Assembly (NCBI RefSeq): GCF_963676685.1 | Contig: NC_092347.1 | Location: 62,682,001 to 62,746,000 of the forward strand | Direction of reading: 5' to 3' | Length of the DNA: 64,000 nt | Source: Mytilus edulis | Taxonomy: Eukaryota | Part shown: one piece after another, positions 1 to 64,000 of the stretch | Numbering within the stretch: the stretch's first letter is position 1 | How the letters are laid out: each line of letters starts with the position of its first letter | The notes under the pieces: model-generated | What the model was told of the DNA's origin: nothing | The model's input: only the letters and a program-made list of their open reading frames with translations | Databases searched by the model: none | Position numbers and translations under genes: made by a program

Positions 1-726
1 CAAAAGAAACATGAACTCGTAAATCCGATTTCTTCCATTGTTTATAATAATATTAAAATTCCAAGTATTTCTTCATTGACTAAGACTGGAATAGCTAGGA
101 CAATTCCTGTGGAATTCCACTTACGCGTCATCAAATTCTTTTCAATTTAATATGTTCCATTCCACAAATAATTAATACCATAAATATGTGTTTCAATCCC
201 TTTTAATAACTATATAACAATGTATAATCAGTACATCCTTTTCGCCACAGAAATTCCCAGAATAATAATGAGTAATATGGGGAAACTCTGATTCAATTTG
301 TCTGTTGTTGTTTAAAATGACATAATTTGTGGTAATAACATTAGCTCTACCAGTTCATTATGACCCCATGTTGGATACCTCTGAAGCTTGTTGTCCTATC
401 CGTAGTGCCTAAACAACATTATTCAAAGGAGACCTGGTGCATTTATATTAAGACTTGAGCTGGACAGTAAATCAAAATTGAGCCTAAAGAATACTTAGTA
501 TGGCAACAAGTTTTCTTCTCTAGCAAAAACATGATAATAAATCTTTCAATCCGAGAACACTGAAGTACAAAATTTCAAAAAGTTAAAACAGGCGAAAGAA
601 CCGATGAATCCAAAAGAAACTAGTTTGCCTCCTTCGTAATGTAAAGTCCAGAAACAGTAAAACTTTGTCTTAATACTACCATAATGCCTTCATTGGTCAT
701 TTTTTGACGGTATATACTAGTAAGTC

Positions 727-858
727 AGATAATGCATATTTGAAGGTTTTTCTTGTCGCAGAACACACCTTTGGGTGTCAGGATCGCCTAACGAAATACC
801 TCCATGACACCCTTCGGTGTGTTCTACGACAAGAAAACCCTTAAAATATGCATTATCT
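727..858. mobile_element. Short fold-back MITE
   Basis: ~54-bp imperfect inverted arms (agataatgcatatt..aatatgcattatct). Confidence 0.7.
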
Positions 859-1380
859 ATAACATGTTGCAAGTTGCTCACTTACTGTAAACTTAAAATT
901 TAGACATGAGTTTGATATATTTCGAAAGTTGTATTTCAATTTAAGTCGGAAACTATAGAAGATACTTAGTATGCTAATACATGTCCTTCTTTAGCTGAAA
1001 CATGCTCCGTGTTGATTACCATGCATGCTTTGACCAATAATGGTTTACTTTTATTAATTGTAACTTTGATGGGGAATTGTCTTATTGGTAACCACATCTT
1101 TTGATATTTACCAATTAATTAATATTTCAATCTGAGAACACTTAGGAACTAAAATTCATACGTGTAAACAAGTTTACGAACCGATGTATCGACAAAGTTC
1201 TTGTTTGCCTCTGCTTCTGTTGGGTGATCCGTCTTTCTATTTCATGTAAAGTCAAGCAACGGTAAAGTTTATCTTACGACTAAAATGTCTTCATTGCATT
1301 AGTCAGGAACAACCATGTTTGGTAGTGGTCAAATAGCTATTGAAAACTGTACAAGCTTATAAAAAACTAATTAAAGTTAA

Positions 1381-3285
1381 TACCGGCGTCACACGTCAGC
1401 GTATAGCACTGGCGTACACCGGGCGTAGTCAAAAACCATGTACGCTGTCAATACGCTTGTAATTTTGGAAGCATTAAATCATATTTGTATCGAATGCACA
1501 ACGAGCTTTTAGCGTGTTTAGGGCGTACGGGAAGCGTACATAAGCGTTAATCGGGCGTTCAAGAAATGTATGTTGGCGTACGTCTGGCGATTATTTAACG
1601 TAGATGAAATGCACACTACGAAGGAAATGCTTCCCTTGACGCGTCCTGATCGTACCTAGGACGGTCATTCGTGCTTTCAGGGTGTCTGTAACGTGTAATT
1701 ATGTGGTGTTTGTACTACTTCTGGATACACATGGTCTTGTGTTCCTGCTTTTTTCATAATAATTCATTTCGATATGCTGCCCAAAGGAAGAAGCAGAGGT
1801 CAATCAGTTATTGGTCGTGGTCTGGGTCGTGGGATGACGAGTACGTCGGGAACAGTAAAGATACTGCGAGAAGAGAATACTTGGGATCAGATTCAAGAAG
1901 TCAGTCTATCAAGTAAAAGCTTTCTAATGCATTGTTAATATTGGTGCATGTTCACGTGAATTCGGTCGACATTTTGTAGAGTCATGGCTAGAAGATATGC
2001 CCTCCTGATTCTCTCCAGGCAATCCATTATAGCAGGTGCCAAACTAAAATCTGCCCAACCTTTTATTTCATTTTATATATGCACTTGTATATGCAAATTC
2101 ACGGACATATGCCACTATAAATGTCAGAGCAAGTTTCGTTGAATGACAGAAGAGGTTTTTAGTACGCCACGGGTGCGTTTTATACGTTCCCTGGGCGCTA
2201 GAACTACGTCAGGTGTATGTAACAAACACACCCCGCATACGTATAAGAAGAAAGTCGAACGATCTTGAGACGTATACATCGTTCCCTAGCTCGACGTGGC
2301 TCAAACTTATCTGTAGCGTTTTTAAAAGCCCTTGTAACGAATGTGTTAAGTCCGTGTAGCGAACAGGTAAACGCTTGGCAAACGCTAGAGCTGGATTCAT
2401 AGCGTTCACCAAGCGTATATCTTTGCATTTCGACGTTCTTCAAACTTATACAACGCGTGCCTAACGATTGATTAGCGTTTCTCTTGTGTGTACTTAACGT
2501 ATACGGATACTGTTGTCAGGTCATTAAAGATTGCATATTTTGGCGTTAATATTGATTCACTTATAGGGCTTTTGCATCGTAACTTAACACATTTATTTAA
2601 AAACCAGTTGTTGGCATGACACGGGTTTTGTTCTTCTCATATATGTTATGATGGTGTGATACTAAACCACTAACGGGAAGGAATGTGCCTGATATTCATA
2701 TGATGAATACATAATCTTTCAATCAGTTTAATTGAAGTCTTGAGCTGGCATGTCAGTTAACTGCTAGTAGTCTGTTGGTATTTATGTATTATTGTAATTT
2801 TGTTTATTTTCTTTGGTTACAACTTCTGACATCAGACTCGGACTTCTCTTGAACTGCATTTTAATGTGCGTATTGTTATGCGTTTACTTTTCTGCATTGG
2901 CTAGAGGTATAGGGGAAGGGTTGAGATCTCATAAACATGTTTAACCCCGTCGCATTTTTGCACCTGTCCCAAGTCAGGAGCCTCTGGCCTTTGCTAGTCT
3001 TGTATTATTTTAAATTTTAGTTTCTTGTGTACAATTTGGAGTTTAGTATGGCGTTCATTATCCCTGAACTGGTATATATATTTGTTATGGGGCCAGCTGA
3101 AGGACGCCTACGGGTGCGGGAATTTCTCGCTGCATTGAAGACCTGTTGGTGACCTTCTGCTGTGGTCTGCTCTATAGTCGGGTTGTTGTCTCCTTGACAC
3201 ATTCCCCATTTCCATTCAATTTTAAGTCAATTTTCTATGTACGTCTGGTGTACGTCGGTCTATACGCCAATATGTGACGCCGGCA
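1381..3285. mobile_element. PIF/Harbinger-like non-autonomous DNA transposon with a nested insertion
   Basis: TIRs T(A/G)CCGGCGTCACA, TAA TSD at 1378-1380 and 3286-3288, and TACG-rich subterminal regions. No intact transposase seen. Confidence 0.75.
2511..3223 (+). repeat. Abundant interspersed repeat (other copies ~5147-5519, 11864-12212 inverted, 43817-43936, 44520-44620)
   Basis: Shared sequence ..cctgtcccaagtcaggagcctctggcc..gacacattccccatttccattc.. across copies. Confidence 0.8.
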
Positions 3286-4536
3286 TAAAGGATTATAGTT
3301 ATGTACGCCAGAAGCGCGTTTCTTTTAAAGTCAAAACTGATAAAAGGTCAAATAAAGAAGGCAGTTTACCTTTCATTTGAATCAGAGGTGTCAAGCAATA
3401 AACGCACCCAAATTCATCAAACAATTTTACACATAAAGAATGCAGCTGAAAAAAATTAACAGTCGACAAAGCTTCTGTCAATCTGGGAATGGTATACAAA
3501 TATAATATATTATGTCCAAGTTCTCAGATATTATAAATTACGTTTACAACATGACTGAAAACTAAAACAAACGGAAATTTAACAGATTCATCTATTGCCG
3601 AGATTTCTTAATTGGAAGGAGAAAATCTAACATGTCGATAACGAACTGACAATTCAAAGGCCAAAAATGAAACTAGCACCAATCAAGACGCGGTAAGGAT
3701 GGAATCAAAAAAGTATTTGTCATATACTAAGAAATGGACATGGGTAAAAATGTCAATTTTTAACTAGGGCAAGATAAGTTCCGATATCACCAGTACTACA
3801 AACAATTTTAATTATCAGGTGTTTTTCTTAATTCTTCTGTATAATATATAGAATACATCGATTAGCTGACACCCGCTGATCAAAAGAAAACATGAAATTG
3901 CAAATATGATTTCTTTCATCATTTATAATCGTATTAAAATTGCCAGTATTGCTTTATTGTCTCAGACTGGAATTGCTTGGACAACATCAGGGAATTCCAC
4001 GTCTGTGTCATCAGAATCATAGGAATTCTAGTATGTTGGTTTTACCAAATCGTTATTACCATGAATTCTATTCATAATTATATAATCAGCACACCCCTTT
4101 TCGTCACAGAAATTCATATTTACTTATTTGGAAAAAAACTGAGAGAAATGCTGTTAAAAACAACCAAAACACGAAAAAGCAGCCATCAAAACACAATATA
4201 GAAAACTAACGACAAAGCAACAGTAACCTGTGTAAATTAACAAATCAAAGCATCTTGCGTAATAACACTTAGGGTAATCAAAATTCAAAAACGAAAGGGA
4301 AGGGTACCATTGTCCTTAATGACATTTATTAAGACATGTTGATCAATGTGTAAACTCCGCCAACTTTGCCGGAGGGAGTTGGAACCTTATTTTGTATGTT
4401 GTTTATAATTTGATCAGCAACAAATTTCATGGCGAAAGTATTGAATCAATAATGTCAGGGGTTATCAAAAACCCGACTATTGCGCATATAATACCCTAGG
4501 AGGGTAACAGTCTATTATCAGCGGTAGCGACTATTG

Positions 4537-4703
4537 CAAATTGGGAGATTTATACCCGTATGCAGGTGCAGCTGGAAAGTTCACAATTGGAAAGCTGAAA
4601 TCATCTCTTTTGTTGTAAAGTTTTGTTTTCAACCGACCCTCATTGTCAATTTCTAGATGCAAGTCAAGATGTGAGGCCGACTTAACTGCATCTGTTGTAT
4701 CCT
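4537..4703 (-). mobile_element. Penelope-like element reverse transcriptase fragment
   Basis: Translates SASHLDLHLEIDNEGRLKTKLYNKRDDFSFPIVNFP..APAYG, matching the Penelope-like RT C-terminal motif with an internal deletion. Confidence 0.75.
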
Positions 4704-5732
4704 GTTGAATTTGCATGCACTATGTTAAGCAGCCAACAATTTTTTCGTGTTTTTTTCTAAAATTACAGAAATTGGTTAGTCGACAAAGTATGTCCAGTCA
4801 TGGCTGATTTTGGCCTCAAACTTCAGGTTCATCTGGTGAAAGATTTTGGACACTTTTTGGAAATCCTATGATGAACTTCAAAAGTAGGGAGACTGTTGCG
4901 CTGATAGAAGCGTGTCTTGTGAATTCTAACTATGTCAAAATGTCACATTCAGGTAAAACGCAATTGGTAAAATTACCGATCCAAAGACTATACTGGTATC
5001 TTTAAAAGATCTAGACCACACAAAGTTGTCGTTAGTGAGTTGAGTCAAGTGTCGTATCGGTCAACCAATTCGAATTTCAATTAAATACAAGGTACTCAGT
5101 ATTTCCTGTTTACTTCATGCAGCAAACAAAGTATGATGTAAACATTGAACTGAATTTTAATGTGCGTATTGTTATGCGTTTACTTTTCTACATTGGCTAG
5201 AGGTTTAGGGGGAGGGTTGAGATCTCACAAACATGTTTAACCCCGCCGCATTTTTGCGCCTGTCCCAAGTCAGGAGCCTCTGGCCATTGTTAGTCTTGTA
5301 TTATTTTAATTTTAGTTTCTTGTGTACAATTTGGAAATTAGTATGGCGTTCATTATCACTGAACTAGTATATATTTGTTTAGGGGCCAGTTGAAGGACGC
5401 ATCCGGGTGCGGGAATTTCTCGCTACATTTAAGACCTGTTGGTGACCTTCTGCTGTTGTTTTTTTCTATGGTCGGGTTGTTGTCTCTTTGGCACATTCCC
5501 CATTTCCATTCTCAATTTCATTATCTTTTTGTACAATCTATTCCACATTCAAAAAACGGTATTTGGTTTTTAACTTTTGGAGTTGTGGAAGATAACCACT
5601 TACTTATAGTTAGAAGTATTGCCATTAGGATATAAATTGTAAACAATAGTGTACACGTGTAAATGTCTCGTCAGGTTCATTGACCATGATTGATTTAATT
5701 GGTTATCAAAGATACCAGGATTATAATTTGGT

Positions 5733-5774
5733 ACATCAGACGCGCGTTTCGTTTACATAAGACTCATCAATGAC
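5733..5774 (-). ncRNA. Degenerate hammerhead ribozyme
   Basis: UUGAUGA (C to U in the core), GUC..AAC mismatch in stem II, then GAAACGCGCGUC. Confidence 0.55.
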
Positions 5775-7683
5775 TTTATGTTGTTGGTCTTAAAAAGCAA
5801 GGTTTGAATACAAGTATCACATCACTTTTTATTCACAATTATTGATATTAATGATGGTCATAAACAAACTAATGTTCAAGGTAGGATAAATACCCTGATT
5901 TACAGACAAATTCAACTTACAATCCTTCCAAAAATCAAATACAATTGACCTTTTGTCCATAGTATCAAAGAAATAAACCAAACAGTGAAAACTTAATATT
6001 AATCAATGAACAATTAAAATCAGGTCAAGGTCAAATAAAACATCCAATACAGACATGCACATAAAAAGCATTCCATGCATCAAATATTGTTGACCTATTG
6101 ATTATAGTAATTGATAAAGTGACGATACAAAAAAACAATAACATTGGCCAATGAACCATGAAAATCAGGTCAAGAACAGATGATACATAGCAGACAGACA
6201 TGTTCACCTTACAATCATACAATACACCAAATAGAGTTACCATATTGTTTATAGTATGAGAAAAACTGAACAAAACATGAAATCATTGACCAATGAAACT
6301 TGAAAATGAAGTCAAGATTAGATGAAACCTGCCCAACTGTCTTATACCCCTTAATATCATTCCATACACCACAATTACTTAAGCTTCTGCTTTAATCGCC
6401 TAGGAAACACACCTTATCACATAACTTTAACCATGATCACTGGTCCACTATATAAGATCGATGTCGAATTAACGATGTCTGACGGACATGTTGACATTGT
6501 AAGGAACCTACATACCAAATATAGAAGATAAGGCTTTGGAATGAATTTAATAGTATTCTGTTCATGTGTGTTCCTAGATCTTTAAAAAGTATTTGACAAA
6601 ATTATCCAATTGAGCACCTGATCATCACCTTTTTTGGAAGACCAACTAATTTAGTTTAAACATATTGATTTTAGTGGATTGGGAAACAATTTATTGCAAC
6701 TTATATTAATCCTTTTTCCACTTTCCAGGTGCAAATGCTGCCTTTTAGCAGCATTAGCCTGCTCTTTTTCGAAATCTACAAGGGTGTATTTTATGTGCAA
6801 GATATACGACTCTCTCTTAACACTGGTCACCCATTAAAAACATTCACATTAATGCTATATTTATATACTGCATATATACACATTTGGTTTGCTGTCTCAT
6901 CGATGTTAATCCCACATCTCCTTTTATAAGTATAAGACATTGTTAAAGTTTCTGAATTTATAGAACTTCATTATCATTTTACATCAATGCCTTAAAATAA
7001 CTGTTAATACATGTAGAAGACAAACCATTTTTTTATACTTTCATGAATGTCTAAATAAAAACCAAAATCTCCACGCATGAAATATATATTTTTTGATTAG
7101 AATATCCATAATATCAACAACAAAATAAGATTAGAATTAGAATTTTAACATAACATACAATAGTATATTTTCAAGGGGAACATTCTAATTTAACCTTTTT
7201 AAAAATGTCTATCAAAAAATAATTACACAAAGTTTTCATATAAAAAAAAATTATCTTTGGGTATGGTTTTAATCAGAACAATAATATTTATCTAAATTAT
7301 TGATGTTTTCATTAATTTTAACATAATGTTTCCATGTCTCATTATCAAAACAAATTTATCTTATCAGCTACTAAACTAAAAAGAAAAAAGAAAAAAAATA
7401 TTTAAATTGTGTGTATGTTTTACAGTATAGATCATTAAAATATTGCAAATTATATTAATTATTTCTATATAATTCAATAAGGTTCAATATTGTCATTGCT
7501 GTCACATAATCTTGTAGAAAGTTATTTTCTAATTTCAACCATGTATCCCAGCTGAACATGATAAAACAGAAGCATCAGGTCCATGTTTGATTATCCTCAT
7601 CTTTCTGTGTATGTGCACTCATAACAATAAAGATATCTATCCAATATTAACTTCCCAAATCTACCAAATTGTTGCACAACCAT

Positions 7684-10600
7684 TCACTTTTTAGCACATT
7701 CTATCATGACCTTGATTCCTTCTCCCTTGAAGGTCGTTTCAAATGCTTTGAGGGTATCTTCCAGTTTAAATCTATGTGTGATCAATGGTTTTACATCCAC
7801 CTTACCAGAGGCAACCATAGCCAAGGCAGTTGGATAACTGAAAAATATAATACTACATGTACTTTCAATAAAATGACATTTTTATTTTAACATCACAATG
7901 ACTAAAATAAAGCTATTAAGATGACCTTTGATGTTTTGATTATTATAAGGTATTTAAAGGTATCAGTTATTCTATTTTTGAATTTCAATAAAATGACATT
8001 TTTATTTTAACATCACAATGACTAAAATAAAGCTATTAAGATGACCTTTGATATTTATAAGGTATTTAAAGGTTTCAGTTATTTTATTTTTGAATTTTTT
8101 CTTACCAATTGGCATTACAACTTAAGGGGGTAGACCTTGGTTCAGGGAGATCAACTCTTTAAATCAGTTAAGCGTTTGTAAAAGTCAAGTTCATCAATGT
8201 TTTTTAAGCATTTACCTGAAACAGATTGAAAATAATCTATGTAACCTAGAAGCTTAGAATATGTTTTTGAAAATGGTTGACACAAACGTACTGATGATTT
8301 TAAGAGTTATTTCCCTTAACCTAGGTCTACCTCCTTAAAATTCTTACATTTAGTGCAAAACAGCAAAATCTGCCAAATAGCATCATTCACAGATAGTTAG
8401 TCTTTCAGTGTGAGGCAACAGCTTTACCCAAAGAGATGTTTTGACACAATATGTTTTTTACAAAGATATCAATGTGTGTAACATATCTGTTTGGATAAGC
8501 TTGCTTGAAAAACTTACTATTATACAATTTCAGGAACCACCAGCTCTTATCATACTTTCTCGTTTCCCTACTTCAATTCATTAATTTAGTATTATTATAC
8601 AATTCAAACTGTCATGAGTCCTTTTTTCTTTTTACTTCTTACTAGGAATTCATAATTATTCATGGGGTACCAAATTTTTACAGATTTCTTTGGTAAACAT
8701 GAACCTCAAATTCAAATTCAACAAAATATCAATATTCTATAGGCTTTAAAGCAAATCAATGATAACCAAATATATTTCCACCAATACACATTTTCCTTAG
8801 TTTATGAAAATTGGTATCAGTGTAATAAAATGAATCCACAATATTTCCTATCAAACAGTATTACAATCCATACCAGTTAGCATATCTGAATATTCCCCTG
8901 ATATCCACTTCTCTGACTGAGGCATTTACTATTGGGAGTGTGATTTCTGCCTGTCCTAAACCAACTAATACCACACATCCACCTGATTTGGTTGCCTACA
9001 AAAGAAAATTCTGCAGGGTCTAATAATGTATGAGTATGATAGAGCAATGAAATGTTTGTTTGCAAGCAAACAGTTTTCTTTCTACAGTTGAAAGACTTTT
9101 TCAATACCCATACATGATAAATAAAAAGTGAGAAGTCTGTTACTAAGAAGGTTATATGTGTGGTATCTTTCTCTCTAGCTACAGAAAGTTTAAAAATAAT
9201 ACGTCAAATTTTAAGAATATGATTTGAAGACACTCATCTCATATGTATATATTTTTATAATTTTTTATCCAATGCCAAATTCATTAAATGTTCAAATCTT
9301 GATTTCACCTGGAAACAAATGCATTGTCATTTTTTTAAATGCCATATCTGAGCTAAGGGAGATAAACCTGTTTAAATTAAGAGCATCTGGGTGAAATTTT
9401 GTGTTATTCTGCAGTATTTTTCTTAATCAAGTATGGACACTATATTCAAGCCTGATACAGTTCTGAATTTAAGTTTTGGTCAAATATTTGACACATTATA
9501 GGTTTATGTCGCAGAATGAATGTGCATGGCCAAAGAACTGACAAATTTGAAATTTGAAATTTGACTTTTACATATAACAGTCCACTATCCAAAATCTAAA
9601 TTGGATTTAATAAGATTTATTTATCAATGGACAATATAAGCTAGGAATTGTTCTAAAAGTGACATAAAAAGATAAAATAATGTGTTTTTAGTGTGAATTA
9701 GTATGGATCCTTCTGGTACAATTTTCATTTAAATCCATACACTACCGGTAATACTCAAGTTATTGTCCAGAAACAAGAAAAATGTTACTTTTGTCCCAAA
9801 ATTCTTATTAAAATGGTTAGGGCCATCACAACCCTCCATTTTTTGTATGGAACTGTTTGTTTGCACAATTTCAAAGAGATCCATACACTTATACTAAAGG
9901 TGTCATCTGAATACCTAATGTCTTTGAATAACGACAACCATTTCACAGCAGCAAATTTGTTGCCGTCATATAAAAAAGAAGGTGGTGTTTAAATGATTAA
10001 AATAGAGTGTTAGACATTATGCAAGTCATTTGTACAACATGCTACAGCTGAGCAAAATATAACCCACCCACCAAAAAAAAAAAAACACATTTAAGATTTA
10101 TAGCTTATAATTTGGTCACTAGACACACATTTTGTCTACAAAAGACTCATCAGGGATGCTTGAATCAAAATAGTAAGAATAGGTATTTAATGAATATGAC
10201 CATATCAATGATATTTCATGTTAACACATAATTGTGCTGACTACTGGGCTCATGGAACTTTCAGGAAAGCACACAATATTTATGTTAAAATAACAACCCA
10301 CACTTCCATTTTCCTTCCATCATCAATAAAAATGTAGAACTTAGTATTTATCAGTGATGAGTATTATGACTAGTGATTTAAGTCTTACAAATTGACTAGG
10401 ATTAAACTTACATAAATGGCAGTTTGAATACTAGGAGTAGCACCACTACATTCGATAGTAATCTCTGGCTGTACACCCATTAGATCTTCAATTTTCTGTG
10501 CCATCTCTTTTGGGTCTTTACTGGTAACTTTTAATGTGTATGTGGCTCCCATTGACTTGGCCATATCTAATCTTGACTGATCAATATCTATATATAAATT

Positions 10601-13600
10601 TTGAAATAAGTCGTGTGTTATATTCATACTACATTACTTCTACACACAAATTAGTTTTTAGTTTTTAGCAATATATATATACAAATTGAAGACATTTGAT
10701 GTATTTTTGAGGTTTTAAAGTTTATCTAATTAGCTTCAATAATCCATGTTTTTTCCCATTTATCTTTGACAGTGTTTTTGACTACAGTGTTCATTCATGT
10801 ATTTTGTTCCTTTTTTCATTGACTTTTCAAGAAGGTAAAAACAATAAATTTCTGTTTTTTGGTTAAAGTGATGCCAAAAATTCAACTTGATCTGTGTTTT
10901 GTGGTTATAAGCATTGTGTACAAGTTTCTTAACATTTGGTTGAGGCAAACTTAAATTAGAAAACAGAAATTGCAATTATTTTATTTATAAAATGGCATTA
11001 CTCTGGAACGGTTAAAATAATGCCACCAAAATTCAAAAGTGATCTGTGTTTTCTGGTTATAAGCATTGTGTATAAGTTTCATAACATTTGGTCGAGACAA
11101 ACAAGTTCGTGAAAGGAAACCAATTTTGGGAAGTAACAACATAACTATGGTGGGGGCCTAAAAATTACGTATTTTTTATACATCGAGAAAACAGTAGATA
11201 TAAACTTTTCATTTTCTATACCTGTAATACATACAACTGCTGCTCCATTGGCCCTGGCTGTTAATACATTGACTAGACCAATAGGACCTACAATATAAAT
11301 GGTAACAACTATGTAAATGTCTGTTCTATTCATTCCTTGTAAAAAGTTGACAAATTACGACTGAAGGTGCAAAGCAAAATAATATATGGGCTTTGCTCAA
11401 TGTTGAAGGCCGTACGGTGACCTATAGTTGTTAATGTCTGTGTCATTTTGGTCTTTTGTGGATAGTTGTCTCCTTGGCAATCATACCACATCTTCTTTTT
11501 TATATGTAGCAATGAAACTACTAATGCCTATTAAACTGAATACCAAATATGATTTACTTATCATACTGGTGAATGATTACCTTCAAATTAACTTAAACAC
11601 AAACTTTAACTTGTAAACTATGCAAGCTATCTGATATATAGGTGATTTGTGTACATACTGATTAATTATAGTTAATAATAAATCATATACATAGCATTCA
11701 TTCATATGAGAATTTTGTCATAGCTTATTGTATTTGGTTCATTAGAAATTTTTGCATTGATGGCAGATTTTTTAATCACTTTTAAACAAAGATAACTAAT
11801 TATGAGGTAACTGTCTTTTGTTTAAATTTTGCACCTTTTATTGATCTGAATGATATCATCATATAAAATTGAGAATGGAAATGGGAAATGTGTCAAAGAG
11901 ACAACAACCCGACCATAGAGCAGACAATAGCCCAAGGCCACCAATGGTTCTTCAATGCAGCAAGAAACTCCCGCACCCAGAGGTGTCCTTCAGCTAATCC
12001 TTGAACAAATATGTATACTAGTTCAGTGATAATGGACGTCATACTAAACTCCCAATTATACACAAGAAACTTAAAGTTAAAATCATACAAGACAAAAAAA
12101 GGCCAGAGGCTCCTGACTTGGGATAGGCTCAAGACTTTGTGGGGTTAAACATGTCTTTTGATATCTCAACCCTCCCCTATACCTCTAGCCAAGGTAGAAA
12201 AAACAACCGCACAATATCTACCCTTAAAACATAGAAATAAAATCTTTAAATTAAAGTAAAATGTATAACAATAGATATGTACATACCAGCTCCACAAATA
12301 AGAACCTTGCTGCCTAAGGTAACACCTGCCCTGTTACATGCATGAACTCCTACTGACAATGGCTCCAACAAAGCTCCTTCTTCTGTACTCATATTATCTG
12401 GTAATCTATTTAAACATTAACTAATATTATTATACCATACTTTTCTATACATTTCAGTACAAAGGTCTTCACATCCTCCTTTTTCCCTCTTTCATTCAAA
12501 TCAGTAGCACTATACTGGTAGATAATATCAGAATGCAAGAGGTTTTAATCAAATTTGTTTTATATATTTCCAAAATTCTTATTCTGATATTTACCCCAGA
12601 TTGAAACAGTTAATCAAATTTATGAAAAGTATGAAGGATCAATGATAAAATTGCTGTTTATAATTTGAGTATAATGCAACCTACAACTTACTTAAAACAG
12701 AAATCTGCAGCATGGACATAATATCTGGCTAAGTTACCATGAATGGGAGGAGTAGCACAAAACTTCATGTCTGGACAAAGGTTATATCGGCCATGTTTAC
12801 AATGTGAACATAAACGACATGGCACTCCTGGCTCTATGGCTACTCTGTCTCCTGAAAAAGACAAGAAATAATTGATTTAGCACACTGGTAAATATTTTGA
12901 TAGTATGAAAACTTTAAATTGGAAGAAAGTATTTTATCAAATATCATGAAACAAGCATTTTGAAATTGCTCCTTTTTGTTTGAATCAACCTGTTTGTTAG
13001 CTTAAAGCTTCAGCTGTGTAGTACAAATTGTACTTATGTAAGCTACACGACAGGTGCCACATGTGTAGCAGGATCTGCTTACCCTTAAGAAGCACCTGAA
13101 ATCGCCCCTATTTTTTTGGTGGGTTCAAGTTGCTTAATTTTTTGTTTTCTATGTTGTGTTTTGTAGACTGTTTTGTTTGTTTGTTTGTCTTTTTATCTTT
13201 TGTAGCCATGACATTGTCAGTTTATTTTCGATGCATAGGTTTAAAAGTTCCTTAGGTATCTTTTGCCTCTCTTTGTATTTGATCCGGGGACACAGTTATC
13301 ATCCTTTCTTTTTCAATGTCTAAAAATAAAGTCCCTAGTGTGGACTGTGTATAACTTGCAAATTTTTATCATACACCTTCCAAATTTATATTTCTTAATG
13401 TTTTATGCATTAAATAGTAAGAAGGGTGATGAAATACAGGTACAAATAAATTGGGGCATAGAATTTTAGGTTATGTAGTGACTTAGTCCAGTTTGCAAAG
13501 TTAAAAAATTAGTATGACTGAATAATAAACACTCTAACATGATATTGTCCATATTTTGATATAGAGCTGATAGACTTTTTAATAATGTTGATATAATATG

Positions 13601-16431
13601 TTCCAAAGGTAGTACACTACACTGAAAATATCTGTTTTGAATATAGGTGTCACACCACCAATTACTCCCTCCAATTTAGAACGTATGTGAAAGTAGGCCT
13701 ACTTGGACAAAAAATAGTGCATTTGATGTCATTGTTTACTTAAACTAACCAACAAATTGGCAGAAATGAAACTTTTGGTGAAAGATAAATATATTTAGAC
13801 CATTTTGAGCCAAAATTTACATGTCTATGAGTTTGCATTAAAAATTGAGGATTAATGCCCTCCATAGTATACTAATTTAAGATTTCCAAAAAAACAGGGG
13901 TTATATTTGGAGTGCCTCTCTTTGAAGGTCAGTTTTTTTGTTAGAAGGCTTTAAAGGTATGTTGATAATTGGAATGCAGAAAGCTGATACATGTACAGTT
14001 CAGGATATACCTGGCTTCTATGAAGTTAAACTTAAGGTAAAATATTAAGAAAGCTGTGAAAATTGCAAAATTTCGTTGAACAGATAGGGACTTTTAATTG
14101 GTGGTCTGACACCTATAGCAGATGGGATTCTTTTTATTGAGGTTTTTTTATCTATAAGAAATGCACTACAAAATAACTGTTCTCAAGCCATTTCCATTAT
14201 AATATTTACACAATTACAGATAAAAGATAGTTTTTTAAATTTAGATAAATTTTTGTGATGTTATTATTTTTAGGAGAAAATTGCCAAAAAAAATACTGCT
14301 GCTGTAGCATCTTAATTTTGGTATGATTTTTTTGTATTCAGCAAAATCAAAGTTATACCCTACCAACTTTAAGAGTGGTAACCCCTTTTCCTAGTTTACT
14401 GACTACTCCGCTAGCCTCATGTCCAAGTATCATTGGTGCTTTGACAACAAAGTCTCCAATAGCTCCATGTTTCCAGTAATGTACATCGGATCCACAGATC
14501 CCCACATGCTGCATACATAACTGTACCTCTAAAAAAAACAGCAGTAATACTAGTACTGGGAATTCATTATTATTCGTTGGATACTAATTTTCATGGATAT
14601 CTAGGGTACAGTTAAACCACAAAATAAAATATTCAAATGAATGATGAATTTTCTATAGGTTTGTTTGCAGATTTCATCAAAACCACGAATTTAAATATTA
14701 ATGAATATGCAAGTTTTCCTTAATCCACGAAAATTTTTACCCACGAAAATAAATGATTCCACAGTACAATAACTTTGGAATAGAGCATGTTAACTGTTGG
14801 TTTTACATACAATATTGAGGTTTATGACAACTTTGAGTTTATTTCAATTAAGAGCAATGAAATTTCAAAAGTTAAACATCTACAATCATTAACACTCACT
14901 GAAAATTATCACCAGTAAGAAGGCCCATACTGTGATCCAACTAATTTTGGCAAACCATTTATTTATTTGACTATTTAATACAAGTAGAAAATAATGTGTC
15001 AAACCTGTTTTCATTTAAGACACTTAAGACTTAAGAGTGGTACATGTCGTTAGACAAAACACTTGTCTGGTGCACAAAATTATAAGCCAAGTATAATTAT
15101 TTGATGAGTTTTATTCAAGTGAACTAGAAAATGCTGAAAGTAATCTTTAAAAAGTTATATTATCCTAAAAACTTTGTATGTTTAAGTCGTACTTAAATAA
15201 TTTTTAACATTCAGGGGCAAAATATCCAAAAAATTAAGTATGGACCACTATTTTGATATTTAGGAAATCACTTACCCCCTTGACTTGGTTCTGGTATAGG
15301 AATGTCTTCCTAAAATTTATAATATACTTTTATAATTTATAGAATATACTGATCTCTACCTATGTCTTTTGGTTTTTAGAGTGGCGGCACTGCCGGGTTT
15401 GATGTTTTATTTATTACATCTGGACATATACTACACCTCCTTTTATCATGTTTATTCACATTATTTTTCTAAAACTTAGACATGGTCATATTTCATTATC
15501 TAAGTGCAATAACATCTTTGTTTCAAGAAACCATGGTGACTATGTCATTTTCTATAGAATTCAGGAATATATTTAGGTATCCTAATACCCCTCTGATTGT
15601 AAAATATTATGTGTCCAGTACCGGTAGTCCTCCCTTTACAAACTCTTTGTTTGATGTCCTTCCCAAGCCTTAGGGTAGTGTAAGATAGTGATTTTTTTTT
15701 GGCCAGGAAATAAATCAATGATTTAGACGAGAAAACAATGCTAGACCATGATTTTTTTTTCAACATGTTCAAAGTGAAATGATTTGTGTAATTTTCTGAT
15801 TTGCTGCTTTTCATATGAGTAGGAAGGCAAGATCAAACAGTTTTAATTTCATTCATGGTCTTATATCCAATGTGATATGTTCATGGAAAAAAAGGGACAT
15901 AAGACATGCACAAGACTGCATATTTGTTTTTAATTTTCCATATCAACATATGAAAGCCTCTATTTTTCCTGTGGTTTTTTACTGTACACTTGTCTGTTTC
16001 ATTGTCTTTACTTTATACTCATTTATTGTAAATGTGTTTGAGCTACTAGATATTGTCTTTAAGTATTATTTTGGCATTTTTTTCATGAAATTGTTTTTTA
16101 TGACATTTATTTATCATGTTTATGTGTTGATACTGATTTGGAAATACATCCTAACATTTTACAAACAAATGTAACTTTTATTATGTTTGCAAGAGGAGAA
16201 AATGGCAGTCTTAAATATAGGGCATTAGGTCACCATAACGTTTACATAGTATGATAACACTTGAACTCCAGAAGTGCACTGTGTAATTGAATCAGCTGAT
16301 CTTAAGTTATACATCTGAAATGCAAATTCAGAATGCTGATGTAAACATTGTAAATGGGAATGTCATGTTGTACTCACGAGCTGGATATCTCCTTGCTCCT
16401 TTAAAATTGCAGTTAGGTTGGTGTCCGACAT
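7684..16431 (-). CDS. SORD: Sorbitol dehydrogenase (Zn-dependent medium-chain dehydrogenase), 9 exons, 349 aa
   Basis: Exons 16431-16378, 15309-15276, 14528-14364, 12851-12692, 12405-12287, 11287-11222, 10587-10412, 8995-8874, 7837-7684. All introns are GT-AG and phase-compatible, total 1050 nt. Motifs: [17 protein letters not shown], [26 protein letters not shown], GAGPIG, GIFRYANCYP. Confidence 0.97.
7863..8097. repeat. ~120-bp tandem duplication in SORD intron 8
   Basis: tttcaataaaatgacatttttattttaac.. at 7863 and 7983. Confidence 0.85.
8126..8334. mobile_element. TTAA-flanked MITE (Kolobok-like)
   Basis: TTAA|GGGGGTAGACC..GGTCTACCTCC|TTAA. Confidence 0.65.
10116..10159 (-). ncRNA. Degenerate hammerhead ribozyme in SORD intron 7
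   Basis: CUGAUGA-GUC..GAC followed by AAAA instead of GAAA. Confidence 0.55.
11388..11500 (+). repeat. Second interspersed repeat family (copies ~21887-21988, 34030-34200, 44650-44750, 49286-49460, 50440-50540)
   Basis: Core gctcattgttgaaggccgtacggtgacctatagttgttaat..ggcaatcataccacatc, found in both orientations. Confidence 0.75.
13642..14117. mobile_element. TA-flanked MITE in SORD intron 3
   Basis: TIRs tataggtgtcacaccaccaatta / taattggtggtctgacacctata. Confidence 0.7.
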
Positions 16432-17819
16432 TATGACTTCTTCTAAGTAGTTTTATCTTATCATTATCGCTAATAGAGCCTCTCAGGCAGATGTTCTGTT
16501 TATTTACACAATTATGTCCCCTTTATTTTGGGTTATTGGTCAGATGATGCACTAACAACCCAAATATGTTTTAATTGGTTTTAATATAGATATGTATATA
16601 TATGTCACATTTGCTTTCTCTTCTACAAGATTGTAATTAGTTTTAATGCATTGTGTTACTAATTACATCTAATAATAGTTCTCATTGTAAAATGTTAAGA
16701 AATTAGTTAGAGTTATCCCTCTTTATACACTCAGGACGAGTGAACTGACTATTATCTATAGACATACATTTATGTATATTGCCGAGATCATTAGTATTCA
16801 AATTTATACATATCCATATAAAGAAGTTTACACGACCTGTTCAAGGTATGCACTTTTTTTTAAATGTACTGTTATCATTCTAATAATTTTCTGTGCTTTA
16901 TTTTGTAATTGATTCAATTGTATAGCTCAAAAATGTTACAGGCATTTTCTAAATTAAGGCATTTTGTAAAATGACTGAAAACTTTAGGCAATTTCTAACT
17001 GAAAATGACTGCAAGATTCAGTTCATTATACACAATAACTTAATTTTCTAGGCATTTTACAAAATGCCTGGAAAAATTGAAAGGCATTTTACAAAATGCT
17101 GTAAAATGCCTGAAATTATTTTATAGAATAAAATGTTAAGAAAAACAATTGAAAGTTTTGACCACCAGAGCTGTTTTATTAATGATAATTACTGAATTAA
17201 AAAAGAGCTTATTAAAATTATCAAGAATACATTTTTCCTGAATTATTACAATTCACACAAGCACAGAACTTGACGTCATGGGCAGATCTGCTCGAGTCCG
17301 TTTAAAGCTAGAAGTCAAAAGATACGGATAAACGAATCACCAATCTAATTCAAATCATATAGATCATATGTAGTATAAAAATTTTCTTTTCTTTGTCGAT
17401 TTTTAGCTATCCTAGCCGAAGGACTTAAAGCAAGGAAAAGCAATCGGTCAATAAAAAAATAACTTTTCTGTACAGTAATGCATATGTTTCACTTTACTGT
17501 TTTGAATCTTCATTTTCTAAAAGTGTGATTGTAAACTTTGTAATATTGACAGAACAATTTGTCGGTTTGCGATTTTGACAAAATTTTATAAACAAAATAA
17601 AAAAATGAAGTAATTCATACACTAGTCTATTAAAAAAAATAAACTGACCAGTTGTTCATTTTCATTTATATTCCTACTTCTACTCCTACCACCGTCACCA
17701 TGTTGACTATTCTGTCACTTTTGGGTGTGCGCAAAGATAATTTTGAATACAATTACAAGAAAGGGTGCGAGTATACAAATATTCAAAAGTGGCTATTAAA
17801 AACAGAGGGCTGTTGATTT

Positions 17820-18095
17820 ATTTGTTAGTCAGGAGCCTCTTGAAAGATTCAAGGCTGCTGACAGATGTAACTAAAGAGGGTAAGGTATTCCTGATCGTCC
17901 TCGGGTATATTAACTCTCTTGTTCCTTGTTGCTGTGCTACATCATGGGATCTTGAATGAGTCTGTGCCCATATTTCTGTTTCTGTACCTGTTTGTTACAT
18001 ATATATCTGACCGACATCACGGTCTCCTTTTTTTTTTATCCATGTCTAACTTATGTTTATCTGTTTGTAGGTGTGGTTCCATAGAGCGCTGGTAT
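17820..18095 (-). mobile_element. Decayed CR1-type LINE ORF2 3' fragment
   Basis: Remnant peptides EPHLQTDKHKLDM and YPRTIRNTLPSLVTSVSSLESFKRLL resemble CR1 C-terminal motifs. Confidence 0.5.
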
Positions 18096-19835
18096 ATTAT
18101 AAAAATATAAAATAAAATTACGTACATTGAAATTGATTTGATTGATTTTTGGTGTTTTTACGCCACTTTTAAGCACCGTATTAAGGCTATTTCGTGGCGG
18201 CCAGGTTTTTTTTATGGAGAAGCCGAATTGCCCGGAGAAAACCACCGACCTTCGATAGGAAAACTGACTATCCTAGTCAACTTGGGGTCGTGTTGCTCAG
18301 CCTTTTTTATCATGTTTTTTGTAGACTTGTATGCCTTTAAGTCGTTGTTCCTCCTTTTTTTGTATTGCTATTATCAATTCGTTTATCATCCACCTTCTCT
18401 CTTTCATATGAATCACTAAAAGATTTGAGATCGTCCACAAACACAAAATGAAGAAACAACATAATATGAGCAGCAACACCGTGACAGTACGTTCTAGATG
18501 AAGGCCTAACATCTTCCTCAGTGAAGATTAGCTAAAGGAAATATATGTGTTTCTATACATTTGAATGGACGTATTCATCTGAATATCATAAACATATTAC
18601 CTGAATACAGGGGGGAATAAAAATAGTTAATTGTTAAGATATATTATTTATTCAAATGTACTCTTATATCCCTAATGCATCGTCCCTTGGTATCAACTGC
18701 ATTCAAGTTACCTCTGATGCTTCCTTGTTTGCTTTTGATACAGGTAGGAAGAGACATGTACACACATTTTACATGCCTATGGTCCATAAGGTATCGCCCC
18801 CTGGTGTCAGCTGTCTTTAGGAAACCATAATAAAATGTACTTTCCTATTTGCTGCTGACACAGGATGATTCATAGACATGCTTAACTTCTGCTATCTTTT
18901 TGGCTAGTTATTATATGTTTAATTGGTCCAACTTATTGTGTACTATATATATATGTATATATCTATTTTTCTTTTTGGGCTGCTTGTCTGTTATCTATAA
19001 CAACCACAATTGCATTAAAATGCATAAGTATTTAAGTAAAAACACATATTATACTAGATTCTTTATCTACATATTTTTTTAAGAACTTAAATAGTTCTCA
19101 TTAATCTTTTTTATATATATCATTGTTTGTATTGCATTATAAAAATTATTGATGTTGTAATGTTTATGCCCTTTGGGGTCCATAATTGGAATAAAAATAT
19201 CTTTTTCTTCTTCTTTTGTAGTTTGAAGATTGAGAGAAAACCTTACAGAACAGAGATTTTTAAAACGTACAGGTGTAGTCACACGTTCCAGAGACATATA
19301 AAAGCAGTTGTATTATATGTCTGTGCACCTTCCAAACCACAGACCACCAACGAATGATTGCAATATATACATTCATATATAAAATATGAGTGATCCTCTT
19401 CTCACTGATGTGTTACTTTAAAGGATTTCTCAGCGTATATAAGAAGAATCGAATCTTCTACATTAATTTCCTGTTTAACTATAAGTCATCTTTTTCAATA
19501 ACCCTCAGGTTTGTGAATATATGAATTTGAAGGATACCACATACACAGTTGTTAAATCTGCAACATCTCCGGACATATTTGCCACCAGACGTTAACCAAC
19601 AATCAACCAATCTCCGGACATACTTTGACAGATGTGCATGTGTCCTAACTTAGAATCCTGTCAGTGAAGAAATCATATTTTAACAAAACTTTGAATTTTT
19701 CGAAAAACTAATTAAGGATTTACTTATCTTAGGAATAGATTACCTTGGCCGTATTTGCACAACTTTTTGGAATTTTGGGTCCTCAATGCTCTTCAACTTT
19801 GTACTTGTTTGGCTTAATAACTTTTTTTGATCGGA

Positions 19836-19877
19836 GCGTCACTGATGAGTCTTATGTAGACGAAACGCGTCTGGCGT
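19836..19877 (+). ncRNA. Type I hammerhead ribozyme of a related retrozyme fragment
   Basis: GCGUCA-CUGAUGA-GUC(uuaugua)GAC-GAAA-CGCG-UC^UGGCGU. Core intact, stem III shortened. Confidence 0.75.
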
Positions 19878-20170
19878 ATTATATTAAAATCCTTCTACCT
19901 TTGATAACTATTAACAGTTATTTTGTGATTGAATTTGTGCTACTGATAAGGACACTGTTAGATATATCAAAAACTTATCTATACTTGGCGATTTGATTCT
20001 TGACATATTACACTGTAGATACTTGACTTATATCTATAAGAAGTTGGGTTATGATTGCCAATGAGACAACTTACATAAGAGATAAATTACACAGAAATTA
20101 ACAACTGCAGGTTGCCTTTTAACCAAGCTCGTTGCCGACTTCAAAACTTATATTATATTCAAGAATGATT

Positions 20171-22707
20171 TTATTGTGTTTTACAAATCTTCTGAAAGTC
20201 ACAATCACCAAGTAGTTTATATGCCTGTTTGAAAGTCTGATAAAGACACACTTTGCTGCCACATGCAGGGATGTTAACTTCTTCTTCATTCACAAACATT
20301 TTAACGACGAAATTTCTGCTAACTCCACACTTGTAAAGGGCAGTACCTAAATTTGCAGAGAATGGACATGACTTGCTAACCCGAAATCGGCGGCTTTTGT
20401 TTGCTTCAAAATTGTTAGCTAAAAGTGTATTAGAGTCTTTGAATAGTCCAAATGCTGTATACACAGGAAGAAGCGTATAAGAATGCGCAAACTGAACATC
20501 AGCTACTGTGGTCCTGTAAAGGTAAAACATATAACACAAATATTAGACGCATAGCTAAGATTTTACATGAATAATGATCAATAATATCTCATACTTTCAC
20601 ATCTATACATCTATTTTTATTGTGCTGAAAGTGTTGAGATTTTTTTTTAAATGCTTCTCATCTTGGTCTAGAACAGTTTTCATGACTTCAGCCTATTTCC
20701 ATCGCAACTACTTGGTCATTTTTGATTTACGCCTACATTTTTGAAGCCTGTAGAGGATAACCGAACCAGAATCATTGTGAATAAATTTGATAGAAACTCC
20801 CATCCTGCATGTTAGAACTAGCATATATTTTTAAAAAGAAGTCTCCATAATTTGATATTTCCCATACTCACTCATTCTGATATGCAATGATGTCATCAAA
20901 TCGTTTTAACATGTGACTTGTAAAAGGACAGGACATTTGCCAGTTTATTGGGTAACCAAAGCCTCTCTGCCAGAAGTGCTGTAATGTAAACAATAGTCAT
21001 GCTGAAATAATATCACCATATATGATATTGTATGGCGGACAAAAACATTAGATTCTCTCATTCAAACCATAACATTCGAGTTATTTTTAAAACAGTATAT
21101 CCGTTTACATGTTATGTAAAAACTGTCTGAAATGAGCACTATCTGAACTTGCATGTGATATTTTGTTATTTTGTATACAAATTTTACTATAACATTATAA
21201 AGGAGATTGTGACATATACTTTATATATTTTTTTAAATATAGAACATGAATGTATCTAACAGCTGAAGGCGTGACACCAATTGCGCATGTCTCGCTGATG
21301 TAATTAAACTATATCGCCAGTGTTTGCAGGCTCCTTATTTCTTACGGATAAAACATTTTATATGACATCCTTCTTTGTTTCTTAAAGGATTTGAAAAAAG
21401 TATAATTCATTGCTAAAATTCACCGAACTTACCGATAAATCAAATAAGTAGTCTAACACTAAAAGATCGTCCAAAGTGAAAAAGCTGCACCAATCTGATT
21501 GGTTAAATATTCCAAGTTCGAAGGCACAAATCTGATGCATTGTTATGACTTGTTCTGAAATTCAAATGATGAACACTCCAAGTCACTATTTACTGACAAA
21601 AGGTGTATATCTTAAGTTTATGTTAATAAAGTAAGAAACAAGAACTAAATAAACGTCGAAATTTCAAATATATAGGATATATCTGAGCGAAAAACGGATG
21701 AAATATCAATCAATTAATTATAAGACGAGGACTGAAAGTCTAAAAAGGATAGTTTGTTAGATTGTTTTTATAACCTATTTCTTTTAATATTTATATTTGT
21801 TTCTGTTTCTGTTGTGTCCTTTTGAATATGTGTGATTATTTACATGTATACATAGATACGCAATTATAGATGTTTTAATAGAAAAAAGAAGATGTGGTAC
21901 AATTGCCAATTGGACAACTCTCCACAATAGACCAAAATGATAGAAATTAACAACTATAGGTTACCAAACGGCTTTCAACAATGAGCAATTAGTACCTGTC
22001 TTTAATTTTTGCACTCCGATTAGTTTCTTTATCTTATCAACTACTGTTCTCATCGTTGTTCCACCAACAAATGCATCATATTCCACATTTGATTTGTCAC
22101 TGTACGTTCTATACTTCTTACATTTTGAATAAAAACGGAGCCGTTGATCGTCCACTGTTGGAATTGGCATAGGTGCGTCAGCTGGCAAAGTTTCATTCAA
22201 ACTTTTGAAGAAAGCATCAAAACTTTGCCGAGTAACTTCCTTGCTTGTAATGGTATAATCTATAAGGTCCATTTTCCCTTCAAATAACTGTTTGAATTTC
22301 TCTCCGAATGTTCTACCTAGAGTTGTCGCTTCTTCATTTCCAAGTGAGGACATGGAATATGCATTTTCTTCTGCAAACGGGATTATCCACGTCTTCAAGA
22401 AGTTATGTTTCTTAACAACATCCGGGTACTGCTTCATCATTTTATGCAAATTCTTCATCCTCCGTATCCAGTAGAGTGATGGATATCTGGCAACATGTCT
22501 CATCAGCAGATTTAAGTTTACAATCTGACACACTTCACCATTGTACATGACAGTACTTTCGTCAGTTACTGTGTCATTGACGTATCTGTCTTTTGCCCAT
22601 GAATATGGTGTCATTACATTGAATACTGGTTTCGTGAAATTAGTCCCGCACTTAAGTTCTACCACAACAGTTGCTAAAAGTACGATTGACAAAATATAAG
22701 ATAGCAT
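20171..22707 (-). CDS. MINPP1: MINPP1-like histidine acid phosphatase paralog A, 427 aa, secreted, degenerate active site
   Basis: Exons 22707-21996, 21554-21433, 20978-20872, 20513-20171, GT-AG and in phase. Signal peptide; RHVARYP; LRFYxxC; ICAFELG..WC; GFGYPIN; FAHSYT; CPFSANL. Confidence 0.92.
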
Positions 22708-23490
22708 TGTCTTACTATCCTTGAACGAAAGAAAACGTCTATCACTATTTTATGAACGACATATTTCTGTGTTGTAATATGACAAGGTAAAGTACTGACA
22801 ACAGTCATAAATAAGACTGCTGTTTTTATAGTTTGGGTTTATTTATTATTTCATAACATTTAACTGAAGTTAATGACGATTTTAATATGGACTTTTAAGT
22901 TTTTTTTAAACAATGACGTATAAAGAGAAATAGTTAACACCAATAACGTTATGCAAATTGTTCTTTTTTTTGTGTATAAAGTTGATTTATATCCGTAGAA
23001 TGTTTTAGTTTAAACAAATTACAGATTTTGTTTATTTATTAAGCATACACGTCAGTACACCTTGCATTTCCATGTTATTTCTGTTTTTTTCCGTTATCTA
23101 CAATAACTGTGTTGTTATTTGAAAAGATCTTGATGTCATTTGTCCCAAATTCAAATTTGAATACCGCAACCCCCTCCCCCCTAAAAAAGAAGAATCAGTC
23201 AAATTGACGATAATCATGTTTAACCTATCCTTATACTACAGAAATTTATAGATTAGTGTGGAACGACTTATTTCGGTGTTATAAATCTGTTATAATAGTT
23301 CAAAACAATTACATACAAGTCGTTAATAAAATTACTGGTTTTATAGTTCGTGTTTATTTCTGACTTAACATTTAACTACATCATTTTTATGGTTGCATCT
23401 TATGTAAAAAATATTTCGAAGTACATGGTTCGGGAATAAATGTGGTTCCTTGTTGGATTTATTGAGAATTTAAAATAATTTTGTCTAATA

Positions 23491-23764
23491 CAGCTGATTT
23501 CAATGAGTATGTAGCTAAAGGTTATATCTTTGAATGGTTAGCTTGCTTGCTAGCTGAACCGTTAATTCATTGTTAGGTACTGTCCTTCTTTCGAAATAGC
23601 CTAGTCCTACAGACAGATACAAAAAATGTAGGTTGATTATCTGACGGATTTGTCTACTCTTAAAGGAGGTTAGTCTACCTAACCAAACAATGACTTAACA
23701 GTTCAGCTAGCAAGCAAGCTAACCAATGATATTATCTTTAGCTACATACTCATTGAATCAGCTG
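23491..23764. mobile_element. Tc1/mariner-type MITE
   Basis: TA|CAGCTGATT..AATCAGCTG|TA with ~80-bp arms; shorter relative at ~27233-27319. Confidence 0.75.
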
Positions 23765-23767
23765 TAA

Positions 23768-25567
23768 ATGTATATGTCGTGTACAAGTTGCGATTTTGTA
23801 CAGGTTATAACATGTACAAAAATGTTGTACATGTTATAACTTGTATAATGCAAAAATACAAGTTATAACATGTACAAAAGTACCTCATACATGTTATAAC
23901 CTGTACAAAATATTGCTTAAAAATGGTTTTAACTTGTACAAAATCGAAAAATAAGATGATATTGACCTCAATAACCTTTTTTTATTATTCCTTCATGTCA
24001 GTGTGTTTTGTCCTTTTTTGATACAGTTAATGTCCAGGGGTCGGTATTACGAAGCATTCCTAAGATCTGTCATAAGATATATCTTAGGACATGTCTTATG
24101 ATCCTTTTATGACTATCTATGGACGTATCTTTATTTAATGAATTATAATTGTGAGTGTCCACTTTGAAGGCAATAGTAAAATACTTTCATTCTAATTGAC
24201 ACTAAAAAGACGTAAGAGGATAGCCAGGATAGATGTGTCTACAATTGAAATTGGGAATTGAAATGGGGTATGTGTCTAAAAGACAACAACCCGCCCATGG
24301 ACCAAACAACACCTAAAGGCCACAAATACATGCTTTCAAAGTAGAGGATATATTTTAAACATCAAAATGACATTCGCCTCATGCAATGATCCTAGAGTTT
24401 ATAAAACAAGATTGAGTTATAAATTTACATAAGTCATGCTGAAGGCCAAAAATGTTGAAGAGTAGATCCAAAGATATTGATAATGAAGCGTGGTCCAATG
24501 AAAACTATTTCAGCTCACTCTTGCTTTTACAGAGTAAGCATATAAGACATTGTTTTAGTCTTTGCATGCTATAAAATGAGAGGGAGGAGTATTACCCAAA
24601 ATTATTCGGCATCGTTCTTAAATTTTTTGGAAGAATTTAGTTACTAGTATCTAATGTAATTGTCATTGAGTTGAGGAAATGCAAGCTTTTAGTAAATAGT
24701 TTCACACTTATTTAAGCCATGATGGACTGCATATAACATACAATTACATGAAAACACATTTGCCAACATAAGTCATGAAACATATATTTCTGAAACTTTG
24801 TGATCATTGTCCTCTACAGAAAAAGACACGTTCTGGCCTATTTATTGTTGTTCTTTATGCATTGGTAATTTGATAGTTCCAAAGCCAAAAACTGAACTGT
24901 TTAAAAAATCTTTTGCTTATTCTGGATCAGTTTTATGGAACGGACTACCTTATGAAATGCGTAAAGTGCAAAACACTTATTCTTTTAAACAAATTATAAA
25001 ACAATACTTGAGACAGTCCCAATATTCAGTCTGAATTGATTGCAACTACATTGTATTACTCTTAGAATGTATGATTTTAATGATTTGTATATACTAGGTC
25101 TATTTACTACATGCGATATTTAACTGTTTTATATCTTTTAATCATGGTACATGTACACTGAACTATTATGTCTATACAATTGTGTTTATATGTTGTATGA
25201 TTGCTTTTTTCTTTTATTATTACCATTTTGTTTTTACTTGTATTGCATACATGTATATGAGGGCCTCAGGGAAGATTAGTGATTGTAACTAACTGTGTTT
25301 ACCCTCTTTAAATAAAGAATTTATTATTATTATTATTATTATTATTGGTGAATTTAAATGTATATTTTACCTCATTAAGATTTATTTTTAATTTTGTACA
25401 AGTTAAAACCATTTTTTAGCAATATTTTGTACAGGTTATAACATGTATGAGGTACTTTTGTACATGTTATAACTTGTATTTTTGCATTATACAAGTTATA
25501 ACATGTACAATATTTTTGTACATGTTATAACCTGTACAAAATCGCAACTTGTACACGACATATACAT
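23768..25567. mobile_element. Fold-back-type DNA element with ~180-bp TIRs built from GTTATAAC/TGTACA subrepeats
   Basis: 23768-~23944 is a near-perfect reverse complement of ~25392-25567. Confidence 0.85.
24860..25346 (+). mobile_element. 5'-truncated L2/CR1-group LINE 3' end with (ATT)n tail
   Basis: LIVPKPKTELFKKSFAYSGSVLWNGLP..SFKQIIKQYL, then a 3' UTR, AATAAA and an (ATT)n tail. Confidence 0.8.
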
Positions 25568-25953
25568 ATGTATCTAAAATACTCGAGAAATGCACGACGA
25601 AAAAGTCAAGCTAACTAAGTGTTTGCCAGATTATTATTCGTCGCTGTCAGACTGCTGCCAAAATATAAAGTTCATGCAGTTTATTTTGCCTTGATATCAA
25701 AATAAATATACAATATATGAATGCTGTCGGATAATATAAAATGTATTTGTATGAGCTTTAGAAACAGGACGAGTACATATAAATTTTATATTTTCCGACG
25801 ATGTGCATATATTGTGTTTATCCTGAGATTATTCCCAACACTTGAAAATTTAGTTATCAAAATCTAAATCGTTGTCTCTATAAATTTCTCAAAGAAATCG
25901 ACGTAGTTGAAACGCGGACGACGAAGAGAACCCCAAAATTGGTTAGTAAGTAC

Positions 25954-26081
25954 AGATTATAACATGGCCTTTTCCATATTGGCCCTGGTATCATCCCGAG
26001 ACTCCCATATCGGCCTCGAGGTTTTAGCCGAGGGCCGAGGGATGATACCAGGGCCAATATGGAAAAGACATGTTATAATCT
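25954..26081. mobile_element. Short fold-back MITE
   Basis: ~43-bp inverted arms agattataacatg..ttttccatattggccctggtatcatccc. Confidence 0.7.
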
Positions 26082-27595
26082 ATTTATCACATATTTAAGT
26101 TCTGCAGAATAGAGACACAAAGTTCAATTATTACAATTTAATGAAACATATAAACATGTAAAATTTTAAATTTTTTATCACAAAAGTGTCGTTAAGGACG
26201 CAATGACGTGACGTCATTTGGCACAATATCAATATCTTCTTTTTGCCCCGGGCAATTTTGAGGTTATTGCATATGCAAAAAAAAAAAAAAAACCCAACAA
26301 AAAACATAAACGTAATCATTTGTTCGTTCGTTCCTGATAAGAATATGAAAATATTTTTTATTGGACAGACGGGCAGACTATAATTAAAAAACAGAAAAGG
26401 GTTGCTATTATAATATTCCTAGAAAGGATAGAATATGTAGAATATGTATATTGTGCCACTTGCTGGATGATAAAAAAAACTTACTCCTTGAATATAAAAT
26501 TAACAAAAATCTAAGGGATAATCTATTCCAATTTTTTTCCCTCCTCATAATTCCATGCCCCTTAACCAAAAACAAAAAGTAAAACAAAATTTAATTTCAT
26601 GAATCATTGGAAATGTTAAAAATATTGGGTCCCGTTTATAAAACAGCATCTGCGCTAGCCAAGCAAGAGCGGGAGTGGATCGTACACTTGGCTAGCGAAG
26701 ATGATAAACAGTAATTAGAAATTTGTTTTTGTCACAAACTAATTATGTGTATATGACAACAAAGATATTATCATATATTGAATCATTGCAATATAGCCCT
26801 AGACCCCATTTTGATCATTTACAACCATTAGAGCAATGCTCGCAAGCGACAAAATGTATCCTTTGGGTGGTATTATGTATACAGTCTTAACCTTTCTTTC
26901 AGTGTTTTGTGAACTTGTTGGTTATGTCATAATTTGTTGGGTTTTTTTGCCTGACCGGTTGTCACTTTCGCGACATACGAACTTTGAATGTCCGCTTGTT
27001 TTCTTCTTTTTTTTTAATCGTTATTATCATCAGACGTATTCTACATTGTTATTGCCGGTGCAATCTAAAATGTATTACATTCCGTCTCGGAAAAAATAAA
27101 AATAATTGTCATATTTATTGCCTTATAAAGTGTAATAATCTTTGTCTCGGACCTCATGACTGTTGATTTGAGCCTAGGATTCATGGACATATCTCATCGG
27201 TATTGCTTATTCATTGGACTCAGATTTAGTATTACAGCCAATTTCATTGAGTGTGTATGCAAAGGAAATATCTTTGATTAGCTTGGTTGCTAGCTGGACC
27301 GTTAATGCAATCGGCTGTAATCGTTTTGATATGTTCTTTGCTATTGTATTTTTTTTTTTTGGTTTTGTACTTGAAGTTTCGTTACATATTTCAGTTGTAT
27401 TTATTAAACTCGAGAGTTTTTTCATATTAAAACAAAATTAAAGAAAAGGATGTTTAATCAAATTGCAATACTATTGTTCATGGACAAATTGTGGCTTAAT
27501 ATGATTGATCAGCAAAAATAGCGGCTTTAACAAGTATATTGTTTACTGATTTAAGGCCTAATGATTGGCTATTATAACAACCCTTTTTTAATATA

Positions 27596-27682
27596 ATACA
27601 TGTGTGTCATGTGCATCACATTATACATGTGTGTCGTGTGCATCACATTATACATGTGTGTCATGTGCATCACATTATACAT
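27596..27682. repeat. ~27-bp minisatellite x3 downstream of the native stop of paralog B
   Basis: atacatgtgtgtc(a/g)tgtgcatcacatt repeated. Confidence 0.8.
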
Positions 27683-27726
27683 ACTTTTGATTTGAGACAT
27701 TATACAAATTATTGCTATTGCTGTAA

Positions 27727-30700
27727 TTAGAGACATTGAACATATTTAAGCATCACTGTAATTATAACTAAGACAAGTGACAAAAAAGTATATGTGAATC
27801 GCACAGCAGAACTGGTATCACAAATCTTATCAAAGTCACATTTAGCAAGCTCTTTGTAGTAATGTGACAGTGGAAAAAGCAGCTTCGTTTAATACTTAGG
27901 ACTTTAATATTTAATTCTCAATTTTGATATTTTAGACATTAATTATCTGTGTTTTATTATTCATTATATTTTATAATTTCATTTCTATTTACATTTCGTA
28001 TCCAGGACTTAAAATCAACATTCTTTAATATGCATTTAATTCTCAGTTTGGACATTGAGTGACATGTTTCAATCGGTTAGCTAATTAGTGACATTTTACC
28101 TTATTCATAATGTATGTTCTTAATTGTCATAATCAGATTATCATTTAATATCTATTCTTCAAGTTCTAAAAATAGTTTAATCTTTGTCAGTGAACAATAT
28201 CACTCAAATTAATTGTTATTTGTTATGTCCATACTTGTTAATTCAATTGTGTATAAATACTTGTTTATAATTTCTATAAGCAAGATTTGGACTCAGGACT
28301 TTACACTGAACACAGTCCATCTGTAATAAAAGTAATAGTATTCCATGCTGAATTATTGGTTTATTCATCGCTAGTTCCAAAGTCTCAAGAGTTAGTTTTC
28401 ACCAGAGTTTCAGAGTTCAGAGTTCTCATTGCTATTCACAGCAATCGTTCGTTGTGTGATCAGGTGCATCACACAGTTTCAGTAGCAAGAGGCCATTCAG
28501 TCAGGCTCTTGTTACACACCCGACAAGCCACCCAGTTTCCCCGGTGACAGATTGGTGGACGACGACGGCGTGCTGACTTCTATGCTCAGCACACGATCCA
28601 GAGACCTCAAGCAGCCAAGCGAGTTCCCCAGATAAGTAGCGTAGACAATATTCAGCGATGGAGTACAGCTTTCGACCACAATGGAGACCATGGAACATCC
28701 AGTCAGGTTACAGTCCAGCATGTGGGAGATGCGGTAAATTCCATAAACATTATATTTGTAATTCTGTCAATCAAAGGTGCTTTTCATGTAGAAAATTCGG
28801 ACATTTCTCAAGTAAGTGTTTTTCAAAAGCAACAAAAGACAGACAAAGTACACCAGTTCATGTGAAATCTAGAAAACAAAAAGAACGTGATATAGCTAGA
28901 ATACAAAGCTATATTGAGCGCAAAAACATCATCCGAGCTTTACCGTTCTCAGGTATGAGAAATTCGGCCTTCATTCAACATTTGGACATTGCAAATGTGT
29001 TAAAAACAGAACTAAATAGTGTTAAGTCGAAATTATCAGAGGAAAAACGGAAAAATTCAGAACATCAACAGTACATTCAGGACTTAAAATTTCAAATGAA
29101 CCATCTAGAGAGTGTTAAATCCGAGAGAGATCAGTTTAAGCAAGAGCTTGCAAACATTAGTAAACATAAAGAAGAAAATGCCTCGCGTATAAACGTACAG
29201 GAATATGTGAATCAAATTCAAGAATTAAAGGACCAAGTAATTGAAAAAGACAAGACTGTGAAAATGGTGCAAGATCTTTACTTTATGCGTTCAACCGAAT
29301 TTACGGACGAAATAGAAACATTGAAAAATGAAAAATCAGACCTTCATTCTAAACTTCAATCTCAAGAAAATTCTGTCAAACAGCTGACAGAAGAACTGCA
29401 AAGCCTTCGGAATGAAAATTATATGTTGTCTTCCAGTCAACACCAACAGCGACCTAACTACAACAACAGACACTATAACAACCGCAGAGGAGGCCGATTT
29501 AGATAGTGCTAAGTCCGAGGACGGACTTAATTGGGAGGAGAGGCATATGTGACAGTGGAAAAAGCAGCTTCGTTTAATACTTAGGACTTTAATATTTAAT
29601 TCTCAATTTTGATATTTTAGACATTAATTATCTGTGTTTTATTATTCATTATATTTTATAATTTCATTTCTATTTACATTTCGTATCCAGGACTTAAAAT
29701 CAACATTCTTTAATATGCATTTAATTCTCAGTTTGGACATTGAGTGACATGTTTCAATCGGTTAGCTAATTAGTGACATTTTACCTTATTCATAATGTAT
29801 GTTCTTAATTGTCATAATCAGATTATCATTTAATATCTATTCTTCAAGTTCTAAAAATAGTTTAATCTTTGTCAGTGAACAATATCACTCAAATTAATTG
29901 TTATTTGTTATGTCCATACTTGTTAATTCAATTGTGTATAAATACTTGTTTATAATTTCTATAAGCAAGATTTGGACTCAGGACTTTACACTGAACACAG
30001 TCCATCTGTAATAAAAGTATTAGTATTCCATGCTGAATTATTGGTTTATTCATTCGCTAGTTCCAAAGTCTCAAGAGTTAGTTTTCACCAGAGTTTCAGT
30101 ATCAGAGTTCTCATTGCTATTCAGAGCAATCATTCGTTGTGTGATCAGGTGCATCACACAGTTTCAGTAACAAGAGGCCATTCAGTCAGGCTCTTGTTGC
30201 ACATCCTAACAAGTCACCCTTATTTCCCCGGTGACAGTAATTCTTCACATCGGAATATGAACATACCGTTCCACCACAAGCTGGTATATTAACTTGCTCT
30301 TCATTAACAAATATTTTAAATGCATGTTTTCCATTTGCTCCACATTTGTACAAACTAAATGCAATATTTGCAGAAAACGGTGTTATTTCACTCGTACTGA
30401 ATTTTCGATTGATATTAGCATCATAGTTTGCTGCTGTGAATGACTCAGAATCCTTGAACAATCCAAATGCAGTGAAGATAGGTAGAATCGTATCTTGATG
30501 TCCAAAGAAAATATCTATTGGTGGGATGCTGAAATTTAAAAGATAAAATATTATAAATAGTACAAGTGTGGACACAGATCAGTGTGGAAAGTATGTTTGG
30601 ATGTTTGACAGTGTTTTCTGACAAAAGTTCTCAGGTAAATAGTAGAAAGTAAAACATTTACATTAAAGTTAAATAAACAAATTTTTATTTTCATACGTAA

Positions 30701-33549
30701 AAAGATATATATATTTTTTTTAAGTTGAACAATTATCATGTAACATGATACAAATGACGTTGTTTGTTACACCATCATAACTATCAGAGCATGAATAGTG
30801 AAATTATGAAGCTCGTTACTGCAGTGTCGTCAATTCTCTAGATCTAGTCTTGGCTATATTATAATCGGCAATCCTCGGGTGTATCCGCTTATCTCCTTCT
30901 AAGGGTACGGAATCGTCAATCTAATTAAAAACCGATCTCTCATCGCTCCTGTTACTGATATGTCGCTCCCACGCGACATATCAGAAAACGGGAGCGATGA
31001 GAGATCGGTTTTTAATTAGATTGCGGAATGGGACGAGTTGTGGCGAATGAGCTATATTATTGACGTCTTTTGGAGTTTTATGAAGTACAAAAATGTACTA
31101 CATTATCTACTTCCCTGTCGATTTTTCAATTAACTAGTAATCTCCAAACGATTTCCATTGGAAATATCCAACTGCGTTCATGACTCTACGTTAAACTGAA
31201 TGTGTTAATGACATTTTCACCCTATTTGATATCATACACGTACTTTTTGTCTTAGTCTGGTGGTTGTTCTAAGTGCGTCTTATATACAGTACTTGCCTGT
31301 TTGGTTTTTCGGAGTTTGTTACAGCTTCTTCGAATCGTTCAAAAAGATAAGACGTATAAGGGCAAGTCTGCTGCCAATTGATAGGGTAGCCATATCCCGT
31401 TTTATAGTATTCCTGGAAAATTAGATAAATAGAAGTGTTATATGTGTGAGAACTGTGCTTCTGAACTGAAACTTAATTTTGGTTGAATATTTTGCAAATG
31501 AGTTTACATGGAAGCCCAAATAAAAAATATATATATAATGTTTTGTGTGTAAAGTGGGAAGACACTTAATTACGGTAGAAGCTACTGACCTTCAAATGTT
31601 TATTAGAGACCTTGATCGGGGATTGGAAAATTTTATTTTGTCTACTATTTGATTTTCTATACAGCATAAGGCTTTGTACACATGATTTTATGGTTTTGGT
31701 CAATGATAAATGAAACTTATTCTTTATATATTTTTTGCGACCGAATGATTTTCTATATTTATCATCACCGGGAACTCTAAAACCCAAATATTTGAATGTA
31801 TCAATAACTTTACTCGCTATATGTATACAAAATCTATGTAATTGATTAAAAGTTTTAAGTGCATTCTTTTATTTTTATTATAATGGATATTGTTTGATAT
31901 TTGGGGGCTAGTATACGCAGGAGTGTACGCCTTTTTCATAAATCAATTGGCGTTTTTGAGGGCATTTATTCTAAAAAGAGCTAAATCAATAATAATCTTC
32001 AATTAGGTAATTATTGAATATCAGATTGCAAAAATTGTCGACTAAATAATTAAATGCATGTTATACATGTATTACCTCTAAATCGTCCCAATAAGATATA
32101 ACTCGCAAATCATCAATATTAAAAAATTGGCACCAATCAGACTGTCCATTCAGACCAAGCTCAAAGGCACATATTTGGTGAATCACAAAGACGTCATCTG
32201 AAGAAATACAAGAAAAATTGTAGATTGTAGAATTAATAATACAAATATGATAAAGTGATATTAGATTCTGTTTGTTTGCAGAAGTCTCCTTATAATGTAT
32301 TTTTTTAAGGCGGTCAGTTGATACCATATACGATATAAACTTCTGGTAAGTATAGAGAAAGTTACACACGAGCATCAGAAACAGAAGTCGAATAGTTACC
32401 AAGACAACCTGAAAATATAAATCAAAATGACAAGAATGTCATCATAGTTACAAGAGGCCCAGATATATATCAAACATTTAATTGGAATGAATTTTTAAAC
32501 AATAACCAATCAATCGCAAAGTGCCATTCCTCACATTCTTTTCTATAAACTTTAGACCCTCAACTTTTCTCCAACTTTTTTTCGACCGGATGTCTCCCTT
32601 TTTAGTGTATGATAAAAAGGAAACTCAATAATGTTATTCCTCATGTAGTGTAGTTTGATAAGTTGTAGAGATGTCAAACATTACAATTATATGTCATTGA
32701 TATATGAACGTTAAAATAATACATAAACAAGGAGATTGTCAGTACAAATGTCTAAGTTATGGTATATTCGTTCACCTTAGTTGATCGTTACTTACCAAAA
32801 TCTATAGATATATTGGAGGCTCCAAGTTTTGTCTGTACTTTCTGGACAATATTACTTATCTTCGAACCAGCTTCAAATAAATTAGCTTCTTTTAATATCT
32901 CGTCGTTATCATCAACTTCTTTCACGTATTTTGAACAGCTTTCATAAAATCTGGTTTTCATATTATCTACTTTTGACCAGGGTGACCCGAGGCGGGGTGT
33001 GGGTCCACTGCTTGGAGATGCTTCATTTAATCCGCTGTAAAAGTTTTTAAAACTTGATTTCGTTCGATCTCTGAAAGATGTTGCGAATTTCACTTGATTA
33101 AGTTTTCCGTCCAATAATACTTTAAACCTGGTTCCGAATCGTTTACCTAATATCTTCATTTCTTCAACTCCAAGGGTACTGAGAAGGCCCTGTTGGTTCT
33201 CAAGGAATGGATTAGTCCACTTATTCATGAACGGGTATGTCGAGAGAATAGCTGCGTTAGCTGTTAGCTTAGAATGCAAAGCTGTCATTCGTTTGATCCA
33301 TTTCAAGGTAGGAAATCGAGAACCATGCCTAAGTAATATATTCAGGCCTTCCAGTTGACAAGTTTCCCCATTGAGAATTGCTGTACTGAATTCGTTTTCT
33401 TGAATAACGTCCGATATATTCCTTACCCAAAAATAAGGAGTTTTGGTGTTGAATAATGGTTTCTTAAACAGATTATCACTAAGCACAATTGCAAAAAGAA
33501 AGCTAAAAATGAATGTTGAAATAACAATTTGCAACAAACAAGCCATCAT
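27727..33549 (-). CDS. MINPP1: MINPP1-like paralog B; last exon split by an LTR element (444 aa with insertion, 471 aa pre-insertion)
   Basis: Exons 33549-32796, 32197-32076, 31412-31297 (GC donor) and 30528-30237, with an in-frame remainder at 27858-27727 beyond the element. Motifs RHGSRFP, GHQDT, TPFSANI. With the insertion, the frame stops at 30186 inside the LTR. Confidence 0.92.
27863..30236 (+). mobile_element. Non-autonomous LTR retrotransposon (Gypsy-like signals, no pol)
   Basis: LTRs 27863-28549 and 29548-30236 with TG..CA ends. 4-bp TSD GTAA at 27859-27862 and 30237-30240. PBS-like TGGTGGAC.. at 28553 and PPT GGGAGGAGAGG at 29533-29543. The LTR has TATAAATA at 28252 and AATAAA at 28325. 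Confidence 0.95.
28658..29506 (+). CDS. LTR-element ORF, 282 aa: tandem zinc knuckles, long coiled coil, RGG tail
   Basis: Intact ORF filling the 998-bp internal region. CGRCGKFHKHYIC and CFSCRKFGHFSSKC; E/K/Q/L heptad-rich region at about aa 110-260; ends NNRRGGRFR. Confidence 0.85.
   Translation: MEYSFRPQWRPWNIQSGYSPACGRCGKFHKHYICNSVNQRCFSCRKFGHFSSKCFSKATKDRQSTPVHVKSRKQKERDIARIQSYIERKNIIRALPFSGMRNSAFIQHLDIANVLKTELNSVKSKLSEEKRKNSEHQQYIQDLKFQMNHLESVKSERDQFKQELANISKHKEENASRINVQEYVNQIQELKDQVIEKDKTVKMVQDLYFMRSTEFTDEIETLKNEKSDLHSKLQSQENSVKQLTEELQSLRNENYMLSSSQHQQRPNYNNRHYNNRRGGRFR
30917..31023. mobile_element. Mutator-like MITE (copy 1)
   Basis: TIR caatctaattaaaaaccgatctctcatcgctcc; degenerate 9-bp TSD cggaatcgt/cggaatggg. 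Confidence 0.8.
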
Positions 33550-34579
33550 TCAGTAAATAAAGGCACTTCACTGACGCATAATATAAGTATTTAACATTTG
33601 ACATATCTCAATTTAATTTTCTTTACTGTATGTTATTGAGACTTTACAATGTAATGTGTCACCATACATATTGCCTCGAGCATTGTACAAGAAGTTGTAA
33701 AAATTACCTTGACCCTCATATGTTATTTTGACATAGTGATGGTTAGGCTACTTTTGGTTTGCAATGCCTCTTTCATTTTTATGACATCAGCGCAGGCCAG
33801 TATCTGGGTTGATGTCATGATTCGAAAACTAGCATACGCATACATATAATTGATCAGAGATGTAATTATATACACAGTATACCTCTGAATTGATTAAACT
33901 TATTTTAATTATGATCTTTCACATAATCCCTTTGAGTTCCCCCTCCCCTGTTAGCCATACGTTTTTGTAAACACCTTTTCCGTTCTCTATCGTCCAATAC
34001 TGATCTTACTGACTAGCATATACAGAAATAAGATGTTATACGATTGCCAAACAGACAACTCTCCACAAATGACAGAAGAACGGTTAACACATAGGCCACT
34101 GTACGGTCTTCAACAATGAGCAAATCAAAACCCATACTGAATGATAAGCTGCAAAATGCTCCGAAATGACAAAAGTATATCAATTCAAACGAGAAACTCA
34201 ACGGTTTGATTTATGTACAAAACAAAGAACGAAAATAGTAGCATGATAGACAGTAATAAGCGACAACCACTTAATAACAGGATAATGTAGAATTTGGCGG
34301 ATTTCAACATGTTGGCTGGCTTCAAACCATCCCCCTAGCCTGGAACAGTGGTGTTACACTACAACACAAGAAAATAAAGTATAATATTTAGTTGCAAAGG
34401 GCTAAACTCATTAGATCGATGCATTTAGCACAAACATAAACACGAAAAACACACGTACAGATTCTGAGATTACTCACAGTTATCTTGTTCAAAGTCATTA
34501 GCAACGTGTAAAAAAATAACTTATAATATACCTGCAAGGTTCTTATTTTATCGATGTTGGATTGAATTATGTGCTCCTA

Positions 34580-37500
34580 TATCAACATATTCTCTAGTGA
34601 ATTCCCATATTTAAGAAAAATGTCAACATATTCTCTAGTCAATTGCCAGGTGATCGCAATATTTGAGAGAATACTAACATTTTCCAGTCAATTGCCAGTT
34701 AATTGCCATATTTAAGAGAATGTCACCCTATTTTCTAGTAAAAATTGCCATATTTAAGAGAGTATCAACCTATTCTCTGGTCAATTGCCATATTTAAGAG
34801 AATGTCAACCTATTCTCTAGTAAAAATTGCCATATTTAAGAGAGTATCAACCTATTCTCTAGTCAATTGCCATATTTAAGAGAATGTCAACCTATTCTCT
34901 AGTAAAAATTGCCATATTTAAGAGAGTATCAACCTATTCTCTAGTCAATTGTCATATTTAAGAGAATGTCGCCCTATTTTCTAGTAAAAATTGCCATATT
35001 TAAGAGAGTATAAACCTATTCTCTAGTCAATTGCCATATTTAAGAGAGTATCAATCTATTCTCTAGTCAATTGCCATATTTAAGAGAATGTCACCCTATT
35101 TTCTAGTAAAAATTGCCATATTTCAGAGAGTATCAACCTATTCTCTAGTAAATTGCCATATTTAAGAGAATGTCAACCTATTTTCTAGTCAATTGTCATA
35201 TTTAAGAGAATGTCAACCTATTCTCTAGTCAGTTGCCATATTTAAGAGAATGTCAACCTATTCTCTAGTCAATTGCCATATTTAAGAGAATGTCAACCTA
35301 TTATCTAGTAAAAATTGACATATTTAAGAGAGTATCAACCTATTCTCTAGTCAATTGTCATATTTAAGAGAATGTCACCCTATTTTCTAGTAAAAATTGA
35401 CATATTTAAGAGAGTATCAACCTATTCTCTAGTCAATTGCCATATTTAAGAGAATGTCAACCTTTTCTCTAGTCAATTGTCATATTTAAGAGAATATCAA
35501 TCTATGCTCTAGTCAATTGTCATATTGTTAAAAGAGAATGTCAACCTATTCTCTAGTCAATTGTCATATTCAAGAGAATGTCAACCTATTCTCTAGTCAA
35601 TTGTCATATTTAAGAGAATATCAATCTATGCTCTAGTCAATTGCCATATTTTATAGAATGTCAACATATTCTCTAGTCAGTTGCCATATTTAAGAGAATG
35701 TCAACCTATTCTCTAGTCAATTGCCATATTTAAGAGAATGTCAACCTATTCTCTAGTCAATTGTCATATTTTTAAATAAAGAAAGTCAACCTATTCTCTA
35801 GTCAATTGTCATATTCAAGAGAATGTCAACCTATTCTCTAGTCAGTTGCTATATTTAAGAGAATGTCAACCTATTCTCTAGTCAGTTGCTATATTTAAGA
35901 AAATGTCAACCTATTCTCTAGTTAGTTGCCATATTTGAGAGAATGTTAACCTATTCTCTAGTCAATTGTCATATTTAAGAGAAAGTCAACCTATTCTCTA
36001 GTCAATTGTCATATTTAAGAGAAAGTCAACCTATGCTCTAGTCAATAGCCATATTCAAGAGAATTTCAACCTATTCTCTAGTCAGTTGCCATATTTAAGA
36101 GAATGTCAACCTATTCTCTAGTCAGTTGCCATATTTAAGAGAATGTCAACCTATTCTCTAGTCAGTTGCCATATTTAAGAGAATGTCAACCTATTCTCTA
36201 GTCAATTGTCATATTTAAGAGAAAGTCAACCTATTCTCTAGTCAATTGTCATATTTAAGAGAATGTCAACCTATTCTCTAGTCAATTGCCATATTTAAGA
36301 GAATGTCAACCTATTCTCTAGTCAGTTGCTATATTTAAGAAAATGTCAACCTATTCTCTAGTCAGTTGCCATATCTAAGAGAATGTCAACCTATTCTCTA
36401 GTCAATTGTCATATTCAAGAAAATTTCAACCTATTCTCTAGTCAGTTGCCATATTTAAGAGAATGTCAACCTTTCTTTAGTCAATTGTCATATTTGAGAG
36501 AAAATCAACCTATGCTCTAGTCAATAGCCATATTCAAGAGAATTTCAACCTATTCTCTAGTCAGTTGCCATATTTAAGAGAATGTCAACCTATTCTCTAG
36601 TCAGTTGCCATATTTAAGAGAATGGCAACCTATTCTCTAGTCAATTGTCATATTTATGAGAAAGTCAACATATTCTCTAGTCAATTGTCATATTTAAGAG
36701 AATGTCAACCTATTCTCTAGTCAGTTGCCATATTTAAGAGAATGTCAACCTATTCTCTAGTCAGTTACTATATTTAAGAAAATGTCAACCTATTCTCTAG
36801 TCAATTTTCATATTTAAGAGAATGTCAACATATTCTCTGGTCAGTTGCCATATTTAAGAGAATGTCACCCTATTCTCTAGTAAAAATGGCTATATTTAAG
36901 TGAATATCAACCTATTCTCTAGTCATTTGTCATATTTGAGAGAATGTCAACCTATTCTCTAGTCGGTTGCCATATTTAAGAGAATGTCAACCTTTTCTCT
37001 AGTCAATTGCCATATTTAAGAGAATGTCAACCTATTCTCTTGTCAGTTGTTATATTTAAGAAAATGTCAACCTATTCTCTAGTCAATTGTCATATTTAAA
37101 AGAATGTCAACCTATTCTGTAGTCAGTTAAATTGCCATATTTAAGAGAATGTCAACCTATTCTCTAGTCAATTGCCATATTCATGAGAATGTCAACATAT
37201 TCTCTAGTCAGTTGCCATATTTAAGAGAATGTCAACTTATTCTCTAGTCAATTGTCATATTTAAGAGAATTTCAACCTATTCTCTAGTCAATTGTCATAT
37301 TTAAGAGAATGTCAACCTCTTCTCTAGTCAGTTGGCATATTTAAGATAATGTCAACCTATTCTCTAGTCAATTGTAATATTTAAGAGAATGTCTACCTAT
37401 TCTCTATAGTCAATTGTCATATTTAAGAGAATGTCATCCTATTCTCTAGTCAGTTGCCATATTTAAGAGCATGTCAACCTATTCGCTTGTCAGTTGCCAT

Positions 37501-37795
37501 ATATACGAGAATGTCAACCTATTCTGTAGTCAGTTGCCATATTTAAGAGAATGTCAACCTATTCTCTAGTCAGTGAGTTGCCATATTTAAGAGAATGTCA
37601 ACCTATTCTCTAGTAAAAATTGCCATATTTAAGAGAATATCAACCTATTCTCTAGTCAATTGCCATACTTAAGAGAATGTCAACCTCTTCGCTAGTCAAT
37701 TGTCATATTTAAGAGAATGTCAACCTCTTCTCTAGTCAGTTGGCATATTTAAGATAATGTCAACCTATTCTCTAGTTAATTGCCATGTTTAAGAG
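34580..37795. repeat. 40-bp satellite, about 80 units
   Basis: Consensus gagaatgtcaacctattctctagtcaattgccatatttaa, with 41-bp variants (agtaaaaattgcc). Confidence 0.97.
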
Positions 37796-38184
37796 ATCTT
37801 TTGTGTTGTGTTACTTTAGATTAAGAAGAGAAAAAGAGGGAAAAAAATGACTAGCTCTTAAATGTTCAAACCGTATCAAAAATTTTCTCGTAAGGATGCA
37901 TATGTTTTTAATCAGCCACAATATGAAAAATAAGTAGAAGATGTAAAAGTATTTTTTTCTATCGATTATTTTAAAATATTAAGAACTTTTGTTTTATTCA
38001 ATAGAAACGTGTTTACAGTTATCATGTTCATTAAATCTGAAAGTCCCTGACAGTCTGTAATTGTCTAAAACCATTGTTTTCAATTTCCTTGAATAAGACG
38101 ATAAATGTTAATTGTTTTGCAATACTAACAACTCTTGAGTATATCCAAGCTGTAATGAATTTCATTATATGCTGTGTTTCTTTC

Positions 38185-41100
38185 CTATCCAAACGCTGGT
38201 TTGTGTGGATCATTTTGACATATCTGATCAAAATTACAGTCTGCTAGTTTACTGTAGAAGTTCTTGAAATCACCGTATCCACACACTGTATTCCCACAGC
38301 CTGGTATAATTACTGGATCTTCGTTAACAAACATTTGAATTACGTGATCACTGTTTCCGTCACATTTGTACAAAGCAACTGCTAAATTTGCCGAAAATGG
38401 ACCAATGATAGCACCGTGAAATGTTCGGTCTTTATTAACATCAAAGTTATCTGCTCTTAGCGGTTCAGCATCGTGAAATAAACCAAATGCGGTATAAACT
38501 GGAACAATTGTCTCGCTGTGACCAAATGAGATATCTAACTGTGGAACTCTGGAATTAGCAATATAAAGCCATAATAACAAAGTTGCGTAGAAATAAGCAA
38601 AATGCTCTCAAGAGCTTGTATAGCTTACAAGACATGTTTTGCCAAAATTAAATAGATACAATTAATGCAAAAATATTATTTGATAAAAATTTGATGAATT
38701 TATATCGTAATATTCTGAGCTGTTTAATTCTTGTCAGATTTGCAAGATGTAAGACAAGTTATGCACTTAACCTTTATGTTCTATTCACGGTAACAATGGC
38801 TGCCATTTTGTTTTTCTATCTGGGTAATCAAACTTTATACAAGATACCATAACAATCAATCCCCCAAAGTTTGGTTGAAATAGTTTCACGAGTTTCAGAG
38901 GAAAGGATTTTTAAAAAGTTTAAGAGGACGACGGACACCAAGTGTTGACTATACGAGTAAATATACGTTGATAGTGGGTTTTCCCATGGATGGAAACAAG
39001 TGGCTGTGCTATACAATACAATATTTTTATTTTCCAAATTAACGGACCCATTAAGAGCATAACATTAATTACAACATGACATAAACATTACAGAGTGATT
39101 AAAGAAACATAAAATAATAATTCAAATGCATGAGGAAAGAATCAGTGGTCAAGGGGAGATAATTTTGATATCTTTTAGAGTATTTAAGTAACTATTTTTC
39201 TGATTTTCTAAGTTGCAGGCCTTTATCGAGGTATGCACATAAAAAAGATAAAAATCTGCTATCTTCATTAATAATGATCCATGAAAAAAGATCTTTTCTA
39301 TTTGAATTATCTAAACTGGGGTATTTTTTTATATAATCAGTCACATCTCTTCTGAGGTTATTGTAAAGAGGGCATTTCAGAAGAAAGTGCATTTCATTTT
39401 CAATTCAATTTAAATTACAATTTAAACATATCCTCTCATGTCGAGGTAATATTTTATATTTACCACATACATTGGTAATTCGTTCATGTTTGCCAGTTTC
39501 TATTCTTAAACAGTGATTGCTGAGTCTGTATTTTGTTAACAAATTTTTTTTCGGGTGCTTTAAATCTAAATAATTTTTGTAGTTAAATGACCTTTTGAAT
39601 GAAAAATAAGTGTACAATTTGCCTTGATTCTGTAAATAAAAATCTCGCATTTTCTCCCAACAATTTTGAAAATTTAATTTGAGCTGTTTATTAGTAAATT
39701 TTTTAATTTATTTTTGCCTAAATTTTTACATATATTTAGGTCAATACCCAATTTTTTACTGTAGAAAATGATATTAGAGAGCCATGAATTATTGGAGCTA
39801 GTTTGAGCTTTACTCTCAATAATTTTTAACTCAGCATAAGCACTTTTGTTATAGATCACATAGCCTAGACACATAACCAGATGAGCTAAAAGAAATAACT
39901 TGACAAAAATCTTACAGTTTTTTCCCGATGAAGATAAATACCGAAAAGTGCCTCGGACTGTAGAAAATGATATTAGAGAGCCATGAATTATTGGAGCCAG
40001 TTTGAGCTTTACTCTCAATAATTTTTAACTCAGCATAAGCACTTTTGTTATAGATCACATAGCCTAGACACATAACCAGATGAGCTAAAAGAAATAACTT
40101 GACAAAAATCTTAGTTTTTTCCCGATGAAGATAAATACCGAAAAGTGCCTCGGACTGTAGAAAATGATATTAGAGAGCCATGAATTATTGGAGCCAGTTT
40201 GAGCTTTACTCTCAATAATTTTTAACTCAGCATAAGCACTTTTGTTATAGATCACATAGCCTAGACACATAACCAGATGAGCTAAAAGAAATAACTTGAC
40301 AAAAATCTTACAGTTTTTTCCCGATGAAGATAAATACCGAAAAGTGCCTCGGACTGTAGAAAATGATATTAGAGAGCCATGAATTATTGGAGCCAGTTTG
40401 AGCTTTACTCTCAATAATTTTTAACTCAGCATAAGCACTTTTGTTATAGATCACATAGCCTAGACACATAACCAGATGAGCTAAAAGAAATAACTTGACA
40501 AAAATCTTAGTTTTTTCCCGATGAAGATAAATACCGAAAAGTGCCTCGGACTGTAGAAAATGATATTAGAGAGCCATGAATTATTGGAGCCAGTTTGAGC
40601 TTTACTCTCAATAATTTTTAACTCAGCATAAGCACTTTTGTTATAGATCACATAGCCTAGACACATAACCAGATGAGCTAAAAGAAATAACTTGACAAAA
40701 ATCTTACAGTCGTTTCCCGATGAAGATAAATACCGAAAAGTGCCTCGGACGCATACAATCTATAATGTGGTTTCTCAATTTTTTAATGACTACTATATAT
40801 ACAGGAACTCTAATAAAGAAGTATCAAATTGTCAATTTCAAATAGAACTATTGACAAAACTTCTTTTATAAGACTTCCTTAAAATACTTCTTCTATAACA
40901 TTGTCAATTTCAAATAGAACCCTTAAAATATCTTTATCTGTAGAAAAAGTAAAATCCTCATATACTAGTAACATTTTCCTTTTCTGTATGTTTCTTCTAT
41001 GAATCGTGTGTTCGTACATTACTTATTTAATACAAATCTTTCACGTACACACTTCATTCAAATAAAATTCACAAGAATAGTAAGACCAAGAGGTTTGTTC

Positions 41101-43289
41101 GTCGATGTCATATTATAAATTCTATCGCGGACATATATTTTGTAACATTTAGACAATAGACTATTTATTACTTACTTATTATGCTGTAGACTGGCAGCTG
41201 AGACGGTTTGGTCGAACCTTTTAAACATGTATGAAGTAAATGGACAACTTTGTTTCCAATTGATAGGGTAAGCATATCCTTGCTCATAATAATCCTAAAA
41301 TAAACAACATGTTATAATTGCTCATAACCATAATTTTCGCGAAATAAATGATATTGCAAAACTGAAGTATTTATTGATTAAGTCATTTAATATTGTAATG
41401 CTGCTGAAGTTTTTCATTGCTGGATGCTTTAATCAGGAGCCTGTTGTTGAGAGACTGTTGTTTGTTGGTGTGGTTTATAGGTGTTTCTCGTTTCTTTTTT
41501 CTTTTAAACAGATTATAGTGTTGGTTTTCCTTTTTGAATTTGCTTAGGCTAATCATTTTGGGGCCCTTATTAGCTTAATTGTTGTTTGGTGTGAGCAAAG
41601 GATCCGTTTTAAAGGTCTGTAACCGTTAACTTTTTACACATTGTGACTTGAATGGAGAGTTGTGTCATTGGCAACCATACCACATCTCCTTTTCTGTACC
41701 AAGGACGTGAATCCCCTATCAACAAGCCAGCTTTGGACGGACGGAAAGACAGAAGGACGGTAAATGGTAACACTTAATGCTTCCTTCGACTTGCGGTGGG
41801 GGCATAAAAAGAGTATTCACATTTCCGACTCACGAAAGATAATTGATTAGTACTTACCTCTATATTTAGCAGGTAGTCAATGACGAGGAGATCATCTACG
41901 TCAAAAAGTCTACACCAATCAGATTTGTTGAACAGGCCCAACTCTAACGCACATATTTGGTTGATAACAACCACTTCAACTAAAAACGTAGGAAAGTAAA
42001 AATGAATACCTTTCACCATGAATTCATATATAAATGTTATCTACAGAAAGAAGCGGTACACTAAAAAAGGAATGTATACAGTACAGATATATGTGTCGTC
42101 CGTCCGTCTGTAAAATGCATCCAGTCAATATCTTTTAACAGTTTAGACGGGATAGGTCTAACTTATAATCATTTTTTATGCTGTTTTTGTGTGTATCGTG
42201 TATTTGGTTTCGGCATTTATTCACCTACCAATTTACATCAAAAATCCTTGCTGGCTTTCACATTTTTGAGTTTGGTCGTTTCTGCTGAAGGTTTACACAA
42301 AAAAAGTGTTTCATTTTATAAGATCCGTGACAGAAAAGTAGCAGTTAAATCAGCATTAAAAATATTTGAGGAAACTGATTTTGTTATTATAAAAATGCGG
42401 ACATATTCCTTTAAATGACAACCCTTTCTTTCAAGCCAAGCCAAAACACACACACACACACATACACACACACACAAACACGCAGGCTCTTTGAAGAAAC
42501 ACTTTCATATCCCCATTGCAGTTTAAAAGGGTCACCATTAACAGTTATTACGTAAAGCAAGAATATTGTACCTGCAGTCAAGTTGTAAAATCCTAGCTTA
42601 GTCTCAACTTTTCTGATCACGATTGTCATCTCCTTGCCACGAAGAAAGGCTTCATACTCGGTGGTAGTGTTATCATTTCCCTCTACCTCTACATTGTATT
42701 TGTGACAGTTATCGTAGAATCGAAGTTTTTCGTCGTCCACTTTAGCGTTTGGTTCCTGTGTGTTAGTTTGTAAAGTTTCGTTAAGTCCTTCATAGAAATA
42801 TTTGTAACTGTTCTGTGTTCGGTTTTTGTGAGTATATGAAAAGTTGATATGATTCAAGTTTCCTTGTAAGGAAGATTTAAATCGTCTTGCAAATCGATTA
42901 GCAAGTCTTAACATTTCGTATTCACCGACACGACTAAGGGTCCCTTCTTTAGTTTCCGGGAACGGATTGGACCACTGCTTAATAAATGGATACCGGGAAA
43001 TCACTTTCGAGTCGCTTGCTAATTTTATTTGCAATGCTGTCATCCACTTAATCCATTTTATTGTAGGGTATCTGGCGCCGTGTCTGAATAAAACATTCAG
43101 TCCTTCTAGTTGGCAAGTCTGGCCGTTATGGTTTAACGTATTATATTGATTGTCTGGTATACTTTCAGCTGGATCCTTCAACCAGAAATATAGAGTTTTT
43201 GTATTAAACAACGGTTTCATGAATGATTCATTTCCAAGCACAGTTGTACAAAATAAAAATAAATAAGCAAAATAAGTACACAGCTTCAT
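38185..43289 (-). CDS. MINPP1: MINPP1-like paralog C, 440 aa, secreted
   Basis: Exons 43289-42572, 41979-41858, 41294-41176, 38548-38185. Signal peptide MKLCTYFAYLFLFCTTVLG; RHGARYP; GHSET; GPFSANL. Confidence 0.94.
39192..39850 (-). mobile_element. Decayed LINE ORF2 C-terminal region in intron 3 of paralog C
   Basis: KYRLSNHCLRIETGKH..RICLNCNLN*IENEMHFLLKCPLYNNLR (C-terminal CCHC-type domain) with stops and frameshifts. Confidence 0.8.
39758..40748. repeat. Five-unit tandem array, units 199/197/199/197/199 bp
   Basis: Unit starts at 39758, 39957, 40154, 40353, 40550. Confidence 0.95.
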
Positions 43290-46141
43290 ATTGAAAGGAG
43301 ATCTTTGTACGGATATAAATGGCAACGACTGTGCAAAATGGGTTCAATCTGGGACTATTATATATACTGTCTAGTAGAATATTAGTAGTCCTAGGTTAAA
43401 TATTATCTTCACTATAGTTTTACCTACGTTTTAGGATAATAAGCAATATGTGTTCACTTGTGATTCAGTCAATATACTTGTATCTATGGACCATATCTCT
43501 AACCAAACATACCGTTTAGTCAATCTGCATTTTTCAAGGTCAATAGCGATTCATATTTTTCACGACTATCATTTAAATGCAATTTTAAAACATCATACCT
43601 CGGAAACCTAAAACTATTTAAATGTTTGGTGGGTTTTTTTTACAAAATAGTGGCTATTTGAAATAATAGATTAGAATACTATGAGTGTTTAGCATTTAGT
43701 CTAGTTCAAACGTATTTCTAACACCTTTGATTATTTTTGAATGATATGTAACACGCCATAAGTTTTTATCCTGACAAGATTCATAGTTCATAAGACCGTT
43801 TCTAACAACTATTCTGCCTCCGGTGCGGGAGTTTCTAGCTACATTGAAGACCCATTGGTGGCCTTTAGCTGTTGTCTGCTCTATGGTCGGGTTGTTGTCG
43901 TTTTGACACATTCACCATTTCCTTTCTCAATTTTATTTTGCTTTTTTTGTTTTACCTTTTGTTTGATTTTTCAATTGACTTCACGTTCTCAAGCTTAAAA
44001 GAAACTTATCTGATTTGCTTTGGAGAATAAATATGAGTTAACACAGTTCCGACCTTTTTCGATTGTGAATCACCGAATTGTACTTGCCATGAACAACACG
44101 ATGGGTGTCCATTGGAGCAGGTCTGCTTTCACATTTTCAGTACATGAGATCACCCCATGTACGGTTAGTTTCGTGCTGTTCCGTATTTAGTTTTCTAAGT
44201 AGTATTTTGTGGACTTATTTGTGGCCTTTTGCCGACTATCCCATAGTGTTTTAAGTTTCACTTCCACTTATGAATTTTAATGTCCCCTTGGTAAGATCCA
44301 CATCTGTAACTTTCTGTATCCGCCATACGAGTTCTAAATCAGGTGCAAGTCCTTATAATGTCTTACAGCAGCTAACATATTTAATGCAACACAATTTCTG
44401 AATCGGTCTATTAGAAAATCGTAGGAATTTTACAGAAGGTATATTTCTTACTATAAAAAGTCTTTTATTTTCAACAGATATTTAAAGTTTGCTCATATGT
44501 TTTGCTGTTACACCACTGTACCAGGTTAGGGGAGGGTTAGGTGCCAGCAAACATGTTAAACCCGCAACAGTACGTATGTGCCTGTCCAAAGTCAGGAGCC
44601 GGTTAGTCATTGGTTGTCGTTTGTAACTGTGTATCACATTTGTCTTTTATAGCTCATTATGCGGTATGGGCTTTGCTCATTGTTGAAGGCTGTACGGTGA
44701 CTTGTGGTTGTTGACATATGTCCTTTCGTATCTGAGGGAGAGTGTCTCCACGTCATCTTATTTATTGGAAGATGCAGTAGTTCTTGATATGGGGAATTTG
44801 TGATATCATTCACAAGATAATAAGTTGAGAAATTTAGATACTTTAAAAAATCAACCAGTCGAAATCGAATTTGACTGTTATTCCATTCTAAAACACTTGA
44901 ATATTGTAAAAATCAACAAGCCCTTGATGGCATCCATAGAAATCGTGTATTTATCTGTCGGTTTATTCAATTTCATTTTTTCAAATTGTATTCGATTTGC
45001 AATTATATGTTTAATGAAAAATAAAATAGCCATTGATTATTTTTTCAGTTTTTAATTTGTAGTATTTTATCAATAGTTCCGATCTAATATATAATAATGT
45101 GCAATAAAATCCTCATGCCATTGTTTGGAAAAATAAAAACTGAATAATGGCCGTACTTCAGCAAGGTGGTTAATGTGGTCATAAAAGCGATATTGATCAT
45201 TATTAAAGTCATCCGAACATGTTATGAATAGGAGGACATTAGATGTGGAATATTGAACTATAAAAAAATTGCTATAGAACATTTTTATCATTGGAATATG
45301 CATAGAAAAAAACAGATTGTATTACTATAAATCCTATAATAGTGTTTTGAATCAACACTTAAAGGGAGAAAAATACTTTTCATCAAGATCGTTTTCGGTT
45401 TTGAGCTAGCATACTACTACAAATCAAACAGGATGTCCACTTTATAGACAATCTCACTGCTACTTGGTTTTGTTATAACCTTTTCCCGCGATTATGATAT
45501 CGCTGATTACCCTTTGTCACCGAATGTTTACTTGTAAAGGGCAACACGATTGATGCAAGTTACTATAGTGAAGCAGGAAATGTTGGCTCTTCCGGGGCAC
45601 TTGAAATTGTAAATGTATATTTGTTCCGCCCAACAAAAACTCCCCTGGAAAGCCATAAAAAACACAATATCCTCATTGAAATAGGGAAATCTGGTGTAAA
45701 CTAAGATCGCTTATAAAACAAATAAACGTTATTTTGGTAATTATTTTGACCATGACTTGTAACCCTTTTTTTTCTTTCTTTTGGAACAAACACTGTAACA
45801 TTTCTTCCAGTGGAAATAATATAATATTCCAGAATATTCCTTCAGTTTTTAACTAAAATTATAATGGAAATACTATTTTATGGCAAGTTCAATAACTAGT
45901 TTTTGCATGTGGAGCTCGTTTTGTTCAGTCTTGTCTGTGTGTGTAGTGCTTTAAGGTTTCTCTTCGACTTTGCTATTACAGCCATTACTATTGAACAACT
46001 CAAAAATGTTTACATGTGTTTTGAAGATTTAATGCCACATGCAAAGATTGTATGTCTCGGACTGTCTTTATAGTTCTCGGACTGTCTTTATGGTTCTTTT
46101 TTCATACTTTTTTTGTAAAATCAATAACAAAAAATATCATT

Positions 46142-49100
46142 TTAACCGAGTATCATTACACAAGATAAATAAGTCAATAGCAATACCAGCAACAAGTCTG
46201 AACTCATAATGAAACTGTTACCGGTCATGTTGGTATTAATTTCACATATCTGTTTAACATTGCAGTTCGCAAGATGATGGTAATACGTTTCAAATTCTGA
46301 AAACAGACAACTGGTCTGTCCACATGCCGGAATAACTACTGGTTCCTCGTTTACAAATAATCGAATAACGTAAGCCATGGTTGTGTCACATTTGTACAAT
46401 CCAAAACCAAGATTGGCTGAAAATGGACCAATCAAACTTGTTCTAAATGTTCTGTTCTTGTTCATCAGGTAATTGTCTGCTAAAAGTTTCTGTGAGTTGT
46501 TGAACAACCCAAAAGCTGTATACAGTGGAATAATAGTATCAGTATGTCCAAACTGTATAACAAAGGGTTCTGGGTATATCTCACTGAAATGTATCAAGTA
46601 TAAGTAAAATAGATTTAATTTTAAATAGCAGCACTGTTTGACGCAGATAGACAAAAATGCTAGATTTAGGAAATTACAAGATTTCTGTATTATAACAGGC
46701 CAGAAATAATCAATTTTCAATGTCAATTTAAAGTCATACAGATAACTGCCAAGTAAGATTTAGTAGAAAGTAAGCATAAACATAATACAAGGCAATAGCA
46801 AAATTTAGTATACGGATTTATTTTTCCCATTTTAGAGTTAATTCCCTTAAAGTAGTCATTTTGATGCTATAGAAACAATCTCTCATTTTTGTTAAAGTTC
46901 CCGTTTATGATTATCTTACTCATGTGATAGTGGATTACTTGCTCATTTCCACAGCGCATTTATGCAAAAAGTTTACTTGTTTGCCGGATCGTTAACTGTT
47001 GAGGAAAACAGTTCTCTTTTTGTATTGTTTCAAAATTATATATTGAAAAGTAAAAGATTCACATCATAATATAGAAGCTTTCATCTAATACTTTCCTTGC
47101 ATTTCATACAGATTTTTACTTTGTATATTTTGCACGTTTTCCCGGGATTCTTAATAATAAACGTTTTAAAATTTTGGTTTTCTTACAGACACTTGCATAT
47201 ATAAAATGGCAAACAATTACAAAGAATTCAGCAAAATGATGAAACTCAGATCTTTCACTCTGATCATTTAAATTTGTTTCAATAAGTCTAACAGAGTTTG
47301 TTAAAAGATCTGATTTTAATTAGATTAAATATGTTTGGACGTCTGTCAGTTTTGACATTTACTTACTAATTTAAAGACGATCGCTTTATTTTTCGACCTA
47401 CGACAAATGCCTATTTCAGTGCATTCTGAAATATGACAGAATATTGGAACATCGAAGAGAAATTCATGATAGTGGTAATATTGCAACGACCGATTACGTC
47501 TAATGTCCATGTGCAAATTACTTGATGGGTGGATTGGTGTAACGTCCAGTTATACAAACCTTACATGTATACAAGATGATAAACTGTAAATGTGGTACCT
47601 AAGAGTATGAATGCTGCTTTGTACTAGGCTTAGATGCTGAACTGGATTTTCAATTGCTACTTATTATGTAGTAAACGCCAATGATTAATTCTTTGTATTA
47701 ACCAAGGCTTCGGATCGAACCCGCACGTACTCCCACACTCGAGTCGATGTGCAATGCGAGGCAATTTACTTGACAAAAGCGTTTCATAATGGTACGCACA
47801 ATTTCCAATCGCAGGTTTTAGAAAACTTAAAAGACCAAACTCGATATTGAACTTTTCACCTAATATCATTTTTTATTTATATAACAACAAGGCACTGGAC
47901 GGTATAACTCATAAACCGTGGCCTATACGTAAGTATAAATGGAAAAGGAAATGTCAGATTTAAATTAAAACCCGTTTGGCAATTTTTATCATTTCGGGCA
48001 CTTTTTAACAGAAGCCATTAATCATTCTTACTTTTAAGATTAAAGTGTGAAACCGTTTGTTAAAAAATGTAGTTGCTTGGGGTAGACAAATTTAATTGTT
48101 TTCTGAATGCCGTTCCGAGACCTTTTCTCTCTGACAAACATTTAATAAGATGTAATATATTGCGGTTCAAAATGTTTAAGAGTTTCATTTCCTTAATGCC
48201 GGCGTCACACATTGGCGTATAGACCGACGTGCACCAGACGTACATAGAAAATTGACTAAATCCGTATACGTTAGGTGCAACAAGAGGAACGCTAAACAAT
48301 CGTTAGACGCGCGCTGCATAAGTTTGAAGTACTTCGAAATGCAAAGGTATACGCTTGGTAAACGCTATAACAGCAGAAAATTTTTATGCAGCATAAAAAT
48401 TTTCATCTAGCTCTAGCGTTTGCCAAGCGTATGTATACACGCACGTAATACATACGCTACAAGCGCGTTGGAAAACGCTACAGATAAGTTTGAGACACGT
48501 TTAGGGCAGAAGGAGTATTATTTACCAGAAAAAAAACTTAGAACGTATAGAATATATTGTGTAACTGATGACAGAAGTCTAAAAACCTTCAGACTGGTTT
48601 TATTTTTATTTTATGTCTTTGGTGGCTGTAAGAAGATTGGTGGTAAAGAAAAACTAGTCATTTTTCTCTCAACAACAAAAAATCCTTACATACTGACGCA
48701 TATTAAAAACGCAACACACATTTTGGAGATTTTGTTTTACCATGTGATTGATTCTCACTTTTTCCCATTTATAATTTCCACATGCAAAGCGCCTTAGGTA
48801 ACTGCTTCGTTTAATATAAACACGAGAAAACAATGATGTTTCATATTTTTGGACTGATCAGGCTTCAATTTAGCAGCGGCCCACTCTCCAATGGCCCCTT
48901 AAATTTGGTGTGGCCTCACAAAGTTTCTGCTTTTCTTGTATAGAACTATATAAATTGTTTTTAAGCTGTGGGGTACCATTGCCAAATCTTAACTTCAATT
49001 CCTGGCTGATATTTTTATTGCAATTCAACACTTTGAAAGACAATAACACACTTACACACATTCATTTATACGCTTGTTATTGGCTTTAAGTTAGCTGCCA

Positions 49101-52100
49101 GTAACTGCAAGTACTCTCAGATATTTACTTATTTGTCTTTTTTGTTGGTGAGATAATTTGTCATCGTGACCACGATAAATCATAAATATGTTAAACACTA
49201 CAAAGGAAATATAGTGGGTGATGATTGATTGTATAATGCCATGTAGGTATTTACGACCATTGCATATCCATATAATGAACACAAGTAGGCCGTTAGTTTT
49301 CTCGTTTGAATTGTTTTACATTGTCATTTCGGGGACTTTTATAGCTGACTATGCGGTATGGGCTTTGCTCGTTGTTGAAGGCCGTACAGTGACCTATAGT
49401 TGTTAATGTCTGTGTCTTTTGGAGAGTTGTCTCATTGGCAATCATATCACAACTTCTTTTTCACATTACTAAATTACCTATAGCATATACTCACTTGTGT
49501 CGTTTTCCATTCACAACATTTCTGAACATTTTGAACAGCCGTGACGTGTATGCACAAGATGTCTGCCAATTAATATTGTAGCCATATCCCATTTCCCAAT
49601 AGTTCTAAAGAAGAAATTAGTTTCCATAAAATAATCACTTACTATAGTATTGATAAATTGGTTGGTGTTTAACGCCATTTACAGCACTATCGTGTTATTT
49701 CGAGCTGGTCCGTTTTTATTAATGGGGGAAGCTGGAGTGCCAGATAAAAACCACCAACCCCCATTTTAAAGGGGTTATAACATATGTCCCTATCCTAAAA
49801 CATTAGTTGTAAAACACAAAGTGGGTTCCAATCCCGAGACACGTCTGTTTGCAAACGCCACTGTATATATTAGCTATATACTCTGTATATATGTACTTTC
49901 AAATCTTATGGTCATACTGTTTTCCTATGTCAGATTATTATTTCATTTTTTATTTTTTATAATAGAACTTAATACAAAAGGAATTACTATTAACACCGAC
50001 TCCCAGATATAAATCTACGATTTTGGTCAATATATAAAAAAAAATGTGGTATAATTGCCAGTCACACCCACTAACCAAAATGCTGTAGAAGTTGAAACTA
50101 TAGGTCAACGCGCGGCTTTCGTCAATGAATATAAAAACATACCGCATAGCAAGCTAGAAAACACAAATGTAAAACAAATCGAACGAAAGAACGTCTTTTT
50201 TGTCGCAATTTTTACAATTTTATCAAGACGGCAAGCGTTAGTTCAATTTATCATGTAAACGGAATTTAGACGGTTCTTTACTGAGTTTGGCAATGATAGC
50301 ATAACGATACAGGAACAAGTCTGCTCTAAAAGGGGCACTATTGGTATTCTTAAGAATACCTATAATCTGTCGATACATTTTATTACTAAAAAGTAAATCT
50401 GATCAGTTTATCATCTCGCACGTTTAGTATTATAGAAATAAGGAGATGTGATATGATTGCCAAGGAAAAAAGTATCCACAAAAGTTCAAATGAAGTCGAT
50501 GTAAGCAATTGTAGGTAACCGTACGGCCTTCACAACAATGAGAAAAAGTAAATACATCTACCATATTTACCTAAAACTAATTGCTTTATGTATGAGGTAC
50601 AGCAGATAATTTTCCAGTCAGATTTTAAAACGACCAATAATTTTAATTGAAACCAAATCTGTTATTTTTGAAGAAAAAAAATTTGTGGAAGTGTAGTGAA
50701 AAGAGTTGAAACGTCAAAACATTAAATCGAATTAAAAGGACCACCACGAAAAATAGTTAATTTCGCAATTTTTATATACTTTACTTTAAAAGTTAAAATA
50801 AGTTCTTTTGTAGTAGTTTGCATGACTATTATAATAACATGTATCATGATTAACAATCTAATTAAAAACCGATCTCTCATCGCTCCTGTTTCTGATATGT
50901 CGCGTGGGAGCCCCACGCGACATATCAGAAACAGCGAGCCCCACGCGACATATCAGAAACAGGAGCGATGAGAAATCGGTTTTTAATTAGATTGCATGAT
51001 TAAGTACTTACACGAATGTCAATTAGGTAGTCAATGATCAGTAGATCTTCCATGTCAAAGAATTGGCACCAATTTGATTTTTCAAACATACCAAGTTCAA
51101 ACGCACATATTTGTTGAATGGTAACAATTTCCGCTGTAAAAAAAAAGACATATAAAAAACGGTCATAAGTGTGGAAATAGTCATGTTATATATTGTCATG
51201 TCAAAACAACACATTAGGGAAAATGAAAAGTTCAGTGTCATATGCATTACTGCGTGTTTAATTAAGGTCTGGTTAACAGCAGCAATTGCAACGTTCTGTT
51301 TCTTCGCCAAATACGTCACATGAAGGGACTTTGTGTCATTAAATTATATAACTTAATTAACTCTTCTTTCGCAGTAAACCTGTTCTATTCAGAGTCTGGA
51401 ATACTTAACGTATATTTCATTTCACATTGGATGTTTAGTTTGGAGGGATACATTTTTGTATGAGGGGGGGAAAAAAGCCGAAAAAAGTGCAATCTCATTT
51501 CTATTTTGTCCGATAGTTTTGATAAATATCCGATTTCCGATAAATATCTGTTTTAGATTCATCTCTTTACTAAACTAACGAAAACATTTACAATTGCAAT
51601 GATCTTTGCAACGTCTCCACCTGGTTTCAAATAAATAGTACATGTTGTAAAACACATTGCATTTTTTTCTTTTAAAATTATCGTTCGAAATCTTTAGTTT
51701 GATCATGTTAACTAATAAGAACCATGGTATATATAGTTCTCAACCAATGGTTAGCTGGACATCACACGACGTGTTTGCTTTTTGCAAATTTTTCGAACAA
51801 AATCAGACAAAAAGCACTTTATTGGCCACGAGCATCACTGAAGAGACATGTATTGTCGAAATGCGCATCTGGTGCAAGAAAATTGGTACCGTTAATTTTA
51901 TTACTACCACTGCATGGGTCGATGCCTCTGCTGGTGGACTATTAGTCCCCGAGGGTATCACCAGCCCAGTAGCCAGTACTTCGGTATTGGCATGAAAATA
52001 CGGATTTTTTTTGTGTTATTAAACTTTGCTGTTACAAAATGAAAGAAATTATTATAAATTAAGGAATGTATCTCCCTCATGCAAAGCTCTGATTCCTTTC

Positions 52101-52990
52101 ACGGATTTGGCTATACTTTTTGGACCTTTTGGATTATAGATCTTCATCTTTTATATAAGCTTTGAATTTCACATATTTTTACCACGAGCATCACTGAAGA
52201 GACATGTATTGTCGAAATGCGCATCTGGTGCAAGAAAATTGGTACCGTTAATTTTATTATCATATCATACAAAATTACCTGGTTCGATTTCAGAAGTTCC
52301 AATTTTCTGTCTTACTTTGTTGACAACAGATTTCATTTCATCTCCATTTAAGAATTTGTAAAATTCAGTCAAAGTTTCATTGTTTTGGTCAACCTCTTTT
52401 ATGTATTTACCACAGTAGTCGTAATACCTCAGTAATCTATCGTCTGTAGATGTTGTTATTGACTGTTTACCCATAACATTCTCTAAACCCAGACAAAACT
52501 TGCTTTTGCTTTGCTTTGTCCTATCTTTCGACGTCGTTTCAAACATAATCTTGCCAGCATTTTTACGTACATTGTTTCTAAATCGTTTGACAAATCTTTC
52601 CCCGAGCTGAAGCATTTCTTCATCTCCAACGACAGACTGTTGGTACTGTTTGCTTTTTGGAAATGGGGTTCTCCAGTTACCTATAAACGGATGTTTTGTA
52701 ACAACTAATGAATCCCCTCTTAGAACTGTGGAAATGTTATCCATTTTTTGTATCCATGGTAGAGATGGGTATCTGGCAGCGTGTCTGAATAAGTAATGAA
52801 AATTTGTAATTTGACACGAATGTCCTCCATACATAAATGATCCATCTCTATTCTCCGGAATAGTTTCATTGATACTTTTTACCCAAAAATACGGAGTCAT
52901 AGCATTAAAAATAGGCTTCTTTAAATTGTCTCCAGTAATCACTTTGGTAATTGAAAATAACATAACTGTCAAAATAATGATATATTCCAT
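46142..52990 (-). CDS. MINPP1: MINPP1-like paralog D, 461 aa, hydrophobic GPI-type C-terminus
   Basis: Exons 52990-52279, 51133-51012, 49604-49495, 46583-46142. Motifs RHAARYP and GHTDT; ends ..TGNSFIMSSDLLLVLLLTYLSCVMILG*. Confidence 0.94.
48197..48508. mobile_element. Partial inverted copy (one end) of the same Harbinger-like element
   Basis: Reverse complement of about 2290-2508 joined directly to 3224-3285; preceded by TAA. Confidence 0.8.
50854..50994. mobile_element. Mutator-like MITE (copy 2)
   Basis: Same TIR; perfect 9-bp TSD CATGATTAA. Confidence 0.85.
51832..51875 (+). ncRNA. Minimal type I hammerhead ribozyme
   Basis: GCAUCA-CUGAAGA-GAC(auguauu)GUC-GAAA-UGCGCA-UC^UGGUGC. Stems I and II pair; predicted cleavage after C51869. 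Confidence 0.88.
52188..52231 (+). ncRNA. Minimal type I hammerhead ribozyme (second copy)
   Basis: Identical to 51832-51875; predicted cleavage after C52225. Confidence 0.88.
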
Positions 52991-53268
52991 TTCTAGAAAA
53001 TGTTGAATATACACATTAAATTCCAATGAAAGACTGCACTTACCTACCTGATGCCGAGCACATATAAATGTGTAAAGTAAACATGAACTGTAACATGTGC
53101 TGTCGGCAGTTTAAAAGTTGTTGTTTTCAATTAATGTCCCATTAATTTTGTATCATTGTTTATCATAAGTCAGGGATTTTGATACCACATATTACTTAAA
53201 ATATCTCACAGAATGAGATTGTTTCAAAGATAGAAAGATTTTGGCAGAAGTTTGGCTTTAAGTATAGA

Positions 53269-53714
53269 TAGAATCATATTCAAAACAGTGTAGCTGTGGC
53301 CATTGATTGACAACCTTAAATTATCCCATTGACTGGGGCAAATTATGTGAACGTTTGTCTGTAACAACCGCTGCTCACTATGTACTTGTTAAAGGCACTT
53401 AAACTGTGGGGCCACAAAAGGTTCTCAACACCTAAATAACGAAATTAGAAAAACTAATCAGGAATAACAAGATGTTTTGATTTATATCAATGATATAAAT
53501 CAAAACATAAAGTTATTCCTGATTAATTTTTCGAATTATTTTAATATTAAAGGCGTTAAGAACCTTTGGTGACCCCACAGTTTAAATTCTATAATAAGTA
53601 AGTAGTGAGCAGTTGTCCTTGCAGACACACGTTCACCTAATCTGCCCCAGTCAATGGGATACTTTAAGGTTGTCAATCAATGGCCACAGCTACACTGTTT
53701 TGAATATGATTCTA
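53269..53714. mobile_element. ~445-bp fully palindromic MITE upstream of paralog D
   Basis: Arms pair from tagaatcatattcaaaacagtgtagc inward to a centre near 53490. Confidence 0.85.
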
Positions 53715-54062
53715 ATTAATTCTTTGTCTTATTTGCAATCTTACACCAATGATAAATTTACTCACAAAGTGGTACCCCAACCCAAAATATATCTCTTTTA
53801 AAATTACTTCGATAAAGATAATCCTATATTTTCAAATGGTGTGATGACTGAAATTAGAAGTAATCCTTCTAAATCTTCAAATCTACATAAATTTAAAAAT
53901 TCCGTTTCCACGCTTTAACTTAAGTTTTCCTTTTCAAACTGTATAAAACTCAAACATAATGCTAAGCGTGACAGGGTTAGAATTTGGGCTGTGAGTCACT
54001 GACCGTTCTAACGTTATGCCCCTTTAGACTTTGTTCTCTAACTTAAGTTTGCCTTATGTTAA

Positions 54063-54220
54063 CAGTGGCGGATCCAGCCATTTTAAAAAGGGGGGTGTCC
54101 TAACACAGAGTAAAGGGGGGGGGGGGGTCCAACTATATGCTCCCAAATGCATTGATCGGCCAAAAAAAAGGGGGGTTCCAACCCCCGGTCCCCCCCCCCC
54201 TTTGGCCTGATCCGCCACTG
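54063..54220. mobile_element. hAT-like MITE
   Basis: TIRs CAGTGGCGGATC / GATCCGCCACTG with internal G and C runs; no clear TSD. Confidence 0.65.
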
Positions 54221-56225
54221 GTAAATTTTATGAAACGCAGACAGAGCTCAAATTATAATTTGGGTCGTGTTACTGTCCTAAAGTTATGCATAGGTTATTA
54301 TACATTTATAAATGAAAACATTTCTGAATTGCACGTTTCCGATTATTTACAGGAAATAAAAATATGTTATTATGACGAACTAGTATAAATATAAAAAATA
54401 AATCAGTGCCCATTGAGTTCAAACAAACGTGTCACCTGTAAACCATAAAAAACATAAAACTTAATTTTTTACTTGTCAACTGAAAAAAATATACGCATAT
54501 ATCTCTTTAAAACAACTTTGATAAAGATATAAATCCTATATTTTCAAATATTTTCAATACTGAAATTTAGCAATCCTTCTAAATCCCTACTTTATATATA
54601 TATATATATAAGACCCTCTCCTCAAGTAATGAAATATATCCTTTTGCATTAATCATAATATCTCGACTTGGTGTTAATTAGAAACACACTATCGGGCTGA
54701 CGCCCTCGTGAACTAAGCATCTAATACTTTCATCGTATGATGTGCATTGCTACATTGACTCATAACCACGCTCATAACTCTTTGCATTTATAACAATTAA
54801 ACAGACGAAGTATTTCTTAAATTGCAATTCCGGTGATTCATTTCCTGATATATAGTCAATTCTTACACAATGCAGATTTTGTATGTATATCTATGAATCT
54901 CTGTTCCTGTCCTTGTATAGCTGAAGACTGGGAAACAATTTAGAAAAAAAGCCCACCATCTCTTTTAAATAAGTCTTTGTATTATGCGCGAGCGGCGAAA
55001 ACAGTTTTAGTGTCATTACAATTCGGTCCGTCCGTCCGTCTGTCCATCAGAAAGACCTAGTGTATGAAAGGGAATGATGTGAAATATGGTTTCAGAATGA
55101 TAAGATGCAATTATTTTTTACATCTGCTGTGCAGTCTCTTCTGGTTTATCAGCAGATTAAAATTTTACAACACACATCATTCAAGCAAGATCTATTATTT
55201 ATAAAATAGATCTTTTCCGTTTACATTTTTGGCGTAATTTAGAGCCCCAGCAACCGTATTATTTTTGTTCGTCAGTTCAACAATAGCCAAATTTTTACAC
55301 GATTATTGATATACATTTTAAAATGCAAATGAAGGATTTATTTATTAGTTATGGGTGTTTAATGCCCCAGCAGCACAAAAGGTGATATCGAGGGCAGGGA
55401 ATAGTGTAATGTAATTGACAGACCACTGTACCGAAAAATGTTCCAGACCTAGTCAACAAATAACAATACTACAAGATCATACCTCATCTTCTTTAATATA
55501 GTTATTCAGTCATGGTTTGGTCTTATCATAGAGACCCTCAAGGGTAATGTCAATGTCGTTGAACGCCCCCGTTTAAATAAAATTTGGTCACGGTTGGAAA
55601 TTGCACAATAAATCAAATTGTAGTCCGAGTTTGATATAAAATATGCTTATTATAAATACTTGCGGCTAATAAAACAAAACACTTAAGTTGTAATCTCAAC
55701 AGACGACCATATACAAAAACCAAGAAACTATCTTTTATATCAATAAAGCCAAGTACAAAAGTTTAAACCGTTTATAGCTCCAAGTTAACCGACGGATTAT
55801 TATTGTGTTGGATTAAAAGTTATTAAAAACTAGTTTGTGACGAGAATTAAGAGATCCATATTGTAAATATATTACCGACCACAATAACTATGCTATCTTA
55901 GTAACATCATGACAAAAAGACTGGCCGCTGTGATGGGAGCACTAACTTAGTGTGGACAAATATCTAACGAAATATCAGACTTTTAATTTATACCAAGGAT
56001 TTGTATAGCCTAAGACTATACAAATTTTTGTTCATATACTTAATAAAAAAAAAAAAATGCTAAACAATTAAATCGAGCGTTTAAAAAAATCGAATGCAGT
56101 TGATCAATGTTCATTTGCATCATCTTTATTTTTTTATCAAAAAAAACCTCTTAGTATTAACATGATTAAATTTAACGATCCCCCCTTTTTTTTACAATTT
56201 CAATTATCATATCATTTATTTATAA

Positions 56226-57310
56226 CAGGGCCGTAACTAGCCTCTTCTAATAGTGAGGCAAAATATATATAAAAAAAATTTGACGAGGGGTTTGTGGGCC
56301 GCTCAAGGTCCCCAGAAGCTCTGAGAAAAATTACGAAAAATCGTGCATTCTGAAAGTTTCCCGGACTCTTTATGACATTAAAACGCAATTAATTGTTGCT
56401 TTTATCCAACCATTATCTGGTCTCAAAGCAAGAACATAGATTCATTGTGATTTAAGACTTTTAGGTTTTATGGAAAATATTAAAAGACCGATATGTAGGA
56501 TAAAGCAAAAATCGCAATTCTCATAATCATCAGTAATACAGGATCTGTCTGTCTGTTTTTGTCTTAATTGTATTGTGCTTAGACTGTGGTTATCTTTTTA
56601 TGACTAGATTTAAATATAGTGACAGATTGTACTTTAAGTACTAGTACGGCTTCAGTCTACACTAGGGACCATCTTGACCCTGTTTTACGGTATTATTGAT
56701 TCTTTTATTGTTGAAGACCCTCCAGCAACTTGACCATTGTCTTTTAGAATTTTTCTATGCATTGACTCTGTGCGATTATGTTTCGTGCACATTTACTCCA
56801 TATTCCTTTATTTTCTGTTACAGGGTCTGAACATGAATTAATGCAAGTTAATCCCTTCATTGGAAAAGGTCATATGGCAATACATTATTTTTTTTTGCAA
56901 ATTATTTGAATCCGGGAAATTGGTGACCTTACTTTTATTTAAACCATGTCAGCTTTCTAGTTTTATCTACCCCCCCAAAAAAGCCAGTTTTGTATTCTTT
57001 GATATCAAGTTCAATTCTCCATGCAGAAACGACCATTTTTTTTATGTGTCTTGTAGCATCGTATATTCTTAAAATAAAAGTACAAACAAAACACCATCAA
57101 CTCTGAAAACTAAATAGAAACATGCAGGGGCGACACCAGAGAGTGAAGAGGACTTGCTTCTTGCTAGACACTTTCCTTGAAAACAATTTGATATTAAGAC
57201 AATCAAGTTTGTTTTTTTTTTATTTCTAACATGAGGCATTTGCCTCATTTGCCTCAATCAAGGATTTGTATAGTGATACAAATCCTTGCCTCAATGTAGT
57301 TACGGCCCTG
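56226..57310. mobile_element. hAT-like non-autonomous element upstream of lamin
   Basis: TIRs CAGGGCCGTAACTA / TAGTTACGGCCCTG; subterminal tgaggca/tgcctca repeats. Confidence 0.75.
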
Positions 57311-57463
57311 TTATAAATAATGAAGGAATTTGTATATTAGAGTATCTTACTATACAAATCCTTGGTCGGGAACTGGTTTTGATTTATATGGTTGACAAGA
57401 GAATGTATAAACCAGAAAGTGTTTACGGTTAATGAGGCGTTAAAATATAGAATGTGAAAGGTC

Positions 57464-57529
57464 TCGATCACGTGATCGAAAAGGCGCGTAACCCACGCTA
57501 ACTCGCCATCTTTTCCAGGTGACTTCCGG
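57464..57529 (+). promoter_or_regulatory. Putative lamin core promoter: E-box palindrome, YY1-like and ETS-like motifs
   Basis: TCGATCACGTGATCGA 57464-57479, CGCCATCTT 57504-57512 and ACTTCCGG 57522-57529, all 60-130 bp upstream of the ATG. Confidence 0.55.
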
Positions 57530-57589
57530 TTCTACATCTCTGCAACTTTGGAATCGCCTTTTACATTTGTTTTGACAAATTAAATAGCG

Positions 57590-60500
57590 ATGGCAACCAA
57601 AACCCCTAAAAGCAGTAAGAAAACCATCATTACAACCACTACAACACAACGGACGTCAACCCCGTCCACATCTGCAGCATCTTCACCCGGCCGGCGTGCG
57701 AGGTCTCCATCACCAGCACGCATCTCCCGTCAAGCAGAAAAGGAGGAGCTCTCAAGTTTAAACGATCGGCTAGCAGCTTATATCGACAGAGTTAGATATC
57801 TAGAAAATGAGAATAGCCGCTTACAAGTTGCTGTCAAATCAACAGAAGAGACCGTCACCCGTGAAGTATCCAGTGTGAAACACTTGTACGAACAAGAGTT
57901 GGAAGATGCAAGAAAACTGCTTGATGACACTGCAAAGGAGAAAGCAAGATTGCAAATTGAGGCATCTAAACTGAAAGCTGAAACAGATGAATGGAGATCT
58001 AAGTAAGAATTTGTAAATAAAACATATATTGGTAGATTTTTGAACTGCATAAAACAATATCTGAAGCTTGTTGATGACAGTTCTCCCCAACAAAAATTAT
58101 TATATGGCACTGCGCTAAGTTTTTTTGCGGGACACTAAACGTAGTTACACTTTTGGTATTTAGCTGAATCTTGCCTCTGAATGACCTTAGATCTACTCCG
58201 AATCACCTTTTGACGTCAAGAAACGATTTAAATTGTGACGTCAAATATTTTAAATTATGATGTCAAAGTTTACGGGAACCTGTGTGATTTTACGTAATGG
58301 TGGACAAATTTGCATACAAGTGTAAATACGTCTATACACATTCAATATGAATTCGGTAACTTACTTGGAGGAAGAAGAAGAACAAGTTTCTCGTTCAGAC
58401 AGACTATAGGCTATAGCTAACATGTACTGGACTAGCTGAGGAACCTTAGCTCTTAGGTCCTTATGTTATTTTTTGACTATTTGCGGACCATAGTCTGAAA
58501 GTAAAAAATATTTAAAAAAAGGCCCATAAGAGTTAGTTCTGTCAGGTTAAAATTTTACTGTGATTCGTCAAAATATCCTTATCGTGATTCGTCAGATGTC
58601 TCAAATAATTATCGTTAGTTTTGAAAAAAAAATAGAGTGATTCGTTAAAAAGGGCTCTTCACGGTTAGTTTGGCCATATTGGATAGGGGGCAGATTTTTT
58701 AGAAAGAGGTGAAAATAGTATGAAAGTACTTGACTAGCTGTGATCCAAATCTCTAAGGTACTTTGCATGAAGTTCTGATAACTTTTAACTATTTGCCGAC
58801 CATATAAATAGTCTAAAAATAACATAAGGACCTAAGAGCTACTTTTCTGCAGCTAGAATAGGACATGCTAATTTATGTATCTGTGCATACATTATTGTAC
58901 AAATCATATGCTGAACATGTCAATTACACTACATGTAGATTGTAGCTGAATATTGTCATTGAGTTGAACATTCAGCTAACCAAACTTTTAAGTCAAAGCA
59001 TCTGGAAATAATATTTTTGAACCATAAAATGGCCATTTAAAACATTAATGGTGCACTTATAACCATGTGATTGACTTGAGTTATATAAGCTAGCAAGTAT
59101 GCGATATAACCCAAGCATCAAAATTTGTTTACGGTTGCAGCTGGGTATTTTTGCAATAAACTTGTCACTAAATAATTAATTGTTAAATAATTGCAAACAT
59201 ATTTAAATTGATAATTAAATTATGTAACACATGAAACATTGTCTACAATAGTTTGAAGAGAAATAAGGAATTAGTTCTAGTTTAGGTACTCACAGGAGAA
59301 ATGAATAGATGAAACCAAAGAAAGAAAAAATATATCAAGAAAAGTTTCAAAATGTTTTCTTATATGTTAAAAACTGACAAAATCTAAATCATTTAGCATA
59401 TCGTCGCTGTTATGCAAAAACCTCGTATCTAAGGTTTTGATAATTTTACACCAGGCAGTAAAAACTGAAATCTTTTTATCGATTATTTAGAATTAAATAT
59501 GTATGTTCCACTGTATGCAAAAATATCTGACCTTCTAACCAATCAATTACCAAGACGAGCAAAAATTTCTGCACCTATATATTGTAATTTCAAAGCTTTT
59601 CATTATTTCTAAGCTATATTAGAACCTAAAATTGATAAAACTGTACCTGTTATAATGTCAGCTGCCGTGACATGTGTTTTTCTTTTGAGATACGATATTT
59701 TCGCACAACAAAATGTGTCATCAATCCGACTACACTTTTTCGTCACATGTCAGAATTCGGGTTAATGATTGGTTAGAAGATCAGATATTTTCGCATACAG
59801 TGGAAGATACATATTTAAATTCTAATTAATCGATAAAAAGATTTCCGCAAAAAATTGAGATACGAGATTTTTGCATAACAGCGACGATATGAGCTATTGA
59901 CTATGCAAGTATGGACTTTAAATCACTTGCAAAAATCAGCTGGGACTTGCCACTTTAATAAAAAAAAACACCCAAGTCTCAGGTCTCACCATAAAAATAT
60001 CTGTTATACAATGTACTAAAAAACACAGAAAATGGAGGAATGAAAATGTAATAGAAGTGAAAATCAAATTTATATTCCTCCCAAAATATCAACAGTTGCT
60101 CCAAAAGTCAGAAAGTCTCCTAAAACATTTCAAAAGAGATTGTTATTTTACTTAAGGTGGTACCTAACACTACAGGGAGATAACTCAATTAAGTCAGCTA
60201 AACGTTTTAATTACGTTGTGTTGTTATGCTTCTCAATGATCAAAATTAGTGTTTGTCAAACTACTATGTAACCAGTGTAATTTTTCTTATAAATTGGTTG
60301 GTTCAAATTTTTTGAAATTTATATATTTTTGTGAAAGGGTTAATAAAGTAAATACTTTGTCAAAATTTTATGAAAATTAAACGAGCCAAATTAATTTAAG
60401 TAAAGGTGTTGGGTACCACCTTAAACATTTTTCTAGATTCCAATTCAAGGTCTCAAAACTCTGTTGAAGTTATCATATCATGGCATATTTCTTACTTTGT

Positions 60501-63092
60501 GTTTTATTAACAGATATTATAAAAGGGACAAAGAAGCTAAGGATGCAGAAGGACAACTACTTGGTTTACAAAAGGAATTGGCAGACTTGGAAGGTAAACT
60601 GGCTGTATCTGAACAACAAAGAAAACATTGGGAAAAGGAATATAATGTACGTAATGGTAACAATGATAATGTATATATATATGAAAATTTGTTTTAAAAA
60701 AATATTGTGCACCAGCTAACATGGCTAAACATATGTTCTTTAAGCATAGATATTGTCATGGGTTGTAATTATATTTCGTTATATCAATGTGAAGATACTA
60801 CACATCATCTCTAAATTTCTTGAATCTTGAAAAGAGGTGGTTTTGACTACCAAAAATAGCAAAGTACAATTATACATACATGTTTGTAATACAGGTTCCT
60901 TTGAACCTCTAGATTAATCCTCTTTTTCTTACCAGTTCAATGATTTGATTAGTTAACTCTGCAAATCTAGAGCATGATGTTGCATCAGAACATGTTCCAA
61001 TCTTAGTAGAATTACTCATATTTGTGTGCCTTTTTCTGCAATATTTGGAGGGACTTAAAAAAAAATCCTTGATTTTAAAGTTTTGAATGCCCATTTTGCT
61101 TTTTTTCACGTTTGAAAGAAATGACTGTTCAAAAAATGTGGTTCTCTCTTTTCAGATTCTAAGAAAAAAAATTGTAGTTTTATGTAAATCAAAAGATGAA
61201 GTTTGATTTTATTCCTTTTGCAGAAAATTAAAGGTGATATTGCAATGTTGGAAAGACAGCTTGCAACCAGTAAAAAGCAGCTGGAAGAGGAAACCTTAGC
61301 TAGGGTAGACCTACAGAACAGATTACAGACAATGAAGGAGGAACTGACCTTTAAATCACAAATGCATGAACAGGTATATCAAAGGATTTTATCCAATGTT
61401 CACTCAGTGCTCAGACATGAATTTGTCTAATTTTTGCTTTTGGCTCTTTGCTTTCGATTCCAAGGTCTTTTTTTTTTTCGTGGATTGTCTCCCTTTTATC
61501 AAAATTTAACAAGTTAAGTTTAATAAGCCCCCCCCCCCCCAAAAAAAACCAACCAAAACAAAACCAATGATCTTCTTTAAGTTGATATTGAACCAAAATT
61601 TGTAAATGTCAAGACTACTATACAAATATAAAAAGGTGGAGCATCAACATGACATTGTGACAGCGTTAGTAGTTCTCTTTTTCTTTGAAGAAACATATGA
61701 GCAAGAATCTAAAGTAAAATGTAGACAGTTTTGATTGACTTACTAATGCTACCATTTATAACAACTTCAAAATGAAAGAAAAACCTGCATGTGGTAAAAA
61801 CAGTTTATTCATCTGGTTATTACTACTAGAAACATGCAGCCTAGTTCTTTGTAAAATCAAAAATTTATTTCGGCAAAGGTGACATACTGTGGCCATGAAG
61901 TCAAATAAAGTGTTCCTATCCTGTTTAATTAAATAAAGATTGGCCTTATCAAGACCATTGTCTCATTTACAAGTCCAAAATTGTTTTTATAATAATACAA
62001 ATTTTGACTTTTGTTAAGTCAGATACCAAAAGATACTTTTTTATGCCTGAGCTCTTGATATTGTTTGTCTGGATGTGTTTTAGCAGGATAACATGAAGAT
62101 TCCCACAAGATTACATGATTATTCCATAGATGTCAAACTTTAACACCAGATATTTTTAGGACTGCAAATTTGTCATTAATTTAGAATATAACAGAATCAT
62201 AATTGAATTGCTTAAAAGAATTATTTTGTTTTATAGAATTATTGACACTGTCAAGACGGCCTCACTGCTTGTTAACTTACACTTCTATTGACTATTATTT
62301 TACAGGAATTGAATGAAACCAGAGTCAGGACCACCAGAGAGGTAGAAGAAGTAGATTCAAGTGTGAGAATGGACTATGAGACTAAACTTCAGGATGCATT
62401 GAGACAAATGAGAGATGAAAGTGACGAGAAACTGTTTGTTGGCAAACAAGAAATAGAGACAGTTTATGAGAGAAGGGTAAGAAGTTTTTGACATTTGTTT
62501 AATCAGTATTTTTTTAATATAACACATTTTTAAAATTATTTGAAATTATCATTGCATTATCTCCTTAAATTAGATTAAATTTACAATGAAATTTCTCTAG
62601 GTTACTTTTGTAAATGTGTGAGGTACACACAACACAACCTGACGAGTTTTCAAAAATTCAAATTCTCCAAAAATCAACTAAAAACAAAACATGTATGTTC
62701 ATTTTTCAACCAAGCATACAGAAAATGGTCAACTACTAGAAGGGACGTGTATAATAACCAAATCAGACTACCTGAAAACATGAAATTTTTTTTAAGGGAT
62801 TTAGACCCAAAATTTAAATATAATTTAGAATGTAATAAAAATACTGACTATACTTTTTAGGACATAACTTGTTTTATTTGGCCTGATTAGACCTGTAGCA
62901 TAAATTTTAGAGGACTGGTCATACTGCATCAGGAAATATGTTAATATTATCTCCTTTATCAAACAGATTGATGACCTCCAGTCCCAGTTAGAGAGGACAA
63001 TGAATGACTCCAGTGTTCACAACCATGATGCTTATACCTATCGTAGACAAGTGGATGAACTCAATTCAGAGCTAGCAAGACTCAGGGACCAG
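57590..63092 (+). CDS. Lam: Nuclear lamin (invertebrate B-type), exons 1-5; gene continues beyond the window
   Basis: Exons 57590-58002, 60514-60646, 61224-61373, 62306-62476, 62967-63092, GT-AG and in phase. Head with SPARISR (CDK1-type site), coil 1[23 protein letters not shown], and [22 protein letters not shown]. Confidence 0.95.
58432..58857. mobile_element. MITE in lamin intron 1
   Basis: Inverted arms tagctcttaggtccttatgttattttt / aaaaataacataaggacctaagagcta. Confidence 0.65.
59397..59891. mobile_element. Long-TIR MITE in lamin intron 1
   Basis: catatcgtcgctgttatgcaaaaa / tttttgcataacagcgacgatatg plus inner inverted blocks. Confidence 0.75.
60156..60420. mobile_element. TTAA-flanked MITE (Kolobok-like)
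   Basis: TTAA|GGTGGTACC..GGTACCACC|TTAA. Confidence 0.7.
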
Positions 63093-64000
63093 GTATGTTA
63101 AAATATATATACAGACACAGAGCTCCAGATAAGCTGTGTATTTGCGTGATCACGCAATACAAATAATAAAAAAAACCAATGCAATTGCCCATTGCAGGGT
63201 TCAATAACCCAATTAATTCAAAGGAAAACCCAATTATATGCCCAAACCATGAGTTCTCAACCCTTTAATTGGCTACTGTTTGCGTTATTTACCCTTATCT
63301 GTTTACAGTCGTCGCGTAAATCTATGTTTATAATATTTATAATTGGAAATTTCCTTTCATTCTAAAAATAGATCCCTGCATCAAGTAGCTGAAATGGGTC
63401 CCTGTTGGAGTTTTCCGTTGCTCAATAGGTACACATATTTTTGAAAACATTACGGTCTTCTCTGCGTTTATCGAATTAGCGTGTGTCATTTAGTCATATT
63501 TTTTTTGCATTGCTCGAGATTTATCATAACATACATTGAATTAAAACGAAAGTGAATGTCCGGTAAAAATATTAAATAGAAGCATGTTTTCTGCTTCTTT
63601 TGAAAAGCTGAGGGAAAGTTATGGTAACAAGACTCCGCCAGTGTTTTAGGAAGCGTCCATCGAAAGCACGGGCGTGTGTGCGTACCTTCTAACGAGAACA
63701 TTGCTAATAAACACGGGGTTTCGTCAAAAACGAAATCAGTTGGGAAAAGTGAAAGGCCAAATCAATTATGACATGATAAAGCATGAGAAACCAAAAGTTC
63801 TAATAAAAGACAACTAAACCCAGATTTATATAAATTGAATAAACCAAAATCATTCAAGTATAATCAGTGGCATAGCTGGGTCATTTTTACGTGTACGCCA
63901 GAGCCTTGGCGAGGGGTGTGAGGGGGTGCCAACCGCTCAATGTCAAAGCACCTGCTGGTAGTGGTTTCGAGAGGACGAAGTCCCCGAGAGCTATCGAGTT

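What the first reader, a model, noticed from the sequence alone, without database searches (positions are those of the whole stretch)
20171..52990. Four-gene battery of extracellular MINPP1/phytase-like enzymes with diversified active sites and anchoring
Seen: four same-strand paralogs share a 4-exon structure (exon 2 always 122 nt; intron phases 1, 0, 2), all with signal peptides and none with a KDEL-like end. Motif pairs are A RHVARYP/HSY, B RHGSRFP/HQD, C RHGARYP/HSE and D RHAARYP/HTD. B (ancestrally) and D have GPI-type tails; A and C are soluble. Known: vertebrate MINPP1 is a single ER-retained enzyme with RHGxRxP and HAE, and Drosophila Mipp1 is surface-linked. Inference: an old, diverged expansion for extracellular inositol-polyphosphate or phytate hydrolysis, for example in digestion or control of shell mineralisation.
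Basis: partly seen in the sequence, partly recalled or inferred. Interest (0 to 1): 0.7.

Follow-up and report, generated by a model that had tools for sequence, protein, structure and literature searches.

The report
Mussel phytase-like gene array with pseudoenzyme
Mussels carry four neighbouring copies of the inositol-phosphate phosphatase MINPP1 that lack the tag holding it inside the cell; three likely work as secreted or surface phosphatases, while the fourth has lost key active-site residues in three mussel species and is likely a non-catalytic binder.

Summary
Observation confirmed: four minus-strand, four-exon MINPP1-like genes (exon 2 = 122 nt; phases 1, 0, 2) with the stated motifs and no KDEL-type end. 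B, C and D are identical to proteins RefSeq already names 'MINPP1-like' in Mytilus edulis. The genome also has a normal HDEL-ending MINPP1 on another contig. The array is that gene's sister clade (99/98 support), so it arose on the mussel line, apart from scallop secreted copies.

The 'battery of four hydrolases' needs correcting. B, C and D keep a full catalytic set, and their motif variants are ordinary. A has lost the third phosphate-pocket arginine (R in 158 of 163 aligned proteins), the proton-donor acid and the loop glycine. It has done so identically in three Mytilus species, yet it is intact and spliced: a likely pseudophosphatase. B and C carry acids where ER-type enzymes are basic, hinting at other substrates than InsP6. 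B's tail is cut by a young LTR element that other Mytilus records lack.

Non-ER MINPP1 copies are common among the relatives found. Digestion and shell roles have no evidence here. Verdict: new variant of a known kind, moderate interest.

The parts
20171..22707 (-). Gene A, 427 aa, soluble; exons 22707-21996, 21554-21433, 20978-20872, 20513-20171; RHVARYP, pocket Arg replaced by Val158, HSY; likely pseudophosphatase
   Evidence: Model; orthologues P0053 (M. coruscus, 84.8%) and P0200 (M. californianus, 83.1%) share all three changes; exons 2-3-4 joined in RNA contig of X16
27727..27858 (-). Original 3' end of gene B exon 4 (two conserved Cys and hydrophobic, GPI-type tail), cut off by the LTR element
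   Evidence: same kind of tail in P0002, P0003, P0016, P0017, P0020
27863..30236 (+). Non-autonomous LTR element, 2,374 bp; LTRs 27863-28549 and 29548-30236, TG..CA ends, 4-bp target duplication, one ORF 28640-29503 with a CCHC knuckle; inserted in B exon 4
   Evidence: LTRs 674 of 690 columns identical; 39 matches in the genome, three other full internal copies at 97-99%; 4-bp flanking duplications in 5 of 6 fetched copies, left end not located in the sixth
30186..33549 (-). Gene B, 444 aa in this allele (last 16 residues from the LTR), 471 aa with the element skipped; exons 33549-32796, 32197-32076, 31412-31297 (GC donor), 30528-30186; RHGSRFP/HQD
   Evidence: identical to P0018; joints at all three introns in X16 RNA
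38185..43289 (-). Gene C, 440 aa, soluble; exons 43289-42572, 41979-41858, 41294-41176, 38548-38185; RHGARYP/HSE
   Evidence: identical to P0202; orthologues 89-94%; no reads laid
46142..52990 (-). Gene D, 461 aa, hydrophobic GPI-type tail; exons 52990-52279, 51133-51012, 49604-49495, 46583-46142; RHAARYP/HTD
   Evidence: identical to P0052; orthologues 87-93%; full-length orthologues on 1.5-1.8 kb Logan contigs; no reads laid

Best explanation
This is a tandem array of four MINPP1-family genes that likely arose on the mussel line from the ER-resident MINPP1 and lack its HDEL tag; B, C and D are predicted to be extracellular histidine acid phosphatases (B and D likely GPI-anchored, C likely secreted), and A is likely a secreted, nearly inactive pseudophosphatase kept as a ligand binder. 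Mechanism for B, C, D (inferred from family chemistry): three Arg and a His hold the scissile phosphate, the RHxxRxP His forms a phosphohistidine, and the Asp/Glu of the HxD/E triplet protonates the leaving group. The likely job is stripping phosphate from organic phosphates at exposed epithelial surfaces. D keeps a basic residue at the BtMinpp R275 position and is the best inositol-phosphate candidate. B and C have acids there and likely prefer less charged substrates. A keeps the fold, the nucleophilic His, two of the three pocket Arg, the second His and the R183-type Arg, so it may still bind a phosphorylated ligand. In this genome's allele B has lost its anchor and last two Cys to an LTR insertion, an allele other Mytilus records do not share. 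Shown: genes, motifs, orthology, residue losses, insertion, splicing of A and B. Inferred: localisation, activity, substrate, tissue.
For: Family: Pfam His_Phos_2 at E 1e-25 to 1e-39. An AlphaFold model of the A orthologue P0053 (pLDDT 94.1) matches fungal phytases and BtMinpp first (E about 1e-17, TM 0.70-0.77). Origin: IQ-TREE on 32 chosen rows gives array clade 96/95, array + Mytilus HDEL gene 99/98, and scallop non-ER copies elsewhere; FastTree on 147 rows agrees. The own genome holds 7 loci, one ending HDEL with HAE. Catalytic set: papers name three Arg, two His and the HAE Glu as the centre (PMC7762957, PMC3969271, PMC9181005; passages). The profile aligns the family 'RtkdS' Arg with A. 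niger PhyA R142 and the matching BtMinpp Arg. That column is R in 158 of 163 rows and V only in A and its two orthologues. Removing the proton donor cuts AppA kcat from 10,209 to 10.5 per s (PMC9181005 Table 1). A is 427 aa and intact in 3 of 3 species at 83-90% identity, near B, C, D (81-89% to the same species). Charge: the R275 column is K/R in 26 of 27 ER-tagged and 32 of 99 untagged rows; 14 independent pairs, median p 0.031. Insertion: intact tails in 5 B orthologue records; in DNA run X5 a 1,118-nt contig follows exon 4 to 30236 and its other 765 letters do not lie on the adjoining LTR.
Against: No activity, localisation or tissue data. Lacking the acid does not prove inactivity: 36 of 122 representatives lack it but keep the third Arg, including named MINPP1s of Calliphora and Artemia, and AppA without it keeps about 0.1% of its turnover. 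Nearby K/R156 or R160, or Tyr326, might stand in for the lost residues in A; not tested. The pocket role of the R275 column rests on alignment and PDB entry titles; two papers searched did not mention it. The pair test ranged from p 0.008 to 0.63. Expression looks low or restricted: raw-read run X24 (about 6% read) gave no reads on coding exons of A or B, and X15 gave only unspliced exon-1 pieces. A has a longer branch in this genome (0.14 against 0.045), which could mean relaxing selection. The tree has limited bivalve sampling, a midpoint root and no AU test.
Confidence: 0.62

Rival explanations
1. One reading: all four are active extracellular InsP6/phytate hydrolases with differing positional specificity, used in digestion or shell control.
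For: All four keep RHxxRxP, the second His and the R183-type Arg. The proton-donor motif does tune stereospecificity in AppA (PMC9181005). Acid-less triplets occur in named arthropod MINPP1s. A plant-fed rumen fluke has a six-gene MINPP expansion (PMC11727788).
Against: A lacks a near-invariant pocket Arg as well as the donor. B and C reverse the charge at the R275 column. No tissue or shell evidence was found.
Confidence: 0.17
2. The array serves surface defence: B, C, D dephosphorylate bacterial LPS, polyphosphate or extracellular nucleotides in mucus or haemolymph, and A is a trap or decoy for such ligands.
For: Wheat MINPP1 dephosphorylates LPS and polyphosphate and acts on ATP/UDP stimuli (review PMC12580751, parts 1-2). 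Loss of basic charge recurs in non-ER copies.
Against: No immune expression or binding data here. Polyphosphate is itself strongly anionic, so acids in the cleft do not favour it.
Confidence: 0.13
3. Birth-and-death turnover: redundant duplicates under weak selection, with A and this allele of B on the way to pseudogenes.
For: B is disrupted here. A has a longer branch here. Low RNA signal. The ER gene is more conserved (92% to M. californianus) than array members (83-89%).
Against: Four paralogues at 40-48% identity each have intact orthologues across Mytilus. A keeps the same length and the same three odd residues in 3 of 3 species. A and B are spliced in X16.
Confidence: 0.08

Closest known systems
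Vertebrate/plant ER-resident MINPP1 (EC 3.1.3.62) and the HDEL-ending Mytilus orthologue on contig C9
   Same: HP2 fold, RHxxRxP, R183-type Arg, conserved Cys, N-terminal hydrophobic signal; same four-exon plan as the C9 gene
   Different: No KDEL-like tag; HxD/E or HSY instead of HAE; acids at the R275 column in B and C; pocket Arg lost in A
Drosophila Mipp1 (surface-anchored MINPP1)
   Same: Non-ER MINPP1 outside the cell (seen only as cited in PMC7705663; the original paper was not held)
   Different: The array branches with the mussel ER gene and far from the named arthropod rows, so a separate origin is likely. The fly protein itself was not among my sequences
Bacteroides thetaiotaomicron BtMinpp (PDB 4FDT/4FDU) and Aspergillus PhyA (1IHP, 3K4P)
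   Same: Best structural matches; catalytic columns align
   Different: 16-18% identity; HAE (Bt) or HD (PhyA) donors; A lacks the Arg matching PhyA R142
Non-ER MINPP1-like proteins of scallops, Pinctada and Sinanodonta (P0007, P0054, P0056, P0059, P0063, P0065)
   Same: No ER tag, mostly hydrophobic tails, often degenerate donor triplets (HSG, HVV, HFS, HSS)
   Different: Separate clades; all keep the third pocket Arg that A has lost
Six-gene MINPP expansion of the rumen fluke Calicophoron daubneyi (PMC11727788)
   Same: Lineage-specific MINPP gene expansion in an invertebrate
   Different: Reported as a gene count only in the passages read; no motif or anchor analysis seen

Membership tests
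Histidine phosphatase branch 2 (PF00328) | Profile match above the curated cut-off | tested here: met
   B, C, D full proteins 113-134 bits and A orthologue P0053 90.5 bits against cut-off 23.6
Histidine phosphatase branch 2 (PF00328) | Two-domain HP2 fold | tested here: met
   Model of A orthologue P0053 only: pLDDT 94.1, TM 0.70-0.77 to phytases and MINPPs
MINPP1 subfamily | Phylogenetic placement with ER-type MINPP1 | tested here: met
   Array sister to the HDEL-ending Mytilus gene, 99/98
MINPP1 subfamily | Arg matching BtMinpp R183 | tested here: met
   Present in 4 of 4
MINPP1 subfamily | RHGxRxP | tested here: inconclusive
   Exact in B and C; Ala in D (also 12 of 163 rows); Val in A (only A and its orthologues, 3 of 163)
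MINPP1 subfamily | HAE proton-donor triplet | tested here: not met
   None has HAE; B, C, D keep an acid at the third place (HQD, HSE, HTD); A has Tyr
Canonical ER-retained MINPP1 | KDEL-like C-terminus | tested here: not met
   0 of 4; the C9 gene has HDEL
Active HP2 phosphatase (gene A) | Three pocket Arg plus proton donor | tested here: not met
   Third Arg is Val158 and donor is Tyr in 3 of 3 species
Active HP2 phosphatase (genes B, C, D) | Three pocket Arg, two His, proton donor | tested here: met
   All present by alignment
Phytase / InsP6 phosphatase | Hydrolysis of InsP6 or 2,3-BPG | not testable with these tools
   Needs enzyme assays
GPI-anchored proteins (D, uninterrupted B) | Small-residue omega site, spacer and terminal hydrophobic stretch | tested here: inconclusive
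   Heuristic only: candidate sites 23-31 residues from the end, best 15-residue hydropathy 2.5-2.7; no predictor available
LTR retroelement (insertion in B) | Paired LTRs with TG..CA, target-site duplication, dispersed copies | tested here: met
   internal part is under 1 kb with one CCHC-knuckle ORF and no room for pol, so non-autonomous

The most novel reading that the evidence does not exclude
Animal MINPP1 copies that leave the ER repeatedly give up InsP6-tuned chemistry, and mussel gene A is the end point: a conserved, secreted MINPP-fold pseudophosphatase that binds inositol polyphosphate or another polyanion without cutting it, acting as a carrier, decoy or partner beside three active paralogues with new substrates.
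Probability: 0.25. Interest if true: 0.65.

Novelty: new variant of a known kind. Interest (0 to 1): 0.4.

Why it matters
The substrate and purpose of extracellular MINPP1 in animals are open. This locus offers four natural variants from one ancestor, with the ER gene as a control: anchored or soluble, basic or acidic cleft, complete or gutted catalytic centre. A polymorphic loss-of-anchor allele of B adds a natural experiment. If A binds without cutting, it would be a MINPP-family pseudoenzyme under selection; my searches found none described in molluscs. It is not a new system: the genes are already annotated, and secreted or surface MINPP1 is known in flies and human cell media.

Tried and rejected
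Assembly artefact or chance: rejected, since orthologues of all four exist in other Mytilus species and models match named proteins. More members beside the array: none in the rest of the window or in 10 kb on either side. A pan-bivalve origin of the array: not favoured by either tree; no AU test was run. D's RHA as an old functional change: rejected, M. californianus D has RHG. Loss of the donor acid tracking loss of the ER tag: 27 of 27 against 61 of 101 in raw counts, but the independent-pair test is not significant (median p 0.125). Fused two-domain records P0206 and P0210 (D+C) look like gene-prediction joins, as D has its own stop here; not tested further. X15, labelled invertebrate gut, gave only unspliced exon-1 pieces, so it is no evidence for gut expression. 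X1 was left out as a possible source of the window. Cheng and Andrew 2015 could not be read. Paper search was too loose to inform. Earlier-scan look-ups gave nothing on this family. No complex prediction was run. No supplements were opened; those of PMC3969271 and PMC7762957 may list pocket residues that bear on the R275 claim.
Full report
1. Observation. They share 40-48% identity. All eight first and last exons hit Pfam His_Phos_2. Models B, C and D are identical to named RefSeq proteins of Mytilus edulis (P0018, P0202, P0052), so these three are already annotated as 'MINPP1-like'; no named record identical to A turned up. N-terminal hydrophobic stretches (4 of 4) and C-terminal ones (D, and B with the element skipped) were judged by hydropathy only.

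2. Gene B. Exon 4 is split by a 2,374-bp element at 30236-27863. It has LTRs of 689 and 687 bp (674 of 690 columns identical), TG..CA ends and a 4-bp target duplication. Its internal part has 39 matches in the genome. The allele here ends in 16 LTR-derived residues and loses two conserved Cys and the hydrophobic tail. Five other B records keep both: two M. galloprovincialis, M. trossulus, M. coruscus and another M. edulis record. In DNA run X5 a contig follows exon 4 to the insertion point and then runs 765 letters that do not lie on the LTR. The insertion is therefore likely a young, polymorphic allele.

3. Context and origin. Two searches of the own genome each found 7 loci: the four here, a canonical gene on C9 (RHGSRSP, HAE, HDEL) and two distant non-ER genes on C4. 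No further copy lies in the window or in 10 kb on either side. A profile search of 1.84 billion representatives gave 832 hits at E up to 1e-30, of which the best 150 were returned. On 32 rows that I chose from these and the earlier hits, IQ-TREE gives the array as one clade (96/95), sister to the Mytilus HDEL gene (99/98). Scallop non-ER copies group apart. FastTree on 147 rows agrees (16 near-duplicates dropped). All four genes have orthologues in other Mytilus species, and a B-like protein from an unnamed source (P0001, 56%) lies inside the clade. So the expansion is older than the Mytilus radiation but likely younger than the split from scallops. Sampling is thin, the root is a midpoint and no AU test was run.

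4. Active sites. The census used 163 rows: 8 models from this genome (B counted in both readings) and 155 of 218 fetched proteins; 63 were dropped for length outside 380-560 aa or for identity to a kept row. Papers define the centre as a nucleophilic His, three Arg, a second His and the HAE Glu (PMC7762957, PMC3969271, PMC9181005; passages and section 9). B, C and D have all of these, with Asp or Glu at the donor place, like 116 of 163 rows. D's RHA is recent, as M. californianus D has RHG. A differs at three places: Gly to Val in the loop, donor to Tyr, and the third Arg to Val158. That column aligns with PhyA R142. It is Arg in 158 of 163 rows and Val only in A and its M. coruscus and M. californianus orthologues; the other two exceptions are a protein that also lacks the His and a partial sequence. 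A is 427 aa and intact in all three species at 83-90% identity. A model of the M. coruscus orthologue has pLDDT 94.1 and matches phytase and BtMinpp structures. In AppA, loss of the donor lowers kcat about 1,000-fold (PMC9181005 Table 1). Against a quick verdict: 36 of 122 representatives lack the acid but keep the Arg, including named Calliphora and Artemia MINPP1s. The Arg loss is the stronger sign; inactivity is inferred, not shown.

5. Substrate cleft. All four keep the Arg matching BtMinpp R183. At the columns matching BtMinpp R275/Q276 the ER gene has K/Q, D has R/N, A has S/H, B has E/E and C has E/D; this holds in the Mytilus orthologues listed (P0002's model is broken just after this site). 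Among 128 rows, the R275 column is basic in 26 of 27 ER-tagged proteins and 32 of 99 untagged ones (2 gaps). Fourteen independent pairs go the same way 5.6 to 0.1 times, median p 0.031, range 0.008-0.63. The set is biased to hits of a Mytilus-weighted profile, includes non-animals, and would class truncated records as untagged. That R275 touches the substrate I take from PDB titles (R275W and Q276W complexes with InsS6); two papers searched did not mention it. This is a lead that B and C are not InsP6 specialists.

6. Expression. RNA run X16 gives a contig joining A exons 2-3-4 and joints at all three B introns, including the GC-AG one, at low depth. Raw-read run X24 (about 6% read) has no reads on the coding exons of either. 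X15 has only unspliced exon-1 pieces. Full-length D orthologues sit on 1.5-1.8 kb Logan contigs, shorter than the 6.8-kb gene, so likely transcripts. Tissue is unknown, so digestion and shell roles are untested.

7. Comparison with what is known. Eukaryotic MINPP1 normally has RHGxRxP, HAE and a KDEL-like end (review PMC12580751, parts 1-2 of 4 read). Extracellular activity is known: human MINPP1 is the main secreted phytase of HEK293 cells, and fly Mipp1 is anchored outside the cell (PMC7705663 passages; the fly paper itself was not held). Drosophila has MIPP1 and MIPP2 (PMC13384419 table). A rumen fluke has six MINPP genes (PMC11727788 passages). Searches for 'MINPP1 + mollusc' and 'multiple inositol polyphosphate + bivalve' gave 0 papers. 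'Inositol polyphosphate phosphatase + Mytilus' gave 4, none on mussel genes by listing. 'Pseudophosphatase + histidine phosphatase' gave 7, of which 6 were listed, none on MINPP pseudoenzymes by title and abstract start. PMC10982552 and PMC9432691 were seen as passages only and add no claim. The library lacks most subscription papers.

8. Verdict. The array is real and belongs to the MINPP1 subfamily, but not to the ER-retained type. It works most likely as three extracellular phosphatases and one conserved pseudophosphatase (confidence 0.62). Non-ER MINPP1 paralogues are common among the relatives found, so the array alone is a modest surprise. The conserved triple loss in A, the charge reversal in B and C, and the anchor-removing allele of B are the new and testable parts. 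New variant of a known kind; interest 0.4.

Noticed in passing
window 27863-30236; L012-L016: A 2.37-kb non-autonomous LTR element family with a single CCHC-knuckle, coiled-coil ORF; 39 matches in the genome at 69-100% identity, several 97-99%, so recently mobile.
   Followed up: partly
G000:C4:84.19 Mb (L009) and C4:42.78 Mb (L010): Two more non-ER MINPP1-like genes of an older clade (28% to B exon 1). L009 has Arg in place of the second catalytic His and Gly for the R183-type Arg, shared with unnamed P0123 (93%): a second probable pseudophosphatase.
   Followed up: partly
window 31296-31295 (donor of B intron 3): GC-AG intron confirmed by an RNA joint in X16; one other record (P0020) has four extra residues here, suggesting mis-prediction or a second donor.
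   Followed up: partly
window 34697-37796: 40-bp satellite of about 77 copies between genes B and C.
   Followed up: no
window 39758-40750: Five near-identical 197/199-bp tandem copies in intron 3 of gene C.
   Followed up: no
window 23768-25567: 183-nt inverted arms (98%) around 1.4 kb, like a DNA transposon; smaller fold-back elements at 53269-53714 and 59397-59891.
   Followed up: no
window 57590-58003 (+): First exon of an intermediate-filament gene (Pfam Filament, E 8.6e-24), lamin-like by recall, head to head with gene D.
   Followed up: no
window 21554-21626: The X16 RNA contig for gene A runs 72 nt into intron 1, so it may be partly spliced RNA or use another acceptor.
   Followed up: no

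What the first reader, a model, noticed from the sequence alone, without database searches (positions are those of the whole stretch)
27727..30528. LTR insertion removes the GPI-type tail of paralog B
Seen: deleting the element and one GTAA copy restores the frame ..DVKNY-YKELAKCDFDKICDTSSAVRFTYTFLSLVLVIITVMLKYVQCL*. The inserted allele instead ends ..DVKNY-CHRGNKGDLLGCATRA*, read from the antisense LTR. The catalytic motifs are kept, but the conserved CxxxxxC pair and the hydrophobic anchor signal are lost. The orphaned tail is undecayed, so the insertion is recent. Inference: a null allele or an anchored-to-secreted switch, probably polymorphic.
Basis: partly seen in the sequence, partly recalled or inferred. 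Interest (0 to 1): 0.7.

Follow-up and report, generated by a model that had tools for sequence, protein, structure and literature searches.

The report
Retrotransposon cuts mussel phosphatase's anchor tail
A young 2.4-kb retrotransposon sits in the last exon of one of four neighbouring mussel phosphatase genes and cuts off the enzyme's likely membrane anchor plus two predicted structural cysteines; sequencing runs from other samples hold the uninterrupted gene, so this is likely an ordinary damaging insertion allele, not a new secreted form.

Summary
A 2,374-bp LTR element (27863-30236; TG..CA ends, GTAA duplication) lies antisense in exon 4 of a Mytilus MINPP1-like phosphatase. It swaps the last 43 residues for 16 LTR-encoded ones. 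Contigs of two public runs join exon and tail with one GTAA and no differences, so the empty allele of this haplotype exists. One run bridges the right junction; the left junction was not covered. Five orthologs keep a GPI-type tail. The lost cysteines are probably structural: the last is present in 109 of 109 homologs and maps onto a phytase disulfide; the first co-varies with a core cysteine (92/2/0/15). Natural tail changes in the family all lie after that last cysteine; this cut lies before it. A null or weak allele is therefore likelier (0.55) than a secreted switch (0.25), although the LTR peptide places a cysteine one residue off register. The 5' 472 LTR bases are identical, so the insertion is young; the 3'-end differences probably come from two templates. 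Side result: the element is a pol-less LTR element with one zinc-knuckle/coiled-coil ORF under purifying selection, from a multi-family clan. No RNA of the inserted allele was seen.

The parts
32796..33549 (-). Paralog B exon 1: hydrophobic N-terminus, RHGSRFP catalytic motif; carries a 5-residue in-frame insertion (about 32977-32996) absent from the 6 other proteins aligned
32076..32197 (-). Paralog B exon 2
   Evidence: model equals P0006
31297..31412 (-). Paralog B exon 3, followed by a GC-AG intron; holds the core cysteine that co-varies with the first tail cysteine
30237..30528 (-). Paralog B exon 4 up to the insertion (HQD motif); 30237-30240 is one copy of the target-site duplication
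30186..30236 (-). 16 codons and stop read from the antisense 3' LTR; two cysteines (429 and 440 of P0006)
30045..30050 (-). AATAAA on the gene strand, 136 nt after the new stop; candidate poly(A) signal of the inserted allele (untested)
29548..30236 (+). 3' LTR, 689 bp
29532..29547 (+). Polypurine tract
28658..29506 (+). Single 282-aa ORF of the element: two N-terminal zinc-knuckle-like motifs then coiled coil; no capsid, RT or integrase match; dN/dS 0.17-0.25 against diverged copies
28553..28570 (+). PBS-like site starting TGG three bases after the 5' LTR; matching tRNA not found
27863..28549 (+). 5' LTR, 687 bp; TATAAA at LTR position 390 and AATAAA at 463 mark the likely U3/R/U5 layout
27859..27862 (+). 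Second copy of the GTAA target-site duplication
27727..27858 (-). Orphaned native tail, 43 codons and stop: CxxxxxC, small-residue triplet SSA 28 residues from the end, 13-residue hydrophobic stretch
   Evidence: joined to exon 4 in contigs of X4 and X17
30212..30220 (-). Weak candidate splice donor 19 nt inside the element (phase 1), untested
27852..27875 (-). Weak candidate AAG splice acceptor 7 nt into the orphaned tail (phase 1), untested
20171..22707 (-). Paralog A: ends 3 residues after the last cysteine, no anchor
38185..43289 (-). Paralog C: short polar tail after the last cysteine, no anchor (start approximate)
46142..52990 (-). Paralog D: intact hydrophobic GPI-type tail

Best explanation
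A young, non-autonomous LTR retrotransposon inserted antisense into the last exon of a MINPP1-like phosphatase gene, replacing its last 43 residues with 16 foreign ones and likely producing a null or weak allele that segregates beside intact alleles. Shown: the element, the duplication, the new stop, the intact tail behind it, the empty allele in other runs. Inferred: the transcript would end at the antisense AATAAA 136 nt past the new stop and escape nonsense-mediated decay because the stop is in the last exon. The protein would enter the ER with its catalytic motifs but without the GPI-type signal and without the two tail cysteines that are predicted to tie the C-terminal helices to the core. 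The unpaired core cysteines and the missing segment would likely cause ER retention, degradation or an unstable enzyme. An intact allele, paralog D and the other paralogs would buffer the loss.
For: Anatomy. X1 has a 128-nt contig across the right junction, 37 LTR plus 91 host bases, 0 differences, and a second exon type that leaves the window there. 5 of 5 closest orthologs with a full C-terminus (P0001, P0002, P0004, P0005, P0008) keep the hydrophobic tail. Cysteines, P0001 numbering: C199 and C435 in 109 of 109 aligned homologs; C303 and C429 both present in 92, both absent in 15, C303 alone in 2, C429 alone in 0, with 8 parsimony changes each on a FastTree tree, mostly on the same branches. 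C63, C199, C255, C268, C387, C409 align with phytase cysteines; the ortholog model aligns to A. niger phytase up to 437:444 (Z 35.6, rmsd 2.8, 379 aligned) and to bacterial MINPP up to 437 (Z 38.0, rmsd 2.7, 373 aligned); PhyA has a 192-442 disulfide (PMC5733987, Table 1 passage). Model confidence for residues 421-440 is 98 and 90 in the intact ortholog against 66 for 431-440 in the inserted form. Youth: 0 differences in the first 472 LTR columns, 95% upper bound 0.6%.
Against: No RNA or protein of the inserted allele was seen, so transcript end, folding and activity are all inferred. The LTR peptide has a cysteine at 440 that MAFFT put into the invariant column, and AlphaFold still draws a short helix there with a confident core (mean pLDDT 94.3; the alignment of intact homologs biases this). 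15 of 109 homologs lack the C303-C429 pair, so that bond is dispensable when both are gone. The models gave no coordinates, so the disulfides were not measured. The left junction was covered in neither X1 nor X3, and X1 may be the sample behind the assembly. All 4 runs hold two exon types; I read them as alleles because the assembly has one locus and the second type matches P0001/P0008 at the 4 changed residues, but an unassembled paralog is not excluded.
Confidence: 0.55

Rival explanations
1. Anchored-to-secreted switch: the inserted allele makes a soluble, active enzyme, because the LTR-encoded cysteine one residue off register re-forms the invariant disulfide.
For: Catalytic motifs and N-terminus intact. 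LTR cysteine 440 against native 441. Tails are labile in the family: 40 hydrophobic, 19 ER-type, 42 short, 8 other among 109; 25 parsimony changes for hydrophobic or not (shuffled mean 33). Paralogs A and C have no anchor. Human MINPP1 keeps activity without its ER signal (PMC7705663, passage).
Against: All 109 homologs, short-tailed ones included, keep the native segment up to the last cysteine; some short tails may be truncated gene predictions. The partner of core C309 is lost, a second foreign cysteine at 429 could mispair, and confidence in the foreign segment is low (66).
Confidence: 0.25
2. Splice rescue: a weak donor 19 nt inside the element and an AAG acceptor 7 nt into the orphaned tail share phase 1, so splicing would restore the tail, both cysteines and the anchor with four extra residues.
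For: The donor scores 74.9 on a recalled frequency table, fourth of 126 GT sites in the antisense element and inside the 69.8-96.9 range of the likely real donors of the four paralogs. Precedent recalled, not read: the antisense 412 insertion in Drosophila vermilion is partly spliced out (search gave one listing that I did not open).
Against: The acceptor is AAG with 0.62 pyrimidines, while the gene's three real acceptors are CAG with 0.75-0.88. The upstream AATAAA would end the transcript first. The score table is vertebrate and from memory. The database model P0006 is unspliced.
Confidence: 0.1
3. The allele is silenced or destabilised at RNA level by antisense transcription from the LTR promoters or by piRNA-guided silencing, so the protein form hardly matters.
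For: Element and gene are convergent; the LTR has a TATA box and poly(A) signal; the 3' LTR would fire into exon 4. General knowledge of transposon silencing.
Against: No expression data for the allele. The outcome merges with the best explanation (loss of function).
Confidence: 0.08
4. Assembly artefact: the element was wrongly placed in the exon.
For: Left junction not covered in the two runs where it was looked for with hope of a carrier (X1, X3).
Against: Exact 4-bp duplication, LTR pair unique to this locus in its U3 part (next best 99%), and a contig across the right junction in X1.
Confidence: 0.02

Closest known systems
MINPP1 / histidine phosphatase branch 2 (PF00328), including Drosophila Mipp1
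   Same: Pfam E 1e-38 for P0006; RHGxRxP and H-x-D motifs; ortholog model matches MINPP and phytase structures at Z 35-38. Drosophila Mipp1 is described as anchored outside the plasma membrane (second-hand, PMC7705663 passage; the primary paper was not held).
   Different: Mytilus has a four-gene tandem array with anchored (B, D) and short-tailed (A, C) members apart from an HDEL-type gene (P0024); this allele is cut before the terminal cysteines, unlike all 109 homologs.
Ordinary transposon-insertion alleles that truncate a last exon (general knowledge; structural variation is reported as extensive in Mytilus, PMC7653742, search listing only)
   Same: Insertion with target-site duplication, new stop from antisense element sequence, empty allele still present.
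   Different: Only the particulars: the new peptide happens to carry a near-register cysteine, and in-phase cryptic splice sites flank the element.
TR-GAG non-autonomous LTR retrotransposons of plants (PMC8704663, abstract and passages)
   Same: Two LTRs, one ORF, no pol, evidence of transposition.
   Different: Animal host; 2.4 kb; ORF of 282 aa with N-terminal knuckles and a coiled coil and no recognised capsid domain; no autonomous partner with the same LTR end found.
TRIMs: biv-TRIM (PMC6934838, passages) and Helenus (PMC10886601, abstract and passages)
   Same: Short non-autonomous LTR elements of bivalves; animal Helenus also makes 4-bp duplications and is linked to Gypsy helpers.
   Different: TRIMs are under 1,000 bp and non-coding; this element is 2,374 bp, coding, and has no Rfam match in its LTRs.

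Membership tests
LTR retrotransposon (non-autonomous) | Direct terminal repeats with TG..CA ends | tested here: met
LTR retrotransposon (non-autonomous) | 4-6 bp target-site duplication | tested here: met
   GTAA here; perfect in 10 of 15 family copies examined, one mismatch in 2, none in 3
LTR retrotransposon (non-autonomous) | Polypurine tract before the 3' LTR | tested here: met
   present in 15 of 15 copies
LTR retrotransposon (non-autonomous) | Primer-binding site complementary to a tRNA 3' end | tested here: inconclusive
   TGG-starting conserved site; two pattern searches gave 5 places, none a tRNA by ARAGORN; no self-priming complement of 6 nt or more in the LTR
Autonomous LTR retrotransposon | pol with RT, RNase H and integrase | tested here: not met
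   998-bp internal part with one 282-aa ORF and no such Pfam match
TR-GAG | Two LTRs, a single ORF, no pol | tested here: met
TR-GAG | The ORF encodes Gag | tested here: inconclusive
   Only zf-CCHC hits, below the Pfam cut-off for this family, above it for 2 of 4 distant clan members scanned; no capsid hit; Atlas best score 0.79; not folded
TRIM | Under 1,000 bp and non-coding | tested here: not met
   2,374 bp with a selected ORF
Troyka | 3-bp duplication and CG..CG ends | tested here: not met
   4-bp duplication, TG..CA; definition from the abstract of PMC12440569
MINPP1 / histidine phosphatase branch 2 | RHGxRxP nucleophile motif and HD-type proton-donor motif | tested here: met
   RHGSRFP and HQD; Pfam above cut-off
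MINPP1 / histidine phosphatase branch 2 | Fold | tested here: met
   Model of ortholog P0001: Z 38.0, rmsd 2.7, 373 aligned to bacterial MINPP
MINPP1 / histidine phosphatase branch 2 | Inositol-polyphosphate phosphatase activity | not testable with these tools
   needs an assay
GPI-anchored protein (native allele) | N-terminal signal peptide | tested here: inconclusive
   Hydrophobic N-terminal helix of about 25 residues; no signal-peptide predictor available
GPI-anchored protein (native allele) | Small-residue omega site, spacer, terminal hydrophobic stretch | tested here: met
   SSA 28 residues from the end here and 23-24 in P0001/P0004; best 13-residue hydropathy 3.08 against 0.85 for the inserted form; rules recalled, hand-coded
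GPI-anchored protein (native allele) | No cytosolic tail after the hydrophobic stretch | tested here: inconclusive
   Orthologs end at the hydrophobic stretch; this haplotype has 6 more residues, so a short transmembrane anchor is possible
GPI-anchored protein (native allele) | Release by PI-PLC | not testable with these tools
   needs a bench test

The most novel reading that the evidence does not exclude
The inserting element is one of an undescribed animal clan of miniature LTR retrotransposons (1.7-2.4 kb, many LTR and primer types) that carry no pol and no recognisable capsid, yet keep a single zinc-knuckle plus coiled-coil protein under purifying selection: a cis-acting adaptor that loads its own RNA into the particles of unrelated Gypsy helpers. 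Its R-U5-only LTR differences would record frequent two-template reverse transcription. (The boldest reading of the host gene, a transposon-made secreted enzyme rescued by an LTR cysteine, is rival 1.)
Probability: 0.3. Interest if true: 0.6.

Novelty: new member of a known kind. Interest (0 to 1): 0.33.

Why it matters
As an allele it matters little: it is one more segregating transposon knock-out in a structurally variable genome, and the reference model P0006 misstates the usual C-terminus of the gene. It would matter more if the inserted form were secreted and active, since anchor gain and loss recur in this enzyme family and here both states could be compared on one haplotype. Two side results carry beyond the locus: LTR-pair divergence in this family overstates age because differences sit in R-U5, and the element looks like an animal counterpart of TR-GAG with an unusual protein.

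Tried and rejected
Second copy of paralog B in the assembly: not found by exon-4 and tail searches or in 10 kb on each side of the window. Decay of the orphaned tail: its differences from the RefSeq orthologs are shared with the empty sister allele in X4, so they are not post-insertion decay. Whole-LTR dating (8 substitutions): rejected, since all lie after column 472 and most states recur in other copies. Left junction in X1 and X3: no cover, which the tool says proves nothing. Primer tRNA: not found. Autonomous partner: all 23 exact LTR-end plus PBS matches are at short-element loci; L082 is a copy broken by another insertion; of 9 further LTRs, 7 are solo LTRs and 2 truncated; the two long-ORF hits are 8.6-kb gag-pol elements sharing only the knuckle. 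Troyka, TRIM, Helenus: rejected on definitions. Atlas search with homolog P0178 gave nothing above 0.79. Earlier findings of the scan: none. Literature: no paper holds both 'Mytilus' and 'MINPP1'; searches listed no description of this element clan, but Repbase and subscription papers are not covered, and the supplements of PMC10886601 and PMC10294476 were not read and may list such families. The primary Drosophila Mipp1 paper was not held.

Full report
What is there. The window holds four tandem histidine-phosphatase genes on the minus strand, A (20171-22707), B (27727-33549), C (38185-43289) and D (46142-52990), each with four exons. Their closest named relatives are Mytilus MINPP1-like proteins. 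Exon 4 of B is interrupted by a 2,374-bp element at 27863-30236 on the plus strand: LTRs of 687 and 689 bp with TG..CA ends, GTAA on both sides, a PBS-like site, a polypurine tract and one 282-aa ORF. Read through, exon 4 gains 16 LTR-encoded residues and stops at 30186. The four-exon model equals database protein P0006 letter for letter, which is probably the annotation of the same DNA. The 43-codon native tail lies intact at 27727-27858; the native protein would have 471 residues.

Is the insertion real and polymorphic? Twenty of the 24 runs listed hold part of the locus; I laid five of them. In X1 a 128-nt contig spans the right junction with 37 LTR and 91 host bases and no difference; X1 may be the sample behind the assembly. 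In X4, X5 and X17 a 137-nt contig matches exon 4 without difference and leaves the window at 30236. For X4 and X17 its other side lies on the orphaned tail and runs on into 30242: the exact empty site of this haplotype. X17 is only guessed to be RNA; its cover is mostly exonic. X4's tail differs from the orphan by two coding substitutions (one silent, one F to S) and one gap in the 3' UTR over 137 bases. So the tail is undecayed, and its differences from the RefSeq orthologs are older than the insertion. The left junction was not covered in X1 or X3. All four runs also hold a second exon type that matches P0001 and P0008 at the four changed residues. The assembly has one such locus, so I read the types as alleles, with X1 carrying one inserted and one empty allele; an unassembled paralog is not excluded.

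How old? The LTRs are identical over the first 472 columns; all 16 differing columns (8 substitutions by pairwise alignment) lie after that. The 95% upper bound on divergence from the identical part is 0.6%. The bias is family-wide: in 14 elements (tandem locus L011 left out; it differs throughout) a multiple alignment gives 9 substitutions before LTR position 450 and 78 after, while differences between elements are spread 15.6 to 12.6; pairwise alignments give 12 and 60 with the cut at 470 (counted). Three pairs are identical and L018 differs only at 378-404. The break follows a TATA box at 390, the likely start of R. For 10 of 12 differing columns of this element in the multiple alignment, both states occur in other copies. 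I infer that the two R-U5 halves came from two co-packaged RNAs. Reverse-transcription recombination between co-packaged RNAs is reviewed in PMC6894440 (passages), which describes mosaics with identical LTRs; unequal R-U5 halves through a heteroduplex are my inference.

Is the tail a GPI signal? Five of five closest orthologs with a full C-terminus end in a small-residue triplet, a short spacer and a hydrophobic stretch that reaches the end. This haplotype has the same layout plus six residues. Best 13-residue hydropathy is 3.08 for the orphan and 0.85 for the inserted form. Drosophila Mipp1 is described as anchored outside the membrane (PMC7705663, passage). No predictor was available, so this is anatomy, not proof; a short transmembrane anchor is possible.

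What does the cut remove? In 109 aligned homologs (P0001 plus 108 of the hits, chosen for near full length), C199 and C435 are invariant. C303 and C429 are both present in 92 and both absent in 15; C303 stands alone in 2 and C429 in none. The Fisher p of 1e-16 is inflated by kinship, but each changes 8 times on a quick tree, mostly together. The other co-varying pairs (63-387, 255-268, 409-414) match known phytase disulfides, which supports the method. The ortholog model aligns to A. niger phytase up to 437:444, placing C435 on C442, the partner of C192 (PMC5733987, table passage). So both lost cysteines probably bond to the core, and the segment up to 437 belongs to the conserved fold. Tails after C435 vary freely: 40 hydrophobic, 19 ER-type, 42 short, 8 other. 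Nature switches location after the last cysteine; this insertion cuts before it. AlphaFold confidence over the segment falls from 98 and 90 to 66, though the core stays confident.

Mechanism and odds. Most likely (0.55) the allele is transcribed to the antisense AATAAA at 30045-30050, escapes decay because the stop is in the last exon, and yields an unanchored, poorly folded or ER-retained enzyme. Against this, the LTR peptide places a cysteine at 440 where the native one would be 441, which keeps a secreted active form possible (0.25). In-phase cryptic splice sites flank the element: a donor at 30218 scoring 74.9 on a recalled table, within the range of the array's donors, and a poor AAG acceptor at 27851; splice rescue gets 0.10. 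RNA-level silencing gets 0.08 and artefact 0.02. None of the functional steps was observed.

The element. The internal part matches 39 places in the genome, about 25 of them nearly full length; the LTR gave 182 candidates, 40 scored; 7 of 9 unlinked LTRs examined are solo LTRs. The ORF is 282-288 aa in 13 of 18 copies examined, and dN/dS is 0.17-0.25 against the 9 diverged ones, 0.77 against one close copy and undefined for two near-identical ones. Pfam finds only weak knuckle and coiled-coil hits. A distant homolog finds 115 places; of 8 short-ORF loci of other families fetched, 6 show an LTR-ORF-LTR unit of 1.7-2.3 kb with 99-100% LTR identity, 1 is a tandem unit and 1 has no pair. No helper with the same LTR end was found. 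It works like a plant TR-GAG (PMC8704663, passages), but Gag identity is inconclusive, and it fails the TRIM and Troyka definitions. Searches listed no description of it; Repbase was not available.

Verdict. It is a new instance of a familiar kind of allele, more likely damaging than innovative. Interest 0.33, with the element clan as the better lead.

Noticed in passing
window 28658-29506; L097, L098, L100, L101, L102, L105, L106: Clan of 1.7-2.4 kb pol-less LTR elements, each with one zinc-knuckle plus coiled-coil ORF of about 280-380 codons, different LTRs and primer sites, LTR pairs mostly 99-100% identical; purifying selection on the ORF of the window's family.
   Followed up: partly
window 27863-28549 against 29548-30236; L002-L020: Differences between the two LTRs of a copy sit almost only in the likely R-U5 part across the family, so LTR-pair dating would overstate ages.
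   Followed up: partly
window 20171-22707: Paralog A has RHVARYP and HSY where the others have an acidic proton donor; the same in orthologs P0021 and P0023. Candidate pseudo-phosphatase or altered enzyme.
   Followed up: no
window 32977-32996: Exon 1 of this B allele has a 5-residue in-frame insertion absent from the 6 other proteins aligned; not tested whether empty sister alleles share it.
   Followed up: partly
window 31291-31296: Intron 3 of paralog B has a GC donor; automated models P0008 and P0002 differ here.
   Followed up: partly
L003, L004, L011, L012, L015: 5 of 15 family copies lack a perfect target-site duplication (2 with one mismatch, 3 with none, one of them a tandem array); possible recombination between copies.
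   Followed up: no
window 34581-37755: Long satellite of 40- and 42-bp units between paralogs B and C; a 197/199-bp tandem repeat at 39758-40849 in an intron of C.
   Followed up: no
window 23768-25567: 1.8-kb stretch bounded by 183-bp inverted repeats (98% complementary) between paralogs A and B; likely a young non-autonomous DNA transposon.
   Followed up: no
window 57584-58006: Exon of an intermediate-filament gene on the plus strand (Pfam Filament, E 8.5e-24).
   Followed up: no
L103 2480-7324; L104 2192-7063: Two 8.6-kb single-ORF gag-pol elements with near-identical LTRs; L103 has RT, RNase H, integrase and a chromodomain.
   Followed up: partly

What the first reader, a model, noticed from the sequence alone, without database searches (positions are those of the whole stretch)
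27863..30236. Pol-less LTR retroelement whose only gene is a zinc-knuckle-first, coiled-coil, RGG protein
Seen: a complete 2.37-kb element with ~688-bp LTRs, a 4-bp TSD, a PBS-like site and a PPT. Its 1-kb interior is filled by one intact 282-aa ORF. Known: Gag normally runs capsid then nucleocapsid, with the knuckles C-terminal, and the CX2CX3HX4C + CX2CX4HX4C pair resembles Mag-type Gypsy nucleocapsid. Here the knuckles come first, I see no capsid-like region, and a ~150-aa coiled coil and an RGG tail follow. Inference: this is not a simple deletion derivative but a parasitic family with its own RNA-binding oligomeric adaptor, which may help its RNA get packaged by a helper retrotransposon. 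This is the best candidate for an undescribed system in the window.
Basis: partly seen in the sequence, partly recalled or inferred. Interest (0 to 1): 0.85.

Follow-up and report, generated by a model that had tools for sequence, protein, structure and literature searches.

The report
Gag-only LTR retrotransposon in a mussel
A real 2.4-kb mobile element sits inside a mussel gene and carries one gene only, for an RNA-binding, rod-forming protein that is not a normal virus-like shell protein. It belongs to a large, unnamed family spread across several bivalve orders, and it must borrow its copying enzymes from another, still unidentified element.

Summary
Window 27863-30236 is a complete LTR element:
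- LTRs of 687 and 689 bp with TG..CA ends.
- A GTAA target-site duplication.
- A TGG-initiated PBS-like site and a purine tract.
- One intact 282-aa ORF filling the 998-bp interior.

It is inserted antisense in the last coding exon of one gene of a tandem histidine-phosphatase array. Intact paralogues act as empty sites.

The protein has two N-terminal NC-type CCHC knuckles, a conserved basic helix with an LPF motif, about 150 residues of coiled coil and a short RG-rich tail. No capsid fold was found by Pfam, a PDB profile search, two AlphaFold models or Foldseek.

It belongs to a multi-copy family with many Mytilus copies at dispersed loci, plus deep lineages in Mytilus, Pinctada and Tegillarca. 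Every relative is 376 aa or shorter, and none is a polyprotein. Two gene models from other copies read across the ORF-PPT-LTR and LTR-PBS-ORF junctions.

Best reading: a non-autonomous, TR-GAG-like LTR retrotransposon with a non-canonical, ORF1p-like nucleic-acid-binding protein, mobilised in trans.

Untested: the helper, the packaging role, the "Mag-type" origin, dN/dS, and Repbase/Dfam status. No DNA of other copies could be fetched.

Verdict: new variant of a known kind, moderate interest.

The parts
27859..27862 (.). Left copy of the 4-bp target-site duplication (GTAA)
   Evidence: The same 4 bp follow the 3' LTR. The paralogous exons are uninterrupted at this point.
27863..28549 (+). 5' LTR (687 bp), TG..CA ends. 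The U3/R part is AT-rich (25% GC) and the last 216 bp are 44% GC.
28252..28257 (+). TATAAA box in the LTR (candidate promoter; the only one in the LTR)
   Evidence: Its function is inferred.
28325..28330 (+). AATAAA polyadenylation signal in the LTR. It marks the approximate R/U5 border. All differences between the LTRs lie downstream of it.
28428..28548 (+). U5 region with three to four predicted hairpins that are kept in both LTR versions
   Evidence: The two substitutions in stems both preserve the pair, and the others fall in loops or unpaired columns. The sample is small and the structure was predicted from the same two sequences.
28553..28570 (+). PBS-like site starting with TGG, 3 nt after the 5' LTR
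   Evidence: A gene model from a distant family member (P0119) reads through a similar LTR-end/TGGTGG/leader stretch. The tRNA partner was not identified; there is no tRNA gene in the window.
28550..28657 (+). 5' leader between the LTR and the start codon
   Evidence: The fold of R-U5-leader is not significantly stable (z = -1.43).
28658..29506 (+). The single ORF: 282 aa plus a TAG stop
   Evidence: Homologues.
28721..28819 (+). Two CCHC zinc knuckles (residues 22-34 and 41-54), a retroviral NC-type module
   Evidence: All Cys/His are invariant in 40 family members. The family profile matches EIAV NC p11 (2bl6) at E = 2.8e-7 across both knuckles, and matches Gag 6t61 and HIV-1 NC.
28865..28960 (+). 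Conserved basic helix (residues 70-94) and invariant LPF loop (residues 95-101). This is the best-conserved part outside the knuckles.
   Evidence: R77, R81, P96, F97 invariant. AF2 predicts a helix at 72-94.
28988..29440 (+). Coiled-coil region (residues 111-261)
   Evidence: AF2 predicts helices at 111-177 and 180-261 with pLDDT above 90. The Pinctada relative has one 150-residue helix. A 3.5-residue periodicity is present. The profile hits tropomyosin and myosin.
29441..29503 (+). Disordered basic Asn/Arg/Gly-rich tail ending in an RG-rich motif
   Evidence: pLDDT is below 50. The tail is conserved across lineages.
29533..29543 (+). Polypurine tract (11 nt), 4 nt upstream of the 3' LTR
   Evidence: The stretch 29508-29549 is identical at the amino-acid level in a read-through gene model of a M. 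coruscus copy (P0013).
29548..30236 (+). 3' LTR (689 bp)
30237..30240 (.). Right copy of the target-site duplication (GTAA)
30241..30575 (-). Upstream part of the interrupted last coding exon of a His_Phos_2 (MINPP1-like) gene, the host target
   Evidence: Pfam PF00328, E = 2.2e-8. Colinear with the paralogues.
27731..27862 (-). Downstream part of the same exon (last ~43 codons plus stop), cut off by the insertion

Best explanation
[quoted passage not shown] It has kept the cis-acting parts: LTRs with a promoter and poly(A) signal, TG..CA ends, a PBS and a PPT. It carries one gene and no protease, reverse transcriptase, RNase H or integrase.

The gene product is not a capsid-type Gag. It consists of an N-terminal two-knuckle nucleocapsid-like RNA-binding module, a conserved basic helix with an LPF motif, a long coiled coil for self-association, and a short basic RG-rich tail.

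**Shown.**
- The anatomy of the element.
- That it is an insertion.
- The protein architecture and the lack of a capsid fold.
- Membership of a multi-copy, dispersed, deeply diverged bivalve family of stand-alone proteins.

**Inferred.**
- The ~1.7-1.8-kb LTR-to-LTR transcript is translated into this protein.
- The protein oligomerises on and coats or chaperones its own RNA, much as LINE ORF1p or retroviral NC do.
- The resulting RNP is reverse-transcribed and integrated by enzymes, and probably a particle, supplied in trans by an unidentified autonomous LTR retrotransposon. That helper would produce 4-bp duplications and recognise the same LTR ends.
For: **Structure and insertion.**

**No pol.** The interior is 998 bp, of which 849 bp are the ORF.

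**NC-type knuckles.** The family profile matches EIAV NC at E = 2.8e-7 and also matches HIV-1 NC. 23 of 40 members hit zf-CCHC, and none hits any Gag-capsid, PR, RT or IN family.

**Coiled coil and no globular capsid domain.**
- AF2 of the window protein: pLDDT 82.7, with helices of 67 and 82 residues.
- AF2 of a Pinctada relative at 32% identity: one 150-residue helix.
- Foldseek finds only knuckle-sized matches.
- Heptad periodicity is present.

**Family.**
- 35 hits at 53-97% identity, 32 of them named Mytilus proteins, each on a single contig.
- Several are fused by gene callers to unrelated host genes: tetraspanin, EGF, STAND NTPase, ankyrin, MFS, COR, and a Pao peptidase fragment.
- 103 representatives were found, 57 with E below 1e-10. 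All are 376 aa or shorter and none is a polyprotein.
- Each named genome holds several copies: Pinctada imbricata has 9 proteins in two clusters, and M. coruscus has at least 5 deep lineages, one of them with 7 near-identical copies.
- The Cys/His, R77, R81, P96 and F97 are invariant at 20% mean identity.

**Same junctions in other copies.**
- P0013 (M. coruscus) fuses the ORF to the exact 3'UTR-PPT-LTR start.
- P0119 reads LTR end, TGGTGG, leader, then ORF.

**Transcript size.** Many unnamed ENA/Logan contigs carrying family members are 0.9-2.5 kb long. That fits a transcript of the expected ~1.75 kb. This is a hint only.
Against: - So different TSDs, LTRs around other copies, dN/dS and copy number were not measured.
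- No autonomous partner is known. None lies in the window.
- The PBS was not matched to a tRNA.
- Expression, RNA binding, oligomerisation and trans-mobilisation are all untested.
- Gene callers split gag and pol of autonomous elements into separate proteins. 'All relatives are short' therefore does not by itself exclude autonomous relatives.
- The two LTRs differ only in U5, which ordinary reverse transcription followed by neutral decay does not predict.
Confidence: 0.6

Rival explanations
1. This is a deletion derivative of an autonomous lineage. The ORF is the ordinary (if unusual) gag of a so far unrecognised autonomous LTR retrotransposon group of bivalves. This copy, and the M. coruscus copy behind P0013, simply lost pol. 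The Pol-less form is not the propagating unit.
For: - Gag and pol are often called as separate proteins, so the short length of all relatives is compatible.
- The ORF is the first gene after the PBS, where gag sits.
- The knuckles are NC-type.
- Internal-deletion derivatives are common among LTR elements (PMC13570524).
Against: - The ORF stop lies 26 nt before the PPT, and the same stop-PPT-LTR junction is found in a copy from another species.
- No family member carries any PR, RT or IN Pfam domain, and no polyprotein appears even as a gene-model fusion. The one Pao-peptidase fusion has pol upstream of the ORF's C-terminus, which is the wrong order.
- The C-terminal RG tail followed directly by a stop is conserved across deep lineages.
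- The short ENA/Logan contigs are all 2.5 kb or less.
Confidence: 0.2
2. The element has a chimeric origin. An LTR element (TRIM/LARD-like) captured a foreign nucleic-acid-binding gene, for example a LINE ORF1-like or host CCHC/coiled-coil gene. The protein would then not be a Gag descendant at all.
For: - No capsid fold and the knuckle-first order are both unlike Gag.
- CX2CX3HX4C and CX2CX4HX4C knuckles and coiled coils occur in LINE ORF1 proteins.
Against: - There is no RRM, CTD, PHD or esterase domain, so it fits none of the five ORF1 types.
- No LINE ORF1 or single-copy host gene appeared among 103 relatives.
- The best structural and sequence matches of the knuckle pair are retroviral NC.
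Confidence: 0.1
3. The protein is an interfering or domesticated factor. It would work against a retroelement, as a dominant-negative NC-like binder in the manner of Gag-derived restriction factors, or for the host. The LTR context would be incidental to its maintenance.
For: - There is strong long-term conservation of a small protein.
- NCBI's pipeline annotates one copy as a normal gene.
Against: - Many copies per genome sit at different loci. Frameshifted and truncated copies lie beside intact ones.
- Several deep lineages coexist in one genome.
- This copy disrupts a host exon.
- All of this is the pattern of a selfish family rather than a host gene.
Confidence: 0.05

Closest known systems
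[quoted passage not shown]
   Same: A short (under 4 kb) LTR element with LTRs, PBS and PPT and a single ORF in the gag position. It has no PR, RT or IN, is multi-copy, and is presumed to be mobilised in trans. Its autonomous partner is often untraceable.
   Different: TR-GAG ORFs are recognisable Copia or Gypsy Gag proteins with a capsid domain (UBN2/Retrotrans_gag) followed by a C-terminal knuckle. Here there is no capsid domain and the knuckles are N-terminal, followed by a coiled coil. The host is an animal (bivalve) rather than a plant.
Mammalian non-autonomous LTR elements (MaLR, ETn, VL30; PMC6466679)
   Same: Animal LTR elements that lack pol and depend on autonomous relatives (ERV-L, MusD, MLV).
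   Different: Those carry only traces of retroviral coding sequence or none. They do not maintain a conserved protein under selection, whereas here the ORF is intact and conserved across bivalve orders.
Retroviral/retroelement nucleocapsid (EIAV p11, HIV-1 NCp7)
   Same: Two CCHC knuckles with a short linker and basic flanks. The family profile matches EIAV NC at E = 2.8e-7 across both knuckles.
   Different: NC is the C-terminal cleavage product of a capsid-containing Gag. Here the module opens the protein, and no MA, CA or protease site context exists.
LINE ORF1 proteins (types I and II of Khazina and Weichenrieder; PMC4120745, PMC5940361)
   Same: A functional analogy: a small element-encoded protein combining a coiled-coil oligomerisation domain with nucleic-acid-binding modules and basic disordered ends. 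ORF1p is thought to coat its own RNA in cis. CCHC knuckles with the same spacings occur in the Jockey, I and Nimb clades.
   Different: There is no RRM or CTD, the domain order is reversed (knuckles first), and no sequence homology was detected. The element is an LTR element with a TSD, PBS and PPT, not a poly(A) LINE.
biv-TRIM (PMC6934838)
   Same: A non-autonomous LTR-type element family of bivalves, including Mytilus, with no identified autonomous partner.
   Different: biv-TRIM is under 1 kb, non-coding and lacks a canonical PBS. The element here is 2.4 kb, coding, and has a TGG-initiated PBS-like site.

Membership tests
LTR retrotransposon (structural definition) | Two long direct terminal repeats with TG..CA ends | tested here: met
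   LTRs of 687 and 689 bp, 97.7% identical, starting TGTGACA and ending GGTGACA.
LTR retrotransposon (structural definition) | Target-site duplication of 4-6 bp, and an uninterrupted empty site | tested here: met
   GTAA lies on both sides. Three paralogous exons in the window are continuous across the insertion point.
LTR retrotransposon (structural definition) | PBS complementary to a tRNA 3' end just after the 5' LTR | tested here: inconclusive
   A TGG-initiated 16-18-nt candidate lies 3 nt after the LTR. A similar stretch occurs in a distant family member. No host tRNA set was available and there is no tRNA gene in the window.
LTR retrotransposon (structural definition) | Polypurine tract just before the 3' LTR | tested here: met
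   An 11-nt purine run lies at 29533-29543, 4 nt from the LTR. It is conserved in the M. coruscus copy behind P0013.
TR-GAG | Under 4 kb, with a single ORF and no PR, RT, RH or IN | tested here: met
   The element is 2,374 bp with one 282-aa ORF. The interior leaves 149 bp outside the ORF.
TR-GAG | The ORF is similar to a Copia or Gypsy GAG capsid domain (selection criterion in PMC4350172) | tested here: not met
   No Gag or capsid Pfam family is hit by the window protein or by any of 40 members. Foldseek and the PDB profile search find no capsid match.
TR-GAG | At least two copies in the genome | tested here: met
   Dozens of protein models on different Mytilus contigs. DNA of those copies was not seen.
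Ty3/Gypsy, Mag clade | Placement by RT/IN phylogeny, with Gag running capsid then NC | not testable with these tools
   The element has no pol. Knuckle spacing is not diagnostic, since the same spacings occur in LINE ORF1. No Gypsy protein is among the relatives.
Troyka superfamily (PMC12440569) | 3-bp TSD and CG..CG termini | tested here: not met
   The TSD is 4 bp and the termini are TG..CA.
Retroviral-type Gag | Capsid (CA NTD/CTD) all-helical globular fold | tested here: not met
   Two AF2 models show only a knuckle module plus helices of 67-150 residues. Foldseek finds no capsid hit.
Retroviral-type Gag | NC module with CCHC knuckles | tested here: met
   The family profile matches EIAV and HIV NC. 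The Cys/His are invariant.
LINE ORF1p types I-II | RRM domain (with C-terminal CCHC, or with a coiled coil upstream and a CTD) | tested here: not met
   No RRM or Transposase_22 hit. AF2 shows no beta-sheet domain. Type definitions are from PMC4120745.

The most novel reading that the evidence does not exclude
Pteriomorph bivalves (at least Mytilida, Pteriida and Arcida) harbour an old, still active superfamily of Pol-less LTR retrotransposons. As a lineage, these elements have replaced capsid-type Gag with a knuckle-first, coiled-coil, RG-tailed RNA chaperone, an LTR-element counterpart of LINE ORF1p. They persist as long-term obligate parasites of autonomous LTR elements. The invariant basic-helix/LPF motif would be the docking site for the helper's particle or enzymes.
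Probability: 0.35. Interest if true: 0.65.

Novelty: new variant of a known kind. Interest (0 to 1): 0.5.

Why it matters
Non-autonomous LTR elements that keep a protein are known almost only from plants, and there the protein is an ordinary capsid-type Gag.

Here an animal family keeps a conserved protein built from an NC module and a coiled coil, with no capsid. That would be a natural case for asking what the minimal protein contribution of a parasitic retroelement to its own mobilisation is: RNA marking, chaperoning, or particle entry. It would also test whether LTR and non-LTR elements converged on the same coiled-coil-plus-RNA-binder solution.

There is a practical point too. These roughly 280-aa 'CCHC-type domain-containing' or 'Rad50-like' proteins are mis-annotated as host genes, and fused to real genes, in Mytilus and Pinctada annotations. 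This copy also shows the family can hit coding exons.

Tried and rejected
1. **Fetching DNA of other copies.** As a result there is no TSD census, no LTRs of other copies, no dN/dS and no helper search.
2. **tRNA match for the PBS.** There is no tRNA gene in the window and no host tRNA set, so this is left open.
3. **Rfam scan of the window.** Nothing found.
4. **Fold of R-U5-leader.** Not more stable than shuffles (z = -1.43), so no claim of a packaging structure is made.
5. **Troyka superfamily.** Rejected on TSD length and termini.
6. **'Mag-type' knuckle signature.** Rejected as diagnostic.
7. **Capsid hidden in the helical region.** Rejected.
8. **Profile search for named or domain-bearing kin.** It found only the same family and gene-model chimeras.
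9. **Dating from LTR identity.** Abandoned, because divergence is confined to U5.
10. **Careful ML tree.** It did not finish. Only a quick tree was obtained, and it is used only to say that M. coruscus holds several deep lineages.
11. **Third protein search.** The third homologous-protein search (domains apart) was not spent. Its length window cannot reach polyproteins, and the length-unrestricted phmmer search had already covered them.
12. **Whole His_Phos_2 gene model.** The spliced gene model was not searched as a whole. Exons were searched one by one by reference.
Full report
**1. What is there**

Window 27863-30236 is bounded by two direct repeats, 27863-28549 (687 bp) and 29548-30236 (689 bp).
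- They begin TGTGACA and end GGTGACA (TG..CA).
- They are flanked by GTAA on both sides, at 27859-27862 and 30237-30240.
- Three nucleotides after the 5' repeat comes TGGTGGACGACGACGG, a PBS-like site.
- Four nucleotides before the 3' repeat lies an 11-nt purine run (29533-29543).
- The repeat has a single TATAAA (28252) and a single AATAAA (28325) in the right order for U3/R/U5.
- The 998-bp interior consists of a 108-nt leader, one ORF (28658-29506, 282 aa) and 41 nt.
- Nothing else in the window resembles the LTR or the interior.

**2. It is an insertion, and where**

The flanks belong to the last coding exon of a histidine-phosphatase (Pfam His_Phos_2, MINPP1-like) gene on the minus strand. 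This gene is one of at least four tandem paralogues in the window. When the element and one GTAA are removed in a local script, the minus-strand frame runs on without a stop. It is then colinear with the last exons of the paralogues at 20.2, 38.2 and 46.2 kb, in both DNA and protein. These paralogues serve as empty sites and confirm the element borders to the base.

The insertion is antisense to the gene and cuts off its last ~43 codons. I searched the exons one by one by reference. I did not search the joined gene model.

**3. The protein**

Pfam gives only sub-threshold zf-CCHC hits and a scatter of coiled-coil families. The family profile built from 40 members gives more:
- It matches the two-knuckle nucleocapsid of EIAV (2bl6, E = 2.8e-7, both knuckles).
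- It matches the NC part of a Gag polyprotein (6t61) and HIV-1 NC.
- Over the rest of the protein it matches tropomyosin, myosin rods and similar proteins.

AlphaFold2 with that alignment (mean pLDDT 82.7) predicts:
- a knuckle module at residues 20-56;
- a basic helix at 72-94;
- a loop carrying an invariant LPF;
- a short helix, then helices at 111-177 and 180-261;
- a disordered tail.

A Pinctada relative, 32% identical, gives the same plan with one 150-residue helix. The helical part has a 3.5-residue hydrophobic period and no Pro or Gly in 151 residues.

Foldseek against the PDB finds nothing at E of 0.001 or better, and its four weak hits include three retroviral NC peptides. Against BFVD the best hits are CCHC proteins over 41-59 columns.

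One correction: the 'RGG tail' is a short RG-rich end.

**4. It is a family**

*Close copies.* A word-indexed search found 35 proteins at 53-97% identity, 32 of them named proteins of M. coruscus, M. galloprovincialis and M. edulis, each cluster on a single contig.
- Several full-length models (279-288 aa) share the same start and end.
- Others are truncated or frameshifted.
- Some are models in which gene callers fused a piece of this ORF to tetraspanin, EGF, STAND-NTPase, ankyrin, MFS, COR or Pao-peptidase sequence.

That is the pattern of a dispersed repeat. The closest named proteins are from M. edulis (99% over half the length, and 92%), so the window is probably from the M. edulis complex.

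*Distant relatives.* A length-unrestricted phmmer search of 1.84 billion representatives gave 103 relatives, 57 of them below 1e-10. All are 54-376 aa and none is a polyprotein.
- Named ones come from M. coruscus, Pinctada imbricata (two clusters, nine proteins on several chromosomes) and Tegillarca granosa.
- The rest are unnamed ENA or Logan contigs.
- M. coruscus alone holds at least five lineages only ~30% identical to each other, one of them with seven near-identical copies.

*Conservation.* Across 40 members (mean identity 20%) the eight Cys/His, R77, R81, P96 and F97 are invariant. The N-terminal nonapeptide, the basic helix and the RG-rich end recur. Open frames of the same length and plan at ~25-35% identity cannot be neutral. 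Purifying selection on the protein is therefore inferred, although dN/dS could not be computed.

**5. Is the Pol-less form the unit?**

Two gene models that overrun the ORF give indirect evidence.
- **P0013 (M. coruscus).** It consists of ORF residues 1-171 joined by an internal deletion to 14 residues. Those 14 residues are a 100% match to window 29508-29549 read in another frame. That stretch covers the 3' UTR, the PPT and the first two bases of the LTR, followed by the LTR's TGA. So another copy, probably in a different species, has the same ORF-PPT-LTR junction.
- **P0119 (unnamed, 37% identical in the ORF).** It reads through a stretch matching the window's LTR end, the TGGTGG of the PBS and the leader, at about 50% identity. 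It then runs into the ORF at a similar distance.

In addition, the unnamed short contigs carrying family members are all 0.6-2.5 kb. That would fit LTR-to-LTR transcripts of about 1.75 kb, but I could not inspect them.

These points favour a propagating Pol-less family over a one-off deletion. They do not prove it.

**6. Mechanism**

*Shown:* a non-autonomous LTR element with one conserved NC-like, coiled-coil protein.

*Inferred from established retroelement biology:*
- Transcription starts in the 5' LTR and ends at the poly(A) site of the 3' LTR.
- The ORF is translated from this genomic RNA.
- The protein binds RNA through its knuckles, basic helix and RG tail, and multimerises through the coiled coil.
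- Reverse transcription (tRNA-primed at the PBS, plus-strand priming at the PPT) and integration with a 4-bp duplication are carried out by the enzymes of an autonomous LTR element.

Why a parasite keeps such a protein is open. The options, in my order of preference:
1. cis-marking and chaperoning of its own RNA, as LINE ORF1p does;
2. an adaptor that brings the RNA into the helper's particle, with the invariant LPF loop as the obvious candidate surface;
3. interference with the helper.

**7. Comparison with what is known**

- **TR-GAG of plants** is structurally the closest kind (PMC4350172, PMC13570524). However, TR-GAG is defined by an ORF similar to Gag capsid domains, a feature that was tested here and not met.
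- **MaLR, ETn and VL30** are animal non-autonomous LTR elements, but they maintain no conserved protein (PMC6466679).
- **LINE ORF1p** is the best functional analogy. None of its five types fits, since there is no RRM, CTD, PHD or esterase domain (PMC4120745).
- **Troyka** is excluded by its TSD and termini.
- **The 'Mag-type' idea** is untestable without pol, and the knuckle spacing is shared with LINE ORF1 proteins.
- **Bivalve literature.** I found no description of such elements in the bivalve TE papers I could search. Repbase and Dfam were not available, so prior cataloguing cannot be excluded.

**8. An unexplained detail**

All 16 differing columns between the two LTRs lie in the last 216 bp, downstream of the AATAAA (U5). 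The first 472 bp are identical. If differences fell evenly along the LTR, the chance of this would be about 9e-9. Few of the changes are at CpG sites.

In the 130 bp before the LTR end, three to four predicted hairpins are kept in both versions. The two substitutions that fall in stems both preserve pairing. That sample is small, and the structure was predicted from the same two sequences.

This looks more like one U5 having been replaced from another working family member, by conversion or recombination, or like an assembly chimera, than like decay in place. It makes LTR-based dating meaningless here. The identical U3/R and the hit in a coding exon suggest a young insertion.

**9. Verdict**

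- Novelty: a new variant of a known kind, namely an animal gag-position-only LTR parasite with a non-capsid, ORF1p-like protein that is old and widespread in pteriomorph bivalves.
- Interest is moderate (0.5). It would rise if the Pol-less form is shown to be the long-term replicating unit and the protein's role in trans-mobilisation is defined.

**10. Housekeeping**

The alignment tools print a consensus line of their own accord, and I did not use it.
- One bench step was referred.

Noticed in passing
window 20171-22707, 27731-33549, 38185-43325, 46142-53026 (minus strand): A tandem array of at least four His_Phos_2 (MINPP1-like histidine acid phosphatase) genes. First exons lie at 21961-22707, 32788-33549, 42411-43325 and 52265-53026, with matching last exons. 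The LTR element truncates the second paralogue by ~43 codons, removing a conserved Cys pair and a hydrophobic C-terminus.
   Followed up: partly
window 28335-28549 versus 30020-30236: All 16 differences between the two LTRs are confined to U5, while U3 and R (472 bp) are identical. Stem substitutions in the predicted U5 hairpins preserve pairing. This suggests conversion or recombination with another family member, or an assembly chimera.
   Followed up: partly
window 34697-37796: A 40-bp satellite array with 76.6 copies and 87% matches, lying between two phosphatase paralogues.
   Followed up: no
window 39758-40750: A tandem repeat of 197-bp units (5 copies, 98% matches; also reported as 396 bp x 2.5). 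It overlaps ORFs of 109-114 aa that have no Pfam hit.
   Followed up: no
window 27596-27682: A 27-bp tandem repeat (3.2 copies, 96% matches) in the 3' flank of the interrupted exon. It produces the spurious 54-aa ORF at 27572-27736.
   Followed up: no
window 57590-58006 (+): An exon encoding the start of an intermediate-filament rod domain (Pfam Filament, E = 8e-24).
   Followed up: no
proteins P0074, P0093, P0105, P0117, P0122 (distant family members, unnamed ENA/Logan sources): A more distant branch of the protein family carries a third CCHC-like knuckle near the C-terminus, after the coiled coil. P0105's cluster has 12 members on Mb-scale contigs of an unnamed eukaryote assembly.
   Followed up: no
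proteins P0009, P0017, P0029, P0030, P0031, P0034, P0175-P0177 (public Mytilus annotations): Copies of this element's ORF are annotated as host genes ('Rad50 ATPase-like') or fused in gene models to tetraspanin, EGF, STAND NTPase, ankyrin, MFS, COR and Pao-peptidase sequences. These look like annotation artefacts caused by the element family.
   Followed up: partly
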